A DNA stretch of 64,000 nt from Macrostomum lignano (Eukaryota), in contig NIVC01002735.1 of assembly GCA_002269645.1 (NCBI GenBank), positions 62,001 through 126,000 of the forward strand. The letters run 5' to 3'. The notes below the pieces were generated by a model. The model had not been told where the DNA came from. It saw only the letters and a list, made by a program, of their open reading frames with translations, and ran no database searches. The number at the start of each line of letters is the position of its first letter. The first letter of the stretch is position 1. This document shows, piece by piece, positions 1-64,000 of this stretch. Both the position numbers and the translations under genes were made by a program.

Positions 1-370
1 GCTAAGAGACAGAATTACAAATTCAACTAATTCGGGACACAACAGCCAAGAGCAACAAAAAATTAACTATAAAATTCGAATTCAAACTTCACGGTAAACA
101 CCGTTTTTGCTTTAGTGACTATCAGGAATAAAAAAGCTAGCGGATTTGATCAAGTCCTCACGCAGCTAACAGGTATTGAATACCTAGAGGTCTCGAATTC
201 TTTTGTAAAAAATGGCTAAAAAAGAAAAACGCAGACATCGCAACAGCTGTTGTTTACCTTAGTGACGGCGCTCATCTCTAATTTAATGCTGTTTCAAGCT
301 ATAATAAAATAGTCCAGGTAAGCTAAGGTAAAATGCGTTTGTTAAGAAAGACATTGCTAAGATAAAAAGG

Positions 371-620
371 TAATCAATCAGTTGCTAAGGTAATCAGCCA
401 GTTGCTAAGGTAATCAGCCAGTTGCTAAGGTAATCAACCCATTGCTAAGGTCAACCCATCAACCCATTACTAAGGTAATCAATCCGTTGCTAAGGTAAAC
501 AGTCCGTTGCTAAGGTGAACAACCCGTTGCTATAGTAAACAACGTGTTTTCAAAGTTTTAACAAACATGCTATGCTAGGCAACACATTGCAAAAGTAGAC
601 AACCTGTTGCTAAGGTTACA
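371..620. repeat. Degenerate 20-bp tandem repeat (GTTGCTAAGGTAATCAGCCA)
   Basis: Visible periodicity. Confidence 0.8.
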
Positions 621-723
621 AACTCGTTTCCTTGGTAAAAAAATCATTGTCAATGTCAGCAAGTTGTTGCTATGGCGACCCAGACCGACACTTCAAGGCG
701 CCGCTCGAGCGCGGCGCGGCGAC

Positions 724-1033
724 TCACTGCGGCAGTCCGCAGTCGTGCGGCTCCGGCGGGCAGGCGAGCCCGGGGCCCGGACAGGAGTCCCACATGCCGC
801 GCGGCGCGCCACGGCATAGCGGCGCCAACCGGCACGGTACCCGCTGTAGGCGCCGGAATTGGCGCAGAAGTTGGCGCGCCCGGCGCAGCAGCTGGTCGGA
901 GTCGACTCCACCGGACAGCTGGGCGAAGTAGGCGGCGGCCTCGGTGGCCGGCAGCCGCTTCTCCAGGCAAAAGTCGCCGTACAGGTCGATCAGAGCGGCG
1001 CAGAGGAACAGCTGGAAGCTGGCAGTGGCGTAC
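724..1033 (-). CDS. TBC1D16: TBC1D16-like protein, exon 3 (to stop)
   Basis: Acceptor CTGCAG|G completes the Arg codon. YATASFQLFLCAALI...LLRRARQLLRQFRRLQRVPC...GMWDS matches the TBC1D16 C-terminus. Joined CDS is 1848 nt, 615 aa. Confidence 0.85.
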
Positions 1034-1059
1034 CTGCAGTGCGAGTTCAGCAGGGACTG

Positions 1060-1970
1060 ACTGGCAGCAATGTCAGAAATTGTCACTGACAGTCAATTGT
1101 CACTGACAGTCAATTGTCACTGACAGTCAATTGTCACTGACAGTCAATTGTCACTGACAGTCAATTGTCACTGACAGTCAATTGTCACTGACAGTCAATT
1201 GTCACTGACAGTCAATTGTCACTGACAGTCAATTGTCACTGGCAGCAATGTCAGGAATTGTCACTGACCGTCAATTGTCACTGACCGTCAATTGTCACTG
1301 ACAGTCAATTGTCACTGACAGTCAATTGTCACTGACAGTCAATTGTCACTGACAGTCAATTGTCACTGACAGCAATTGTCACTGACCGTCAATTGTCACT
1401 GGCAATCAATTGTCACTGGCAGTCAATTGTCACTGACAGTCAATTGTCACTTACACTCAAATGTCACTGGCAGTCAATTGTCACTTACACTCAAATGTCA
1501 CTGGCAGTCAATTGTCACTGACACTCAAATGTCACTTGCAGTCAATTGTCACTGGCAGTCAATTGTCACTTACACTCAAATGTCACTGGCAGTCAATTGT
1601 CACTGGCAGTCAATTGTCACTGACAGTCAATTGTCACTTACACTCAAATGTCACTGGCAGTCAATTGTCACTGGCAGTCAATTGTCACTGGCAGTCAATT
1701 GTCACTGACAGTCAATTGTCACTTACACTCAAATGTCACTGGCAGTCAATTGTCACTGGCAGTCAATTGTCACTGACAGTCAATTGTCACTGACAGTCAA
1801 TTGTCACTGACAGTCAATTGTCACTGGCAGTCAATTGTCACTGGCAGTCAAATGTCACTGGCAGTCAATTGTCACTGGCAGTCAATTGTCACTGGCAGTC
1901 AATTGTCACTAGCAGTCAATTGTCACTGGCAGTCAATTGTCACTGGCAATCAATTGTCACTGGCAGTCAA
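1060..1970. repeat. 17-bp minisatellite (TGTCACTGACAGTCAAT) filling TBC1D16 intron 2
   Basis: About 53 units, with variants GAC/GGC and TTACACTCAAA. Confidence 0.97.
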
Positions 1971-2013
1971 TAATCTGCAAAAAACTACTAAAAACGGCAC
2001 CAGAGTCACCCAC

Positions 2014-2270
2014 CTGCAGAAGCAGGCCTCCCACACGGCCAGCGCCTCGTCCAGCGGGAACTCCCAGAGGAAGCAGGCGGTCAGCCAGCGCCTGGCGAAG
2101 CCGAGATCCGCGGGCCGGTCGTAGACGGCCTGGAATTCCGGCTTGAGCAGGCGGAGCAGCTCGCTGAGGCAGGCCAGGTCCGAGTCCAGCTGCTGCTCAG
2201 AGCGTAGCAGGAAGCCGTCAGAGACCAGCAGGCGGAGGCAGCAGAAGGCTTCCACGTCGTCGTCCAGAAC
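2014..2270 (-). CDS. TBC1D16: TBC1D16-like protein, exon 2
   Basis: Acceptor TTTCGCAG|GTT. Encodes VLDDDVEAFCCL...FARRWLTACFLWEFPLDEALAVWEACFC, TBC C-terminal helices (cf. FCHRWLLLCFKREF...EALRIWEACW). Donor CAG|GTGGGT, phase 2. Confidence 0.85.
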
Positions 2271-2304
2271 CTGCGAAAGGGAGCGTTTCCTGGGTTGTAG
2301 GTTA

Positions 2305-2490
2305 CCTGTTCGATCCTAGTTGATACCGGTTAGATCCTAGTTGATACCGGTTCGATCCTAGTTGATACCGGTTAGATCCTAGTTGATACCGGTTAAATCC
2401 TAGTTGATACCGGTTAGATCCTAGTTGATACCGGTTAGATCCTAGTTGATACCGGTTAAATCCTAGTTGATACCGGTTAGATCCTAGTTG
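2305..2490. repeat. 22-bp minisatellite (GATCCTAGTTGATACCGGTTAG) filling TBC1D16 intron 1
   Basis: About 8 units. Confidence 0.95.
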
Positions 2491-2510
2491 ATGCCAGTCA
2501 ATCCCCTCAC

Positions 2511-3791
2511 CTGCAGCAGGGTGCTCAGCAGGCTGGGCGCGGCCTCATCAAAGGTCCCGCAGGCGTGGGCGAAGTCTAGCAGCAGCTCCCGCAGTCGCAG
2601 CTGCTCGGGCAGGCCGCTCAAGTCGACCTCAGCAGCTTCGGTCAGCACGGAGGCGGCCGCTGCGGACCCGGACGCTGTTGGCGAAGACAGCAGCGCCTGC
2701 GCGCAGTGCCTGGAGTGTTTCAGGCGGCCCAGCTCGGCCTCGGCCTCCAAGTAAACCTGGTAGCGCTGCTCCGTTGAGCTCTCAAACGGGTACAGGCCGA
2801 TCAGCAGCGGCCAGACCTGCCTGCGAACGCTGGAGTCGACGCCCGACAGGTACACCGTCCGCTTGAACTGGGTCGGGTCCTCAACGAAGCCTTCGATGCT
2901 CACCAGGTCTTCAAAGCTCGCCGAGTTCAGCCGGTTCGGCCTGCCGACGCTCTCGGCGTCCCCGTTGCCGCCGGCCTCCTGTCGCTGCTGGCGAATCTCC
3001 CGAGGTGTCACCGCCGCAGCGTCGTTCGCCGCCCGAATAGAATGAAGCGGCTGCTCCAGAATCCGCAGGTGCCGCGGCTGCCGCTGTTGCTGCTGGCGGA
3101 GGGCGTGAAACTCGGCGTAGGGCGAGCGCGGCCGGCGGCGGCAGCGGAACGCGCCGGGCTGTCCCGCCAGCAGGCGCTCGATGGCCTCCGTGCCGCCGCC
3201 GCCGCCGCTTCCGCTGTGGAAGTGGAAGATCTTCAGCTGGGACTCGGGGCTGCGCACGATCACGTGACCGGGGCAGACCAGCACGCAGCCGGAGTGCATC
3301 AGGTTGCACAGGAAGACGCCGGGCGGCGCGGTCGAGCCGGGGATCCGCGGCGGCGCCGACCGGACGGTGGCGTCCGAGGCGTCGGAGGCGGTCGCCACGG
3401 AGGCGGTGGACTCGGCGCTCATCTGCCTGGACAGCTTGACGTTGGGCGTCCATTTGAGCAGGAACTCGGTGTGGCCGGCCGGCCGCACGCGGCTGACGAT
3501 GCACAGGTAGCCCAGGTGGTGCGCCGTGTCCGAGCCGGACGGCTGCTCGATGTGCACACAGACGTTGTTGCGCGAGTAGACGATCTCGCCGTCTAGAAAA
3601 GGCGACTCGGACAGCGAGGCCTGGCCGGCCGAAGGCGCGCCGGTCCAAGCGGGCAGCAGGAGCAGCGCGGCGGCCCGCTGCCGGACAGCGGAGCAGAGGC
3701 TGACCAAGGACTGCTGGTAGTCCGGGACAAGGCCGATGCTCCACCGGCGCCAGACTCCCAGGCCGCCAAGGCCGCTCTCGCTGCTGGTCAT
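2511..3791 (-). CDS. TBC1D16: TBC1D16-like Rab-GAP family protein, exon 1 of 3
   Basis: DGEIVYSRNNVCVH matches the TBC1D16 N-terminal motif. VYLSGVDSSVRRQVWPLLIGLY is the start of the TBC domain. Donor CTGCAG|GTGAGG at 2511/2510, phase 0. Confidence 0.85.
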
Positions 3792-4742
3792 GTCAGCCTG
3801 CTGGATTGGGCTGGGGAGTTCCGGCTGCCGCTGCTGCTGCTCCGACTCAAGCTGCTCAATAGTGTCGCGCTGGAGTGTTGTGCAGCCACTATAGGCTAAG
3901 TTAACATTGCCAAGACTACCTGATTACCTAAGTATTGGTCTGCCTTGGAATCATTTTAAAACAAGATATGCAACTACATTGAATATTTGCCAGTTTGTAA
4001 ACTATAAATCATCAAATTGGCTACAATTCGAGAGCTGGTTTAGTGCTTTAGTGAAAAAATCACAAACTACCAATTAGGTCATAGAATCAATAAGCATTAT
4101 TTTTGTCTTTCAAATAATAAACAACTTTAATAAATCTATTGTTGATCAGCAATAAAATATTATACTCTAGGAGAAATTTGTATATATACAAAATCATTTT
4201 CACATTACAAAGTAAAAATATTTATTAATTTAAAATAAACAAATATGATCCGATAGCAAAAATAGGCTTTAAAGTTGCTATCAAATATGCTAAGGCTAGA
4301 AAACGCAACATAATTATCTTTGTTTACACAATATTAGCAATTATGAAATAAGTCTAAAAGTATACATAGACTAATTTCATTGATATACTTAATAAGTGAT
4401 TCTAATAGGTATAGATAATATAGAGAAATCTATTATAGAAATATAGAATTATAGATATAGAATTAATAAGAGAAATACTAACATACAAACATATATGCAA
4501 TTTTATAATTTAAAGGCAAATGATTTAAAATACTTTTAAAGCTTTTATTTTTAATATTGTTGTCAATATTGAAGTAGGCACTTTTTGAATTATTGCTATT
4601 ACAAAGATAAATATAAATTGTTGTTTTAACTGATAAAATAGTTAGTAATAAAAGTAGTTAATAGTTGATATTTTTGTTCAAACTTTAATATTTGTTTAAA
4701 AGTACCCTTTTTGTTTTAAATATTTGAATTGTTGTTTTAATG

Positions 4743-4961
4743 CAATAGTTCTCTACCTGTGGGTTGCTACCCCCAATGGGATTGCATCACCATTTTCTAG
4801 GGGTTGTAGCACTAAGAAATGTGTGAGTGTAAGTATGTCATACTTAATGATGACATTATATAAATATAAAGCATTATATTAATAATAAAGGGGGTTGCAA
4901 ACATTAAAAAACAATGGAAGTGAATAAATTAGGGTCACCTAAAAAAGGTTGAGAACTGCTG
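4743..4961. mobile_element. hAT-type MITE (~219 bp) with 8-bp TSD TTTTAATG
   Basis: Ends CAATAGTTCTCTACCTGTGGG... and ...AGGTTGAGAACTGCTG resemble CAGYGGTTCTCAACC hAT termini (URR1/SPIN/MER20-like). Identical TTTTAATG at 4735-4742 and 4962-4969. Confidence 0.8.
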
Positions 4962-5183
4962 TTTTAATGATCTACCCTATGCCCTACCTTATTTCCTCTG
5001 TATGGCTATGAAAGAATTTTTGCAATTGGCTCGGTAAGCAATAAGATAAATAATAATAAAAAACATCCCTTATATAAATTATTTTTGAATAAGGCCAATG
5101 GCACTAAAAAGTTTGGATATACATTATTTTGTTATTTTATTATTTTAATTATTTAATTATTATCTATTATTTTGGTTTATTAT

Positions 5184-5779
5184 CATAGTCAGGAAGGTGG
5201 CAGTTTGGTCGGAAAATTCCGGCGCACACAAGCCCTTTTTGGGCACACAACGGCGCACAACGGCGCACAGCGGCGCGCCACAACAGCGCACAGCGGCGCA
5301 CTGGCGCACAGCGGCGCACAACGGCGCACACCAGAGGACACCGGCGCATGGCGGCGCGGCGCGGCGGGCGCCGCGCCACATGCAGCGTTACCCTTGTGGC
5401 GATCCCATGTAACGATGTAAGTCGTTACTTGTTACAGTACACTATTCACTGTTCTGTCTAATGTAACACTGCATTCTACCAAAAAATAAAAAATAAAATA
5501 AAATATTTTCCTTTTCCTTTTTACCTTTGTTTTTGCCATTTGCTTACTTTTTATGTTTGTTTTGTTTTAAAAATTAGAAATTAAATTAAAAATTTTTTAA
5601 ATTTCTATTTTCGGTTTAACGATCTCAATTTCTCAAAAAAAGGTCTTTTATTGTCGCAAGGCAGGTAGTGGCGGGCGCACAACGGCGCACACGAGAGTTT
5701 TTGTGTCGGCGCACGGCGCACAATTTTGGGAGAGGCCAAAATTTGTTCCGGCGCACACTCTGCCACCTTCCTGACTATG
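5184..5779. mobile_element. MITE with perfect 20-bp TIRs, present only in the left arm
   Basis: CATAGTCAGGAAGGTGGCAG (5184-5203) and CTGCCACCTTCCTGACTATG (5760-5779). Subterminal GGCGCACA repeats at both ends, AT-rich core. Absent at the mirror site near 62050. No TSD seen. Confidence 0.85.
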
Positions 5780-7539
5780 GATTAGACAGAAGCCTATATT
5801 TAGATATTAGCTAACTTAAGATACAGTTAATCAAAAATCAAAATAACTAAAATGCTATAAGGTCAATAGAAAATACATAGCAAAAAATATAATGAAGACA
5901 AGATATTGGAATTATACATTAGGTCTATAAGTTGCATGTTAGTTGAATGTATGTATGTGTATTATTTAACAAAAATATTAAAGACTAAAATATGTCTTAA
6001 TGAGTTTTAACAATATAATTAAAGCCAAAGAAATTTGCATGGCTAATTATACAGGCCCTAGTGCTATTTTTTATTTACTTAATAAGTTATTTACAATATT
6101 TACATAAAGTAGGCCTATGGCTTGTAGCAATAATTCATTTTTATTGATAGGGGCCCAGCTTACCAGCTATTTTTAAATTAGACTTGAAAAAGTAAAAATT
6201 TTAGGCCTAGTTAAATATGCTAAAATATGGTTTATTGTTTGTCTAAAAACTTTATCACTGACACTGATTATTATTTTATAGTTGGATTAGATTAGGTAAG
6301 GCCTATTTTTTTATGCTGGCAATCAGTATAACCAATACTATAGTTTAGAATCAATCAGGTTTTTAACCGTTACTTGGCTTTATTAAGGCTATTTGCTGAA
6401 TTTTGTAGACTCTAGACTAAATATGATATTCTAATGAGCATAACTTTTGATCGGCTCGATTTGCACTGCTTTTTAGATGAATTTTATAGACCATATGCAT
6501 GCAAGACGCGACTCGCGAGTGGGAGTAGGCAAGACGCGACGCTAAGCCGTCAGTTGCAGTCTAGGATGACAAAATTTGTTTCATTTCACAGCTGGTGTTG
6601 CAGGATCAAATCTAAAGTAAGCAATTTAGTCACTAATACAGGAAAGTGTTGTGTTGTGTTACGCTCGGGAACGGTAAGGCATGGAAGTCCTCAGTTAAAA
6701 AGGCAATACTTACGTTACTTGCTACCTGCCTACCTAGTAGATCAATATTTGAGTTGATTGATGTTGTCAATGTTAATTTCCATGCTTTTGAGGAAATAAC
6801 AAAAATAGGTTATTTCCTTTGATATTGAATGCTTCGAATGGGAGAAGCGACTCCGACAGTTGCAGCCTGCCTGAGCTTGTCGATCGCGATGTTGATGAGG
6901 ATGAGTAAAGCAGAAGAGCTACAACAACAAAAATGTTAACCCAAGCAAATTCATCTCATATATATTTTATTTAAAGTCTATAGCAATTGGCTACATAAGA
7001 GAATAAGAAAGTTTGCAAAGTAAGAAAAGAATTTGGCTTAAATAATTAAAAATAAATAATTAGGGCACTTTTTTGACAAGGTACACAATTTTGTGAATTT
7101 CCGCTTCATAGCTTTGTTAGTTTTTTGTGCGGTGTTTTCGGCATTTTTTTCACTTCTTGTCAATTTCTGACTGAAAGGGAACTCAGGTGGCAATCAAAGG
7201 CAAGTTGTTCAGACGATTGTAGTTCGGAGCAGTTGGGCTAAGAAGAATAATTTATACGAATAAGACACTAACAAGCTCTAGGAACAATGTGTTATAAAAA
7301 CGTAATAGCAAACTTTTTCCCTAAGCTACATGGCTATCAAGACCCTTTAGCTTAACATTAAAAGGAGAACTGTAGTATATACAATATACAGTATATTGGG
7401 CTGGCCGTAGATATTGTATATACTGTATATACAGTGGTCCTTTCTATACAAAAGCCTAAACCCAAGGATGAAGAAAAAGATCAGGTATAGATATATCTAG
7501 GTGAAACAGGTGTAAAAATTCAGTGGCGTACACGTACAC

Positions 7540-8030
7540 AGTGGAGAAAGGCAGATGAGACGCGGCCCCCGAAATCCCCTGCGTAAATTCAAGCACTTGC
7601 ATTTTAAGTGGCCCGAGGGCTACGGCTTCGGTGACGGCTAAAAGGTCAGCGCCGATTTCTTCAAGGACCTGTTCGCTCGATGGGGACTGCCAGGCGCGAT
7701 CGGGACCGACAACGGGCCTCAGTTCACCAGCTACGCCTTCGAGAGAGTTCTATTTAGCTACTACGGCGTGCAGCATGTGATGTGATGGTAGTCAAACTCG
7801 AGCGTCAGACGCCTCAACCGGATCCTGAAGGAGTCGCTGTAAGGCGCCGAGGAGCCCAATACTCGCGACTGCAGTCTGGTGACTCCGTGCGCGTCCGCAG
7901 GCCACAGACGGCTCTCACAAGCTGGCGACAAGGCTCGGCGAAACTTAACAGATCATCCGGCGTCTGGGCCCGCAGGTCCTGGTTGCTAAACGATGGCACT
8001 CTGACAACCGGGTTTGTGTACCTCGCTTGC
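7540..8030 (+). mobile_element. Degenerate, internally deleted Ty3/gypsy-type LTR retrotransposon integrase relic
   Basis: Fragments KWPE, DLFARWGLPGAIGTDNGPQFTSYAF..YGVQH (integrase core, cf. FGxP..IxSDNGPQF) and LQSGDSVRVR...W (integrase C-terminus), in broken frames. Confidence 0.8.
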
Positions 8031-9077
8031 ACCCCTGTTAGAGTTCTCTCGATCTGATTGGTTGGGGTTTGTCTGCCTGCCAGACAGGCCTAGGCTGGGC
8101 GGAGGTTTGGCTGCTTTCTTAATCACGGCTAGTTACGCTCGTATGTTTATGTGCCCACCGGCCGGGACCTCTAAGCCTCTGTGACTTTCCTATATACGCA
8201 ATCGCTTCTTGCTTCTGCGTTATTGGCCCAATCCAATCCAATTTATTGGTTATATCTATCCGAACCATCTGAATCGCAGCGAAAGCCCAGTTCAACTAGC
8301 CTCTTTTGCGAGATAAATAAGTCATTCCGGCTGTTTTGCTAGAAGAAGCCCTAAATTACACTGCGCGCATCAGAAGGCGCCTTTGAATTTTGAGTAAGTG
8401 TCATTTTGAGTGTCATTTGGTGCACTCACAGCTGCCTTTGGTGTTGGCGTAGGTCACTGTGGGACACGGCAGACATTCTCTGCTGAGCTTTGGTGTCAGC
8501 GTATGTACCCGCTAGAAAAGGCTTGGAAATTTTTCAAAGAAATATTTTTCTGTTTGTATTCATAGAACTTTGCATGGGTCTCGTGAATGTCTGGAAGTAA
8601 ATTTTTCCTGGCGTGAAATTTGTGTGTAAATGCCAGCTCAAAGTATAAAATAAATCTGAGAAGTGGATTATTGCACTCGCGAACGATGCAGAGAAGGCTG
8701 CCACCAGACACGTTCTACTTAACTTAAGCATAAACAACACTAAGTAGTCCGAAGACCAGAATGCTCGAGTAATTCCCGATTGTCTCTGGCTGGCTCCAAT
8801 CCCAAGCGCCAAGAGAGCTGTCCGAAGCGCTTCGAACATTTTTAGAAAGCGGCTTGCAAAGGGTCTCAATAAATAGACTTGCCAGGCCGGGGCCTGAGGG
8901 AAAAAGAACAGGGGTAGAAAACTGGCACTTAGGCAGCCAAAAAGAGAGCAGCCAATCGAACTGACTAAATAACAGAACGGTCGACCACAATTCAACCTGG
9001 GAGGGGGCAGCCAATCATACGCGAGATGGTGTAGAAAGTGTGATGTCAATAGCTAGAGCTTGCTCGCATCTTCCCAG

Positions 9078-9530
9078 GCCTGAACTCTCTTCACGCTCTC
9101 ACTGCTTCTGGTCCTCGGAAGCTGAGGATCCTGATGAAGGCGTGGAACGACTCTGAGCACTGGGCTGAGTACTCCAGCTTCTCCGTGGGTCCCGAGTCCG
9201 ACAACTACCAGCTGAGCGTGTCCGGCTTCTCCGGCAGCGCCGGCATCGGCGACTGCCTCCCCAGAGCAACGGCATGCAGTTCAGCACGAAGGACGCCGAT
9301 CATGACATTATCTCTGGCAACTGTGCAAAAGTGTTTAAAGGTGGCTGGTGATTCAAGAACTGTCACTGCGCCCACCCGAACGGAGAGTACAAAGACTCAT
9401 CTACTGCCATCGGTGGTGCTTATGCTTATGTGCTTATCGGTGGGCTGGGGTCTGTTACGGATGGGTGCAGCACCGGCAGAAGCAGAAGCACCATGATACC
9501 AGTAAGATCTTCCATCTTATCATGGCCCCC
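9078..9530 (+). pseudogene. Fibrinogen-related domain (FReD) C-terminal exon, left copy with 1-bp frameshift near 9260
   Basis: Acceptor TTCCCAG|GC then (G)LNSLHALT...LRI...WAEYSSFSVGPESDNYQLSVSGFSG.AG...NGMQFSTKDADHD...NCA..FKGGWWFKNCHCAHPNGEY. A C-run is one base shorter than in the right copy, possibly a sequencing error. Confidence 0.8.
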
Positions 9531-9650
9531 ATGACTCCCATGACTCCCATGACCCCCCATGACCCCATGACTCCCATGACCCCATGACCTCCATGACTCC
9601 CATGACCCCATGACCCCCATGACTCCCATGACTCCCATGACCCCTATCAT
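9525..9650. repeat. 9-bp repeat CATGACTCC/CATGACCCC (mirror 57665-57925, longer)
   Basis: Visible periodicity right after the FReD exon. Confidence 0.9.
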
Positions 9651-10529
9651 GATCCAATCTCGTAAGTACTGAAATTCTGCTTGTGCTCCCCAGAGGGGGC
9701 TAAATGGCTAGTTCCAAATACTAAAACGGTTTGTCGGTACGCATGCGATCGATTTAAAAAAACGGCTCAACCGATTTTCTTCAAACTTGCACCATTCAAT
9801 CAGAATTTTTACCTGACGGTGCATGTGTCTTGGCTAAGAAATAGCTCAATTCTAAAGGGATTAAGTATTTAAAAAACATGCTTTTTCGCAAAGGTCAAGG
9901 GAACTTGTTAGTTTGATTTACATTGCAATTTGATTTACATTGCGTGACCATATTGGTTATTGTGAGCCATTCTGACTGGAATTGAATAACGATTGCATCA
10001 TAAGGTAGCGCCCACAGTAACTCAATATTCTTTGTCTTCGGCTAGTGAAAATGAAAAATTTATGTGCAAAAAAAGATTGTACATGTACATAAAAACATGT
10101 CCACGTGCACAACCGGCAATTCTGTTACTGTGGTCGTTACTGTCCCCACTCCACAGTCCGATCTAGATATTATACGAGTAATGTTGTAGATGCTGTCAGG
10201 CGTTGGGACTTGTAATAGCTCACGCGGACTCCACTGGTTAAGTAAGTTAGAACTTCTCGAGAAAACTTGAGCGACTGCTAGTTAGCACACGCGCATATAT
10301 ATTTAATAGGCACGACGTACATTAGTACACGATACACGTACACGCAAGGACTAGGAATCAATGAGGTGCATATACTTAAGCAATAATCAACGTGCCCACG
10401 CAACCCTACACCCCCAAGCAACCTCAGATCAGTTCAGTGGCACTTTGCCACATGACTCACTGAGTAAATTTAACTGCGGGAGGCGACGGGACGCACAGAT
10501 TCGGCCTGGCATCCATGTCTCAGCCAGTC

Positions 10530-12670
10530 ACTAGCTGAGACTTGGATTGTTGCACTGGCTGAGACTTGGATTGTTGCACTGGCTGAGACATGGATATTGC
10601 ACTGGCTGATACTTGGATTATTGCACTGGCTGGGACATGGATTATTGCACTTGCTGAGACATGGATTGTTGCACTTGCTGAGACTTGGATTGTTGCACTT
10701 GCTGAGACATGGATTGTTTCACCTGCTGAGACATTGATTATTGCACTGGCTGAGACTTGGATTGTTGCACTGGCTGAGACATGGATTGTTGCACTTGCTG
10801 AGACTTGGATTGTTGCACTGGCTGAGACATGGATTGTTTCACCTGCTGAGACATTGATTATTGCACTGGCTGAGACTTGGATTGTTGCACTTGCTGAGAC
10901 TTGGATTGTTGCACTGGCTGAGACTTGGATTGTTGCACTTGCTGAGACATGGATTGTTGTACTGGCTGAGACATGGATTGTTGCACTGGCTGAGACTTGG
11001 ATTGTTGCACTGGCTGAGACTTGGATTGTTGCACTTGCTGAGACATGGATTGTTGTACTGGCTGAGACTTGGATTGTTGCACTGGCTGAGACATGGATTG
11101 TTGCACTGGCTGAGACTTGGATTGTTGCACTGGCTGAGACATGGATTGTTGCACTGGCTGAGACTTGGATTGTTGCACTGGCTGAGACATGGATTGTTGC
11201 ACTTGCTGAGAGTTGGATTATTGCACTTGCTGAGACTTGGGTTGTTGCACTTGCTGAGACTTGGATTGTTGCACTTGCTGAGACTTGGATTGTTGCACTT
11301 GCTGAGACTTGGATTATTGCACTGGCTGAGACATGGATTATTGCGCTGGCTGAGACATGGATTATTGCACTGACTGAGACATGGATTATGGCGCTGGCTG
11401 AGACATGGATTATTGCACTGGCTGAGACATGGATTATGGCGCTGGCTGAGACATGGATTATTGCGCTGGCTGAGACATGGATTACTGCACTGGCTGAGAT
11501 ATGGATTATTGCACTGGCTGAGATATGGATTATTGCGCTGGCTGAGACATGGATTATTGCACTGGCTGAGATATGGATTATTGCACTGGCTGGGACATGG
11601 ATTGTTGCACTTGCTGAGACATGGATTGTTTCACCTGCTGAGACATTGATTATTGCACTGGCTTAGAAAGGGATTATTGCACTAGCTTAGAAAGGGATTA
11701 TTGCACTAGCTTAGAAAGGGATTATTGCACTAGCTTAGAAAGGGATTATTGCACTAGCTTAGAAAGGGATTATTGCACTAGATTAGAAAGGGATTATTGC
11801 ACTAGCTTAGAAAGGGATTATTGCACTAGATTAGAAAGGGATTATTGCACTAGCTTAGAAAGGTATTATTGCACTAGATTAGAAAGGGATTATTGCACTA
11901 GCTTAGAATGGGATTATTGCACTAGCTTAGAAAGGGATGACTGCACTAGCTTAGAAAGGGATTATTGCACTAGATTAGAAAGGGATTATTGCACTAGCTT
12001 AGAAAGGGATTATTGCACTAGCTTAGAAAGGGATTATTGCACTAGCTTAGAAAGGGATTATTGCACTGGCTTAGAAAGGGATTATTGCACTGGCTTAGAA
12101 AGGGATTATTGCACTAGCTTAGAAACGGATTATTGCAGTAGCTTAGAAAGGGATTATTGCACTAGCTTAGAAAGGGATTATTGCACTAGCTTAGAAAGGG
12201 TTATTGCACTAGCTTAGAAAGGGATTATTGCACTATAGCTTAGAAAGGGATTATTGCACTAGCTTAGAAACGGATTATTGCACTAGCTTAGAAACGGATT
12301 ATTGCACTAGCTTAGAAAGGGATTATTGCACTAGCTTAGAAAGGGATTATTGCACTAGCTTAGAAAGGGATTATTGCACTAGCTTAGAAAGGGATTATTG
12401 CACTAGCTTAGAAACGGATTATTGCACTAGCTTAGAAACGGATTATTGCACTAGCTTAGAAACGGATTATTGCACTAGCTTAGAAACGGATTATTGCACT
12501 AGCTTAGAAACGGATTATTGCACTAGCTTAGAAAGGGATTATTGCACTAGCTTAGAAAGGGATTATTGCACTAGCTTAGAAAGGGATTATTGCACTAGCT
12601 TAGAAAGGGATTATTGCACTAGCTTAGAAAGGGATTATTGCACTAGCTTAGAAAGGGATTATTGCACTGG
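10530..12670. repeat. Compound 24-bp minisatellite: TTGCACTGGCTGAGACTTGGATTG (to ~11664), then TTGCACTAGCTTAGAAAGGGATTA
   Basis: Both units are 24 bp; they give the (ALAETWIV)n and (SLERDYCT)n pseudo-ORFs. Confidence 0.97.
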
Positions 12671-13037
12671 CTGTGAGTAAATGGCAATATGTTTCATTAT
12701 CTCTGAAGAGCTGCTGTTTCCGTGTGTGAAGCTCGAACTGACTTGATCGCAAGTGGCATTTACAGAAATAAAAGATATATTGAAATTGAAACAAAATTTC
12801 AATGTATACGTGTCAGATGAGCAAAGAAGACTTTTAAGTTGGGCATGCCTAGCAAGGCTCCAGGTACTACTAAGTAATTACTAACGAACTCGTTTAAGCA
12901 AGAGCCGTTTGCTGGCGAAATAAGTGTCCAGCCCGAAAGATACACAATCCTTGATTTCATTGATTTCATTGATTAAGTTCGCAGTCTGTGTCAAAGTGAA
13001 TTTTATTCACTTCTCTCAGTAGTTCAGAGCCGACAAT

Positions 13038-13328
13038 ATGCAATACCGATAGCAATGCAATACCGATAGCAATGCAATACCGATAGCAATGCAATACCGA
13101 TAGCAATGCAATACCGATAGCAATGCAATACCGATAGCAATGCAATACCGATAGCAATGCAATACCGATAGCAATGCAATACCGATAGCAATGCAATACC
13201 GATAGCAATGCAATACCGATAGCAATGCAATACCGATAGCAATGCAATACCGATAGCAATGCAATACCGATAGCAATGCAATACCGATAGCAATGCAATA
13301 CCGATAGCAATGCAATACCGATAGCAAT
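13038..13328. repeat. 17-bp minisatellite CAATGCAATACCGATAG (mirror 53820-54588, ~2.6x longer)
   Basis: Near-perfect tandem units. Confidence 0.97.
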
Positions 13329-13551
13329 ACAAAAAGCCAAAAAAATTACAAGGTAACTACAAACGCTGGCTGCACAACAGCAGTGAATTGTCAATGGCAA
13401 TTATAGCAATTTTTTAAGCTACTTTAAAATACTGGAGAAGAAAAGTTAGCTTTATGATGTTGGCTGGGAGTTATATTGATTACATAATCAGTAAAAAGAA
13501 ACAACATGGAAAAAGTGCTTGTGGCAAGAACAGCGAATAAACGAGTTGATA

Positions 13552-13625
13552 GTCAGTCAGTCAGTCAGTCAGTCAGTCAGTCAGTCAGTCAGTCAGTCAG
13601 TCAGTCAGTCAGGCAGTCAGTCAGG
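13552..13625. repeat. (TCAG)n microsatellite overlapping the SKP1 stop (mirror 53341-53573)
   Basis: About 17 units on the left and about 58 on the right. Confidence 0.97.
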
Positions 13626-14168
13626 CAGTGAGTCAGAGCTTTTCTCCTCCGGCGGGTCGTGGCACCAGGCGAGCTCCTGCCTGACCTGCTCCTCCTCCTG
13701 CGGCGTCAGGTCGCACTTGATGTTGAAGGTTTTGCGAATGTCTTCCGGGCCGCGGCCGCGGATCATATCGGCAACGGCCAGACAGCAGGCGTCAACGAGG
13801 CCGCGGACGTCTAGGTAGGCGGCGGCCTGCAGCAGCTCGAACAGGCAGACGGGCTCCAGGTTGAGGAACTCGCTGTCCCACACGCTGAAGACCGCGCCGC
13901 CCCCGCCACTGCCGTAGACGCCGCTAGCGACGCTGCCGAGCTGCAGGCGGTTCTCGTCGTCCTCGGGCGGCGCCGGGTCGTCCCGATGGTGCGCGCACCA
14001 GGTGGCCACGCGACGTAGCGTCGCCGAGGTGACGTTCGGCACGGGGATCTCGTGGCCATCGCCGCCGGGGTAGTCGGCCAGCCGGCGGAGTCGCTCGGAG
14101 AGCCGCAGAGCGTCCGAGTCCAGCTCGATGATCTCATTGTCGCTGCTGAGCAGCTTCACGTTGGGCAT
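13617..14168 (-). CDS. SKP1: SKP1 family protein, intronless (183 aa from MPNVKL)
   Basis: MPNVKLLSSDNEIIE, IPVPNVTSATLRRVATWCAHH, WDSEFL, LFELLQAAAYLDVRGLVDACC..VADMIRG..PEDIRKTFNIKCD.TPQEEEQVR.E..WC are all canonical Skp1 motifs. Confidence 0.93.
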   Translation of the reverse strand: MPNVKLLSSDNEIIELDSDALRLSERLRRLADYPGGDGHEIPVPNVTSATLRRVATWCAHHRDDPAPPEDDENRLQLGSVASGVYGSGGGGAVFSVWDSEFLNLEPVCLFELLQAAAYLDVRGLVDACCLAVADMIRGRGPEDIRKTFNIKCDLTPQEEEQVRQELAWCHDPPEEKSSDSLPD

Positions 14169-16137
14169 GGCGGGGCTGCAACTGAGCCAGTTTGCGGACC
14201 GCATGGTAACAAAAATCCTACTCAATATTTTTAAGTCCAGCTCAATACATACATCAAATGGTTCATCTAGCTCGTAATGCTAAGTCACCATTGTATTTAT
14301 CTCGAATTCATTTTTTTACATGTATCAATAAATCATTGATGATAGTCAATGTGATAAAAACGTAGATGCAAAAAGTCTATTTTTGTTTCAGAAAACTCTG
14401 CAACTCAGGTGGTTTTTTGGATTATTTTTACCCATCATTGGTTCATGGTCCACCCTGTGCAAAATATAAAGCTTTGAAGTCTAAAAGATTTCATAAAAAT
14501 ACAAACTAATTATTATTAATAAATTAGTTAATAAATTATTATTAATAAATGGGTAAAATTGAACACTAATTCAGTAAACAAACAATATCTGTTCAATTTT
14601 GTTTGAAATTCCTTTGTAAAAGTCCAGATAAATTTCCTTTGTAAATAAATAAACAAGTATAAATATAAAATGCATTAGATTTAAGTTTGGCTAACAATTT
14701 AACTGATTAGATTTTTATTGGTTGGTATATTGCCTGTTTGACAGTCCCTAAGAAGATCTCTTCAAATCTCTATTTGTGAGTGAATATTTATCCAGAGTAA
14801 ATTGATAAAGGGAGAAGTATTGAAAACGAGAATATGAGTATATTTTATTATACCAGAGATTCACTCAAATATTTGACAATGAAATATTGTGCCAATGTGG
14901 CTATAATTTTCTGAAAAGAACTCCATTAAATACTGGCATTTTAGTTAAAATCAAAACTTCTTGCAATCTCGCTAGTCACTGAAACACTGATCACTTAGCT
15001 TAGACTTTCTCGTTTTAAGGATTTTTCGGCCTTTCCGAGTGTTTCAGTCCGGTCCATCGTTTTAAGCATTGTTGCAAATATATGTATCATCCTTAAATAG
15101 AATAAAAATCAAACCAATAGAATCAATGTGTAGTGGATCATGCTTCTGTCTTGTATAAATTATATTATTTTAATTCTTTGCTCTATTCACGAGTTTTAGA
15201 TAGCTAATTTTAGTATATGGGTTATGACACGTGGTGTTAAAAGTTATGAATTTTATACGTTAAAATAGCTGTTTGGTATCCATGGTATTTAAGTGCGCAG
15301 CTTTAAACAAATCAGCATTGGTGTATATTATTCATTATTAAAGATAAATAATATTCTTTATCTATTCTTTGGTTGAGGATACTAATATTATTACAGATAA
15401 AATTTATGATATTAAAACTAAGAAAAGAAATCTAACATTCTGGTGTATGCGCGCACATTTACGTCTAGAAGTGAGTAATGTGGACTAATGTGAGTAGTTG
15501 GGACGATTTTACGCTCGTATGTGATCTCGGAGTCAAGCAAAAAGGGGAATAAGAGTTCTGTAATTAAAGAACATTAGCATTGAGGATCAAGTTTTAGATA
15601 AAGTTATGCAATAAGTACTTATAGCTGATTCTACTACATGTATAAACGTGCAATATACATTAACAGTTTGTCTGTCACTGAACTACTTGACTATAAATTA
15701 AGTACAGATAATATAGGCATTACCAGGTCAGATGTAAGAAATTTTCGATTACTGAATGATTTTTAGTCTAATTAAATAGTAAAAACCAGGTTCCGTGAGA
15801 TCCCGAATTCCTGCAACAATTACACTGTACATGTACATGTAGGACCATGATTTGTTGAGCATGATTCCAGTAAATCCGCAGTAACAGTACATAGCTATGC
15901 ACGCGTGCAAACAGGGAAATGACAGTAGGTAAATATAGTGGGTTAAAGGTGAGAAATACAGTGTTTCTTGGTTCGATAGATGCATTGTTTCTCAATGCAT
16001 GGCCGTGATAAAAGTAGCTTTACATTTACATTGTAAATGTACATGCACAAGCAAGTACGCTGTACAATATACATATAGTAGGTCTTACGGTACTCTTTGT
16101 CGAAAACAATGCTGTACGGTCCAGTACTTTTACGAAA

Positions 16138-16745
16138 CTAAACAAAGAATTCTCGTTTTATCGTCTGCTGAGCATGCTGATGAGACCCTGCAGGTCGACG
16201 ACCGCTGCGCCACCTTTGCGACACTGCCGCTGCAGCTCCGGCGTCGTCCGACGCAGCCACGCAGTCCACACTCTCCTGCCGCACCAACAGGAAGCTCGCA
16301 GCCGCTGTTGTGCTGGACGCTTCCCTTGCTGACAGTCCGCATCGCCAGTTCGACACGACCAGGTCCTCCGTGCAGGGAATCAGCAGAGTTGAGGACGCCT
16401 GCCGCAGGATCGGTTCGGTCGGCGCTTCCAATGCGGCTTCGCAGTCGCTGCAATCAAGACTGCTCCCGCCGGTTCTCCTTGGACAGCAGCAGCGGCAGCA
16501 CTGACTGCGGACACCGGCGTCAGATTCTTCGTCATCGTCACTGTCGCTTCGTCGAGTCTGAATAACGGCCTTCAGCACGCAGACAGTGAACAATAAGCTG
16601 GCCAGGACCGACACGGCCACGGCTGTGGAGATCACTGCGATACGAGCTGACGGGGCCACACCGGCTGATGACAGCTTCGTTGGCGGAGGGCCGTCGTCGC
16701 CAAGAGTTCAGGCGGGAATGACATAGACGAAGATGCTACATTCAA
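16138..16745 (-). CDS. Mirror copy of the single-pass membrane protein ORF (1-bp deletion near 16686)
   Basis: Reverse complement of 50214-50822; ORF 16138..16659 intact downstream of the indel. Confidence 0.45.
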
Positions 16746-17544
16746 TAAGAGCTGGTCTAATGTGGACTCTAATCTGGGATTACCGAAGAAGAATTAGGAG
16801 AGGGAGACGAGCCGCCAGGACTGGGAGCTCCAAATCAAAATGAGCTTGGAATTGAGTAAAATGGCATCTCAATTTGCCAACCCGGCTCTGATGATCCTAT
16901 TGGAGGCACTCGCCCGGGGCCAGGAGGGGAGAGCAGATCGGGGGACAGGGACTGGAGGGGACTGGAGGACTTAGGATTGCTTGAGCAGTGTGCCACTGCG
17001 CTGTGCCGTGACTCAGTTCACCCGAAATCCTCCCGCTGAGGAAGGCTTTGAGCCGGCGGTGATACAAGGACAGCGCGGGAGGGAAGGAGAAACGGTAAAG
17101 TAACTTCCCTCCGTTTTTTCTGATCAAGCGACGCAGTTTACTTGCGGCAGCAAGTTTCCAGCTCAGGAAGGCTGGAGCTGTCGGCGGTCTGTACTTGCCC
17201 ATAGAAAAGCCTTTGCGAGGTTACAGAGGGCCACTTGAGGCCCAAACTGTGACAGCTCAGGCAACTCAGCCTTGCTTCCTCTGAGCCAAATGTTTTGCCA
17301 TGGCCTTACTATAGAGCAGCGCTCTCCAGCTTAACATCTTCCGCCGCGGCCAAACCGTTCCGGCCACTTTTAGCTCCTATAAAGAGGCTTCACCCTATCT
17401 CGCTTCGGCGTCCCCGCTCAGAGAAGAGGTTGTTTGTAAGTGCGGGGCCTGTGACTGGAAATTGGCGCCAGTCACATTCATTGCAATGCCTGACCATTTC
17501 ATAGAAAGTAAATCTGGCAATCCAGCAGATCCCCGATCTCCCTA

Positions 17545-20500
17545 TCAGGTCTCTAATCTCACCATCAGATCTCCAATCTCAGCATCAGATCTCCAATCTC
17601 ACCATCAGATCTCCAATCTCACCATCAGATCTCCAATCTCACCATCCGATTCTTAATCTCACCATCAGATCCCCAATTTCACTATCAGATCCCCAATCTC
17701 ACCATCAGATCTCCAATGTCCAATCTCACAATCAGATCTCCAATTTCACTATCAGATCCCCAATCTCACCATCAGATCCCCAATTTCACTATCAGATCTC
17801 CAATCTCACCATCAGATCTCCAATCTCACCATCAGATCCCCAATCTCACCATCAGATCCCCAATTTCACTATCAGATCTCCAATCTCACCATCAGATCCC
17901 CAATCTCACCATCAGATTCCTAATCTCAACATCAGATTTCCAATCTCACTATCAGATCCCCAATTTCACTATCAGATCTCCAATCTCACCATCCGATTCC
18001 TAATCTCACTATCAGATCTCCAATCTCACCATCCGATTCCTAATCTCACTATCAGATCTCCAATCTCACCATCAGATCTCCAATCTCACCATCCGATTCT
18101 TAATCTCACCATCAGATCCCCAATTTCACTATCAGATCCCCAATCTCAACATCAGATCTCCAATGTCCAATCTCACAATCAGATCTCCAATTTCACTATC
18201 AGATCCCCAATCTCACCATCAGATCCCCAATTTCACTATCAGATCTCCAATCTCACCATCAGATCTCCAATCTCACCATCAGATCTCCAATCTCACCATC
18301 AGATCTCCAATCTCACCATCCGATTCCTAATCTCACCATCAGATTTCCAATCTCACAATCAGATCCCCAATCTCACCATCAGATCTCCAATCGCACCATC
18401 AGATCCCCAATCTCACTATCAGATCTCCAATCTCACCATCAGATCTCCAATCTCACCATCCGATTCCTAATCTCACCATCAGATTTCCAATCTCACTATC
18501 AGATCTCCAATCTCACCATCCGATTCCTAATCTCACCATCAGATCCCCAATCTCACCATCAGATCTCCAATCTCACCATCAGATCTCCAATCTCACCATC
18601 CGATTCCTAATCTCACCATCAGATTTCCAATCTCACCATCAGATTTCCAATCTCAGCATCAGATTTCCAATCTCACCATCAGATCCCTAATCTCACCATC
18701 AGATCTCCAATCTCACCATCAGATCTCCAATCTCACCATCCGATTCCTAATCTCACCATCAGATTTCCAATCTCACTATCAGATCTCCAATCTCACCATC
18801 AGATCCCCAATCTCACCATCAGATCCCCAATCTCACCATCAGATTTCCAATCTCACCATCAGATTTCCAATCTCACCATCAGATCCCCAATCTCACCATC
18901 AGATCTCCAATCTCACCATCCGATTCTTAATCTCACCATCAGATCCCCAATTTCACTATCAGATCCCCAATCTCAACATCAGATCTCCAATGTCCAATCT
19001 CACAATCAGATCTCTAATTTCACTATCAGATCCCCAATCTCACCATCAGATCCCCAATTTCACTATCAGATCTCCAATCTCACCATCAGATCTCCAATCT
19101 CACCATCAGATCTCCAATCTCACCATCAGATCTCCAATCTCACCATCCGATTCCTAATCTCACCATCAGATTTCCAATCTCACTATCAGATCTCCAATCT
19201 CACCATCCGATTCCTAATCTCACCATCAGATCCCCAATCTCACCATCAGATCTCCAATCTCACCATCAGATCTCCAATCTCACCATCCGATTCCTAATCT
19301 CACCATCAGATTTCCAATCTCACAATCAGATCCCCAATCTCACCATCAGATCTCCAATCGCACCATCAGATCCCCAATCTCACTATCAGATCTCCAATCT
19401 CACCATCAGATCTCCAATCTCACCATCCGATTCCTAATCTCACCATCAGATTTCCAATCTCACTATCAGATCTCCAATCTCACCATCCGATTCCTAATCT
19501 CACCATCAGATCCCCAATCTCACCATCAGATCTCCAATCTCACCATCAGATCTCCAATCTCACCATCCGATTCCTAATCTCACCATCAGATTTCCAATCT
19601 CACTATCAGATCCCCAATCTCACCATCAGATCTCCAATCGCACCATCAGATCCCCAATCTCACTATCAGATCTCCAATCTCACCATCAGATCTCCAATCT
19701 CACCATCCGATTCCTAATCTCACCATCAGATTTCCAATCTCACTATCAGATCTCCAATCTCACCATCAGATCCCCAATCTCACCATCAGATCCCCAATCT
19801 CACCATCAGATTTCCAATCTCACCATCAGATTTCCAATCTCACCATCAGATCCCCAATCTCACCATCAGATCTCCAATCTCACCATCCGATTCCTAATCT
19901 CACCATCAGATCCCCAATCTCACAATCAGATCTCCAATCTCACCATCCGATTCCCAATCTCACCATCAGATTTCCAATCTCACCATCAGATTTCCAATCT
20001 CACCATCAGATCCCCAATCTCACCATCAGATTTCCAATCTCACCATCAGATTTCCAATCTCCCCATCAGATTTCCAATCTCAGCATCAGATCCCCAATCT
20101 CACCATCAGATTTCCAATCTCACCATCAGATTTCCAATCTCACCATCAGATCCCCAATCTCACCATCAGATTTCCAATCTCAGCATCAGATTTCCAATCT
20201 CACCATCAGATCCCTAATCTCACCATCAGATCCCCAATCTCACCATCAGATCCCCAATCTCACCATCAGATTTCCAATCTCACCATCAGATCCCCAATCT
20301 CACCATCAGATTTCCAATCTCACCATCAGATCTCCAATCTCAGCATCAGATCCCCAATTTCACTATCAGATCTCCAATCTCACCATCAGATCTCCAATCT
20401 CACCATCAGATCTCCAATCTCACCATCAGATCTCCAATCTCACCATCCGATTCCTAATCTCACCATCAGATTTCCAATCTCACAATCAGATCCCCAATCT

Positions 20501-23030
20501 CACCATCAGATCTCCAATCGCACCATCAGATCCCCAATCTCACTATCAGATCTCCAATCTCACCATCAGATCTCCAATCTCACCATCCGATTCCTAATCT
20601 CACCATCAGATTTCCAATCTCACTATCAGATCTCCAATCTCACCATCAGATCCCCAATCTCACCATCAGATCCCCAATCTCACCATCAGATCTCCAATCT
20701 CACCATCAGATCTCCAATCTCACCATCCGATTCCTAATCTCACCATCAGATTTCCAATCTCACTATCAGATCCCCAATCTCACCATCAGATCTCCAATCG
20801 CACCATCAGATCCCCAATCTCACTATCAGATCTCCAATCTCACCATCAGATCTCCAATCTCACCATCCGATTCCTAATCTCACCATCAGATTTCCAATCT
20901 CACTATCAGATCTCCAATCTCACCATCAGATCCCCAATCTCACCATCAGATCCCCAATCTCACCATCAGATTTCCAATCTCACCATCAGATTTCCAATCT
21001 CACCATCAGATCCCCAATCTCACCATCAGATCTCCAATCTCACCATCCGATTCCTAATCTCACCATCAGATCCCCAATCTCACAATCAGATCTCCAATCT
21101 CACCATCCGATTCCCAATCTCACCATCAGATTTCCAATCTCACCATCAGATTTCCAATCTCACCATCAGATCCCCAATCTCACCATCAGATTTCCAATCT
21201 CACCATCAGATTTCCAATCTCCCATCAGATTTCCAATCTCAGCATCAGATCCCCAATCTCACCATCAGATTTCCAATCTCACCATCAGATTTCCAATCTC
21301 ACCATCAGATCCCCAATCTCACCATCAGATTTCCAATCTCAGCATCAGATTTCCAATCTCACCATCAGATCCCTAATCTCACCATCAGATCCCCAATCTC
21401 ACCATCAGATCCCCAATCTCACCATCAGATTTCCAATCTCACCATCAGATCCCCAATCTCACCATCAGATTTCCAATCTCACCATCAGATCTCCAATCTC
21501 AGCATCAGATCCCCAATCTCACCATCAGATTTCCAATCTTACCATCAGATTTCCAATCTCACCATCAGATCCCCAATCTCACCATCAGATTTCCAATCTC
21601 ACCATCAGATCTCCAATCTCAGCATCAGATCCCCAATCTCACCATCAGATCCCCAATCTCACCATCAGATTTCCAATCTCACCATCAGATCCCCAATCTC
21701 ACCATCAGATTTCCAATCTCACCATCAGATCCCCAATCTCACCATCAGATTTCCAATCTCACCATCAGATCTCCAATCTCAGCATCAGATCCCTAATCTC
21801 ACCATCAGATCCCCAATCTCACCATCAGATCCCCAATCTCACCATCAGATTTCCAATCTCACCATCAGATCCCCAATCTCACCATCAGATTTCCAATCTC
21901 ACCATCAGATCTCCAATCTCAGCATCAGATCCCCAATCTCACCATCAGATCCCCAATCTCACCATCAGATTTCCAATCTCACCATCAGATCCCCAATCTC
22001 ACCATCAGATTTCCAATCTTACCATCAGATTTCCAATCTCACCATCAGATCCCCAATCTCACCATCAGATTTCCAATCTCACCATCAGATTTCCAATCTC
22101 ACCATCAGATCCCCAATCTCACCATCAGATCCCCAATCTCACCATCAGATTTCCAATCTCACCATCAGATCCCCAATCTCACCATCAGATTTCCAATCTT
22201 ACCATCAGATTTCCAATCTCACCATCAGATCCCCAATCTCACCATCAGATTTCCAATCTCACCATCAGATCTCCAATCTCAGCATCAGATCCCCAATCTC
22301 ACCATCAGATCCCCAATCTCACCATCAGATTTCCAATCTCACCATCAGATCCCCAATCTCACCATCAGATTTCCAATCTCACCATCAGATCCCCAATCTC
22401 ACCATCAGATTTCCAATCTCACCATCAGATCTCCAATCTCAGCATCAGATCCCTAATCTCACCATCAGATCCCCAATCTCACCATCAGATCCCCAATCTC
22501 ACCATCAGATTTCCAATCTCACCATCAGATCCCCAATCTCACCATCAGATTTCCAATCTCACCATCAGATCTCCAATCTCACCATCAGATTTCCAATCTC
22601 ACCATCAGATTTCCAATCTCACCATCAGATCCCCAATCTCACCATCAGATTTCCAATCTCACCATCAGATTTCCAATCTCCCCATCAGATTTCCAATCTC
22701 AGCATCAGATCCCCAATCTCACCATCAGACTTCCAATCTCACCATCAGATTTCCAATCTCACCATCAGATCCCCAATCTCACCATCAGATTTCCAATCTC
22801 AGCATCAGATTTCCAATCTCACCATCAGATCCCTAATCTCACCATCAGATCCCCAATCTCACCATCAGATCCCCAATCTCACCATCAGATTTCCAATCTC
22901 ACCATCAGATCCCTAATCTCACCATCAGATCCCCAATCTCACCATCAGATCCCCAATCTCACCATCAGATCCCCAATCTCACCATCAGATCCCCAATCTT
23001 ACCATCAGATTTCCAATCTCACCATCGGAA
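17545..23030. repeat. 5.5-kb 20-bp satellite (CCAATCTCACCATCAGATCT and variants)
   Basis: Strict 20-bp period, about 270 units. Confidence 0.98.
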
Positions 23031-24194
23031 CCCCAATATCAAGCTTGAAAAAAAGAATATGAAGCCAGAAGTCTAAAAGTTGAGCAAATTTGCATACATC
23101 CAAAGCCTGATGCAAGTCTCATTGGCATTATAGAAAGAGTTGAAATTTTTCTTAATTTTGCTTGACTAACTTAGTTTTTTAGAAGTAGATACTCATTTAC
23201 TACTATTAGTTAGTAGTACTGTGTTAATTGTTTTTACGCTCGTTTCTCCTAATCTTTTGTTTTTTAGTCCAATCATCGGATATGATTCACGCAGAATGTG
23301 ATTCTAAAGAGTCTCCAAAATGAGATTTAAGAAAAGCAAGTCATCAAAAGATGAACATTGGGTCAGCCTCCTATCAAAGGCAGTAACAATTTTTGTGCTA
23401 AAATAATGAAAACCTCCATCTCCGTTAAGTATTTTTTTCTGTAAAAGCTGCCTCCTAAAATGTTCCAAGAAACGTACGAGCGTCTCGTAGTTTCCCTACT
23501 TGAGTAGCCCTTGTTATCAAACTTTGGGGGAAATTGTATTTGTAAATCAATTTGATTGCGGCAAAGCATCAAATTGAAAGCATGATGAATGCTTCAAATT
23601 GCACAGCTTTACTGGGAGAGGAGCAAGAAAGTACAGCAAACCTGCTCAATTCACTGCCTAAAGGTTAATTTCCCATACGTCAAAATTTAGCAAGTTTGAT
23701 TGAAATGATTCAAGATACTTGACAGCCAGTGGGTTTTATTGCAACACACAAAAGTACAAGTTTTGATTACCAGACGGCAGTGAAATATTGCCCGGAATTG
23801 TCAATCGTGTATTGATGCAAGGTTTGAAAATTGCCAAGAATAAAAGCTTTGCAATATTCGTCTGGAAAAAAAGTCGACAAAAATAGAGATAAAAATAATA
23901 ATCAATCAATCTAAAACGTATTTGAAATATTTATATCACATGACAAGCTCATTGACAAAATATAAGCATATTTTTGCAAACAAAGCTTCAAAAAGTGACT
24001 CCAGACTTCAGCCTGAGCAGTAAAGTCGAACAAAATAGTGGAGAAAAAAGGGATTTCCGGTGTACCTTAAAGTTCAAGACTCATTCTACTGCACTTATCT
24101 GAACAGTTTAAGCCCAGTGCTTCATATGAATAAGGTGAAAATATATTTCAGAGTGCTGTAAATGGGTTTTGTAATCGGCACAGCTAGGACTGTG

Positions 24195-25152
24195 TGCTGG
24201 GGTGTGGGGTCAGATGGTGGGGGAGGGCTGAGTGCTGGGTGTGGGGTCAGATGGTGGGGAGGGCTGAGTGCTGGGGTGTGGGGTCAGATGGTGGGGGAGG
24301 GCTGAGTGCTGGGGTGTGGGGTCAGATGGTGGGTTGATGGGGAGGGCTGAGTGCTGGGGTGTGGGGTCAGATGGTGCGTTGATGGGGAGGGCTGAGTGCT
24401 GGGGTGTGGGGTCAGATGGTGGGTTGATGGGGAGGGCTGAGTGCTGGGGTGTGGGGTCAGATGGTGGGTTGATGGGGAGGGCTGAGTGCTGGGGTGTGGG
24501 GTCAGATGGTGGGGTTGGTGGGGGGGGGGGCTGAATGCTGGGGTGTGGGGTCAGATGGTGGGGTTGTTGGGGAGGGCTGAGTGCTGGGTGTGGGGTCAGA
24601 TGTTGGGGTTGTTGGGGAGGGCTGAGTGCTGGGGTGTGGGGTCAGATGGTGGGTTGATGGGGAGGGCTGAGTGCTGGGGTGTGGGGTCAGATGGTGGGTT
24701 GATGGGGAGGGCTGAATGCTGGGGTGTGGGGTCAGATGGTGGGTTGATGGGGAGGGCTGAATGCTGGGGTGTGGGGTCAGATGGTGGGTTGATGGGGAGG
24801 GCTGAATGCTGGGGTGTGGGGTCAGATGGTGGGTTGATGGGGAGGGCTGAGTGCTGGGGTGTGGGGTCAGATGGTGGGTTGATGGGGAGGGCTGAATGCT
24901 GGGGTGTGGGGTCAGATGGTGGGTTGATGGGGAGGGCTGAATGCTGGGGTGTGGGGTCAGATGGTGGGGTTGGTGGGGAGGGATGAGTGCTGGGTGTGGG
25001 GTCAGATGGTGGGGTTGGTGGGGAGGGATGAGTGCTGGGTGTGGGGTCAGATGGTGGGGTTGGTGGGGAGGGATGAGTGCTGGGTGTGGGGTCAGATGGT
25101 GGGGGAGGGCTGAGTGCTGGGGTGTGGGGTCAGATGGTGGGTTGATGGGGAG
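24195..25152. repeat. G-rich ~45-bp minisatellite (mirror 45560-47105)
   Basis: Unit GGGGAGGGCTGAGTGCTGGGGTGTGGGGTCAGATGGTGGGTTGAT, with five G-runs per unit. Confidence 0.96.
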
Positions 25153-27294
25153 GGCTCTGAGCATTCAAATTCGAATTGCTACTGTTATACACAGACAGCA
25201 TCCGGCTGTGGTTTCAAAGAGCCCATCAAGCTTGCATGGAACAAAAAAATGAGTCGAACAACTCATTCTTCGATCGTATTAAATAACTCAATGAATTGAC
25301 GCAGCTTTTTCTGTTTTTGTTTGAATGAAATACTACCGAACTAAAATGACCATTTTTTACAACAGAAAACTTACTTTACATGATCATCATGACCTGCTTG
25401 CAATTGGGAAGATAGGGGAAAACCAATTGGGAAGATAGGGGAAAACACAGGTTAAAAAATTAATTTAGACGAGAATCGTTTGCGGGATATTCTGGGCTCA
25501 GGCTCACTGAAGTACACACGGCTTCTTGACTTTAGCCATATTTCACTTAATCCAGTCTATATCAAACTGAAAAGTCACATCGAATGATGTTCGTACAGCA
25601 CAAGGTTCTGAAGAGTAAATCATGAAGACAGGGTCAACAACGCTTGTGCCGAGAGAAGCAGCGCAGAAAGCAGCTTAGGGGAATCAGGGGAGGCGGAAAA
25701 TTCTCGCAAAAATGCCATCGAATGATCCGGACGCCACATCGGGATGCCATGAGTTGCCCGCGGCCAGCTGCACGCGGGGGAAGCGGCCTCTGGGACAGGC
25801 GATGCAGGGCGGAGGGATTTCTGCAAGCCTTGCAGCCTCCAGTCGGTGTACACTCGCCCTCAAAGCGCATGTCGCATTGGCAAAGCAATAATTAAAAAGA
25901 AGAGTAAAAACTATAGGCATGTAAAAACAGCATCTCGCTGTAGCAGGTGTCGCATGCGCTGCCAGCAAAGGGGAAAGCGGTCGGGGGAGTAAAACACCTT
26001 TTCTCTGTGATTTAATAACTCCTAAAAATGAACTCAAAAAATCTGAGCAGATTGTCGGAACACAAATACTCATTGATACTACTTTTCATTAATATACTAC
26101 TTATCCACCGATAGTCTCGCATCATCGGATTAAAGTTGTGAATAAATTCGCTCAAACGATGAGTATAAAATGTTAAACAATAGACAAACTTTATCAAAAG
26201 CATTACCTACCTATTTAGGTTTATGCAATACGGGACAACGATGCATTTAGAGATAGCATTCTTATTACGCTGTGAAATGTACTGCGAAACGTGATAATGC
26301 CATTTAAGCATTGCGACAGCCTACAAAAAACAATCTAATAAACGTTTCGGACACTTACTGATAAAGTAATTAGAAATATTACAGCAATAAAGTATTAAAA
26401 ACCTAGCAAAAACAAGATTAATCGTATTTCAAACAGAGCTCGTACTACTTACTGCTTAAATAGCTGCAACGCTACTATAAGTAGTAAAATAACGGAAATA
26501 ACATTTGATGTCAGAAGGGACTTTACAGAAGAATTACGAATTAGCAAAGGGCTTAAAAATTAGGGACAGAATATTTTACATTATTATTATATGAAAATCG
26601 TATGCTAGAATAAATTAACCACAAGATTTAATAACAGATTGTGCTATTTGTTTTTTTATTCCTCACCCAACGCGCCCACCTCACTCCGCTGAGCGCTCAT
26701 TGGCTAAGCTGTAAAGGGCTGGTTTTTTCACACCCACTCCAACCCGCTACGCCAGCTCCCGACTCTCTCAAGTTTTATGGCCTACAAGTTGAAGTTGTTT
26801 AGTCTGCAAACAGTTTGGGGACTCGGGGTGAATGGTGCGAGCTAAGTAAATTGAGAAGTGGCAGAGTAAAACGCTTATTAAGTTGTAAAGCGGCTATTGG
26901 CCATTAAGAGCTCCAATTAAATAATTTGAATTAGCACTATATACACATCTTACACATTAACAAATTAACAAAGCTGTCGAAGCACACACTCATTAAAAAG
27001 GTACCAAATAATTCTGTGTACATATTTTGAAAAGATGCCATGGCGCAGTAAAAGGGTTAATTATAAACTAGCTCTAATTAAAACTAAATTTGTCAAAATA
27101 GTCGTAATATTTATCTTATTAAAGCCACGAAGACGGATAATAATCTAATAGCTAGAATACATTGTGACAGGCTGTGTATCCTGAGCAGCAAAAAACAAAA
27201 CTTAGCCAACGAATTTCGGATCGTATAATTTGGGTTCGCCTTTACTTCAGGTATTTCGGGTTAGGTATTATAAATCAAAGCTCTAAGCAGCAGA

Positions 27295-28218
27295 TTAGTG
27301 ACCAGCTCCAGGACTTCCGGCTACGGCAGCGGTGGCAGCCGCAGGCGGAGCCTTGCTTGTGGCAGCAGCGGCGGCGGCGGCAGCAGCAGCCGCAGCAGCC
27401 GCAGCAGCAAGAAAGCGCACCGGACTGGCGCCAACCGGACTGGCGCCTGGCCAGGTCGGCGTGGCGCCCGGAGTAGCGCGAAAGATGTGCTCAAAGTGGT
27501 CGATGCCGGCCGCGCGGGACAGCTTGGCGCCTGCCGGGCTGGAGTCCCGCTGCAGCTCCAGAATCATCTTGATCGCGTTCGGCGTGTCGTTGCGGCAAAA
27601 GTCTATTGGCGAGGACAGGATTGGGCGGAACAGGTCGGCGGCTGAGGATCGGCTGTGGTGCATTTGGTGCTGATGCTGGCGCTGACTCTGCTGCTGGAGC
27701 TGTTGCTGCTGCTGCTGGTGATGCTGGTGATGAAGCTGCTGCCCCTCGTCCCGCTCCTTCAGTGTGCCGTCCCGGCCGGGCACAAGCGGCCGAGGCCGAG
27801 GCAGATGACGCAGCTGCGGAGCGGGCATCGCGGCTGCAGCTGCGGCGGCGGCTGCGGCGGCGGCGGTGGCGGCGCTGGCTTTGGCTGCCGTAGTTCCCGC
27901 AGTTTGGCTGCCAGCTGCGACTTCCAGCTCGGCGGTAGGGGTGACGATCACAACGGCGGAGCTCGGGGGCGGCGCTGGGAGCGCATCGACATTCGCTGTG
28001 GTCGAGGAGGCCCCGCCCGAGGAGGTCGAGGCGCCGCCGCAGACCGGCGAATCGCTGGATCGTCGGCTGCCGCCGCCTTCGCCGCCTCCGCTGTTCCCGC
28101 CGCCGTGAATGGAGGACACGGACGAGACAGCAGCGGCGGAAGCCGATGCGGAAGCGGAAACTACTGAAGAGGCTCCGGCGAACGGAAAGGCCGTGAAGTT
28201 CAACTCCGAGGTCATCGG
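27295..28218 (-). CDS. Ala/Gln/Pro-rich terminal exon; probable NFI-like C-terminal activation region (left copy)
   Basis: Acceptor TTTTCTCAG|CCG in frame with ORF 27295..28299. Contains polyA, polyQ/H and Pro-rich tracts and ends at TAA. Confidence 0.6.
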   Translation of the reverse strand, partial: PMTSELNFTAFPFAGASSVVSASASASAAAVSSVSSIHGGGNSGGGEGGGSRRSSDSPVCGGASTSSGGASSTTANVDALPAPPPSSAVVIVTPTAELEVAAGSQTAGTTAAKASAATAAAAAAAAAAAAMPAPQLRHLPRPRPLVPGRDGTLKERDEGQQLHHQHHQQQQQQLQQQSQRQHQHQMHHSRSSAADLFRPILSSPIDFCRNDTPNAIKMILELQRDSSPAGAKLSRAAGIDHFEHIFRATPGATPTWPGASPVGASPVRFLAAAAAAAAAAAAAAAATSKAPPAAATAAVAGSPGAGH

Positions 28219-28559
28219 CTGAGAAAAGGATGGAATAAAAGAACAAGTTAATGAGCCGGTAACTCTACTTAGAGTAGTAACTGATTTGTCTAATTTCAAT
28301 GAGTGGCTTCCATGGATTTGAAAAAAAACTGATTTTTGCTAACGCCTAACGTTTTGTCCGCCAATGATCCTCGAGCAGGGCGTTTAATCGAAAATCGATT
28401 GAAATTTCACGTTACAGAAACGAACAGTTTTTTTGTTTAAAACGAATTTTATGCTTATTTTCTTGAAAAAGCTATAGAAAAAAAGAGTGCAAATGCCTGT
28501 TTAAGATGATGCAATGCATACACGCTGTGAATTCTATTTGCGATTTGGCGAGCACTCAC

Positions 28560-28840
28560 GCTTCTGCAGTAGGGCGAGCCACGCAGCGAGTGCAGCGAAG
28601 CCGCCGCGGCCGATAGCGGCTCCTTGGCGGCGTCGCCGGCTGGCAGGCCGGTGATCTCCGCCACCTCCGCCTCCGTCTGGCTGTTCTGCTGGCGCAGCAG
28701 GCGCAGCCGGCGGCGCTGCTGCTGCTGAGCGGCGGCGTCTGCGCCAGCGTCTTCTTCGTCGACGTCAACGTCAACATCGTCGGCAGCGGCAGACGTCGAC
28801 CCGCTGGTGTCGGCAATTGAATGGCCGCTTTTGGCGTGCT
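28560..28840 (-). CDS. Probable NFI-like exon 4 (left copy)
   Basis: Acceptor GTTGCAG|AG (phase 1) and donor AGAAGC|GTGAGT (phase 0). GC-rich, open frame. Confidence 0.6.
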
Positions 28841-29027
28841 CTGCAACGGAATTTGATCGATTAACAGGCAAATGTATTTGCTTGCTGACTGGCTGGTTGG
28901 TGATTTGATGACTTTCTAAATAAAAAGTTGATCCAGAAAAGTTCACATCACTCGACGGAGTGAATGATCACTGAAGTAAACTAATAATTGATCTTTTGTT
29001 TCAGCAATCGTCTCTAATCGCACTCAC

Positions 29028-29408
29028 TGAACACGGCAGCAGCTTCAGCGCCTCGCCGCTTCCTGGCTGGCGGTCGATCAGCCTCCTCGTTGTCCGCCTC
29101 ATCGCCGGCAGGTTCGCCGCCATCATCGCTATCATCGCTGTCCTCCGGCCCATCGTCTGCCTCCTCCTCATTGTCGTCAATGCGTGTCCTCTTGTGGGCG
29201 CGCCGTCTGCCGCCGCCGGCGCCGCGGACACAACGGCGCTTGGCCGCCGGTCCACCTCCGCCGCGCCGATGGTCGAGCTGGCGCCGGCCGGTAGCCAGGG
29301 AGTCCTGGTAGGCGGCCCACACGGCTGGGTAGCTGTCGCGCACGAAGGCGGCGTCCTCCGGCGACAGCTGGTAGCGGTCGAGCAGCGGCGGTGGCACGGA
29401 CATCGAGG
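29028..29408 (-). CDS. Acidic/basic low-complexity exon; probable NFI-like exon 3 (left copy)
   Basis: ORF 29014..29403, with acceptor CCCGCAG|CC (phase 1, matching the DBD exon donor) and donor TTCA|GTGAGT. NLS-like PAAKRR and RKRR; acidic tract. Confidence 0.6.
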
Positions 29409-29743
29409 CTGCGGGTTTCGCATTGAAGGTTGTGACGGCGTCGTGGAAAATGTGGATTTTTTCAGAAGCCCGACATGTTCAGTGAGATTTTTTTAAAATA
29501 TGACTCTTCAGGTACTGCCCACAAGCTTCTACAGTTGTGCGGGATGGCAGGTAGGAAAAACAAACTGTTTTAATGAGTTAAAAGTTAACGCTTTTTCTTA
29601 AGTACAGGACGCTTAGAACAAAATAATTTCATAACTCTTTTTCAAAAGCTCAGGATAATAGCTACTCGTAGATTGTATCAGAGATTTTTGCCTACTATTC
29701 AAAGTAGCAAGACAAGCATGTGATGCAACTTTATTAGTGTAAA

Positions 29744-29840
29744 TACAAAATGGCTGCTAAAAGGCTGCGGTTTAATATCCGCTGACTGAAAACTCAGAAA
29801 CTGGTCTTGGACTGGCGTGAGTTCGAATCTCACTTTTGAA
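29744..29840 (+). pseudogene. Degenerate type-II (Leu-like) tRNA relic
   Basis: Acceptor-like TACAAAA/TTTTGAA, TGGC after the stem, variable arm GGTC-TTG-GACT, perfect T arm GTGAG-TTCGAAT-CTCAC. D and anticodon arms disrupted. Mirror at 40913-41009. Confidence 0.5.
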
Positions 29841-30974
29841 GACGTATGTGAAAGGTCTGGGTTTTCTTAAAAGTACGTTTGGGACAAGCTATGGATATCG
29901 AGAAAAAGAGCTTGTCGTAAATACTCAAGTCGTAAATGGTGGTCGCTTTCTAAGAAAAGTAATTGGTCCTTCATGCACTTTGGGTGCGCCTCTTGGGTTA
30001 TGAAATTATCGAGGCCTATAGCTTCGGAGTGAACGAGTGTTTTTCTCACACGCGCTGAGTTCCTCGTTTGAGTTTGGTGCTGCCAAACTTCACGGGGTGA
30101 AATCAGCAAAGTTGAGCCTCATATAAATATTCGCCAGAGAGTTATGGGCAACCCCTCGGTGACATCAACGCAACCACCGCTGATGCAACTTCAAAATGAA
30201 TGACAAAGGACCGCATAGAAGAGCAGACTGGAAAGTCCTGTTAATTATTCCTGAAAACCAGTTGGGAAGAGAACCCCACAAAGCAGCTGGGAATTCAGAC
30301 TGCTGTCCAGTCTCGGTCATCCGTCAAGTTAAGGATTTCGCCAGCCCCAGGTAAGGTCGGGTTCCCATAGCAGCTGGTCCCGAGCGGGGCCATAACTCCT
30401 GCCTCACAGATCGCCACACCAAGATGCTGAAGTGTTTCTTCAAAATGCAGTCAAAACTATTGCTGTCACGGAAGCATCGTTAATAGAATTCCGTAACAAG
30501 ACAAAGACTCAGACACTGCGGTGACCGCAGACGGCATTCCGAATTGTCGATTGTCAAAATTCCTCGGTGTCAATTTTTCCCCTCCTTTGCTTCCCCTTCA
30601 AATCCCACTAATTTACAATCCTCACAGATTAGGCGGCGGCAACCGGTATGGGGGCGGGGCAGCGTCACCAGGTAGTTGGGTAATTCTCTCCTGCCTATTA
30701 AGCGTTGCAGTCTTTGTAGCAGGGGGGCTCTGAGACCAAGATTTATTGCGCCCCAACTGCGAGTATTTAAGTAGATTGCTGCGGTCTCGGAGTGGCGGGG
30801 ATCGCATGCAGAGCAACAAAGACTAATTGAAAGCCTGTAAACGCGTTTTGTTTGTTGATCTTTTAACAGCTCGACTGTCAGCTGATTCATGCTTGATACT
30901 TGTCCACTCTCTCGTTACCCTTGTATATAAATCCCATTCGCTTTGCTCCTGAGCTTCCAAGTTTACACATCTAA

Positions 30975-32208
30975 GCTCTCCTCCCCACTCCTCTCACCTG
31001 AGCTCTCCTCCCCACTCCCCTCACCTGAGCTCTCCTCCCCACTCCCTCACCTGAGCTCTCCTCCCCACTCCCCTCACCTGAGCTCTCCTCCCCACTCCCC
31101 TCACCTGAGCTCTCCTCCCCACTCCCCTCACCTGAGCTCTCCTCCCCACTCCCCTCACCTGAGCTCTCCTCCCCACTCCCCTCACCTGAGCTCTCCTCCC
31201 CACTCCCCTCACCTGAGCTCTCCTCCCCACTCCCTCACCTGAGCTCTCCTCCCCACTCCCTCACCTGAGCTCTCCTCCCCACCCATTTCCCCTCACCTGA
31301 GCTCTCCTCCCCACTCCCTCACCTGAGCTCTCCTCCCCACTCCTCTCACCTGAGCTCTCCTCCCACTCCCCTCACCTGAGCTCTCCTCCCCACTCCCCTC
31401 ACCTGAGCTCTCCTCCCCACTCCCCTCACCTGAGCTCTCCTCCCCACTCCCCTCACCTGAGCTCTCCTCCCCACTCCCCTCACCTGAGCTCTCCTCCCCA
31501 CTCCCTCACCTGAGCTCTCCTCCCCTCCTCTCACCTGAGCTCTCCTCCCCACTCCCCTCACCTGAGCTCTCCTCCCCACTCCCCTCACCTGAGCTCTCCT
31601 CCCCACTCCCCTCACCTGAGCTCTCCTCCCCACTCCCTCACCTGAGCTCTCCTCCCCACTCCTCTCACCTGAGCTCTCCTCCCCACTCCCCTCACCTGAG
31701 CTCTCCTCCCCACTCATTTCCCCTCAGCTGAGCTCTCCTCCCCACTCATTTCCCCTCACCTGAGCTCTCCTCCCCACTCCGCTCACCGGAGCTCTCCTCC
31801 CCACTCATTTCCCTCAGCTGAGCTCTCCTCCCCACCCATTTCCCCTCACCTGAGCTCTCCTCCCCACCCATTTCCCCCACCTGAGCTCTCCTCCCCACCC
31901 ATTTCCCCTCACCTGAGCTCTCCTCCCCACTCATTTCCCCTCACCTGAGCTCTCCTCCCCACTCATTTCCCCTCACCTGAGCTCTCCTCCCCACTCATTT
32001 CCCTCACCTGAGCTCTCCTCCCCACTCATTTCCCCTCACCTGAGCTCTCCTCCCCACTCATTTCCCCTCACTTGAGCTCTCCTCCCCACTCATTTCCCCT
32101 CACTTGAGCTCTCCTCCCCACTCATTTCCCCTCACTTGAGCTCTCCTCCCCACTCATTTCCCCTCACCTGAGCTCTCCTCTCCACCCATTTCCCCTCACC
32201 TGAGCTGC
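30975..32208. repeat. 27-bp minisatellite CTCACCTGAGCTCTCCTCCCCACTCCC in the NFI intron
   Basis: About 44 units. Confidence 0.97.
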
Positions 32209-32783
32209 CCTAAATAATGTAAAATTTCCTGACAATTTATCGCAGCTAAAAGATCATTAGCTAGTTTATCACCAAATCATGTAGACAATTTTTCTGCTTC
32301 TAACAATAAACCCAAGCTGAAGCTTATACTGAGCAGTGGGGGATTAAGCTTGAGTACGTAATGCATGGGATTACTCGTAGGTTGAGCTTGACTCAACACT
32401 GGGTTTGGGTTTCGGCGCACTTACCCCAGCAATCGGCCGCGTGCCTTTGACTGGATTCCAGAGGTGAAAAAACGCAAACGTGTCAGGTAAGATTGTTAAA
32501 ATGCTGCACAAAAACTTGATACCAGTGCCGATTCACTGGCAAGGAACACTTCAGGCAAACATGAGCATTTTGCTTCTTTAAGTAATTTTATAAGACAGAG
32601 GTATGAACAGAAAGAAGGTGCTCCTGGGAATCCTGGATAGAGGTTTGGGTTCGATTCGATTTTAAACTTGTTCTTGAAGGCCAACAGACTTCTGGGTAAT
32701 GCAACGAGATTCGAACCTCTGACCTTTCGGTTTAGCACCGAACTGAACCCGTTTAACCCGCGCGCTACCCACCGGCCTCTCAC

Positions 32784-33266
32784 CGTTCATCTCGTTGCGA
32801 ATGAACTCCACTGGGAAGGGCGAGGTGAACTGGAAGAACCGCAGCTGCTCCTCCGCGGTGCCGAACCCCGGCTCCGGCGGCGAGATCCGGTAGCCGCTGA
32901 GCCGCAGCATCTCCATGGTGACGGCCATCATAGCCGGGCTGCACTGGAACTTGAAGTGCCTCGGGTTGATGCACAGCTCGTCCTCGCAGCGGTGCACCAG
33001 CAGTCCGGTGTCCGTGCTGTCCATGGGCACGCCGTGGAACAGGATCGCCACCAGGGTGTCCAGGCGCCACACCTTGTCGGAGCCGCGCAGGCCGTCAATT
33101 CGCTTCATCTTGCCTTTGCCGTCCGGCAGCGTCAGCACGCAGCGGAGTCGTCGCCGCTGTCCAGCCAGACGCGGACGAAGGCCTCGCGGTGCTCCTCCTG
33201 GATCTCTTTGAATATCTTCTTCAAGAGGCTGGCCACGATGTCGGCCAGCTCCGTGTCCGACATCAC
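32784..33266 (-). CDS. NFI: NFI/CTF-like DNA-binding (MH1-like) domain exon, left copy (one 1-bp deletion near 33143)
   Basis: IVASLLKKIFKEIQEEHREAF...CVLTLPDGKGKMKRIDGLRGSDKVWRLDTLVAILFHGVPMDSTD...C...LCINPRH parallels NFI WASRLLAKLRKDIRPE...[28 protein letters not shown]...ILFKGIPLESTD. Acceptor CTTCCTAG|GTG, donor AACG|GTGAGA. Confidence 0.9.
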
Positions 33267-33359
33267 CTAGGAAGCAGAAAATCGGGTTTGGGGCTGAGTT
33301 TGCGACACCGTCACGCAATAATGCGGCCCGCTCCGCCGTCGCCTTGGAAGTGCACAAGC

Positions 33360-33790
33360 ACAGGCACAGGCACAGAGAACAGACAACAGGCACAGACAAC
33401 AGGCACAGACAACAGACAACAGGCACAGACACCAACAACAGGCGCAGACAACAGACAACAGACAACAGGCACAGACAACAGGCACAGACAACAGCACAGG
33501 CACAGACAACAGACAACAGGCACAGATACAGACAACAGGCACAGATACAGACAACAGGCACAGATACAGACAACAGGCACAGACACAGACAACAGGCACA
33601 GACACATAAAACAGGCACAGACACAGACAACAGGTACAGACACAGACAACAGGCACAGACACAGACAACAGGCACAGACACATAAAACAGGCACAGACAC
33701 AGACAACAGGCACAGACACAGACAACAGGCACAGACACAGACAACAGCACAGACACAGACAACAGGCACAGACACAGACAGCAGAGACAA
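33360..33790. repeat. Composite short-unit repeat (ACAGAC/AACAGGC) in NFI intron 1
   Basis: Built from 6- and 7-bp modules. Its mirror would fall in the gap. Confidence 0.93.
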
Positions 33791-34617
33791 CAGACTTGGG
33801 CACAGTGGCTCTAAACTTGTCATTGTCAGGAGTGCAAGTGATTAAATTGACTGATTTGAATCTGATTTGAATCTGACATCCGACGACTGACCATCCTAAG
33901 GATCCGGAACTGAGACCGACCCCTCTTACACGGTGTATCGATAATATCGGTAAATAATTATTTGCTGTGCGGCATCTTTCGCGAAAAGAAGTGCCACTAA
34001 TAGTAATAAGTCCGCCTCATTTCTGGGGATAGATCAGTTAGCTGCAGAAGAATCCCTGAACAGGATGAGGCGGCTGCTGAAACCACCCTGCCCTAATAAT
34101 TCAGGCATAAGATGGAGGCAGTAAATGGCCGAATAAATCACAGCGAGCCCGCGGGTTGTCTGCTTCAGAAGCAGCAGCCGAGCTGGCGGCTTTGGTAGGA
34201 CAGAAATGTCACCGGCCCCGTGTTTGAAAAAACGTAAATGCCCGGATATGTTAGTTAGGGGCGGGGGGGGTCGGGAAGGCAACAAGGGATTCTTATAAGA
34301 ATTGACAGAGTGGGAGGGCAGTCCAGACTTCCTAAACATCTGCGGTCATAAATTTGCTGGCGCTGCTGGGCGGGGCTGCCGCATCGCCAGCTGATCAATT
34401 ATGCGACTCCGACCGGCTCTGCCAGCGGGCGCGGCGCCCCCATTAGCTGCAGCCATCGGAATTTTCGATGGGGATCTTCTCCCCCCTGCAGATCGGGATG
34501 CCAAGAAGCCCCCCCCCCCCCCTGTCTCATTCGCTTGAATTTTTGCGCGGCAGTTTAGCGAGAGTTTTCCAAGAAATTGCAGCTAAACGTGCAGGCCTTC
34601 AAGGCATTTATGGGGCG

Positions 34618-35410
34618 ATTTGAGCATGGAGGGGGTCACTGCTGCAGATTTGAGCATGGAGGGGGTCACTGCTGCAGATTTGAGCATGGAGGGGGTCACT
34701 GCTGCAGATTTAAGCATGGAGGGAGGGTCACTGCTGCCGATTTGAGCATGGAGGGGGTCACTGCTGCAGATTTGAGCATGGAGGGGGTCACTGCTGCAGA
34801 TTTGAGCATGGAGGGGGTCACTGCTGCAGATTTGAGCATGGAGGGGGTCACTGCTGCAGATTTGAGCATGGAGGGGGTCACTGCTGCAGATTTGAGCATG
34901 GAGGGGGTCACTGCTGCAGATTTGAGCATGGAGGGGGTCACTGCTGCAGATTAGAGCATGGAGGGGGTCACTGCTGCAGATTTGAGCATGGAGGGGTCAC
35001 TGCTGCAGATTTGAGTATGGAGGGGGCACTGCTGCAGATTTGAGCATGGAGGGGGTCAGTGCTGCAGATTTGAGCATCGAGGGGGTCATCTCTGAAGCTT
35101 TAAGCATGGAGGGGTCATCTCTGAAGCTTTAAGCATGGAGGGGTCATCTCCGAATATTTAAGCATGGAGGGGGTCAGTGCTGCAGATTTGAGCATCGAGG
35201 GGGTCATCTCTGAAGCTTTAAGCATGGAGGGGTCATCTCTGAAGCTTTAAGCATGGAGGGGTCATCTCCGAATATTTAGCATGGAGGGGTCATCTCCGAA
35301 TATTTAAGCATGGAGGGGTCATCTCCGAATATTTAAGCATGGAGGGGTCATCTCCGAATATTTAAGCATGGAGGGGGTCATCTCCGAATATTTAAGCATG
35401 GAGGGGTCAT
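34618..35410. repeat. 30-bp minisatellite (TTTGAGCATGGAGGGGGTCACTGCTGCAGA) grading into a 29-bp variant (…GGTCATCTCCGAATATTTAAGCATGG)
   Basis: Visible periodicity; lies in the spacer, in NFI intron 1. Confidence 0.95.
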
Positions 35411-35457
35411 CTGACCTTCAAGGAACCGAATTAGCTAAAACAAAGGCAAGCCCTCAC

Positions 35458-35790
35458 CATGGCGGCATCAGAGGCCTCCCTGAGCCTGGCATAGTCTGAC
35501 GGCTTAAAGATTCGCTTCTTCTCCTTCTTCTTCTTGCCTGTGCGGATGTGCGACACCGCCCGGTACCAGCGGCCGCCCATGCGGCGCACGCGGTTCATGC
35601 ACAGCAGGATGACGATGTTCTCGCCGAACCTGCGCGACTGTCGGCTGCCGCGCTGCTGGGAAGCCAGGCTCTGCTGCTGCTGCTGGGAGCCGCCGGCCGA
35701 CCCCGAAGACGAGGCCGCAGCAGCCGCTTGATGATGCTGAGCGCCGCCGTAGGCCACGGAGTCCAGCGGTTGAGGAGACTGGGCTCCCAT
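35458..35790 (-). CDS. NFI: NFI/CTF-like transcription factor, first coding exon (single copy, in spacer)
   Basis: TTTCAG|ATG at 35790. The end of the exon (FGENIVILLCMNRVRRMGGRWY...KKKKEKKRIFKPSDYARLRE) resembles the NFI N-terminal pre-DBD helix and basic patch. Donor ATG|GTGAGG, phase 0, in frame with the exon at 33266. Confidence 0.65.
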
Positions 35791-36007
35791 CTGAAAAGTG
35801 AAAGGAACTGCTGTCACAATGTCAGAACAGGGCGGTTTTTTACCGCATCACCGCGTCCAATTCCGAATTCGATTGAAGATGAACAGAATTGAAAATTTAA
35901 CAATCAAATTTGATTTAATTCTGTAATTTTATCACATCTCCATCACTCATTCGTTATTTAAACCTGCGATCTCAAAGACTCTTTGATTTATCCTGTGATC
36001 TAACCGA

Positions 36008-36577
36008 CTCTGTGATCTGCCTGACTCTGTGATCTGCCTGACTCTGTGATCTGCCTGACTCTGTGATCTGCCTGACTCTGTGATCTGCCCGACTCTGTGA
36101 TCTGCCTGACTCTGTGATCTGCCTGACTCTGTGATCTGCCTGACTCTGTGATCTGCCGACTCTGTGATCTGCCTGACTCTGTGATCTGCCTGACTCTGTG
36201 ATCTGCCTGACTCTGTGATCTGCCTGACTTTGTGACCTACCCGACTCTGTGATCTACCCGACTCTGTGATCTGCCTGACTCTGTGATCTGCCTGAATCCT
36301 GTGATCTGCCTGACTCTGTGATCTACCTGACTCTGTGATCTGCCTGACTCTGTGATCTGCCTGACTCTGTGATCTGCCTGACTCTGTGATCTGCCTGACT
36401 TTGTGACCTACCCGACTCTGTGATCTACCCGACTCTGTGATCTGCCTGACTCTGTGATCTGCCCGACTCTGTGATCTACCTACTCTGTGATTTACCTACT
36501 CTGTGATCTGCCTGACTCTGTGATCTACCTGACTCTGTGATCTGCCTGACTCTGTGATCTGCCTGACTCTGTGATCT
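36008..36577. repeat. 17-bp minisatellite GACTCTGTGATCTGCCT running into the gap
   Basis: Tandem units up to the first N. Confidence 0.96.
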
Positions 36578-37372
36578 NNNNNNNNNNNNNNNNNNNNNNN
36601 NNNNNNNNNNNNNNNNNNNNNNNNNNNNNNNNNNNNNNNNNNNNNNNNNNNNNNNNNNNNNNNNNNNNNNNNNNNNNNNNNNNNNNNNNNNNNNNNNNNN
36701 NNNNNNNNNNNNNNNNNNNNNNNNNNNNNNNNNNNNNNNNNNNNNNNNNNNNNNNNNNNNNNNNNNNNNNNNNNNNNNNNNNNNNNNNNNNNNNNNNNNN
36801 NNNNNNNNNNNNNNNNNNNNNNNNNNNNNNNNNNNNNNNNNNNNNNNNNNNNNNNNNNNNNNNNNNNNNNNNNNNNNNNNNNNNNNNNNNNNNNNNNNNN
36901 NNNNNNNNNNNNNNNNNNNNNNNNNNNNNNNNNNNNNNNNNNNNNNNNNNNNNNNNNNNNNNNNNNNNNNNNNNNNNNNNNNNNNNNNNNNNNNNNNNNN
37001 NNNNNNNNNNNNNNNNNNNNNNNNNNNNNNNNNNNNNNNNNNNNNNNNNNNNNNNNNNNNNNNNNNNNNNNNNNNNNNNNNNNNNNNNNNNNNNNNNNNN
37101 NNNNNNNNNNNNNNNNNNNNNNNNNNNNNNNNNNNNNNNNNNNNNNNNNNNNNNNNNNNNNNNNNNNNNNNNNNNNNNNNNNNNNNNNNNNNNNNNNNNN
37201 NNNNNNNNNNNNNNNNNNNNNNNNNNNNNNNNNNNNNNNNNNNNNNNNNNNNNNNNNNNNNNNNNNNNNNNNNNNNNNNNNNNNNNNNNNNNNNNNNNNN
37301 NNNNNNNNNNNNNNNNNNNNNNNNNNNNNNNNNNNNNNNNNNNNNNNNNNNNNNNNNNNNNNNNNNNNNNNN
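36578..37372. other. Assembly gap (795 N) at the junction of spacer and right arm
   Basis: Run of N characters. Confidence 1.
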
Positions 37373-37484
37373 TCTCTGTGCCTGTGCCTGTGCTTGTGCA
37401 CTTCCAAGGCGACGGCGGAAGCGGCCGCATTATTGCGTGACGGTGTCGCAAACTCAGCCCCAAACCCGATTTTCTGCTTCCTAG

Positions 37485-37965
37485 GTGATGTCGGACACGG
37501 AGCTGGCGACATCGTGGCCAGCCTCTTGAAGAAGATATTCAAAGAGATCCAGGAGGAGCACCGCGAGGCCTTCGTCCGCGTCTGGCTGGACAGCGGCGAC
37601 GACTCCCGCTGCGTGCTGACGCTGCCGGACGGCAAAGGCAAGATGAAGCGAATTGACGGCCTGCGCGGCTCCGACAAGGTGTGGCGCCTGACACCCTGGT
37701 GGCGATCCTGTTCCACGGCGTGCCCATGGACAGCACGGACACCGGACTGCTGGTGCACCGCTGCGAGGACGAGCTGTGCATCAACCCGAGGCACTTCAAG
37801 TTCCAGTGCAGCCCGGCTATGATGGCCGTCACCATGGAGATGCTGCGGCTCAGCGGCTACCGGATCTCGCCGCCGGAGCCGGGTTCGGCACCGCGGAGGA
37901 GCAGCTGCGGTTCTTCCAGTTCACCTCGCCCTTCCCAGTGGAGTTCATTCGCAACGAGATGAACG
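37485..37965 (+). CDS. NFI: NFI/CTF-like DNA-binding domain exon, right copy (three apparent 1-bp deletions)
   Basis: Reverse complement of 32784-33266, with single-base losses near 37507, 37690 and 37881. Same splice sites. Confidence 0.8.
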
Positions 37966-37974
37966 GTGAGAGGC

Positions 37975-38050
37975 CGGTGGGTAGCGCGCGGTTAAACGGG
38001 TTCAGTTCGGTGCTAAACCGAAAGGTCAGAGGTTCGAATCTCGTTGCATT
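37975..38050 (+). pseudogene. tRNA-Asn-like relic just downstream of the NFI DBD exon donor
   Basis: TTCGG-TGCTAAA-CCGAA-AGGT...GGTTCGAATC resembles tRNA-Asn TTCGG-CTGTTAA-CCGAA-AGGT...GGTTCGA. Mirror near 32700-32775. Confidence 0.4.
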
Positions 38051-38544
38051 ACCCAGAAGTCTGTTGGCCTTCAAGAACAAGTTTAAAATCGAATCGAACC
38101 CAAACCTCTATCCCAGGATTCCCAGGAGCACCTTCTTTCTGTTCATACCTCTGTCTTATAAAATTACTTAAAGAAGCAAAATGCTCATGTTTGCCTGAAG
38201 TGTTCCTTGCCAGTGAATCGGCACTGGTATCAAGTTTTTGTGCAGCATTTTAACAATCTTACCTGACACGTTTGCGTTTTTTCACCTCTGGAATCCAGTC
38301 AAAGGCACGCGGCCGATTGCTGGGGTAAGTGCGCCGAAACCCAAACCCAGTGTTGAGTCAAGCTCAACCTACGAGTAATCCCATGCATTACGTACTCAAG
38401 CTTAATCCCCCACTGCTCAGTATAAGCTTCAGCTTGGGTTTATTGTTAGAAGCAGAAAAATTGTCTACATGATTTGGTGATAAACTAGCTAATGATCTTT
38501 TAGCTGCGATAAATTGTCAGGAAATTTTACATTATTTAGGGCAG

Positions 38545-39778
38545 CTCAGGTGAGGGGAAATGGGTGGAGAGGAGAGCTCAGGTGAGGGGAAATGAGTGGG
38601 GAGGAGAGCTCAAGTGAGGGGAAATGAGTGGGGAGGAGAGCTCAAGTGAGGGGAAATGAGTGGGGAGGAGAGCTCAAGTGAGGGGAAATGAGTGGGAGGA
38701 GAGCTCAGGTGAGGGGAAATGAGTGGGGAGGAGAGCTCAGGTGAGGGGAAATGAGTGGGGAGGAGAGCTCAGGTGAGGGGAAATGAGTGGGGAGGAGAGC
38801 TCAGGTGAGGGGAAATGAGTGGGGAGGAGAGCTCAGGTGAGGGGAAATGGGTGGGGAGGAGAGCTCAGGTGGGGGGAAATGGGTGGGGAGGAGAGCTCAG
38901 GTGAGGGGAAATGGTGGGGAGGAGAGCTCAGCTGAGGGAAATGAGTGGGGAGGAGAGCTCCGGTGAGCGGAGTGGGGAGGAGAGCTCAGGTGAGGGGAAA
39001 TGAGTGGGGAGGAGAGCTCAGCTGAGGGGAAATGAGTGGGGAGGAGAGCTCAGGTGAGGGGAGTGGGGAGGAGAGCTCAGGTGAGAGGAGTGGGGAGGAG
39101 AGCTCAGGTGAGGGAGTGGGGAGGAGAGCTCAGGTGAGGGGAGTGGGGAGGAGAGCTCAGGTGAGGGGAGTGGGGAGGAGAGCTCAGGTGAGGGGAGTGG
39201 GGAGGAGAGCTCAGGTGAGAGGAGTGGGGAGGAGAGCTCAGGTGAGGGAGTGGGGAGGAGAGCTCAGGTGAGGGGAGTGGGGAGGAGAGCTCAGGTGAGG
39301 GGAGTGGGGAGGAGAGCTCAGGTGAGGGGAGTGGGGAGGAGAGCTCAGGTGAGGGGAGTGGGGAGGAGAGCTCAGGTGAGGGGAGTGGGGAGGAGAGCTC
39401 AGGTGAGAGGAGTGGGGAGGAGAGCTCAGGTGAGGGGAGTGGGAGGAGAGCTCAGGTGAGGGGAAATGGGTGGGGAGGAGAGCTCAGGTGAGAGGAGTGG
39501 GGAGGAGAGCTCAGGTGAGGGAGTGGGGAGGAGAGCTCAGGTGAGGGGAGTGGGAGGAGAGCTCAGGTGAGGGGAGTGGGGAGGAGAGCTCAGGTGAGGG
39601 GAGTGGGGAGGAGAGCTCAGGTGAGGGGAGTGGGGAGGAGAGCTCAGGTGAGGGGAGTGGGGAGGAGAGCTCAGGTGAGGGGAGTGGGGAGGAGAGCTCA
39701 GGTGAGGGGAGTGGGAGGAGAGCTCAGGTGAGGGGAGTGGGGAGGAGAGCTCAGGTGAGAGGAGTGGGGAGGAGAGCT
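38545..39778. repeat. Mirror 27-bp minisatellite (GAGCTCAGGTGAGGGGAGTGGGGAGGA)
   Basis: Almost the same length as the left array. Confidence 0.97.
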
Positions 39779-41344
39779 TAGATGTGTAAACTTGGAAGCT
39801 CAGGAGCAAAGCGAATGGGATTTATATACAAGGGTAACGAGAGAGTGGACAAGTATCAAGCATGAATCAGCTGACAGTCGAGCTGTTAAAAGATCAACAA
39901 ACAAAACGCGTTTACAGGCTTTCAATTAGTCTTTGTTGCTCTGCATGCGATCCCCGCCACTCCGAGACCGCAGCAATCTATTTAAATACTCGCAGTTGGG
40001 GCGCAATAAATCTTGGTCTCAGAGCCCCCCTGCTACAAAGACTGCAACGCTTAATAGGCAGGAGAGAATTACCCAACTACCTGGTGACGCTGCCCCCGCC
40101 CCCATACCGGGTTGCCGCCGCCTAATCTGTGAGGATTGTAAATTAGTGGGATTTGAAGGGGAAGCAAAGGAGGGGAAAAATTGACACCGAGGAATTTTGA
40201 CAATCGACAATTCGGAATGCCGTCTGCGGTCACCGCAGTGTCTGAGTCTTTGTCTTGTTACGGAATTCTATTAACGATGCTTCCGTGACAGCAATAGTTT
40301 TGACTGCATTTTGAAGAAACACTTCAGCATCTTGGTGTGGCGATCTGTGAGGCAGGAGTTATGGCCCCGCTCGGGACCAGCTGCTATGGGAACCCGACCT
40401 TACCTGGGGCTGGCGAAATCCTTAACTTGACGGATGACCCGAGACTGGACAGCAGTCTGAATTCCCAGCTGCTTTGTGGGTTCTCTTCCCAACTGGTTTT
40501 CAGGAATAATTAACAGGACTTTCCAGTCTGCTCTTCTATGCGGTCCTTTGTCATTCATTTTGAAGTTGCATCAGCGGTGGTTGCGTTGATGTCACCGAGG
40601 GGTTGCCCATAACTCTCTGGCGAATATTTATATGAGGCTCAACTTTGCTGATTTCACCCGTGAAGTTTGGCAGCACCAAACTCAAACGAGGAACTCAGCG
40701 CGTGTGAGAAAAACACTCGTTCACTCCGAAGCTATAGGCCTCGATAATTTCATAACCCAAGAGGCGCACCCAAAGTGCATGAAGGACCAATTACTTTTCT
40801 TAGAAAGCGACCACCATTTACGACTTGAGTATTTACGACAAGCTCTTTTTCTCGATATCCATAGCTTGTCCCAAACGTACTTTTAAGAAAACCCAGACCT
40901 TTCACATACGTCTTCAAAAGTGAGATTCGAACTCACGCCAGTCCAAGACCAGTTTCTGAGTTTTCAGTCAGCGGATATTAAACCGCAGCCTTTTAGCAGC
41001 CATTTTGTATTTACACTAATAAAGTTGCATCACATGCTTGTCTTGCTACTTTGAATAGTAGGCAAAAATCTCTGATACAATCTACGAGTAGCTATTATCC
41101 TGAGCTTTTGAAAAAGAGTTATGAAATTATTTTGTTCTAAGCGTCCTGTACTTAAGAAAAAGCGTTAACTTTTAACTCATTAAAACAGTTTGTTTTTCCT
41201 ACCTGCCATCCCGCACAACTGTAGAAGCTTGTGGGCAGTACCTGAAGAGTCATATTTTAAAAAAATCTCACTGAACATGTCGGGCTTCTGAAAAAATCCA
41301 CATTTTCCACGACGCCGTCACAACCTTCAATGCGAAACCCGCAG

Positions 41345-41725
41345 CCTCGATGTCCGTGCCACCGCCGCTGCTCGACCGCTACCAGCTGTCGCCGGAGGAC
41401 GCCGCCTTCGTGCGCGACAGCTACCCAGCCGTGTGGGCCGCCTACCAGGACTCCCTGGCTACCGGCCGGCGCCAGCTCGACCATCGGCGCGGCGGAGGTG
41501 GACCGGCGGCCAAGCGCCGTTGTGTCCGCGGCGCCGGCGGCGGCAGACGGCGCGCCCACAAGAGGACACGCATTGACGACAATGAGGAGGAGGCAGACGA
41601 TGGGCCGGAGGACAGCGATGATAGCGATGATGGCGGCGAACCTGCCGGCGATGAGGCGGACAACGAGGAGGCTGATCGACCGCCAGCCAGGAAGCGGCGA
41701 GGCGCTGAAGCTGCTGCCGTGTTCA
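41345..41725 (+). CDS. Probable NFI-like exon 3 (right copy)
   Basis: Mirror of 29028-29408; AG|CC acceptor and A|GTGAGT donor. Confidence 0.6.
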
Positions 41726-41912
41726 GTGAGTGCGATTAGAGACGATTGCTGAAACAAAAGATCAATTATTAGTTTGCTTCAGTGATCATTCACTCCGTCG
41801 AGTGATGGGAACTTTTCTGGATCAACTTTTTATTTAGAAAGTCATCAAATCACCAACCAGCCAGTCAGCAAGCAAATACATTTGCCTGTTAATCGATCAA
41901 ATTCCGTTGCAG

Positions 41913-42193
41913 AGCACGCCAAAAGCGGCCATTCAATTGCCGACACCAGCGGGTCGACGTCTGCCGCTGCCGACGATGTTGACGTTGACGTCGACGAAGA
42001 AGACGCTGGCGCAGACGCCGCCGCTCAGCAGCAGCAGCGCCGCCGGCTGCGCCTGCTGCGCCAGCAGAACAGCCAGACGGAGGCGGAGGTGGCGGAGATC
42101 ACCGGCCTGCCAGCCGGCGACGCCGCCAAGGAGCCGCTATCGGCCGCGGCGGCTTCGCTGCACTCGCTGCGTGGCTCGCCCTACTGCAGAAGC
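41913..42193 (+). CDS. Probable NFI-like exon 4 (right copy)
   Basis: Mirror of 28560-28840; splice phases consistent. Confidence 0.6.
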
Positions 42194-42534
42194 GTGAGTG
42201 CTCGCCAAATCGCAAATAGAATTCACAGCGTGTATGCATTGCATCATCTTAAACAGGCATTTGCACTCTTTTTTTCTATAGCTTTTTCAAGAAAATAAGC
42301 ATAAAATTCGTTTTAAACAAAAAAACTGTTCGTTTCTGTAACGTGAAATTTCAATCGATTTTCGATTAAACGCCCTGCTCGAGGATCATTGGCGGACAAA
42401 ACGTTAGGCGTTAGCAAAAATCAGTTTTTTTTCAAATCCATGGAAGCCACTCATTGAAATTAGACAAATCAGTTACTACTCTAAGTAGAGTTACCGGCTC
42501 ATTAACTTGTTCTTTTATTCCATCCTTTTCTCAG

Positions 42535-43458
42535 CCGATGACCTCGGAGTTGAACTTCACGGCCTTTCCGTTCGCCGGAGCCTCTTCAGTAGTTTCCGCT
42601 TCCGCATCGGCTTCCGCCGCTGCTGTCTCGTCCGTGTCCTCCATTCACGGCGGCGGGAACAGCGGAGGCGGCGAAGGCGGCGGCAGCCGACGATCCAGCG
42701 ATTCGCCGGTCTGCGGCGGCGCCTCGACCTCCTCGGGCGGGGCCTCCTCGACCACAGCGAATGTCGATGCGCTCCCAGCGCCGCCCCCGAGCTCCGCCGT
42801 TGTGATCGTCACCCCTACCGCCGAGCTGGAAGTCGCAGCTGGCAGCCAAACTGCGGGAACTACAGCAGCCAAAGCCAGCGCCGCCACCGCCGCCGCCGCA
42901 GCCGCCGCCGCAGCTGCAGCCGCGATGCCCGCTCCGCAGCTGCGTCATCTGCCTCGGCCTCGGCCGCTTGTGCCCGGCCGGGACGGCACACTGAAGGAGC
43001 GGGACGAGGGGCAGCAGCTTCATCACCAGCATCACCAGCAGCAGCAGCAACAGCTCCAGCAGCAGAGTCAGCGCCAGCATCAGCACCAAATGCACCACAG
43101 CCGATCCTCAGCCGCCGACCTGTTCCGCCCAATCCTGTCCTCGCCAATAGACTTTTGCCGCAACGACACGCCGAACGCGATCAAGATGATTCTGGAGCTG
43201 CAGCGGGACTCCAGCCCGGCAGGCGCCAAGCTGTCCCGCGCGGCCGGCATCGACCACTTTGAGCACATCTTTCGCGCTACTCCGGGCGCCACGCCGACCT
43301 GGCCAGGCGCCAGTCCGGTTGGCGCCAGTCCGGTGCGCTTTCTTGCTGCTGCGGCTGCTGCGGCTGCTGCTGCCGCCGCCGCCGCTGCTGCCACAAGCAA
43401 GGCTCCGCCTGCGGCTGCCACCGCTGCCGTAGCCGGAAGTCCTGGAGCTGGTCACTAA
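42535..43458 (+). CDS. Probable NFI-like terminal exon (right copy)
   Basis: Mirror of 27295-28218; in frame with ORF 42454..43458. Confidence 0.6.
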   Translation, partial: PMTSELNFTAFPFAGASSVVSASASASAAAVSSVSSIHGGGNSGGGEGGGSRRSSDSPVCGGASTSSGGASSTTANVDALPAPPPSSAVVIVTPTAELEVAAGSQTAGTTAAKASAATAAAAAAAAAAAAMPAPQLRHLPRPRPLVPGRDGTLKERDEGQQLHHQHHQQQQQQLQQQSQRQHQHQMHHSRSSAADLFRPILSSPIDFCRNDTPNAIKMILELQRDSSPAGAKLSRAAGIDHFEHIFRATPGATPTWPGASPVGASPVRFLAAAAAAAAAAAAAAAATSKAPPAAATAAVAGSPGAGH

Positions 43459-46400
43459 TCTGCTGCTTAGAGCTTTGATTTATAATACCTAACCCGAAAT
43501 ACCTGAAGTAAAGGCGAACCCAAATTATACGATCCGAAATTCGTTGGCTAAGTTTTGTTTTTTGCTGCTCAGGATACACAGCCTGTCACAATGTATTCTA
43601 GCTATTAGATTATTATCCGTCTTCGTGGCTTTAATAAGATAAATATTACGACTATTTTGACAAATTTAGTTTTAATTAGAGCTAGTTTATAATTAACCCT
43701 TTTACTGCGCCATGGCATCTTTTCAAAATATGTACACAGAATTATTTGGTACCTTTTTAATGAGTGTGTGCTTCGACAGCTTTGTTAATTTGTTAATGTG
43801 TAAGATGTGTATATAGTGCTAATTCAAATTATTTAATTGGAGCTCTTAATGGCCAATAGCCGCTTTACAACTTAATAAGCGTTTTACTCTGCCACTTCTC
43901 AATTTACTTAGCTCGCACCATTCACCCCGAGTCCCCAAACTGTTTGCAGACTAAACAACTTCAACTTGTAGGCCATAAAACTTGAGAGAGTCGGGAGCTG
44001 GCGTAGCGGGTTGGAGTGGGTGTGAAAAAACCAGCCCTTTACAGCTTAGCCAATGAGCGCTCAGCGGAGTGAGGTGGGCGCGTTGGGTGAGGAATAAAAA
44101 AAACAAATAGCACAATCTGGTGTTAAATCTTGTGGTTAATTTATTCTAGCATACGATTTTCGTATAATAATAATGTAAAATATTCTGTCCCTAATTTTTA
44201 AGCCCTTTGCTAATTCGTAATTCTTCTGTTAAGTCCCTTCTGACATCAAATGTTATTTACGTTATTTTACTACTTATAGTAGCGTTGCAGCTATTTAAGA
44301 AGTAAGTAGTACGAGCTCTGTTTGAAATACGATTAATCTTGTTTTTGCTAGGTTTTAATACTTTATTGCTGTAATATTTCTAATGACTTATCAGTAAGTT
44401 TCCGAAACGTTTATTAGATTGTTTTTTGTAGGCTGTCGCAATGCTTAAATGGCATTATCATGTTTCGCAGTACATTACACAGCGTAATTAGAATGCTATC
44501 TCTAAATGCATCGTTGTCCCGTATTTAAATAGGTAATGCTTTTGATAAAGTTTGTCTATTGTTTGACATTTTATACTGATCGTTTGAGCGACTTTATTCA
44601 CAACTTTAATCCGATGATGCGAGACTATCGGTGGATAAGTAGTATATTAATGAAAAGTAGTATCAATGAGTATTTGTGTTCCGACAATCTGCTCAGATTT
44701 TTTGAGTTCATTTTTAGGAGTTATTAAATCACAGAGAAAAGGTGTTTTACTTCCCGACCGCTTTCCCCTTTGCTGGCAGCGCATGCGACACCTGCTACAG
44801 TGAGATGCTGTTTTTACATGCCTATAGTTTTTGCTCTTCTTTTTAATTATTGCTTTGCCAATGCGACATGCGCTTTGAGGGCGAGTGTACACCGACTGGA
44901 GGCTGCAAGGCTTGCAGAAATCCCTCCGCCCTGCATCGCCTGTCCCAGCGGCCGCTTCCCCGCGTGCAGCTGGCCGCGGGCAACTCATGGCATCCCGATG
45001 TGGCGTCCGGATCATTCGATGGCATTTTTGCGAGAATTTTCCGCCTCCCCTGATTCCCCTAAGCTGCTTTCTGCGCTGCTTCTCTCGGCACAAGCGTTGT
45101 TGACCCTGTCTTCATGATTTACTCTTCAGAACCTTGTGCTGTACGAACATCATTCGATGTGACTTTTCAGTTTGATAAAGACTGGATTAAGTGAAATATG
45201 GCTAAAGTCAAGAAGCCATGTACTTCAGTGAGCCTGAGCCCAGAATATCCCGCAAACGATTCTCGTCTAAATTAATTTTTTAACCTGTGTTTTCCCCTAT
45301 CTTCCCAATTGCAAGCAGGTCATGATGATCATGTAAAGTAAGTTTTCTGTTGTAAAAAATGGCCATTTTAGTTCGGTAGTATTTCATTCAAACAAAAACA
45401 GAAAAAGCTGCGTCAATTCATTGAGTTATTTAATACGATCGAAGAATGAGCTGTTCGACTCATTTTTTTGTTCCATGCAAGCTTGATGGGCTCTTTGAAA
45501 CCACGGCCGGATGCTGTCTGTGTATAACAGTAGCAATTCGAATTTGAATGCTCAGAGCCCACCCCATCAACCCACCATCTGACCCCACACCCCAGCACTC
45601 AGCCCTCCCCACCAACCCCACCATCTGACCCCACACCCCAGCACTCAGCCCTCCCCATCAACCCACCATCTGACCCCACACCCCAGCACTCAGCCCTCCC
45701 CATCAACCCACCATCTGACCCCACACCCCAGCATTCAGCCCTCCCCATCAACCCACCATCTGACCCCACACCCCAGCACTCAGCCCTCCCACCAACCCAC
45801 CATCTGACCCCACACCCCAGCATTCAGCCCTCCCCATCAACCCACCATCTGACCCCACACCCCAGCACTCAGCCCTCCCCATCAACCCACCATCTGACCC
45901 CACACCCCAGCATTCAGCCCTCCCCATCAACCCACCATCTGACCCCACACCCAGCACTCAGCCCTCCCCATCAACCCACCATCTGACCCCACACCCCAGC
46001 ACTCAGCCCTCCCCACCAACCCACCATCTGACCCCACACCCCAGCATTCAGCCCTCCCCATCAACCCACCATCTGACCCCACACCCCAGCATTCAGCCCT
46101 CCCCACCAACCCACCATCTGACCCACACCCCAGCATTCAGCCCTCCCCATCAACCCACCATCTGACCCCACACCCCAGCACTCAGCCCTCCCCACCAACC
46201 CACCATCTGACCCCACACCCCAGCACTCAGCCCTCCCCCACCATCTGACCCCACACCCAGCACTCAGCCCTCCCCATCAACCCACCATCTGACCCCACAC
46301 CCCAGCACTCAGCCCTCCCCACCAACCCACCATCTGACCCCACACCCAGCACTCAGCCCTCCCCATCAACCCACCATCTGACCCCACACCCCAGCATTCA

Positions 46401-48269
46401 GCCCTCCCCACCAACCCACCATCTGACCCCACACCCCAGCATTCAGCCCTCCCCATCAACCCACCATCTGACCCCACACCCCAGCACTCAGCCCTCCCCA
46501 CCAACCCCACCATCTGACCCCACACTCCAGCATCCAGCCCTCCCCACCAACCCCACCACCATCTGACCGCACACACCCAGCATTCAGCCCTCCCCACCAA
46601 CCCCACCACCATCTGACCCCACACCCAGCACTCAGCCCTCCCCACCAACCCCACCACCATCTGACCCCACACCCAGCATTCAGCCCTCCCACCAACCCCA
46701 CCACCATCTGACCCCACACCCAGCACTCAGCCCTCCCACCAACCCCACCACCATCTGACCCCACACACTCCAGCATCCAGCCCTCCCCACCAACCCCACC
46801 ACCATCTGATCGCACACACCCAGCATTCAGCCCTCCCCACCAACCCCACCACCATCTGACCCCACACCCAGCACTCAGCCCTCCCCACCAACCCCACCAC
46901 CATCTGACCCCACACCCCAGCATTCAGCCCTCCCCACCAACCCCACCACCATCTGACCCCACACCCAGCACTCAGCCCTCCCCACCAACCTCACCATCTG
47001 ACCCCACACCCAGCACTCAGCCCTCCCCACCAACCCCACCATCTGACCCCACACCCAGCACTCAGCCCTCCCCACCAACCCCACCATCTGACCCCACACC
47101 CCAGCACACAGTCCTAGCTGTGCCGATTACAAAACCGATTTACAGCACTCTGAAATATATTTTCACCTTATTCATATATATTGAAGCACTGAGCTTAAAC
47201 TGTTCAGATAAGTGCAGTAGAATGAGTCTTGAACTTTAAGGTACACCGGAAATCCCTTTTTCCTCCACTATTTTGTTCGACTTTACTGCTCAGGCTGAAG
47301 TCTGGAGTCACTTTTTGAAGCTTTGTTTGCAAAAATATGCTTATATTTTGTCAATGAGCTTGTCATGTGATATAAATATTTCAAATACGTTTTAGATCGA
47401 TTGATTATTATTTTTATCTCTATTTTTGTCGACTTTTTTTCCAGACGAATATTGCAAAGCTTTTATTCTTGGCAATTTTTAAACATTGCATCAATACACG
47501 ATTGACAATTCCGGGCAATATTTGTCTGGTAATCAAAACTTGTACTTTTGTGTGTTGCAATAAAACCCACTGGCTGTCAAGTATCTTGAATCATTTCAAT
47601 CAAATTTGCTACATTTTGACGTGTGGGAAATTAACCTTTGAGCAGTGAATTGAGCAGGTTTGCTGTACTTTCTTGCTCCTCTCCCAGTAAAGCTGTGCAA
47701 TTTGATGCATTCAATTGAGCATAGCTTTGTCGCAAGGGGCTCAGAATCTTAAATTGTTGGTACAATTTCCCCCAAAGTTTGATAGCTACTCAAGTAGGGA
47801 AACTATATACGTCTCTTGGAACATTTTAGGAGGCAGCTTTTACAGAAAAAAATACTTAAGGGAGATGGGGGTTTTCATTATTTTAGCACAAAAATTGTTA
47901 CTGCCTTTGATAGGAGGCTGACCCAATGTTCATCTTTTGATGACTTGCTTTTCTTATATCTCATTTTTTGTAGACTCTTTGGAATCACATTCTGTGTGAA
48001 TCATATCCGATGATTGGACTAAAAAACAAAAGATTAGGATAAACGAGCGTAAAACAAAAAACACAGTACTACTAACTAATAGTAGTAAATGAGTATCTAC
48101 TTCTAAAAAACTAAGTTAGTAAAACAAAATTAAGAAAAAATTTCAACTCTTTCTATAATGCCAATGAGACTTACATCAGGCTTTGGATATATGCAAATTT
48201 GCTCAACTTTTAGACTGCGGCAAACTTCTGGCTTCATATTCTTTTTTTCAAGCTTGGTATTGGGGTTCC

Positions 48270-49400
48270 GATGATGAGATTGGAAATCTGATGGTGAGAT
48301 TGGAGATCTGATGGTGAGATTAGGAATCGGATGGTGAGATTGGAAATCTGATGGTGAGATTGGAGATCTGATGGTGAGATTAGGAATCGGATGGTGAGAT
48401 TGGAAATCTGATGGTGAGATTGGAAATCTGATGGTGAGATTAGGAATCGGATGGTGAGATTGGAGATCTGATGGTGAGATTAGGAATCGGATGGTGAGAT
48501 TGGAAATCTGATGGTGAGATTGGAGATCTGATGGTGAGATTAGGAATCGGATGGTCAGATTGGAAATCTGATGGTGAGATTGGAAATCTGATGGTGAGAT
48601 TAGGAATCGGATGGTGAGATTGGAGATCTGATGGTGAGATTAGGAATCGGATGGTGAGATTGGAAATCTGATGGTGAGATTGGAAATCTGATGGTGAGAT
48701 TAGGAATCGGATGGTGAGATTGGGGATCTGATAGTGAGATTGGGGATCTGATAGTGAGATTGGGGATCTGATAGTGAGATTGGGGATCTGATGATAAAGA
48801 TTGGAGATCTGATGGGGAGATTGGAGATCTGATTGTGAGATTGGGGATCTGATGGTAAAGATTGGAGATCTGATGGGGAGATTGGAGATCTGATTGTGAG
48901 ATTGGGGATCTGATGGTGAGATTGGGGATCTGATAGTGAAATTGGAGATCTGATTGTGAGATTGGAGATCTGATGGTGAAATTGGGTATCTGATGGTGAG
49001 ATTAAGAATCGGATGGTGAGATTGGAGATCTGATGGTAAAGATTGGAGATCTGATGGGGAGATTGGAGATCTGATTGTGAGATTGGAGATCTGATGGTGA
49101 GATTGGGGATCTGATAGTGAAATTGGGGATCTGATGGGGCGATTGGGGATCTGATAGTGAAATTGGAGATCTGATTGTGAGATTAGAGATCTGATGGTGA
49201 AATTGGGGATCTGATGGTGAGATTAAGAATCGGATGGTGAGATTGGAGATCTGAAGGTGAGATTGGAGATCTGATGCTGAGATTGGAGATCTGATGCTGA
49301 GATTGGAGATCTGATGGGAGATTAGGAATCGGATGGTGAGATTGGAGATCTGATGGTGATATTGGGGATCTGATGGTGAGATTAGAGACCTGGTGGTGAG
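48270..49400. repeat. Mirror 20-bp satellite (~1.1 kb)
   Basis: Reverse-complement units GATGGTGAGATTGGAGATCT. Confidence 0.98.
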
Positions 49401-50213
49401 ATTAGAGACCTGATAGGAAGATCGGGGATCTGCTGGATTGCCAGATTTACTTTCTATGAAATGGTCAGGCACTGTAATGAATGTGACTGGCGCCAATTTC
49501 CAGTCACAGGCCCCGCACTTACAAACAACCTCTTCTCTGAGAGGGGACGCCGAAGCGAGATAGGGTGAAGCCTCTTTATAGGAGCTAAAAGTGGCCGGAA
49601 CGGTTTGGCCGGGGCGGAAGATGTTAAGCTGGAGAGCGCTGCTCTATAGTAAGGCCATGGCAAAGCATTTGGCTCAGAGGAAGCAAGGCTGAGTTGCCTG
49701 AGCTGTCACAGTTTGGGCCTCAAGTGGCCCTCTGTAACCTCGCAAAGGTTTTTCTATGGGCAAGTACAGACCGCCGACAGCTCCAGCCTTCCTGAGCTGG
49801 AAACTTGCTGCCGCAAGTAAACTGCGTCGCTTGATCAGAAAAAAACGGAGGGAAGTTACTTTACCGATTCTCCTTCCCTCCCGCGCTGTCCTTGTATCAC
49901 CGCCGGCTCAAAGCCTTCCTCAGCGGGACGATTTCGGGTGAACTGAGTCACGGCACAGCGCAGTGGCACACTGCTCAAGCAATCCTAAGTCCTCCAGTCC
50001 CCTCCAGTCCCTGTCCCCCGATCTGCTCTCCCCTCCTGGCCCCGGGCGAGTGCCTCCAATAGGATCATCAGAGCCGGGTTGGCAAATTGAGATGCCATTT
50101 TACTCAATTCCAAGCTCATTTTGATTTGGAGCTCCCAGTCCTGGCGGCTCGTCTCCCTCTCCTAATTCTTCTTCGGTAATCCCAGATTAGAGTCCACATT
50201 AGACCAGCTCTTA

Positions 50214-50822
50214 TTGAATGTAGCATCTTCGTCTATGTCATTCCCGCCTGAACTCTTGGCGACGACGGCCCTCCCGCCAACGAAGCTGTCATCAGCCGGT
50301 GTGGCCCCGTCAGCTCGTATCGCAGTGATATCCACAGCCGTGGCCGTGTCGGTCCTGGCCAGCTTATTGTTCACTGTCTGCGTGCTGAAGGCCGTTATTC
50401 AGACTCGACGAAGCGACAGTGACGATGACGAAGAATCTGACGCCGGTGTCCGCAGTCAGTGCTGCCGCTGCTGCTGTCCAAGGAGAACCGGCGGGAGCAG
50501 TCTTGATTGCAGCGACTGCGAAGCCGCATTGGAAGCGCCGACCGAACCGATCCTGCGGCAGGCGTCCTCAACTCTGCTGATTCCCTGCACGGAGGACCTG
50601 GTCGTGTCGAACTGGCGATGCGGACTGTCAGCAAGGGAAGCGTCCAGCACAACAGCGGCTGCGAGCTTCCTGTTGGTGCGGCAGGAGAGTGTGGACTGCG
50701 TGGCTGCGTCGGACGACGCCGGAGCTGCAGCGGCAGTGTCGCAAAGGTGGCGCAGCGGTCGTCGACCTGCAGGGGCTCATCAGCATGCTCAGCAGACGAT
50801 AAAACGAGAATTCTTTGTTTAG
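50214..50822 (+). CDS. Unknown single-pass membrane protein or terminal exon (202 aa)
   Basis: GC-rich ORF with a hydrophobic segment IAVISTAVAVSVLASLLFTVCVL, followed by an acidic patch and a CCRCCC cluster. No family recognised. Confidence 0.5.
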   Translation: MNVASSSMSFPPELLATTALPPTKLSSAGVAPSARIAVISTAVAVSVLASLLFTVCVLKAVIQTRRSDSDDDEESDAGVRSQCCRCCCPRRTGGSSLDCSDCEAALEAPTEPILRQASSTLLIPCTEDLVVSNWRCGLSAREASSTTAAASFLLVRQESVDCVAASDDAGAAAAVSQRWRSGRRPAGAHQHAQQTIKREFFV

Positions 50823-52796
50823 TTTCGTAAAAGTACTGGACCGTACAGCATTGTTTTCGACAAGGAGTACCGTACTACCTACTATATGTATATTGTACAG
50901 CGTACTTGCTTGTGCATGTACATTTGCAATGTAAATGTAAAGCTACTTTTATCACGGCCATGCATTGAGAAACAATGCATCTACCGAACCAAGAAACACT
51001 GTATTTCTCACCTTTAACCCACTATATTTACCCACTGTCATTTCCCTGTTTGCATGCGTGCATAGCTATGTACAGTTACTGCGGATTTACTGGAATCATG
51101 CTCAACAAATCATGGTCCTACATGTACATGTACAGTGTAATTGTTGCAGGAATTCGGGATCTCACGGAACCTGGTTTTTACTATTTAATTAGACTAAAAA
51201 TCATTCAGTAATCGAAAATTTCTTACATCTGACCTGGTAATGCCTATATTATCTGTACTTAATTTATAGTCAAGTAGTTCAGTGACAGACAAACTGTAAA
51301 TGTATATTGCACGTTTATACATGTAGTAGAATCAGCTATAAGTACTTATTGCATAACTTTATCTAAAACTTGATCCTCAATGCTAATGTTCTTTAATTAC
51401 AGAACTCTTATTCCCCTTTTTGCTTGACTCCGAGATCACATACGAGCGTAAAATCGTCCCAACTACTCACATTAGTCCACATTACTCACTTCTAGACGTA
51501 AATGTGCGCGCATACACCAGAATGTTAGATTTCTTTTCTTAGTTTTAATATCATAAATTTTATCTGTAATAATATTAATATCCTCAACCAAAGAATAGAT
51601 AAAGAATATTATTTATCTTTAATAATGAATAATATACACCAATGCTGATTTGTTTAAAGCTGCGCACTTAAATACCATGGATACCAAACAGCTATTTTAA
51701 CGTATAAAATTCATAACTTTTAACACCACGTGTCGTAACCCATATACTAAAATTAGCTATCTAAAACTCGTGAATAGAGCAAAGAATTAAAATAATATAA
51801 TTTATACAAGACAGAAGCATGATCCACTACACATTGATTCTATTGGTTTGATTTTTATTCTATTTAAGGATGATACATATATTTGCAACAATGCTTAAAA
51901 CGATGGACCGGACTGAAACACTCGGAAAGGCCGAAAAATCCTTAAAACGAGAAAGTCTAAGCTAAGTGATCAGTGTTTCAGTGACTAGCGAGATTGCAAG
52001 AAGTTTTGATTTTAACTAAAATGCCAGTATTTAATGGAGTTCTTTTCAGAAAATTATAGCCACATTGGCACAATATTTCATTGTCAAATATTTGAGTGAA
52101 TCTCTGGTATAATAAAATATACTCATATTCTCGTTTTCAATACTTCTCCCTTTATCAATTTACTCTGGATAAATATTCACTCACAAATAGAGATTTGTAG
52201 AGATCTTCTTAGGGACTGTCAAACAGGCAATATACCAACCAATAAAAATCTAATCAGATAAATTGTTAGCCAAACTTAAATCTAATGCATTTCATATTTA
52301 TACTTGTTTATTTATTTACAAAGGAAATTTATCTGGACTTTTACAACGGAATTTCAAACAAAATTGAACAGATATTGTTCTTTTACTGAATTAGTGTTCA
52401 ATTTTACCCATTTATTAATAATAATTTATTAACTAATTTATTAATAATGATTAGTTTGTATTTTGATGAAGTCTTTTATAAAATTACAATCATCCAAGCT
52501 AACAAGCTTTATATTTTGCACAGGGTGGACCGCTTATTACATATGAACCAATGATGGGTAAAAATAATCCAAATAACCACCTGAGTTGCAGAGTTTTCTG
52601 AAACGAAAATAGACTTTTTGCATCTACGTTTTTATCACATTGACTATCATTAATGATTTGCATGTAGAAAAATGAATTCGAGATAAAGACAATGGTAGAC
52701 TAACCATTTGATGCATGTATTGAGCTGGACTTAAAAATATTGAGTAGGATTTTTGTTACCATGCGGTCCGCAAACTGGCTCAGTTGCAGCCCCGCC

Positions 52797-53348
52797 ATGC
52801 CCAACGTAAAGCTGCTCAGCAGCGACAATGAGATCATCGAGCTGGACTCGGACGCTCTGCGGCTCTCCGAGCGACTCCGCCGGCTGGCCGACTACCCCGG
52901 CGGCGACGGCCACGAGATCCCCGTGCCGAACGTCACCTCGGCGACGCTACGTCGCGTGGCCACCTGGTGCGCGCACCATCGGGACGACCCGGCGCCGCCC
53001 GAGGACGACGAGAACCGCCTGCAGCTCGGCAGCGTCGCTAGCGGCGTCTACGGCGGTGGCAGGGGCGGCGCGGTCTTCAGCGTGTGGGACAGCGAGTTCC
53101 TCAACCTGGAGCCCGTCTGCCTGTTCGAGCTGCTGCAGGCCGCCGCCTACCTGGACGTCCGCGGCCTCGTTGACGCCTGCTGTCTGGCCGTTGCCGATAT
53201 GATCCGCGGCCGCGGCCCGGAAGACATTCGCAAAACCTTCAACATCAAGTGCGACCTGACGCCGCAGGAGGAGGAGCAGGTCAGGCAGGAGCTCGCCTGG
53301 TGCCACGACCCGCCGGAGGAGAAAAGCTCTGACTCACTGCCTGACTGA
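52797..53348 (+). CDS. SKP1: SKP1 family protein, second copy
   Basis: Mirror of 13617-14168, with GCCATG start. Two amino-acid differences seen in the Gly-rich loop (GSGGG vs GGGRG). Confidence 0.93.
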   Translation: MPNVKLLSSDNEIIELDSDALRLSERLRRLADYPGGDGHEIPVPNVTSATLRRVATWCAHHRDDPAPPEDDENRLQLGSVASGVYGGGRGGAVFSVWDSEFLNLEPVCLFELLQAAAYLDVRGLVDACCLAVADMIRGRGPEDIRKTFNIKCDLTPQEEEQVRQELAWCHDPPEEKSSDSLPD

Positions 53349-54957
53349 CTGACTGACTGACTGACTGACTGACTGACTGACTGACTGACTGACTGACTGA
53401 CTGACTGACTGACTGACTGACTGACTGACTGACTGACTGACTGACTGACTGACTGACTGACTGACTGACTGACTGACTGACTGACTGACTGACTGACTGA
53501 CTGACTGACTGACTGACTGACTGACTGACTGACTGACTGACTGACTGACTGACTGACTGACTGACTGACTGACTATCAACTCGTTTATTGAGGTATAATT
53601 CGCTGTTCTTGCCACAAGCACTTTTTCCATGTTGTTTCTTTTTACTGCGCTGGCCGCACTTGATTATGTAATCAATATAACTCCCAGCCAACATTACAAA
53701 GCTAACTTTTCTTCTCCAGTATTTTAAAGTAGCTTAAAAAATTGCTATAATTGCCATTGACAATTCACTGCTGTTGTGCAGCCAGCGTTTGTAGTTACCT
53801 TGTAATTTTTTTGGCTTTTTGCATTGCTATCGGTATTGCATTGCTATCGGTATTGCATTGCTATCGGTATTGCATTGCTATCGGTATTGCATTGCTATCG
53901 GTATTGCATTGCCATCGGTATTGCATTGCTATCGGTATTGCATTGCCATCGGTATTGCATTGCTATCGGTATTGCATTGCTATCGGTATTGCATTGCTAT
54001 CGGTATTGCATTGCTATCGGTATTGCATTGCTATCGGTATTGCATTGCTATCGGTATTGAATTGCCATCGGTATTGCATTGCTATCGGTATTGCATTGCC
54101 ATCGGTATTGCATTGCTATCGGTATTGCATTGCCATCGGTATTGCATTGCTATCGGTATTGCATTGCTATCGGTATTGCATTGCTATCGGTATTGCATTG
54201 CTATCGGTATTGCATTGCTATCGGTATTGCATTGCTATCGGTATTGCATTGCTATCGGTATTGCATTGCCATCGGTATTGCATTGCTATCGGTATTGCAT
54301 TGCCATCGGTATTGCATTGCTATCGGTATTGCATTGCCATCGGTATTGCATTGCTATCGGTATTGCATTGCTATCGGTATTGCATTGCCATCGGTATTGC
54401 ATTGCTATCGGTATTGCATTGCCATCGGTATTGCATTGCTATCGGTATTGCATTGCTATCGGTATTGCATTGCTATCGGTATTGCATTGCTATCGGTATT
54501 GCATTGCTATCGGTATTGCATTGCTATCGGTATTGCATTGCTATCGGTATTGCATTGCTATCGGTATTGCATTGCTATCAGTATTGCATATTGTCGGCTC
54601 TGAACTACTGAGAGAAGTGAATAAAATTCACTTTGACACAGACTGCGAACTTAATCAATGAAATCAATGAAATCAAGGATTGTGTGTCTTTCGGGCTGTA
54701 CACTTATTTCGCCAGCAAACGGCTCTTGCTTAAACGAGTTCGTTAGTAATTACTTAGTAGTACCTGGAGCCTTGCTAGACATGCCCAACTTAAAGGTCTT
54801 CTTTGCTCATCTGACACGTATACATTGAAATTTTGTTTCAATTTCAATGTATCTTTTATTTCTGTAAATGCCACTTGCGATCAAGTCAGTTCGAGCTTCA
54901 CACACGGAAACAGCAGCTCTTCAGAGATAATGAAACATATTGCCATTTACTCACAGC

Positions 54958-56790
54958 CAGTGCAATAATCCCTTTCTAAGCTAGTGCAATAATCCCTTTA
55001 TAAGCTAGTGCAATAATCCCTTTCTAAGCTAGTGCAATAATCCCTTTCTAAGCTAGTGCAATAATCCCATTCTAAGCTAGTGCAATAATCCCTTTCTAAT
55101 CTAGTGCAATAATACCTTTCTAAGCTAGTGCAATAATCCCTTTCTAAGCTAGTGCAATAATCCCTTTCTAAGCTAGTGCAATAATCCCTTTCTAAGCTAG
55201 TGCAATAATCCCTTTCTAAGCTAGTGCAATAATCCCATTCTAAGCTAGTGCAATAATCCCTTTCTAATCTAGTGCAATAATACCTTTCTAAGCTAGTGCA
55301 ATAATCCCTTTCTAAGCTAGTGCAATAATCCCTTTCTAAGCTAGTGCAATAATCCCTTTCTAAGCTAGTGCAATAATCCCTTTCTAATCTAGTGCAATAA
55401 TCCCTTTCTAAGCTAGTGCAATAATCCCTTTCTAAGCTAGTGCAATAATCCCTTTCTAAGCTAGTGCAATAATCCCTTTCTAAGCTAGTGCAATAATCCC
55501 TTTCTAAGCTAGTGCAATAATCCCTTTCTAAGCTAGTGCAATAATCCCTTTCTAAGCTAGTGCAATAATCCCTTTCTAAGCCAGTGCAATAATCAATGTC
55601 TCAGCAGGTGAAACAATCCATGTCTCAGCAAGTGCAACAATCCATGTCCCAGCCAGTGCAATAATCCATATCTCAGCCAGTGCAATAATCCATGTCTCAG
55701 CCAGCGCAATAATCCATATCTCAGCCAGTGCAATAATCCATATCTCAGCCAGTGCAATAATCCATGTCTCAGCCAGCGCAATAATCCATGTCTCAGCCAG
55801 CGCCATAATCCATGTCTCAGCCAGTGCAATAATCCATGTCTCAGCCAGCGCAATAATCCATGTCTCAGTCAGTGCAATAATCCATGTCTCAGCCAGCGCA
55901 ATAATCCATGTCTCAGCCAGTGCAATAATCCAAGTCTCAGCAAGTGCAACAATCCAAGTCTCAGCAAGTGCAACAACCCAAGTCTCAGCAAGTGCAATAA
56001 TCCAACTCTCAGCAAGTGCAACAATCCATGTCTCAGCCAGTGCAACAATCCAAGTCTCAGCCAGTGCAACAATCCATGTCTCAGCCAGTGCAACAATCCA
56101 TGTCTCAGCCAGTACAACAATCCATGTCTCAGCAAGTACAACAATCCAAGTCTCAGCCAGTGCAACAATCCAAGTCTCAGCAAGTGCAACAATCCATGTC
56201 TCAGCCAGTGCAACAATACAAGTCTCAGCAAGTGCAACAACCCAAGTCTCAGCAAGTGCAATAATCCAACTCTCAGCAAGTGCAACAATCCATGTCTCAG
56301 CCAGTGCAACAATCCAAGTCTCAGCCAGTGCAACAATCCAAGTCTCAGCCAGTGCAACAATACAACTCTCAGCAAGTGCAACAATCCATGTCTCAGCCAG
56401 TGCAACAATCCAAGTCTCAGCCAGTGCAATAATCAATGTCTCAGCAGGTGAAACAATCCATGTCTCAGCAAGTGCAACAATCCAAGTCTCAGCAAGTGCA
56501 ACAATCCATGTCTCAGCCAGTGCAACAATCCAAGTCTCAGCCAGTGCAACAATCCAAGTCTCAGCCAGTGCAATAATCAATGTCTCAGCAGGTGAAACAA
56601 TCCATGTCTCAGCAAGTGCAACAATCCAAGTCTCAGCAAGTGCAACAATCCATGTCTCAGCAAGTGCAATAATCCATGTCCCAGCCAGTGCAATAATCCA
56701 AGTATCAGCCAGTGCAATATCCATGTCTCAGCCAGTGCAACAATCCAAGTCTCAGCCAGTGCAACAATCCAAGTCTCAGCTAGTGACTGG
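54958..56790. repeat. Mirror of the compound 24-bp minisatellite
   Basis: Reverse complement, with different unit counts. Confidence 0.97.
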
Positions 56791-57916
56791 CTGAGACATG
56801 GATGCCAGGCCGAATCTGTGCGTCCCGTCGCCTCCCGCAGTTAAATTTACTCAGTGAGTCATGTGGCAAAGTGCCACTGAACTGATCTGAGGTTGCTTGG
56901 GGGTGTAGGGTTGCGTGGGCACGTTGATTATTGCTTAAGTATATGCACCTCATTGATTCCTAGTCCTTGCGTGTACGTGTATCGTGTACTAATGTACGTC
57001 GTGCCTATTAAATATATATGCGCGTGTGCTAACTAGCAGTCGCTCAAGTTTTCTCGAGAAGTTCTAACTTACTTAACCAGTGGAGTCCGCGTGAGCTATT
57101 ACAAGTCCCAACGCCTGACAGCATCTACAACATTACTCGTATAATATCTAGATCGGACTGTGGAGTGGGGACAGTAACGACCACAGTAACAGAATTGCCG
57201 GTTGTGCACGCGGACATGTTTTTATGTACATGTACAATCTTTTTTTGCACATACATTTTTCATTTTCACTAGCCGGAGACAAAGAATATTGAGTTACTGT
57301 GGGCGCTACTTTATAATGCAATCATTATTCAATTCCAGTCAGAATGGCTCTCAAGAACCAATATGGTTACGCAATGTAAATCAAATTGCAATGTAAATCA
57401 AACTAACAAGTTCCCTTGACCTTTGCGAAAAAGCATGTTTTTCAGATATTTAATCCCTTTAGAATTGAGCAATTTCTTAGCCAAAGCACATGCAGCATCA
57501 GGAAAAAATTCTGATTGAATGGTGCAAGTTTGAAGAAAATCGGTTGAGCCGTTTTTTCTGAAATCGATCGCATGCGCACCGACAAACCGTTTTAGTATTT
57601 TGAACTAGCCATTTAGCCCCCTCTGGGGAGCACAAGCAGAATTTCAGTACTTAGGAGATTGGATCATGATAGGGGTCATGGGGGTCATGGGAATCATGGT
57701 GGTAATGGGAGTCATGGAAGTCATGGAGGTCATGGGGGTCATGGGGGTCATGTGGGTCATGGGAGTCATGGGGGTCATGGGGGTCATGGGGGTCATGGGA
57801 GTCATGGGAGTCATGGGGGTCATGGGGGTCATGGGAGTCATGGGAGTCATGGGGTCATGGGAGTCATGGGAGTCATGGGGGTCATGGGAGTCATGGGGTC
57901 ATGGGAGTCATGGGAG

Positions 57917-58362
57917 TCATGGGGGCCATGATAAGATGGAAGATAAGGAAGCCCTGCTTCTGCCGGTGCTGCACCCATCCGTAACAGACCCCAGCCCACC
58001 GATAAGCACATAAGCATAAGCACCACCGATGGCAGTAGATGAGTCTTTGTACTCTCCGTTCGGGTGGGCGCAGTGACAGTTCTTGAACCACCAGCCACCT
58101 TTAAACACTTTTGCACAGTTGCCAGAGATAATGTCATGATCGGCGTCCTTCGTGCTGAACTGCATGCCGTTGCTCTGGGGGAGGCAGTCGCCGATGCCGG
58201 CGCTGCCGGAGAAGCCGGACACGCTCAGCCGGTAGTTGTCGGACTCAGGACCCACGGAGAAGCTGGAGTACTCAGCCCACTGCTCAGAGTCGTTCCACGC
58301 CTTCATCAGGATCCTCAGCTTCCGAGGACCAGAAGCAGTGAGAGCGTGAAGAGAGTTCAGGC
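57917..58362 (-). CDS. Fibrinogen-related domain C-terminal exon, right copy (open frame)
   Basis: ORF 57917..58306 carries the FSTKD, NCA, GGWW and NGEY FReD motifs uninterrupted. The acceptor is upstream, near 58362. Confidence 0.8.
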
Positions 58363-59404
58363 CTGGGAAGATGCGAGCAAGCTCTAGCTATTGACATCAC
58401 ACTTTCTACACCATCTCGCGTATGATTGGCTGCCCCCTCCCAGGTTGAATTGTGGTCGACCGTTCTGTTATTTAGTCAGTTCGATTGGCTGCTCCCTTTT
58501 TGGCTGCCAAAGTGCCAGTTTTGTAGCCCTGTTCTTTCTCCCTCAGGCCCCGGCCTGGCAAGTCTATTTATTGAGACCCTTTGCAAGCCGCCTTCTAAAA
58601 ATGTTCGAAGCGCTTCGGACTGCTCTCTTGGCGCTTGGGATTGGAGCCAGCCAGAGACAATCGGGAATTACTCGAGCATTCTGGTCTTCGGACTACTTAG
58701 TGTTGTTTATGCTTAAGTTAAGTAGAACGTGTCTGGTGGCAGCCTTCTCTGCATCGTTCGCGAGTGCAATAATCCACTTCTCAGATTTATTTTATACTTT
58801 GAGCTGGCATTTACACACAAATTTCACGCCAGGAAAAATTTACTTCCAGACATTCACGAGACCCATGCGAAGTTCTATGAATACAAACAGAAAAAAAAAT
58901 TTCTTTGAGCATACATAAAAAATTCCAAGCCTTTTCTAGCGGGTGCATACGCTGACACCAAAGCTCAGCAGAGAATGTCTGCCGTGTCCTACAGTGACCC
59001 ACGCCAACACCAAAGGCAGCTGTGAGTGCACCAAATGACACTCAAAATGACACTTACTCAAAATTCAAAGGCGCCTTCTGATGCGCGCTGTGTAATTTAG
59101 GGCTTCTTCTAGCAAAACAGCCGGAATGACTTATTTATCTCGCAAAAGAGGCTAGTTGAACTGGGCTTTCGCTGCGATTCAGATGATTCGGATAGATATA
59201 ACCAATAAATTGGATTGGATTGGGCCAATAACGCAGACGCAAGAAGCGATTGCGTATATAGGAAAGAGGTCCCGGCCGGTGGGCACATAAACATACGAGC
59301 GTAACTAGCCGTGATTAAGAAAGCAGCCAAACCTCCGCCCAGCCTAGGCCTGTCTGGCAGGCAGACAAACCCCAACCAATCAGATCGAGAGAACTCTAAC
59401 AGGG

Positions 59405-59900
59405 GTGCAAGCGAGGTACACAAACCCGGTTGTCAGAGTGCCATCGTTTAGCAACCAGGACCTGCGGGCCCAGACGCCGGATGATCTGTTAAGTTTCGCC
59501 GAGCCTTGTCGCCAGCTTGTGAGAGCCGTCTGTGGCCTGCGGACGCGCACGGAGTCACCAGACTGCAGTCGCGAGTATTGGGCTCCTCGGCGCCTTACAG
59601 CGACTCCTTCAGGATCCGGTTGAGGCGTCTGACGCTCGAGTTTGACTACCATCACATCACATGCTGCACGCCGTAGTAGCTAAATAGAACTCCCTCGACG
59701 GCGTAGCTGGTGAACTGAGCTAGGCTCGTTGTCGGTCCCGATCGCGCCTGGCAGTCCCCATCCAGCGAACAGGTCCTTGAAGAAATCGGCGCTGACCTTA
59801 GCCGTCACCGAAGCCGCAGCCCTCGGGCCACTTGAGATGCAAGTGCTTGAATTTACGCAGGGGCTTTCGGGGGCCGCGTCTCATCTGCCTTTCTGCACTG
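59405..59900 (-). mobile_element. Mirror copy of the gypsy integrase relic
   Basis: Reverse complement of ~7540-8030 with a few SNPs and indels. Confidence 0.8.
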
Positions 59901-61213
59901 TGTACGTATTACGCCACTAAATTTTTACACCTGTTTCACGTACATATATCCATACCTGATCTTTTTCTTCATCATTGGGTTTAGGCTTTTGTATAGAAAG
60001 GACCACTGTATATACAGTATATACAATATCTACGGCCAGCCTAGTATACTATATACTGTATACACTACAGTTGTCCTTGTAATGTTAAGCTAAAGGGTCT
60101 TGATAGCCATATAGCTTAGGGAAAAAGTTTGCTATTACGATTTTAACACATTGTTCTTAGAGCTTGTTAGTGTCTTATTCGTATAAATTATTCTTCTTAG
60201 CCCAAATGCTCCGACCTAAATCGTCTGAACAATTTTTGCCTTTAATTGCCATCTGAGTTCCCTTTAAATTGACAAGAAGTGAAAAAATACCGAAAACATT
60301 GCATAAAAACTAACAAAGCTATAAAGCAGAAATTCACAAAATTGTGTACCTTGTTAAAAAGTGCCTCAATAGTTTATTTTTAATTATTCAAGCCAAATTC
60401 TTCTCTTATTTTGAAAACTTTATTATTCTCTTGTGTAGCCAATTGCTATAGACTTTAAATCATAATATATATGAGATGAATTTGCTTATTTGGGTTAACA
60501 TTTTTGTTGTTGTTGTGGCTCTTCTTCTTTACTCCAACTCTCCTCATAAACATCGCGATCGACAAGCTCGGGCAGGCTGCAACTGTCGGAGTCTCTTCTC
60601 GCATTTGAAGCATTCAATATCAAAGGAAATAACTTATTTTTGTTATTTCCTCAAAAGCATGGAAATTAACATTAACAACATAAATCAACTCAAATGTATA
60701 CTGATCTACTAGGTAGCAAGTAACGTAAGTATTGCCTTTTAACTGAGGACTTCCATGCCTTACCGTTCCCGAGCGCAACACAACACAACACCTTCATGTA
60801 CCAGTGACTAAATCGCTTACTTTAGATTTGATCCTGCAACACCAGCAGTGAAATGAAATAAATTTTGTCATCCTAGACTGCAACTGACAGCTAGCGTCGC
60901 GTCTTGCCTCCCACTCCCACTCGCGAGTCGCCTCTTGCATGAATATGGTCTATAAAAAATTCATCTAGAAAAAGCAGTGCAAATCGAGCGATCAAAAGTT
61001 ATGCTCATTAGAATATCACATTTAGTTTAGAGTCTACAAAATTCAGCAAATAGCCTTAATAAAGCCAAGTAATGGTTAGTAACCTGATTCTAAACTATAG
61101 TATTGGTTATACTGATTGATAGCACCATAAAATATAGGCGTTAGGCCTACCTAATCTCATCCAACTATAAAATAATAATCAGTGCTAAAGTTTTTAGACA
61201 AACAATAAACCAT

Positions 61214-61594
61214 TTTTATTACTATCTATTAGAGGCTGGGGGGTTGTGTGCACCATGGTGCACTTTAAGCGACATAGGCACACAACTGGTGAGAGGCATT
61301 ACTGCCCATTCCGCCGACTCCCCTGAGTAGGCATACAAGTGTGCGGATATATACACAGGCACACACTCACACAGGAGTATACAGCGGCCCTAACTTTATT
61401 TTATTGTTAGGTATGTACACTTCATTGTGCCTTGGGAGGTTGGCTCTCAATGCCATTAATTGCATGAGCAGAGCCAAGCTGAGATTCCGATTCAGCCCCA
61501 AATTAATGTGACTGCACTTGGAATCGAGCCTAGGTTACTAGCACCCCAGAGCCTGCGCTAGACTACTGGGCTACAGCCTCCCTAACAATAGGCC
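61214..61594 (-). mobile_element. tRNA-derived SINE, present only in the right arm
   Basis: Minus-strand head has A box TAGCCCAGTAGT and B box GGCTCGATTCC about 43 nt apart, and an A-rich tail. TAAACCAT is duplicated at 61206-61213 and 61595-61602. The left arm has the empty site near 6225. Confidence 0.75.
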
Positions 61595-62230
61595 TAAACC
61601 ATATTTTAGCATCTTTAACTAGGCCTAAAATTTTTACTTTTTTAAGTCTAATTTAAAAATAGCTAGGCCCCTATCAATAAAAATGAATTAGGCCCCTATT
61701 GCTACAAGCCATACTTTAGGTTTTCATGGTATTTTTTAAGTAAATAAAAATAGTGCTAGGGCCTATATAATTAGCCATGCAAAATTTCTTTAATTATATT
61801 GTTAAAACTCATTAAGACATATTCTAGTCTTTAACATTTTTATTAAATAATATATATACATTCAACTAATATGCAACTTATAGACCTAATGTATAATTCC
61901 AATATCTTGTCTTCGTTATACTTTTTGCTATGAATTTTCTATTGACCTTATAGCATTTTAGTTATTTTGATCAACTATATCTAAAGTTAGCTATGAGATA
62001 AAATATAAAATATATATGAATACATTTAGGCCTATGTATAACAGGAATAATAAACCAAAAGAATATTTTGTATATCCAAATTTTTCAGTGGTATTGGCCT
62101 TATTCAAAATTAATATTTTTAGGGGATATTTTTTACTATTATTTATCTCATTGCTTACTGTGCCAATTGGAAAAATTCTTTCATAGAAATGTAGAGGAAA
62201 TAAGGTAGGGTATAGGGTAGATCATTAAAA

Positions 62231-62445
62231 TAGTGGTTCTCAACCTTTTTTTAGGTGACCATAATTTATTCACTTGCATTGTTTTTTAATGTTTGCAACC
62301 CCCTTTATAAATCAATATAATGCTTTATATTGATATAATTTCATCATTAAATATGACATACTCATACATTTCTTAGTGCTGCAACCCCTAGAAAATGGTG
62401 ATGCAACCCCACTAGGGGTCACAACCCGCAGGTTGAAAACTGCTG
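62231..62445. mobile_element. Mirror copy of the hAT MITE, TSD CATTAAAA
   Basis: TAGTGGTTCTCAACC...AGGTTGAAAACTGCTG flanked by CATTAAAA on both sides. Confidence 0.8.
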
Positions 62446-63370
62446 CATTAAAACAACAATTCAAATGTTTAAAACAAAAAGGGTAGGCCTACCTTTTCAA
62501 ACAAATATTATTAGTTTGAACAAAAATATTTTATCAGTTAAAACAACAATTTATATTTATCTTTGTAATAGCAATAATTCATAAAGTGCCTACTTCAGTA
62601 TTGACAACAAAATTAAAAATTAAAGCTTTAAAAGTATTTTAAATAATTTGCCTTTTAATTATAAAATTGCATGTATATTTGTATGTTTAGTATTTCTCTT
62701 ATTAATTCTATGTCTATAATTCTATATTTCTATAATAGATTTCTCTATATTATCTAAACCTATTAGAATCACTAAGTATATCAATGAAATTAGTCTATGT
62801 ATACTTTAAGACTTATTTCATAAGTGCTAATATTGTGTAAACAAAGATAATGTTGCATTATCTAGCCTTAGCATATTTGATATCAACTTTAAAGTCTATT
62901 TTTGCTATCAGATCATATTTGTTTATTTTAAATTAATAAATATATTTACTTTGTAGTGTCAAAATGATTTTGTATATACACAAATTTCTCCTAAAGTATA
63001 ATATTTTATTGCTGATCAACAATAGATTTATAAAAGTTTGTTTATTATTTGAAAGAAAAAAATAATGCTTATTAATTCTATGACCTTTTTTGGTTGTTTG
63101 TGATTTTGTCACTAAAGCACTAAACCAGTTCTCGAATTGTGCCAATTTGATGATTTATAGTTTACAAACTGGCAAATATTCAATGTAGTTGCATATCTCG
63201 TTTGAAAATGATTTCAAGACAGACCTATACTTAGGCAATTAGGTAGTCTTGGCAATGTTAAATTAGCCTATAGTGGCTGCACAACACTCCAGCGCGACAC
63301 TATTGAGCAGCTTGAGTTGCAGCAGCAGCAGCGGCAGCCGGAACTCCCCAGCCCAGGCCAGCAGGCTGAC

Positions 63371-64000
63371 ATGACCAGCAGCGAGAGCGGCCTTGGCGGC
63401 CTGGGAGTCTGGCGCCGGTGGAGCATCGGCCTTGTCCCGGACTACCAGCAGTCCTTGGCCAGCCTCTGCTCCGCTGTCCGGCAGCGGGCCGCCGCGCTGC
63501 TCCTGCTGCCCGCTTGGACTGGCGCGCCTTCGGCCGGCCAGGCCTCGCTGTCCGAGTCGCCTTTTCTAGACGGCGAGATCGTCTACTCGCACAACAACGT
63601 CTGTGTGCACATCGAGCAGCCGTCCGGCTCGGACACGGCGCACCACCTGGGCTACCTGTGCATCGTCAGCCGCGTGCGGCCGGCCGGCCACACCGAGTTC
63701 CTGCTCAAATGGACGCCCAACGTCAAGCTGTCCAGGCAGATGAGCGCCGAGTCCACCGCCTCCGTGGCGACCGCCTCCGACGCCTCGGACGCCACCGTCC
63801 GGTCGGCGCCGCCGCGGATCCCCGGCTCGGCCGCGCCGCCCGGCGTCTTCCTGTGCAACCTGATGCACTCCGGCTGCGTGCTGGTCTGCCCCGGTCACGT
63901 GATCGTGCGCAGCCCCGAGTCCCAGCTGAAGATCTTCCACTTCCACAGCGGAAGCGGCGGCGGCGGCGGCACGGAGGCCATCGAGCGCCTGCTGGCCGGA
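63371..64000 (+). CDS. TBC1D16: TBC1D16-like protein, second copy, 5' part of exon 1 (truncated by window end)
   Basis: ATGACCAGCAGCGAG at 63371. About 99% identical to the reverse complement of 3162-3791. Confidence 0.85.
   Translation, partial: MTSSESGLGGLGVWRRWSIGLVPDYQQSLASLCSAVRQRAAALLLLPAWTGAPSAGQASLSESPFLDGEIVYSHNNVCVHIEQPSGSDTAHHLGYLCIVSRVRPAGHTEFLLKWTPNVKLSRQMSAESTASVATASDASDATVRSAPPRIPGSAAPPGVFLCNLMHSGCVLVCPGHVIVRSPESQLKIFHFHSGSGGGGGTEAIERLLAG

What the first reader, a model, noticed from the sequence alone, without database searches (positions are those of the whole stretch)
3162..64000. Window is one giant inverted duplication (arms at least 27-30 kb) around a 4-kb spacer
Seen: all genes, TEs and arrays from ~3.2-33.4 kb recur reverse-complemented from 37.4 kb to the window end. 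The arms are not identical: they differ by arm-specific TE insertions, array lengths and many SNPs, so they are two distinct sequences and not a read fold-back. Inference: either a real palindrome holding head-to-head paralogues, or two haplotypes/homeologs scaffolded in opposite orientation across the N gap. The gap sitting exactly at the junction makes the assembly explanation a serious alternative.
Basis: partly seen in the sequence, partly recalled or inferred. Interest (0 to 1): 0.75.

Follow-up and report, generated by a model that had tools for sequence, protein, structure and literature searches.

The report
Two subgenome copies scaffolded head-to-head
The giant "palindrome" is really in the sequence, but it is most likely two of the three known subgenome copies of one flatworm (Macrostomum lignano) locus joined in opposite orientation across an assembly gap, not a true chromosomal structure.

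Summary
The inverted homology is real. Window 3162-33378 matches the reverse complement of 37373-64000, gene for gene and array for array, with arm-specific insertions and different array lengths.

The window is Macrostomum lignano draft assembly Mlig_3_7, scaffold NIVC01002735.1, bases 62001-126000. That assembly was built from Canu contigs joined by SSPACE mate-pair scaffolding. It is published as mostly three diverged copies of every locus (subgenomes S, L1, L2; about 2.2% SNPs) and as highly chimeric.

- **Divergence:** the arms differ by 2.21% in substitutions, the published inter-subgenome rate.
- **Copy number:** the Skp1-like gene has exactly three database relatives above 65% identity. 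They are the two arms and one copy on scaffold NIVC01002154.1.
- **Third copy:** it is collinear. It has no substitutions against the left arm over about 10 kb, then none against the right arm beyond a 20-mer array.
- **Gap:** right-arm homology runs to the first base after the N gap and stops 25 bp into a minisatellite. The left contig ends inside another minisatellite. The "4-kb spacer" is therefore not established.

Only mate-pair scaffolding supports the junction.

Verdict: probably a scaffolding juxtaposition of homeologous or haplotypic copies (about 0.75). A real palindrome is not excluded (about 0.15). Interest is low.

The parts
3162..33378 (+). Left arm (copy A), part of the left contig of scaffold NIVC01002735.1
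   Evidence: Inverted chain. L001 maps 100% to window 3617-24162, which fixes window = record 62001-126000.
33379..36577 (+). Left-contig-only segment (the 'spacer'). It holds the rest of the (ACAGGCACAGACA)n array to 33784, a 30-mer array at 34617-35406, and a 17-mer array at 35993-36577 that runs into the gap.
   Evidence: It has no other match in the window or in L002 on either strand.
36578..37372 (.). Scaffolding gap of 795 N. The length is an estimate, presumably SSPACE's own from mate-pair insert sizes (inferred, not stated in the paper).
   Evidence: One search shows it is the only N run. Assembly method from PMC5730564.
37373..64000 (-). Right arm (copy B), the start of the right contig, cut by the window end. 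Its inner end stops 25 bp into the minisatellite.
   Evidence: L003 maps 100% to window 42914-63496.
17522..23041 (+). 20-mer minisatellite, 275 copies in A. The counterpart at 48259-49436 has 59 copies in B, and copy C has 99. The third copy changes allegiance from A to B across this array.
48259..49436 (-). Right-arm counterpart of the 20-mer minisatellite
13617..14204 (-). Skp1-like gene, copy A (annotated product P0001, 181 aa)
   Evidence: Pfam Skp1 and Skp1_POZ.
52761..53348 (+). Skp1-like gene, copy B (annotated product P0121). It shares 194/196 aa with copy A.
2484..3791 (-). First long exon of a TBC/RabGAP-like gene, copy A. Its outer part lies left of the arm boundary that the window end imposes.
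   Evidence: The Pfam PH_RBD match is below threshold. The best relative is an M. lignano Rab-GAP TBC protein at 37% identity.
63371..64000 (+). The same TBC-like exon, copy B, cut by the window end. It shares 207/210 aa with copy A.
27295..28215 (-). GC-rich 306-aa ORF of unknown function, copy A. Copy B at 42538-43458 encodes an identical protein (920/921 nt).
   Evidence: No family or homolog was found.
5184..5779 (+). Left-arm-specific 596-bp MITE-like element with perfect 20-bp terminal inverted repeats. It is absent from B and C.
61218..61594 (+). Right-arm-specific insertion of about 389 bp, flanked by the 12-bp direct repeat TAAACCAT(T/A)TTT. It is absent from A and C.

Best explanation
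The two arms are two of the three diverged copies (subgenomes S, L1 and L2) that the Macrostomum lignano DV1 genome carries for nearly every locus. Canu assembled them as separate contigs. The right-arm contig (B) broke at a minisatellite about 6 kb into a patch where it is nearly identical to the left-arm contig (A). Contig A ran 3.2 kb further and broke in another minisatellite. SSPACE then joined the two contig ends tail to tail with an estimated 795-bp gap. This produced an apparent palindrome of at least 30 kb that does not exist as such on a chromosome.

Shown here: the organism and assembly; the arm homology and where it ends; the divergence; the copy count; and the mosaic relation to a third scaffold.

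Inferred: that the join is wrong, and how it arose. Possible causes are a small inversion of the 33.4-36.6 kb segment in one haplotype, so that this shared segment links to arm A in one haplotype and to arm B in the other; a mate-pair library used with the wrong orientation; or repeat-driven spurious links.
For: 1. Source. The Skp1 gene products place the window on GCA_002269645.1 (Mlig_3_7) scaffold NIVC01002735.1, bases 62001-126000. Mlig_3_7 is Canu contigs plus SSPACE v3 scaffolding with Illumina and 454 paired-end and mate-pair data (PMC5730564).

2. Published background (PMC10733133).
- 69.6% of Mlig_3_7 lies in 3-copy paralogous blocks.
- The inter-copy SNP rate is 2.2% genome-wide and 1.1% in coding sequence, with large indel differences.

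3. Divergence. Arm-to-arm substitution divergence is 2.21%, or 514/23,303. Coding parts differ by 0-0.9% at the nucleotide level. Both match the published inter-copy values.

4. Copy number. The whole protein database holds only three proteins above 65% identity to the Skp1-like product. They are copy A, copy B, and copy C on another scaffold, NIVC01002154.1. That is three copies for three subgenomes. Scaffold C has over 100 kb on the junction side, and no second Skp1 copy is recorded on it.

5. Third copy.
- C is collinear with both arms.
- Over A 6.2-17.5 kb outside arrays, C has 0 substitutions against A, and only homopolymer 1-bp indels and array-length differences. B differs there by 0.4-6% per 1-kb window.
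- On the other side of the 20-mer array, at 23.0-24.0 kb, C has 0 differences against B, while A differs at 38 of 966 sites.
Patchwise identity of this kind is what alleles or homeologs of one locus show. So A and B behave as alternative versions of one locus.

6. Gap edges. Both are contig breaks inside tandem arrays, and right-arm homology is truncated by the gap.

7. Identity near the junction. The arms are nearly identical (0.26%) over the last 6.5 kb before contig B ends. This is as expected for a haplotig running about one read length into a region collapsed with the other copy.

8. General precedent. [quoted passage not shown]
Against: - No reads, depth or mate-pair data could be examined, so the join is not directly disproved.
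- Simple mis-mapping between collinear haplotypes gives pairs that imply overlap, not inversion (my reasoning). SSPACE therefore presumably had same-strand-type links, and these need some explanation.
- The left-only segment has no inverted copy in the window that could cause spurious links.
- Arm identity rises towards the junction: about 5% divergence in the outer part, 2-3% in the middle and 0.26% in the inner part. A real palindrome with centre-biased gene conversion could also look like this.
- The copy count rests on one annotated gene. The other genes here are unannotated.
- I could not read scaffold C at the position equivalent to the junction.
Confidence: 0.75

Rival explanations
1. 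A real inverted duplication (palindrome) on one M. lignano chromosome. The arms would be at least 30 kb around a spacer of about 3-4 kb. The gap would merely hide the right arm's copy of the minisatellite and the rest of the 17-mer array. Arm-to-arm gene conversion, strongest near the centre, would keep the inner 6.5 kb almost identical.
For: - The scaffolder placed the ends about 0.8 kb apart in this orientation (gap of 795 N; method).
- The missing roughly 400 bp of array plus the array remainder would fit a gap of about 800 bp.
- Divergence falls monotonically towards the junction, from about 5% to 2-3% to 0.26%.
- Both arms keep intact genes.
- Inverted repeats also break assemblies near their centre, so a gap there is not decisive.
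Against: - Overall arm divergence equals the ordinary inter-subgenome divergence (PMC10733133).
- Only three copies of the marker gene exist, not four or six.
- Copy C has no substitutions against A in one patch and none against B in the next, in collinear order. For a palindrome on another chromosome this would need extra exchange events.
- In the outer and middle parts A is closer to C than to B. The duplication would therefore predate the A-C split, yet no second Skp1 copy is recorded on scaffold C.
- Known large palindromes have arms more than 99.9% identical (my knowledge of primate sex-chromosome palindromes).
Confidence: 0.15
2. A partly real junction. One subgenome copy (the B haplotype) carries a local inversion of the 33.4-36.6 kb segment relative to the A haplotype. 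Mate pairs then truly link arm B to the far end of that segment. The segment was assembled only once, inside contig A. The scaffold therefore merges two haplotypes around a shared, oppositely oriented segment, and neither haplotype has a palindrome. This is a specific mechanism within the mis-scaffolding explanation.
For: - It explains how inverted-orientation links could arise between otherwise collinear copies (inference).
- Contig B breaks exactly at the boundary of the segment, and contig A breaks at its other end.
- Inversions between M. lignano subgenomes are reported and are proposed to maintain L1/L2 heterozygosity (PMC10733133).
Against: There is no direct evidence. The segment has no second copy in the data available. 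Scaffold C could not be read at this position.
Confidence: 0.2
3. A fold-back (missed-adapter) long read or another single-molecule artefact created the mirror image.
For: Inverted symmetry about a point close to a contig end.
Against: The arms differ by 514 substitutions, by private transposon insertions and by kilobase-scale array-length differences. The junction is a scaffolding gap, not read sequence. The left side also has 3.2 kb with no mirror copy.
Confidence: 0.01

Closest known systems
Three-copy paralogous blocks (subgenomes S, L1, L2) and chimeric scaffolds of the Mlig_3_7 assembly (Zadesenets et al. 2023, PMC10733133)
   Same: Same assembly. There are three collinear copies of the locus (arm A, arm B, scaffold NIVC01002154.1). 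Substitution divergence is 2.21%, against the published 2.2%. Coding divergence is 1% or less, against the published 1.1%. Large differences come from indels, transposons and arrays. Two copies end up mixed in one scaffold.
   Different: Here two copies sit in the same scaffold in inverted orientation across a gap. The paper reports S/L chimerism in general, not head-to-head joins. I could not determine which arm is S, L1 or L2.
False heterotype duplications in genome assemblies (Ko et al. 2022, PMC9516828)
   Same: Two diverged versions of one locus both retained in a 'haploid' assembly and placed next to each other on one scaffold, separated by an assembly gap.
   Different: Those cases were described for diploid vertebrates. 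Here the copies are subgenomes or fixed heterozygous chromosome variants of a neopolyploid, and the copies are inverted. The depth and discordant-pair criteria could not be tested.
Large genomic palindromes with gene-conversion-homogenised arms (for example primate X/Y ampliconic palindromes)
   Same: Kilobase-scale inverted arms holding intact head-to-head gene copies around a short non-duplicated spacer. Identity is highest next to the spacer.
   Different: Arm identity here is 97.8% overall (substitutions only) with many indels, against more than 99.9% in those palindromes (from my own knowledge). Physical contiguity is unproven. The copy number does not exceed the number of subgenomes.

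Membership tests
Genuine large palindrome / inverted segmental duplication | Two long arms that are reverse complements of each other | tested here: met
   Collinear inverted chain 3162-33378 <-> 64000-37373.
Genuine large palindrome / inverted segmental duplication | Both arms lie on one DNA molecule, joined through a sequenced centre or spacer | not testable with these tools
   The junction is a 795-N scaffolding gap. Both gap edges are contig breaks inside unrelated tandem arrays. No reads are available.
Genuine large palindrome / inverted segmental duplication | The arms are extra copies, so copy number exceeds what ploidy or subgenomes give | tested here: not met
   Exactly three Skp1-like copies above 65% identity exist in the database: two arms plus one on another scaffold. 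The genome has three subgenomes (PMC10733133). This rests on one annotated gene.
Genuine large palindrome / inverted segmental duplication | The arms are closer to each other than to homologous copies elsewhere (duplication younger than the subgenome split, or homogenised) | tested here: not met
   Over A 6.2-17.5 kb, A has no substitutions against the third copy C, while B differs by 0.4-6% per 1-kb window. At 23.0-24.0 kb, B has no differences against C, while A differs at 38 of 966 sites. A and B are the closest pair only from about 27 kb inward (0.26% over 26.8-33.4 kb), where C is not available.
False heterotype duplication / homeolog mis-scaffolding | The duplicated pair is separated by an assembly gap on the same scaffold | tested here: met
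   Gap at 36578-37372, with right-arm homology starting at 37373. Criterion from PMC9516828.
False heterotype duplication / homeolog mis-scaffolding | Divergence between the copies equals the haplotype or subgenome divergence of that genome | tested here: met
   2.21% against the published 2.2% overall, 1.91% for L1-L2 and 2.41% for L-S.
False heterotype duplication / homeolog mis-scaffolding | Each copy has single-haplotype (single-subgenome) read depth and copy-specific k-mers | not testable with these tools
   No read data are accessible.
False heterotype duplication / homeolog mis-scaffolding | Discordant or absent read or pair support across the join | not testable with these tools
   No read data are accessible. 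SSPACE must have had some links, and their nature is unknown.
Mlig_3_7 three-copy paralogous block (S/L1/L2) | Three collinear copies of the same segment in the assembly, about 2% SNPs, and large indel and repeat differences | tested here: met
   A, B and C align collinearly over the 23.5 kb available for C. Array lengths differ in all three.

The most novel reading that the evidence does not exclude
The join is correct. The DV1 line of M. lignano would then carry a true palindrome of at least 30 kb (possibly about 45 kb) whose arms range from about 95% identity at the outside to 99.7% next to the spacer. This could be a homeologous segment captured head-to-head during the rearrangements that built or diversified the large chromosome, and it would now be undergoing centre-outward gene conversion.
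Probability: 0.15. Interest if true: 0.5.

Novelty: not a real feature. Interest (0 to 1): 0.12.

Why it matters
If taken at face value, the scaffold would suggest head-to-head paralogous gene pairs (Skp1-like, TBC/RabGAP-like and others) and a giant palindrome in a regeneration model organism. The evidence says these are most likely the ordinary subgenome copies of a neopolyploid, mis-placed by scaffolding.

The practical value is a warning for users of Mlig_3_7. Gene copy numbers, 'paralogue' pairs and inverted structures next to N gaps in this assembly should not be interpreted without read-level checks.

The locus also shows how patchy the identity between the three copies is: kilobase patches with zero substitutions alternate with patches of 2-6% divergence. 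That bears on recombination or conversion between subgenomes, or on haplotype switching inside contigs.

Tried and rejected
1. Walking along the two scaffolds to see the structure beyond the window, and the third copy at the junction-equivalent position. This failed because only the Skp1-like gene is annotated here.
- The exact look-up of the 306-aa ORF found nothing.
- The homolog search with the TBC-like exon found only a 37% paralogue at another locus.
- A search with concatenated inner-region ORFs found nothing.
- All three homolog searches are now used.

2. Looking for inverted copies of the left-only segment (33379-36577) that could cause spurious mate-pair links. None exist in the window or in L002.

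3. Pfam on nine further ORFs gave only a fibrinogen-C fragment and nothing informative for the junction.

4. Rfam and tRNA scans found nothing.

5. The supplement of PMC10733133 is only about 11,000 characters, so I did not open it. I judged it too short to hold a per-scaffold S/L classification.

6. The fold-back-read explanation was rejected because of the arm differences.

7. My first BLAST-based estimates of A-C and B-C divergence were inflated by misaligned arrays. The MAFFT site-pattern counts replaced them.
Full report
**1. Observation**

The window has a single N run, 36578-37372, 795 bases. A minus-strand self-comparison gives one collinear chain of inverted matches:
- 3162-5144 with 64000-62046
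- 5808-6234 with 61993-61595
- 6221-13332 with 61218-54295
- 13038-18740 with 54113-48270
- 24195-33378 with 46532-37373

Every gene-like ORF and every tandem array of the left arm recurs in mirror order on the right.

The arms are not identical.
- There are 514 substitutions in 23,303 gap-free aligned columns, or 2.21%.
- A 596-bp element with perfect 20-bp terminal inverted repeats (5184-5779) is private to the left arm.
- An insertion of about 389 bp (61218-61594), flanked by a 12-bp direct repeat, is private to the right arm.
- Every minisatellite differs in length. The 20-mer array, for example, is 5520 vs 1178 bp.

**2. The gap, tested first**

Read on the minus strand, the right contig ends '...GTGCACAAGCACAGGCACAGGCACAGAGA|NNN'. 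This corresponds to left-arm 33350-33378, about 25 bp into the minisatellite that runs 33352-33784 in the left arm. The left contig ends in the middle of an unrelated 17-mer array, 35993-36577.

Three things follow.
- The two flanks are different tandem arrays, so nothing can be said about continuity or frame.
- The ORFs drawn across the gap are artefacts of translating N.
- The right arm's inner boundary is imposed by the contig end.

The '4-kb spacer' is therefore 3199 bases that the left contig has and the right contig did not reach, plus an estimated gap. It is not a demonstrated unique centre. This segment has no other copy in the window or in the third scaffold fragment.

**3. Where the window comes from**

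The Skp1-like ORF (Pfam Skp1 and Skp1_POZ) has an identical database protein. That protein is encoded on GCA_002269645.1, scaffold NIVC01002735.1, 144,678 bp. The fetched loci map 100% to window 3617-24162 and 42914-63496. This fixes the window as record 62001-126000.

GCA_002269645.1 is Macrostomum lignano Mlig_3_7. PacBio reads were assembled with Canu, polished with Pilon, and scaffolded by SSPACE v3 with Illumina and 454 paired-end and mate-pair data. There are 5980 contigs in 5270 scaffolds (PMC5730564). The N gap is thus presumably an SSPACE join, and the junction has no sequence support of its own.

**4. What is known about this assembly (PMC10733133)**

- 69.6% of Mlig_3_7 lies in three-copy paralogous blocks. 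After correction by read depth the authors conclude that the DV1 genome consists of three paralogous elements.
- These elements are S (the small chromosomes) and L1 and L2 (two differing variants of the large chromosome).
- The SNP rate between copies is 2.2% overall and 1.1% in coding sequence. It is 1.91% for L1-L2 and 2.41% for L-S.
- Differences reach about 36% when indel lengths are counted.
[quoted passage not shown] L1/L2 chimerism could not be assessed.

**5. The arms behave as two of those three copies**

(a) Their divergence, 2.21%, is the published inter-copy value. The coding parts differ by at most 0.9% at the nucleotide level: Skp1 583/588 nt, TBC exon 625/630 nt, ORF306 920/921 nt.

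(b) In a database of 5.8 billion proteins, only three are more than 65% identical to the Skp1-like product. These are the left-arm copy, the right-arm copy, and one on scaffold NIVC01002154.1.

(c) That third copy (C; 20.5 kb available as L002) is collinear with both arms. The table gives site patterns in gap-free MAFFT columns.

| Left-arm interval | Pattern |
|---|---|
| 3.2-6.1 kb | All three copies differ. |
| 6.2-17.5 kb | C has 0 substitutions against A outside arrays. B differs by 0.4-6% per 1-kb window. |
| 23.0-24.0 kb | C has 0 differences against B. A differs at 38 of 966 sites. |
| 25.0-26.8 kb | All three differ slightly, with A the most distinct. |
| 26.8-33.4 kb | A and B differ by 0.26%. 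C is not available here. |

Over 6.2-17.5 kb, the remaining A-C differences are six 1-bp indels, five of them clearly homopolymer-length differences, one 23-bp indel next to a (CAGT)n microsatellite, and array-length changes. The switch of C from A-like to B-like lies across the 20-mer array. All three copies differ in array lengths.

A single collinear sequence matches one arm and then the other. This is what alleles or homeologs of one locus look like, whether through recombination or conversion between them or through haplotype switching inside contigs. It is not what a homeolog of a palindrome would look like.

(d) In the outer and middle parts A is closer to C than to B. If A and B were a true duplication, it would be older than the A-C split. 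Scaffold C has more than 100 kb on the junction side, yet no second Skp1 copy is recorded on it.

**6. Most likely mechanism (inferred)**

Contig B is the separately assembled version of one subgenome copy. It runs about 6.5 kb into a patch where it is nearly identical to contig A and stops at a minisatellite. That is the behaviour expected of a haplotig entering a collapsed region. Contig A carries the collapsed continuation and stops in the next large array. SSPACE then joined the two ends.

I cannot show why it did so in inverted orientation. By my own reasoning, simple cross-mapping between collinear copies implies overlap, not inversion.

Possible causes are:
- a local inversion of the 33.4-36.6 kb segment in the B haplotype (inversions between these subgenomes are reported)
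- a library used with the wrong orientation
- repeat-driven links

In vertebrate assemblies, false duplications are characteristically separated by an assembly gap (PMC9516828).

**7. The rival that remains**

A real palindrome would also give a gap near its centre, and about 800 bp could hold the missing array sequence. The rise in identity towards the junction (about 5%, then 2-3%, then 0.26%) could reflect centre-biased conversion.

Against it stand the copy count, the ordinary inter-subgenome divergence, and the mosaic identity of the third copy. Comparable kilobase patches with no substitutions also occur between A and C and between B and C. The near-identity next to the junction is therefore not special to the A-B pair.

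I put the real palindrome at about 0.15 and mis-scaffolding (all mechanisms) at about 0.75. The remainder covers other mixtures of contig-level chimerism.

**8. Gene content, for the record**

- A TBC/RabGAP-like gene: 2484-3791 on the minus strand, with its copy at 63371 onward. Its best relative is an M. lignano TBC protein at 37% identity.
- A fibrinogen-C fragment: 9134-9496, with its copy at 57917-58306.
- The Skp1-like gene, in both arms.
- A small putative membrane-protein ORF: 50235-50822. The left copy has a 1-bp shorter G run at 16684 than both B and C, which would shift the frame.
- GC-rich ORFs of unknown function at 27.3-29.4 kb and 32.7-33.1 kb. No family or homolog was found for them.

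There are no Rfam or tRNA hits.

**9. Verdict**

The biological palindrome is probably not real. The underlying biology, three diverged subgenome copies, is already published. Interest is low. The checks that would settle it need read-level data and are listed under next steps.

Noticed in passing
window 1078-57930 (17 arrays; largest 17522-23041): Minisatellite arrays with periods of 9-45 bp, plus one (CTGA)n microsatellite, make up about 20.1 kb, or 32% of the sequenced window. That is roughly twice the 15% simple/tandem repeat share reported for the genome. Several arrays are strongly strand-asymmetric (GC skew down to -0.76 at 18-22 kb). Every array differs in length among the three copies of the locus.
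   Followed up: partly
window 6162-17521 vs L002; window 23042-24041 vs L002: The third scaffold copy has zero substitutions against the left arm over about 10 kb. It then has zero against the right arm on the other side of the 20-mer array. This means either real exchange between subgenome copies or a haplotype switch inside a Canu contig at the array.
   Followed up: partly
window 16684 (also 7612, 9003, 9258, 17198): Five of the six 1-bp differences between otherwise substitution-free copies A and C are clear homopolymer-length differences, typical of residual long-read errors. The one at 16684 shortens a G run in copy A relative to both B and C. It would shift the frame of the small membrane-protein ORF that is intact in the right arm (50235-50822).
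   Followed up: partly
window 5184-5779: A 596-bp non-autonomous element with perfect 20-bp terminal inverted repeats (CATAGTCAGGAAGGTGGCAG) and an internal GC-rich 10-bp repeat. It is present only in copy A, so it was inserted, or is polymorphic, after the copies diverged.
   Followed up: partly
window 9134-9496 (+) and 57917-58306 (-): A short ORF matching only the C-terminal part of the fibrinogen C domain (Pfam E = 3.7e-6). It is probably an exon or a gene fragment and is conserved in both arms.
   Followed up: no
window 601-3900, 13601-14200, 27251-29450 and mirror positions: Coding islands are about 68-70% GC, set in intergenic DNA that drops to about 31-40% GC. GC content alone therefore marks likely exons. 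Most of these islands have no annotated gene in the public record (only Skp1 is called within the 20-kb loci).
   Followed up: no
L003 10001-10583 (window 52914-53496): The annotated right-arm Skp1 product (P0121, 144 aa) does not equal the simple translation of its gene range. It is also shorter than the intact 195-aa ORF present there, so the public gene model for this copy looks wrong.
   Followed up: no
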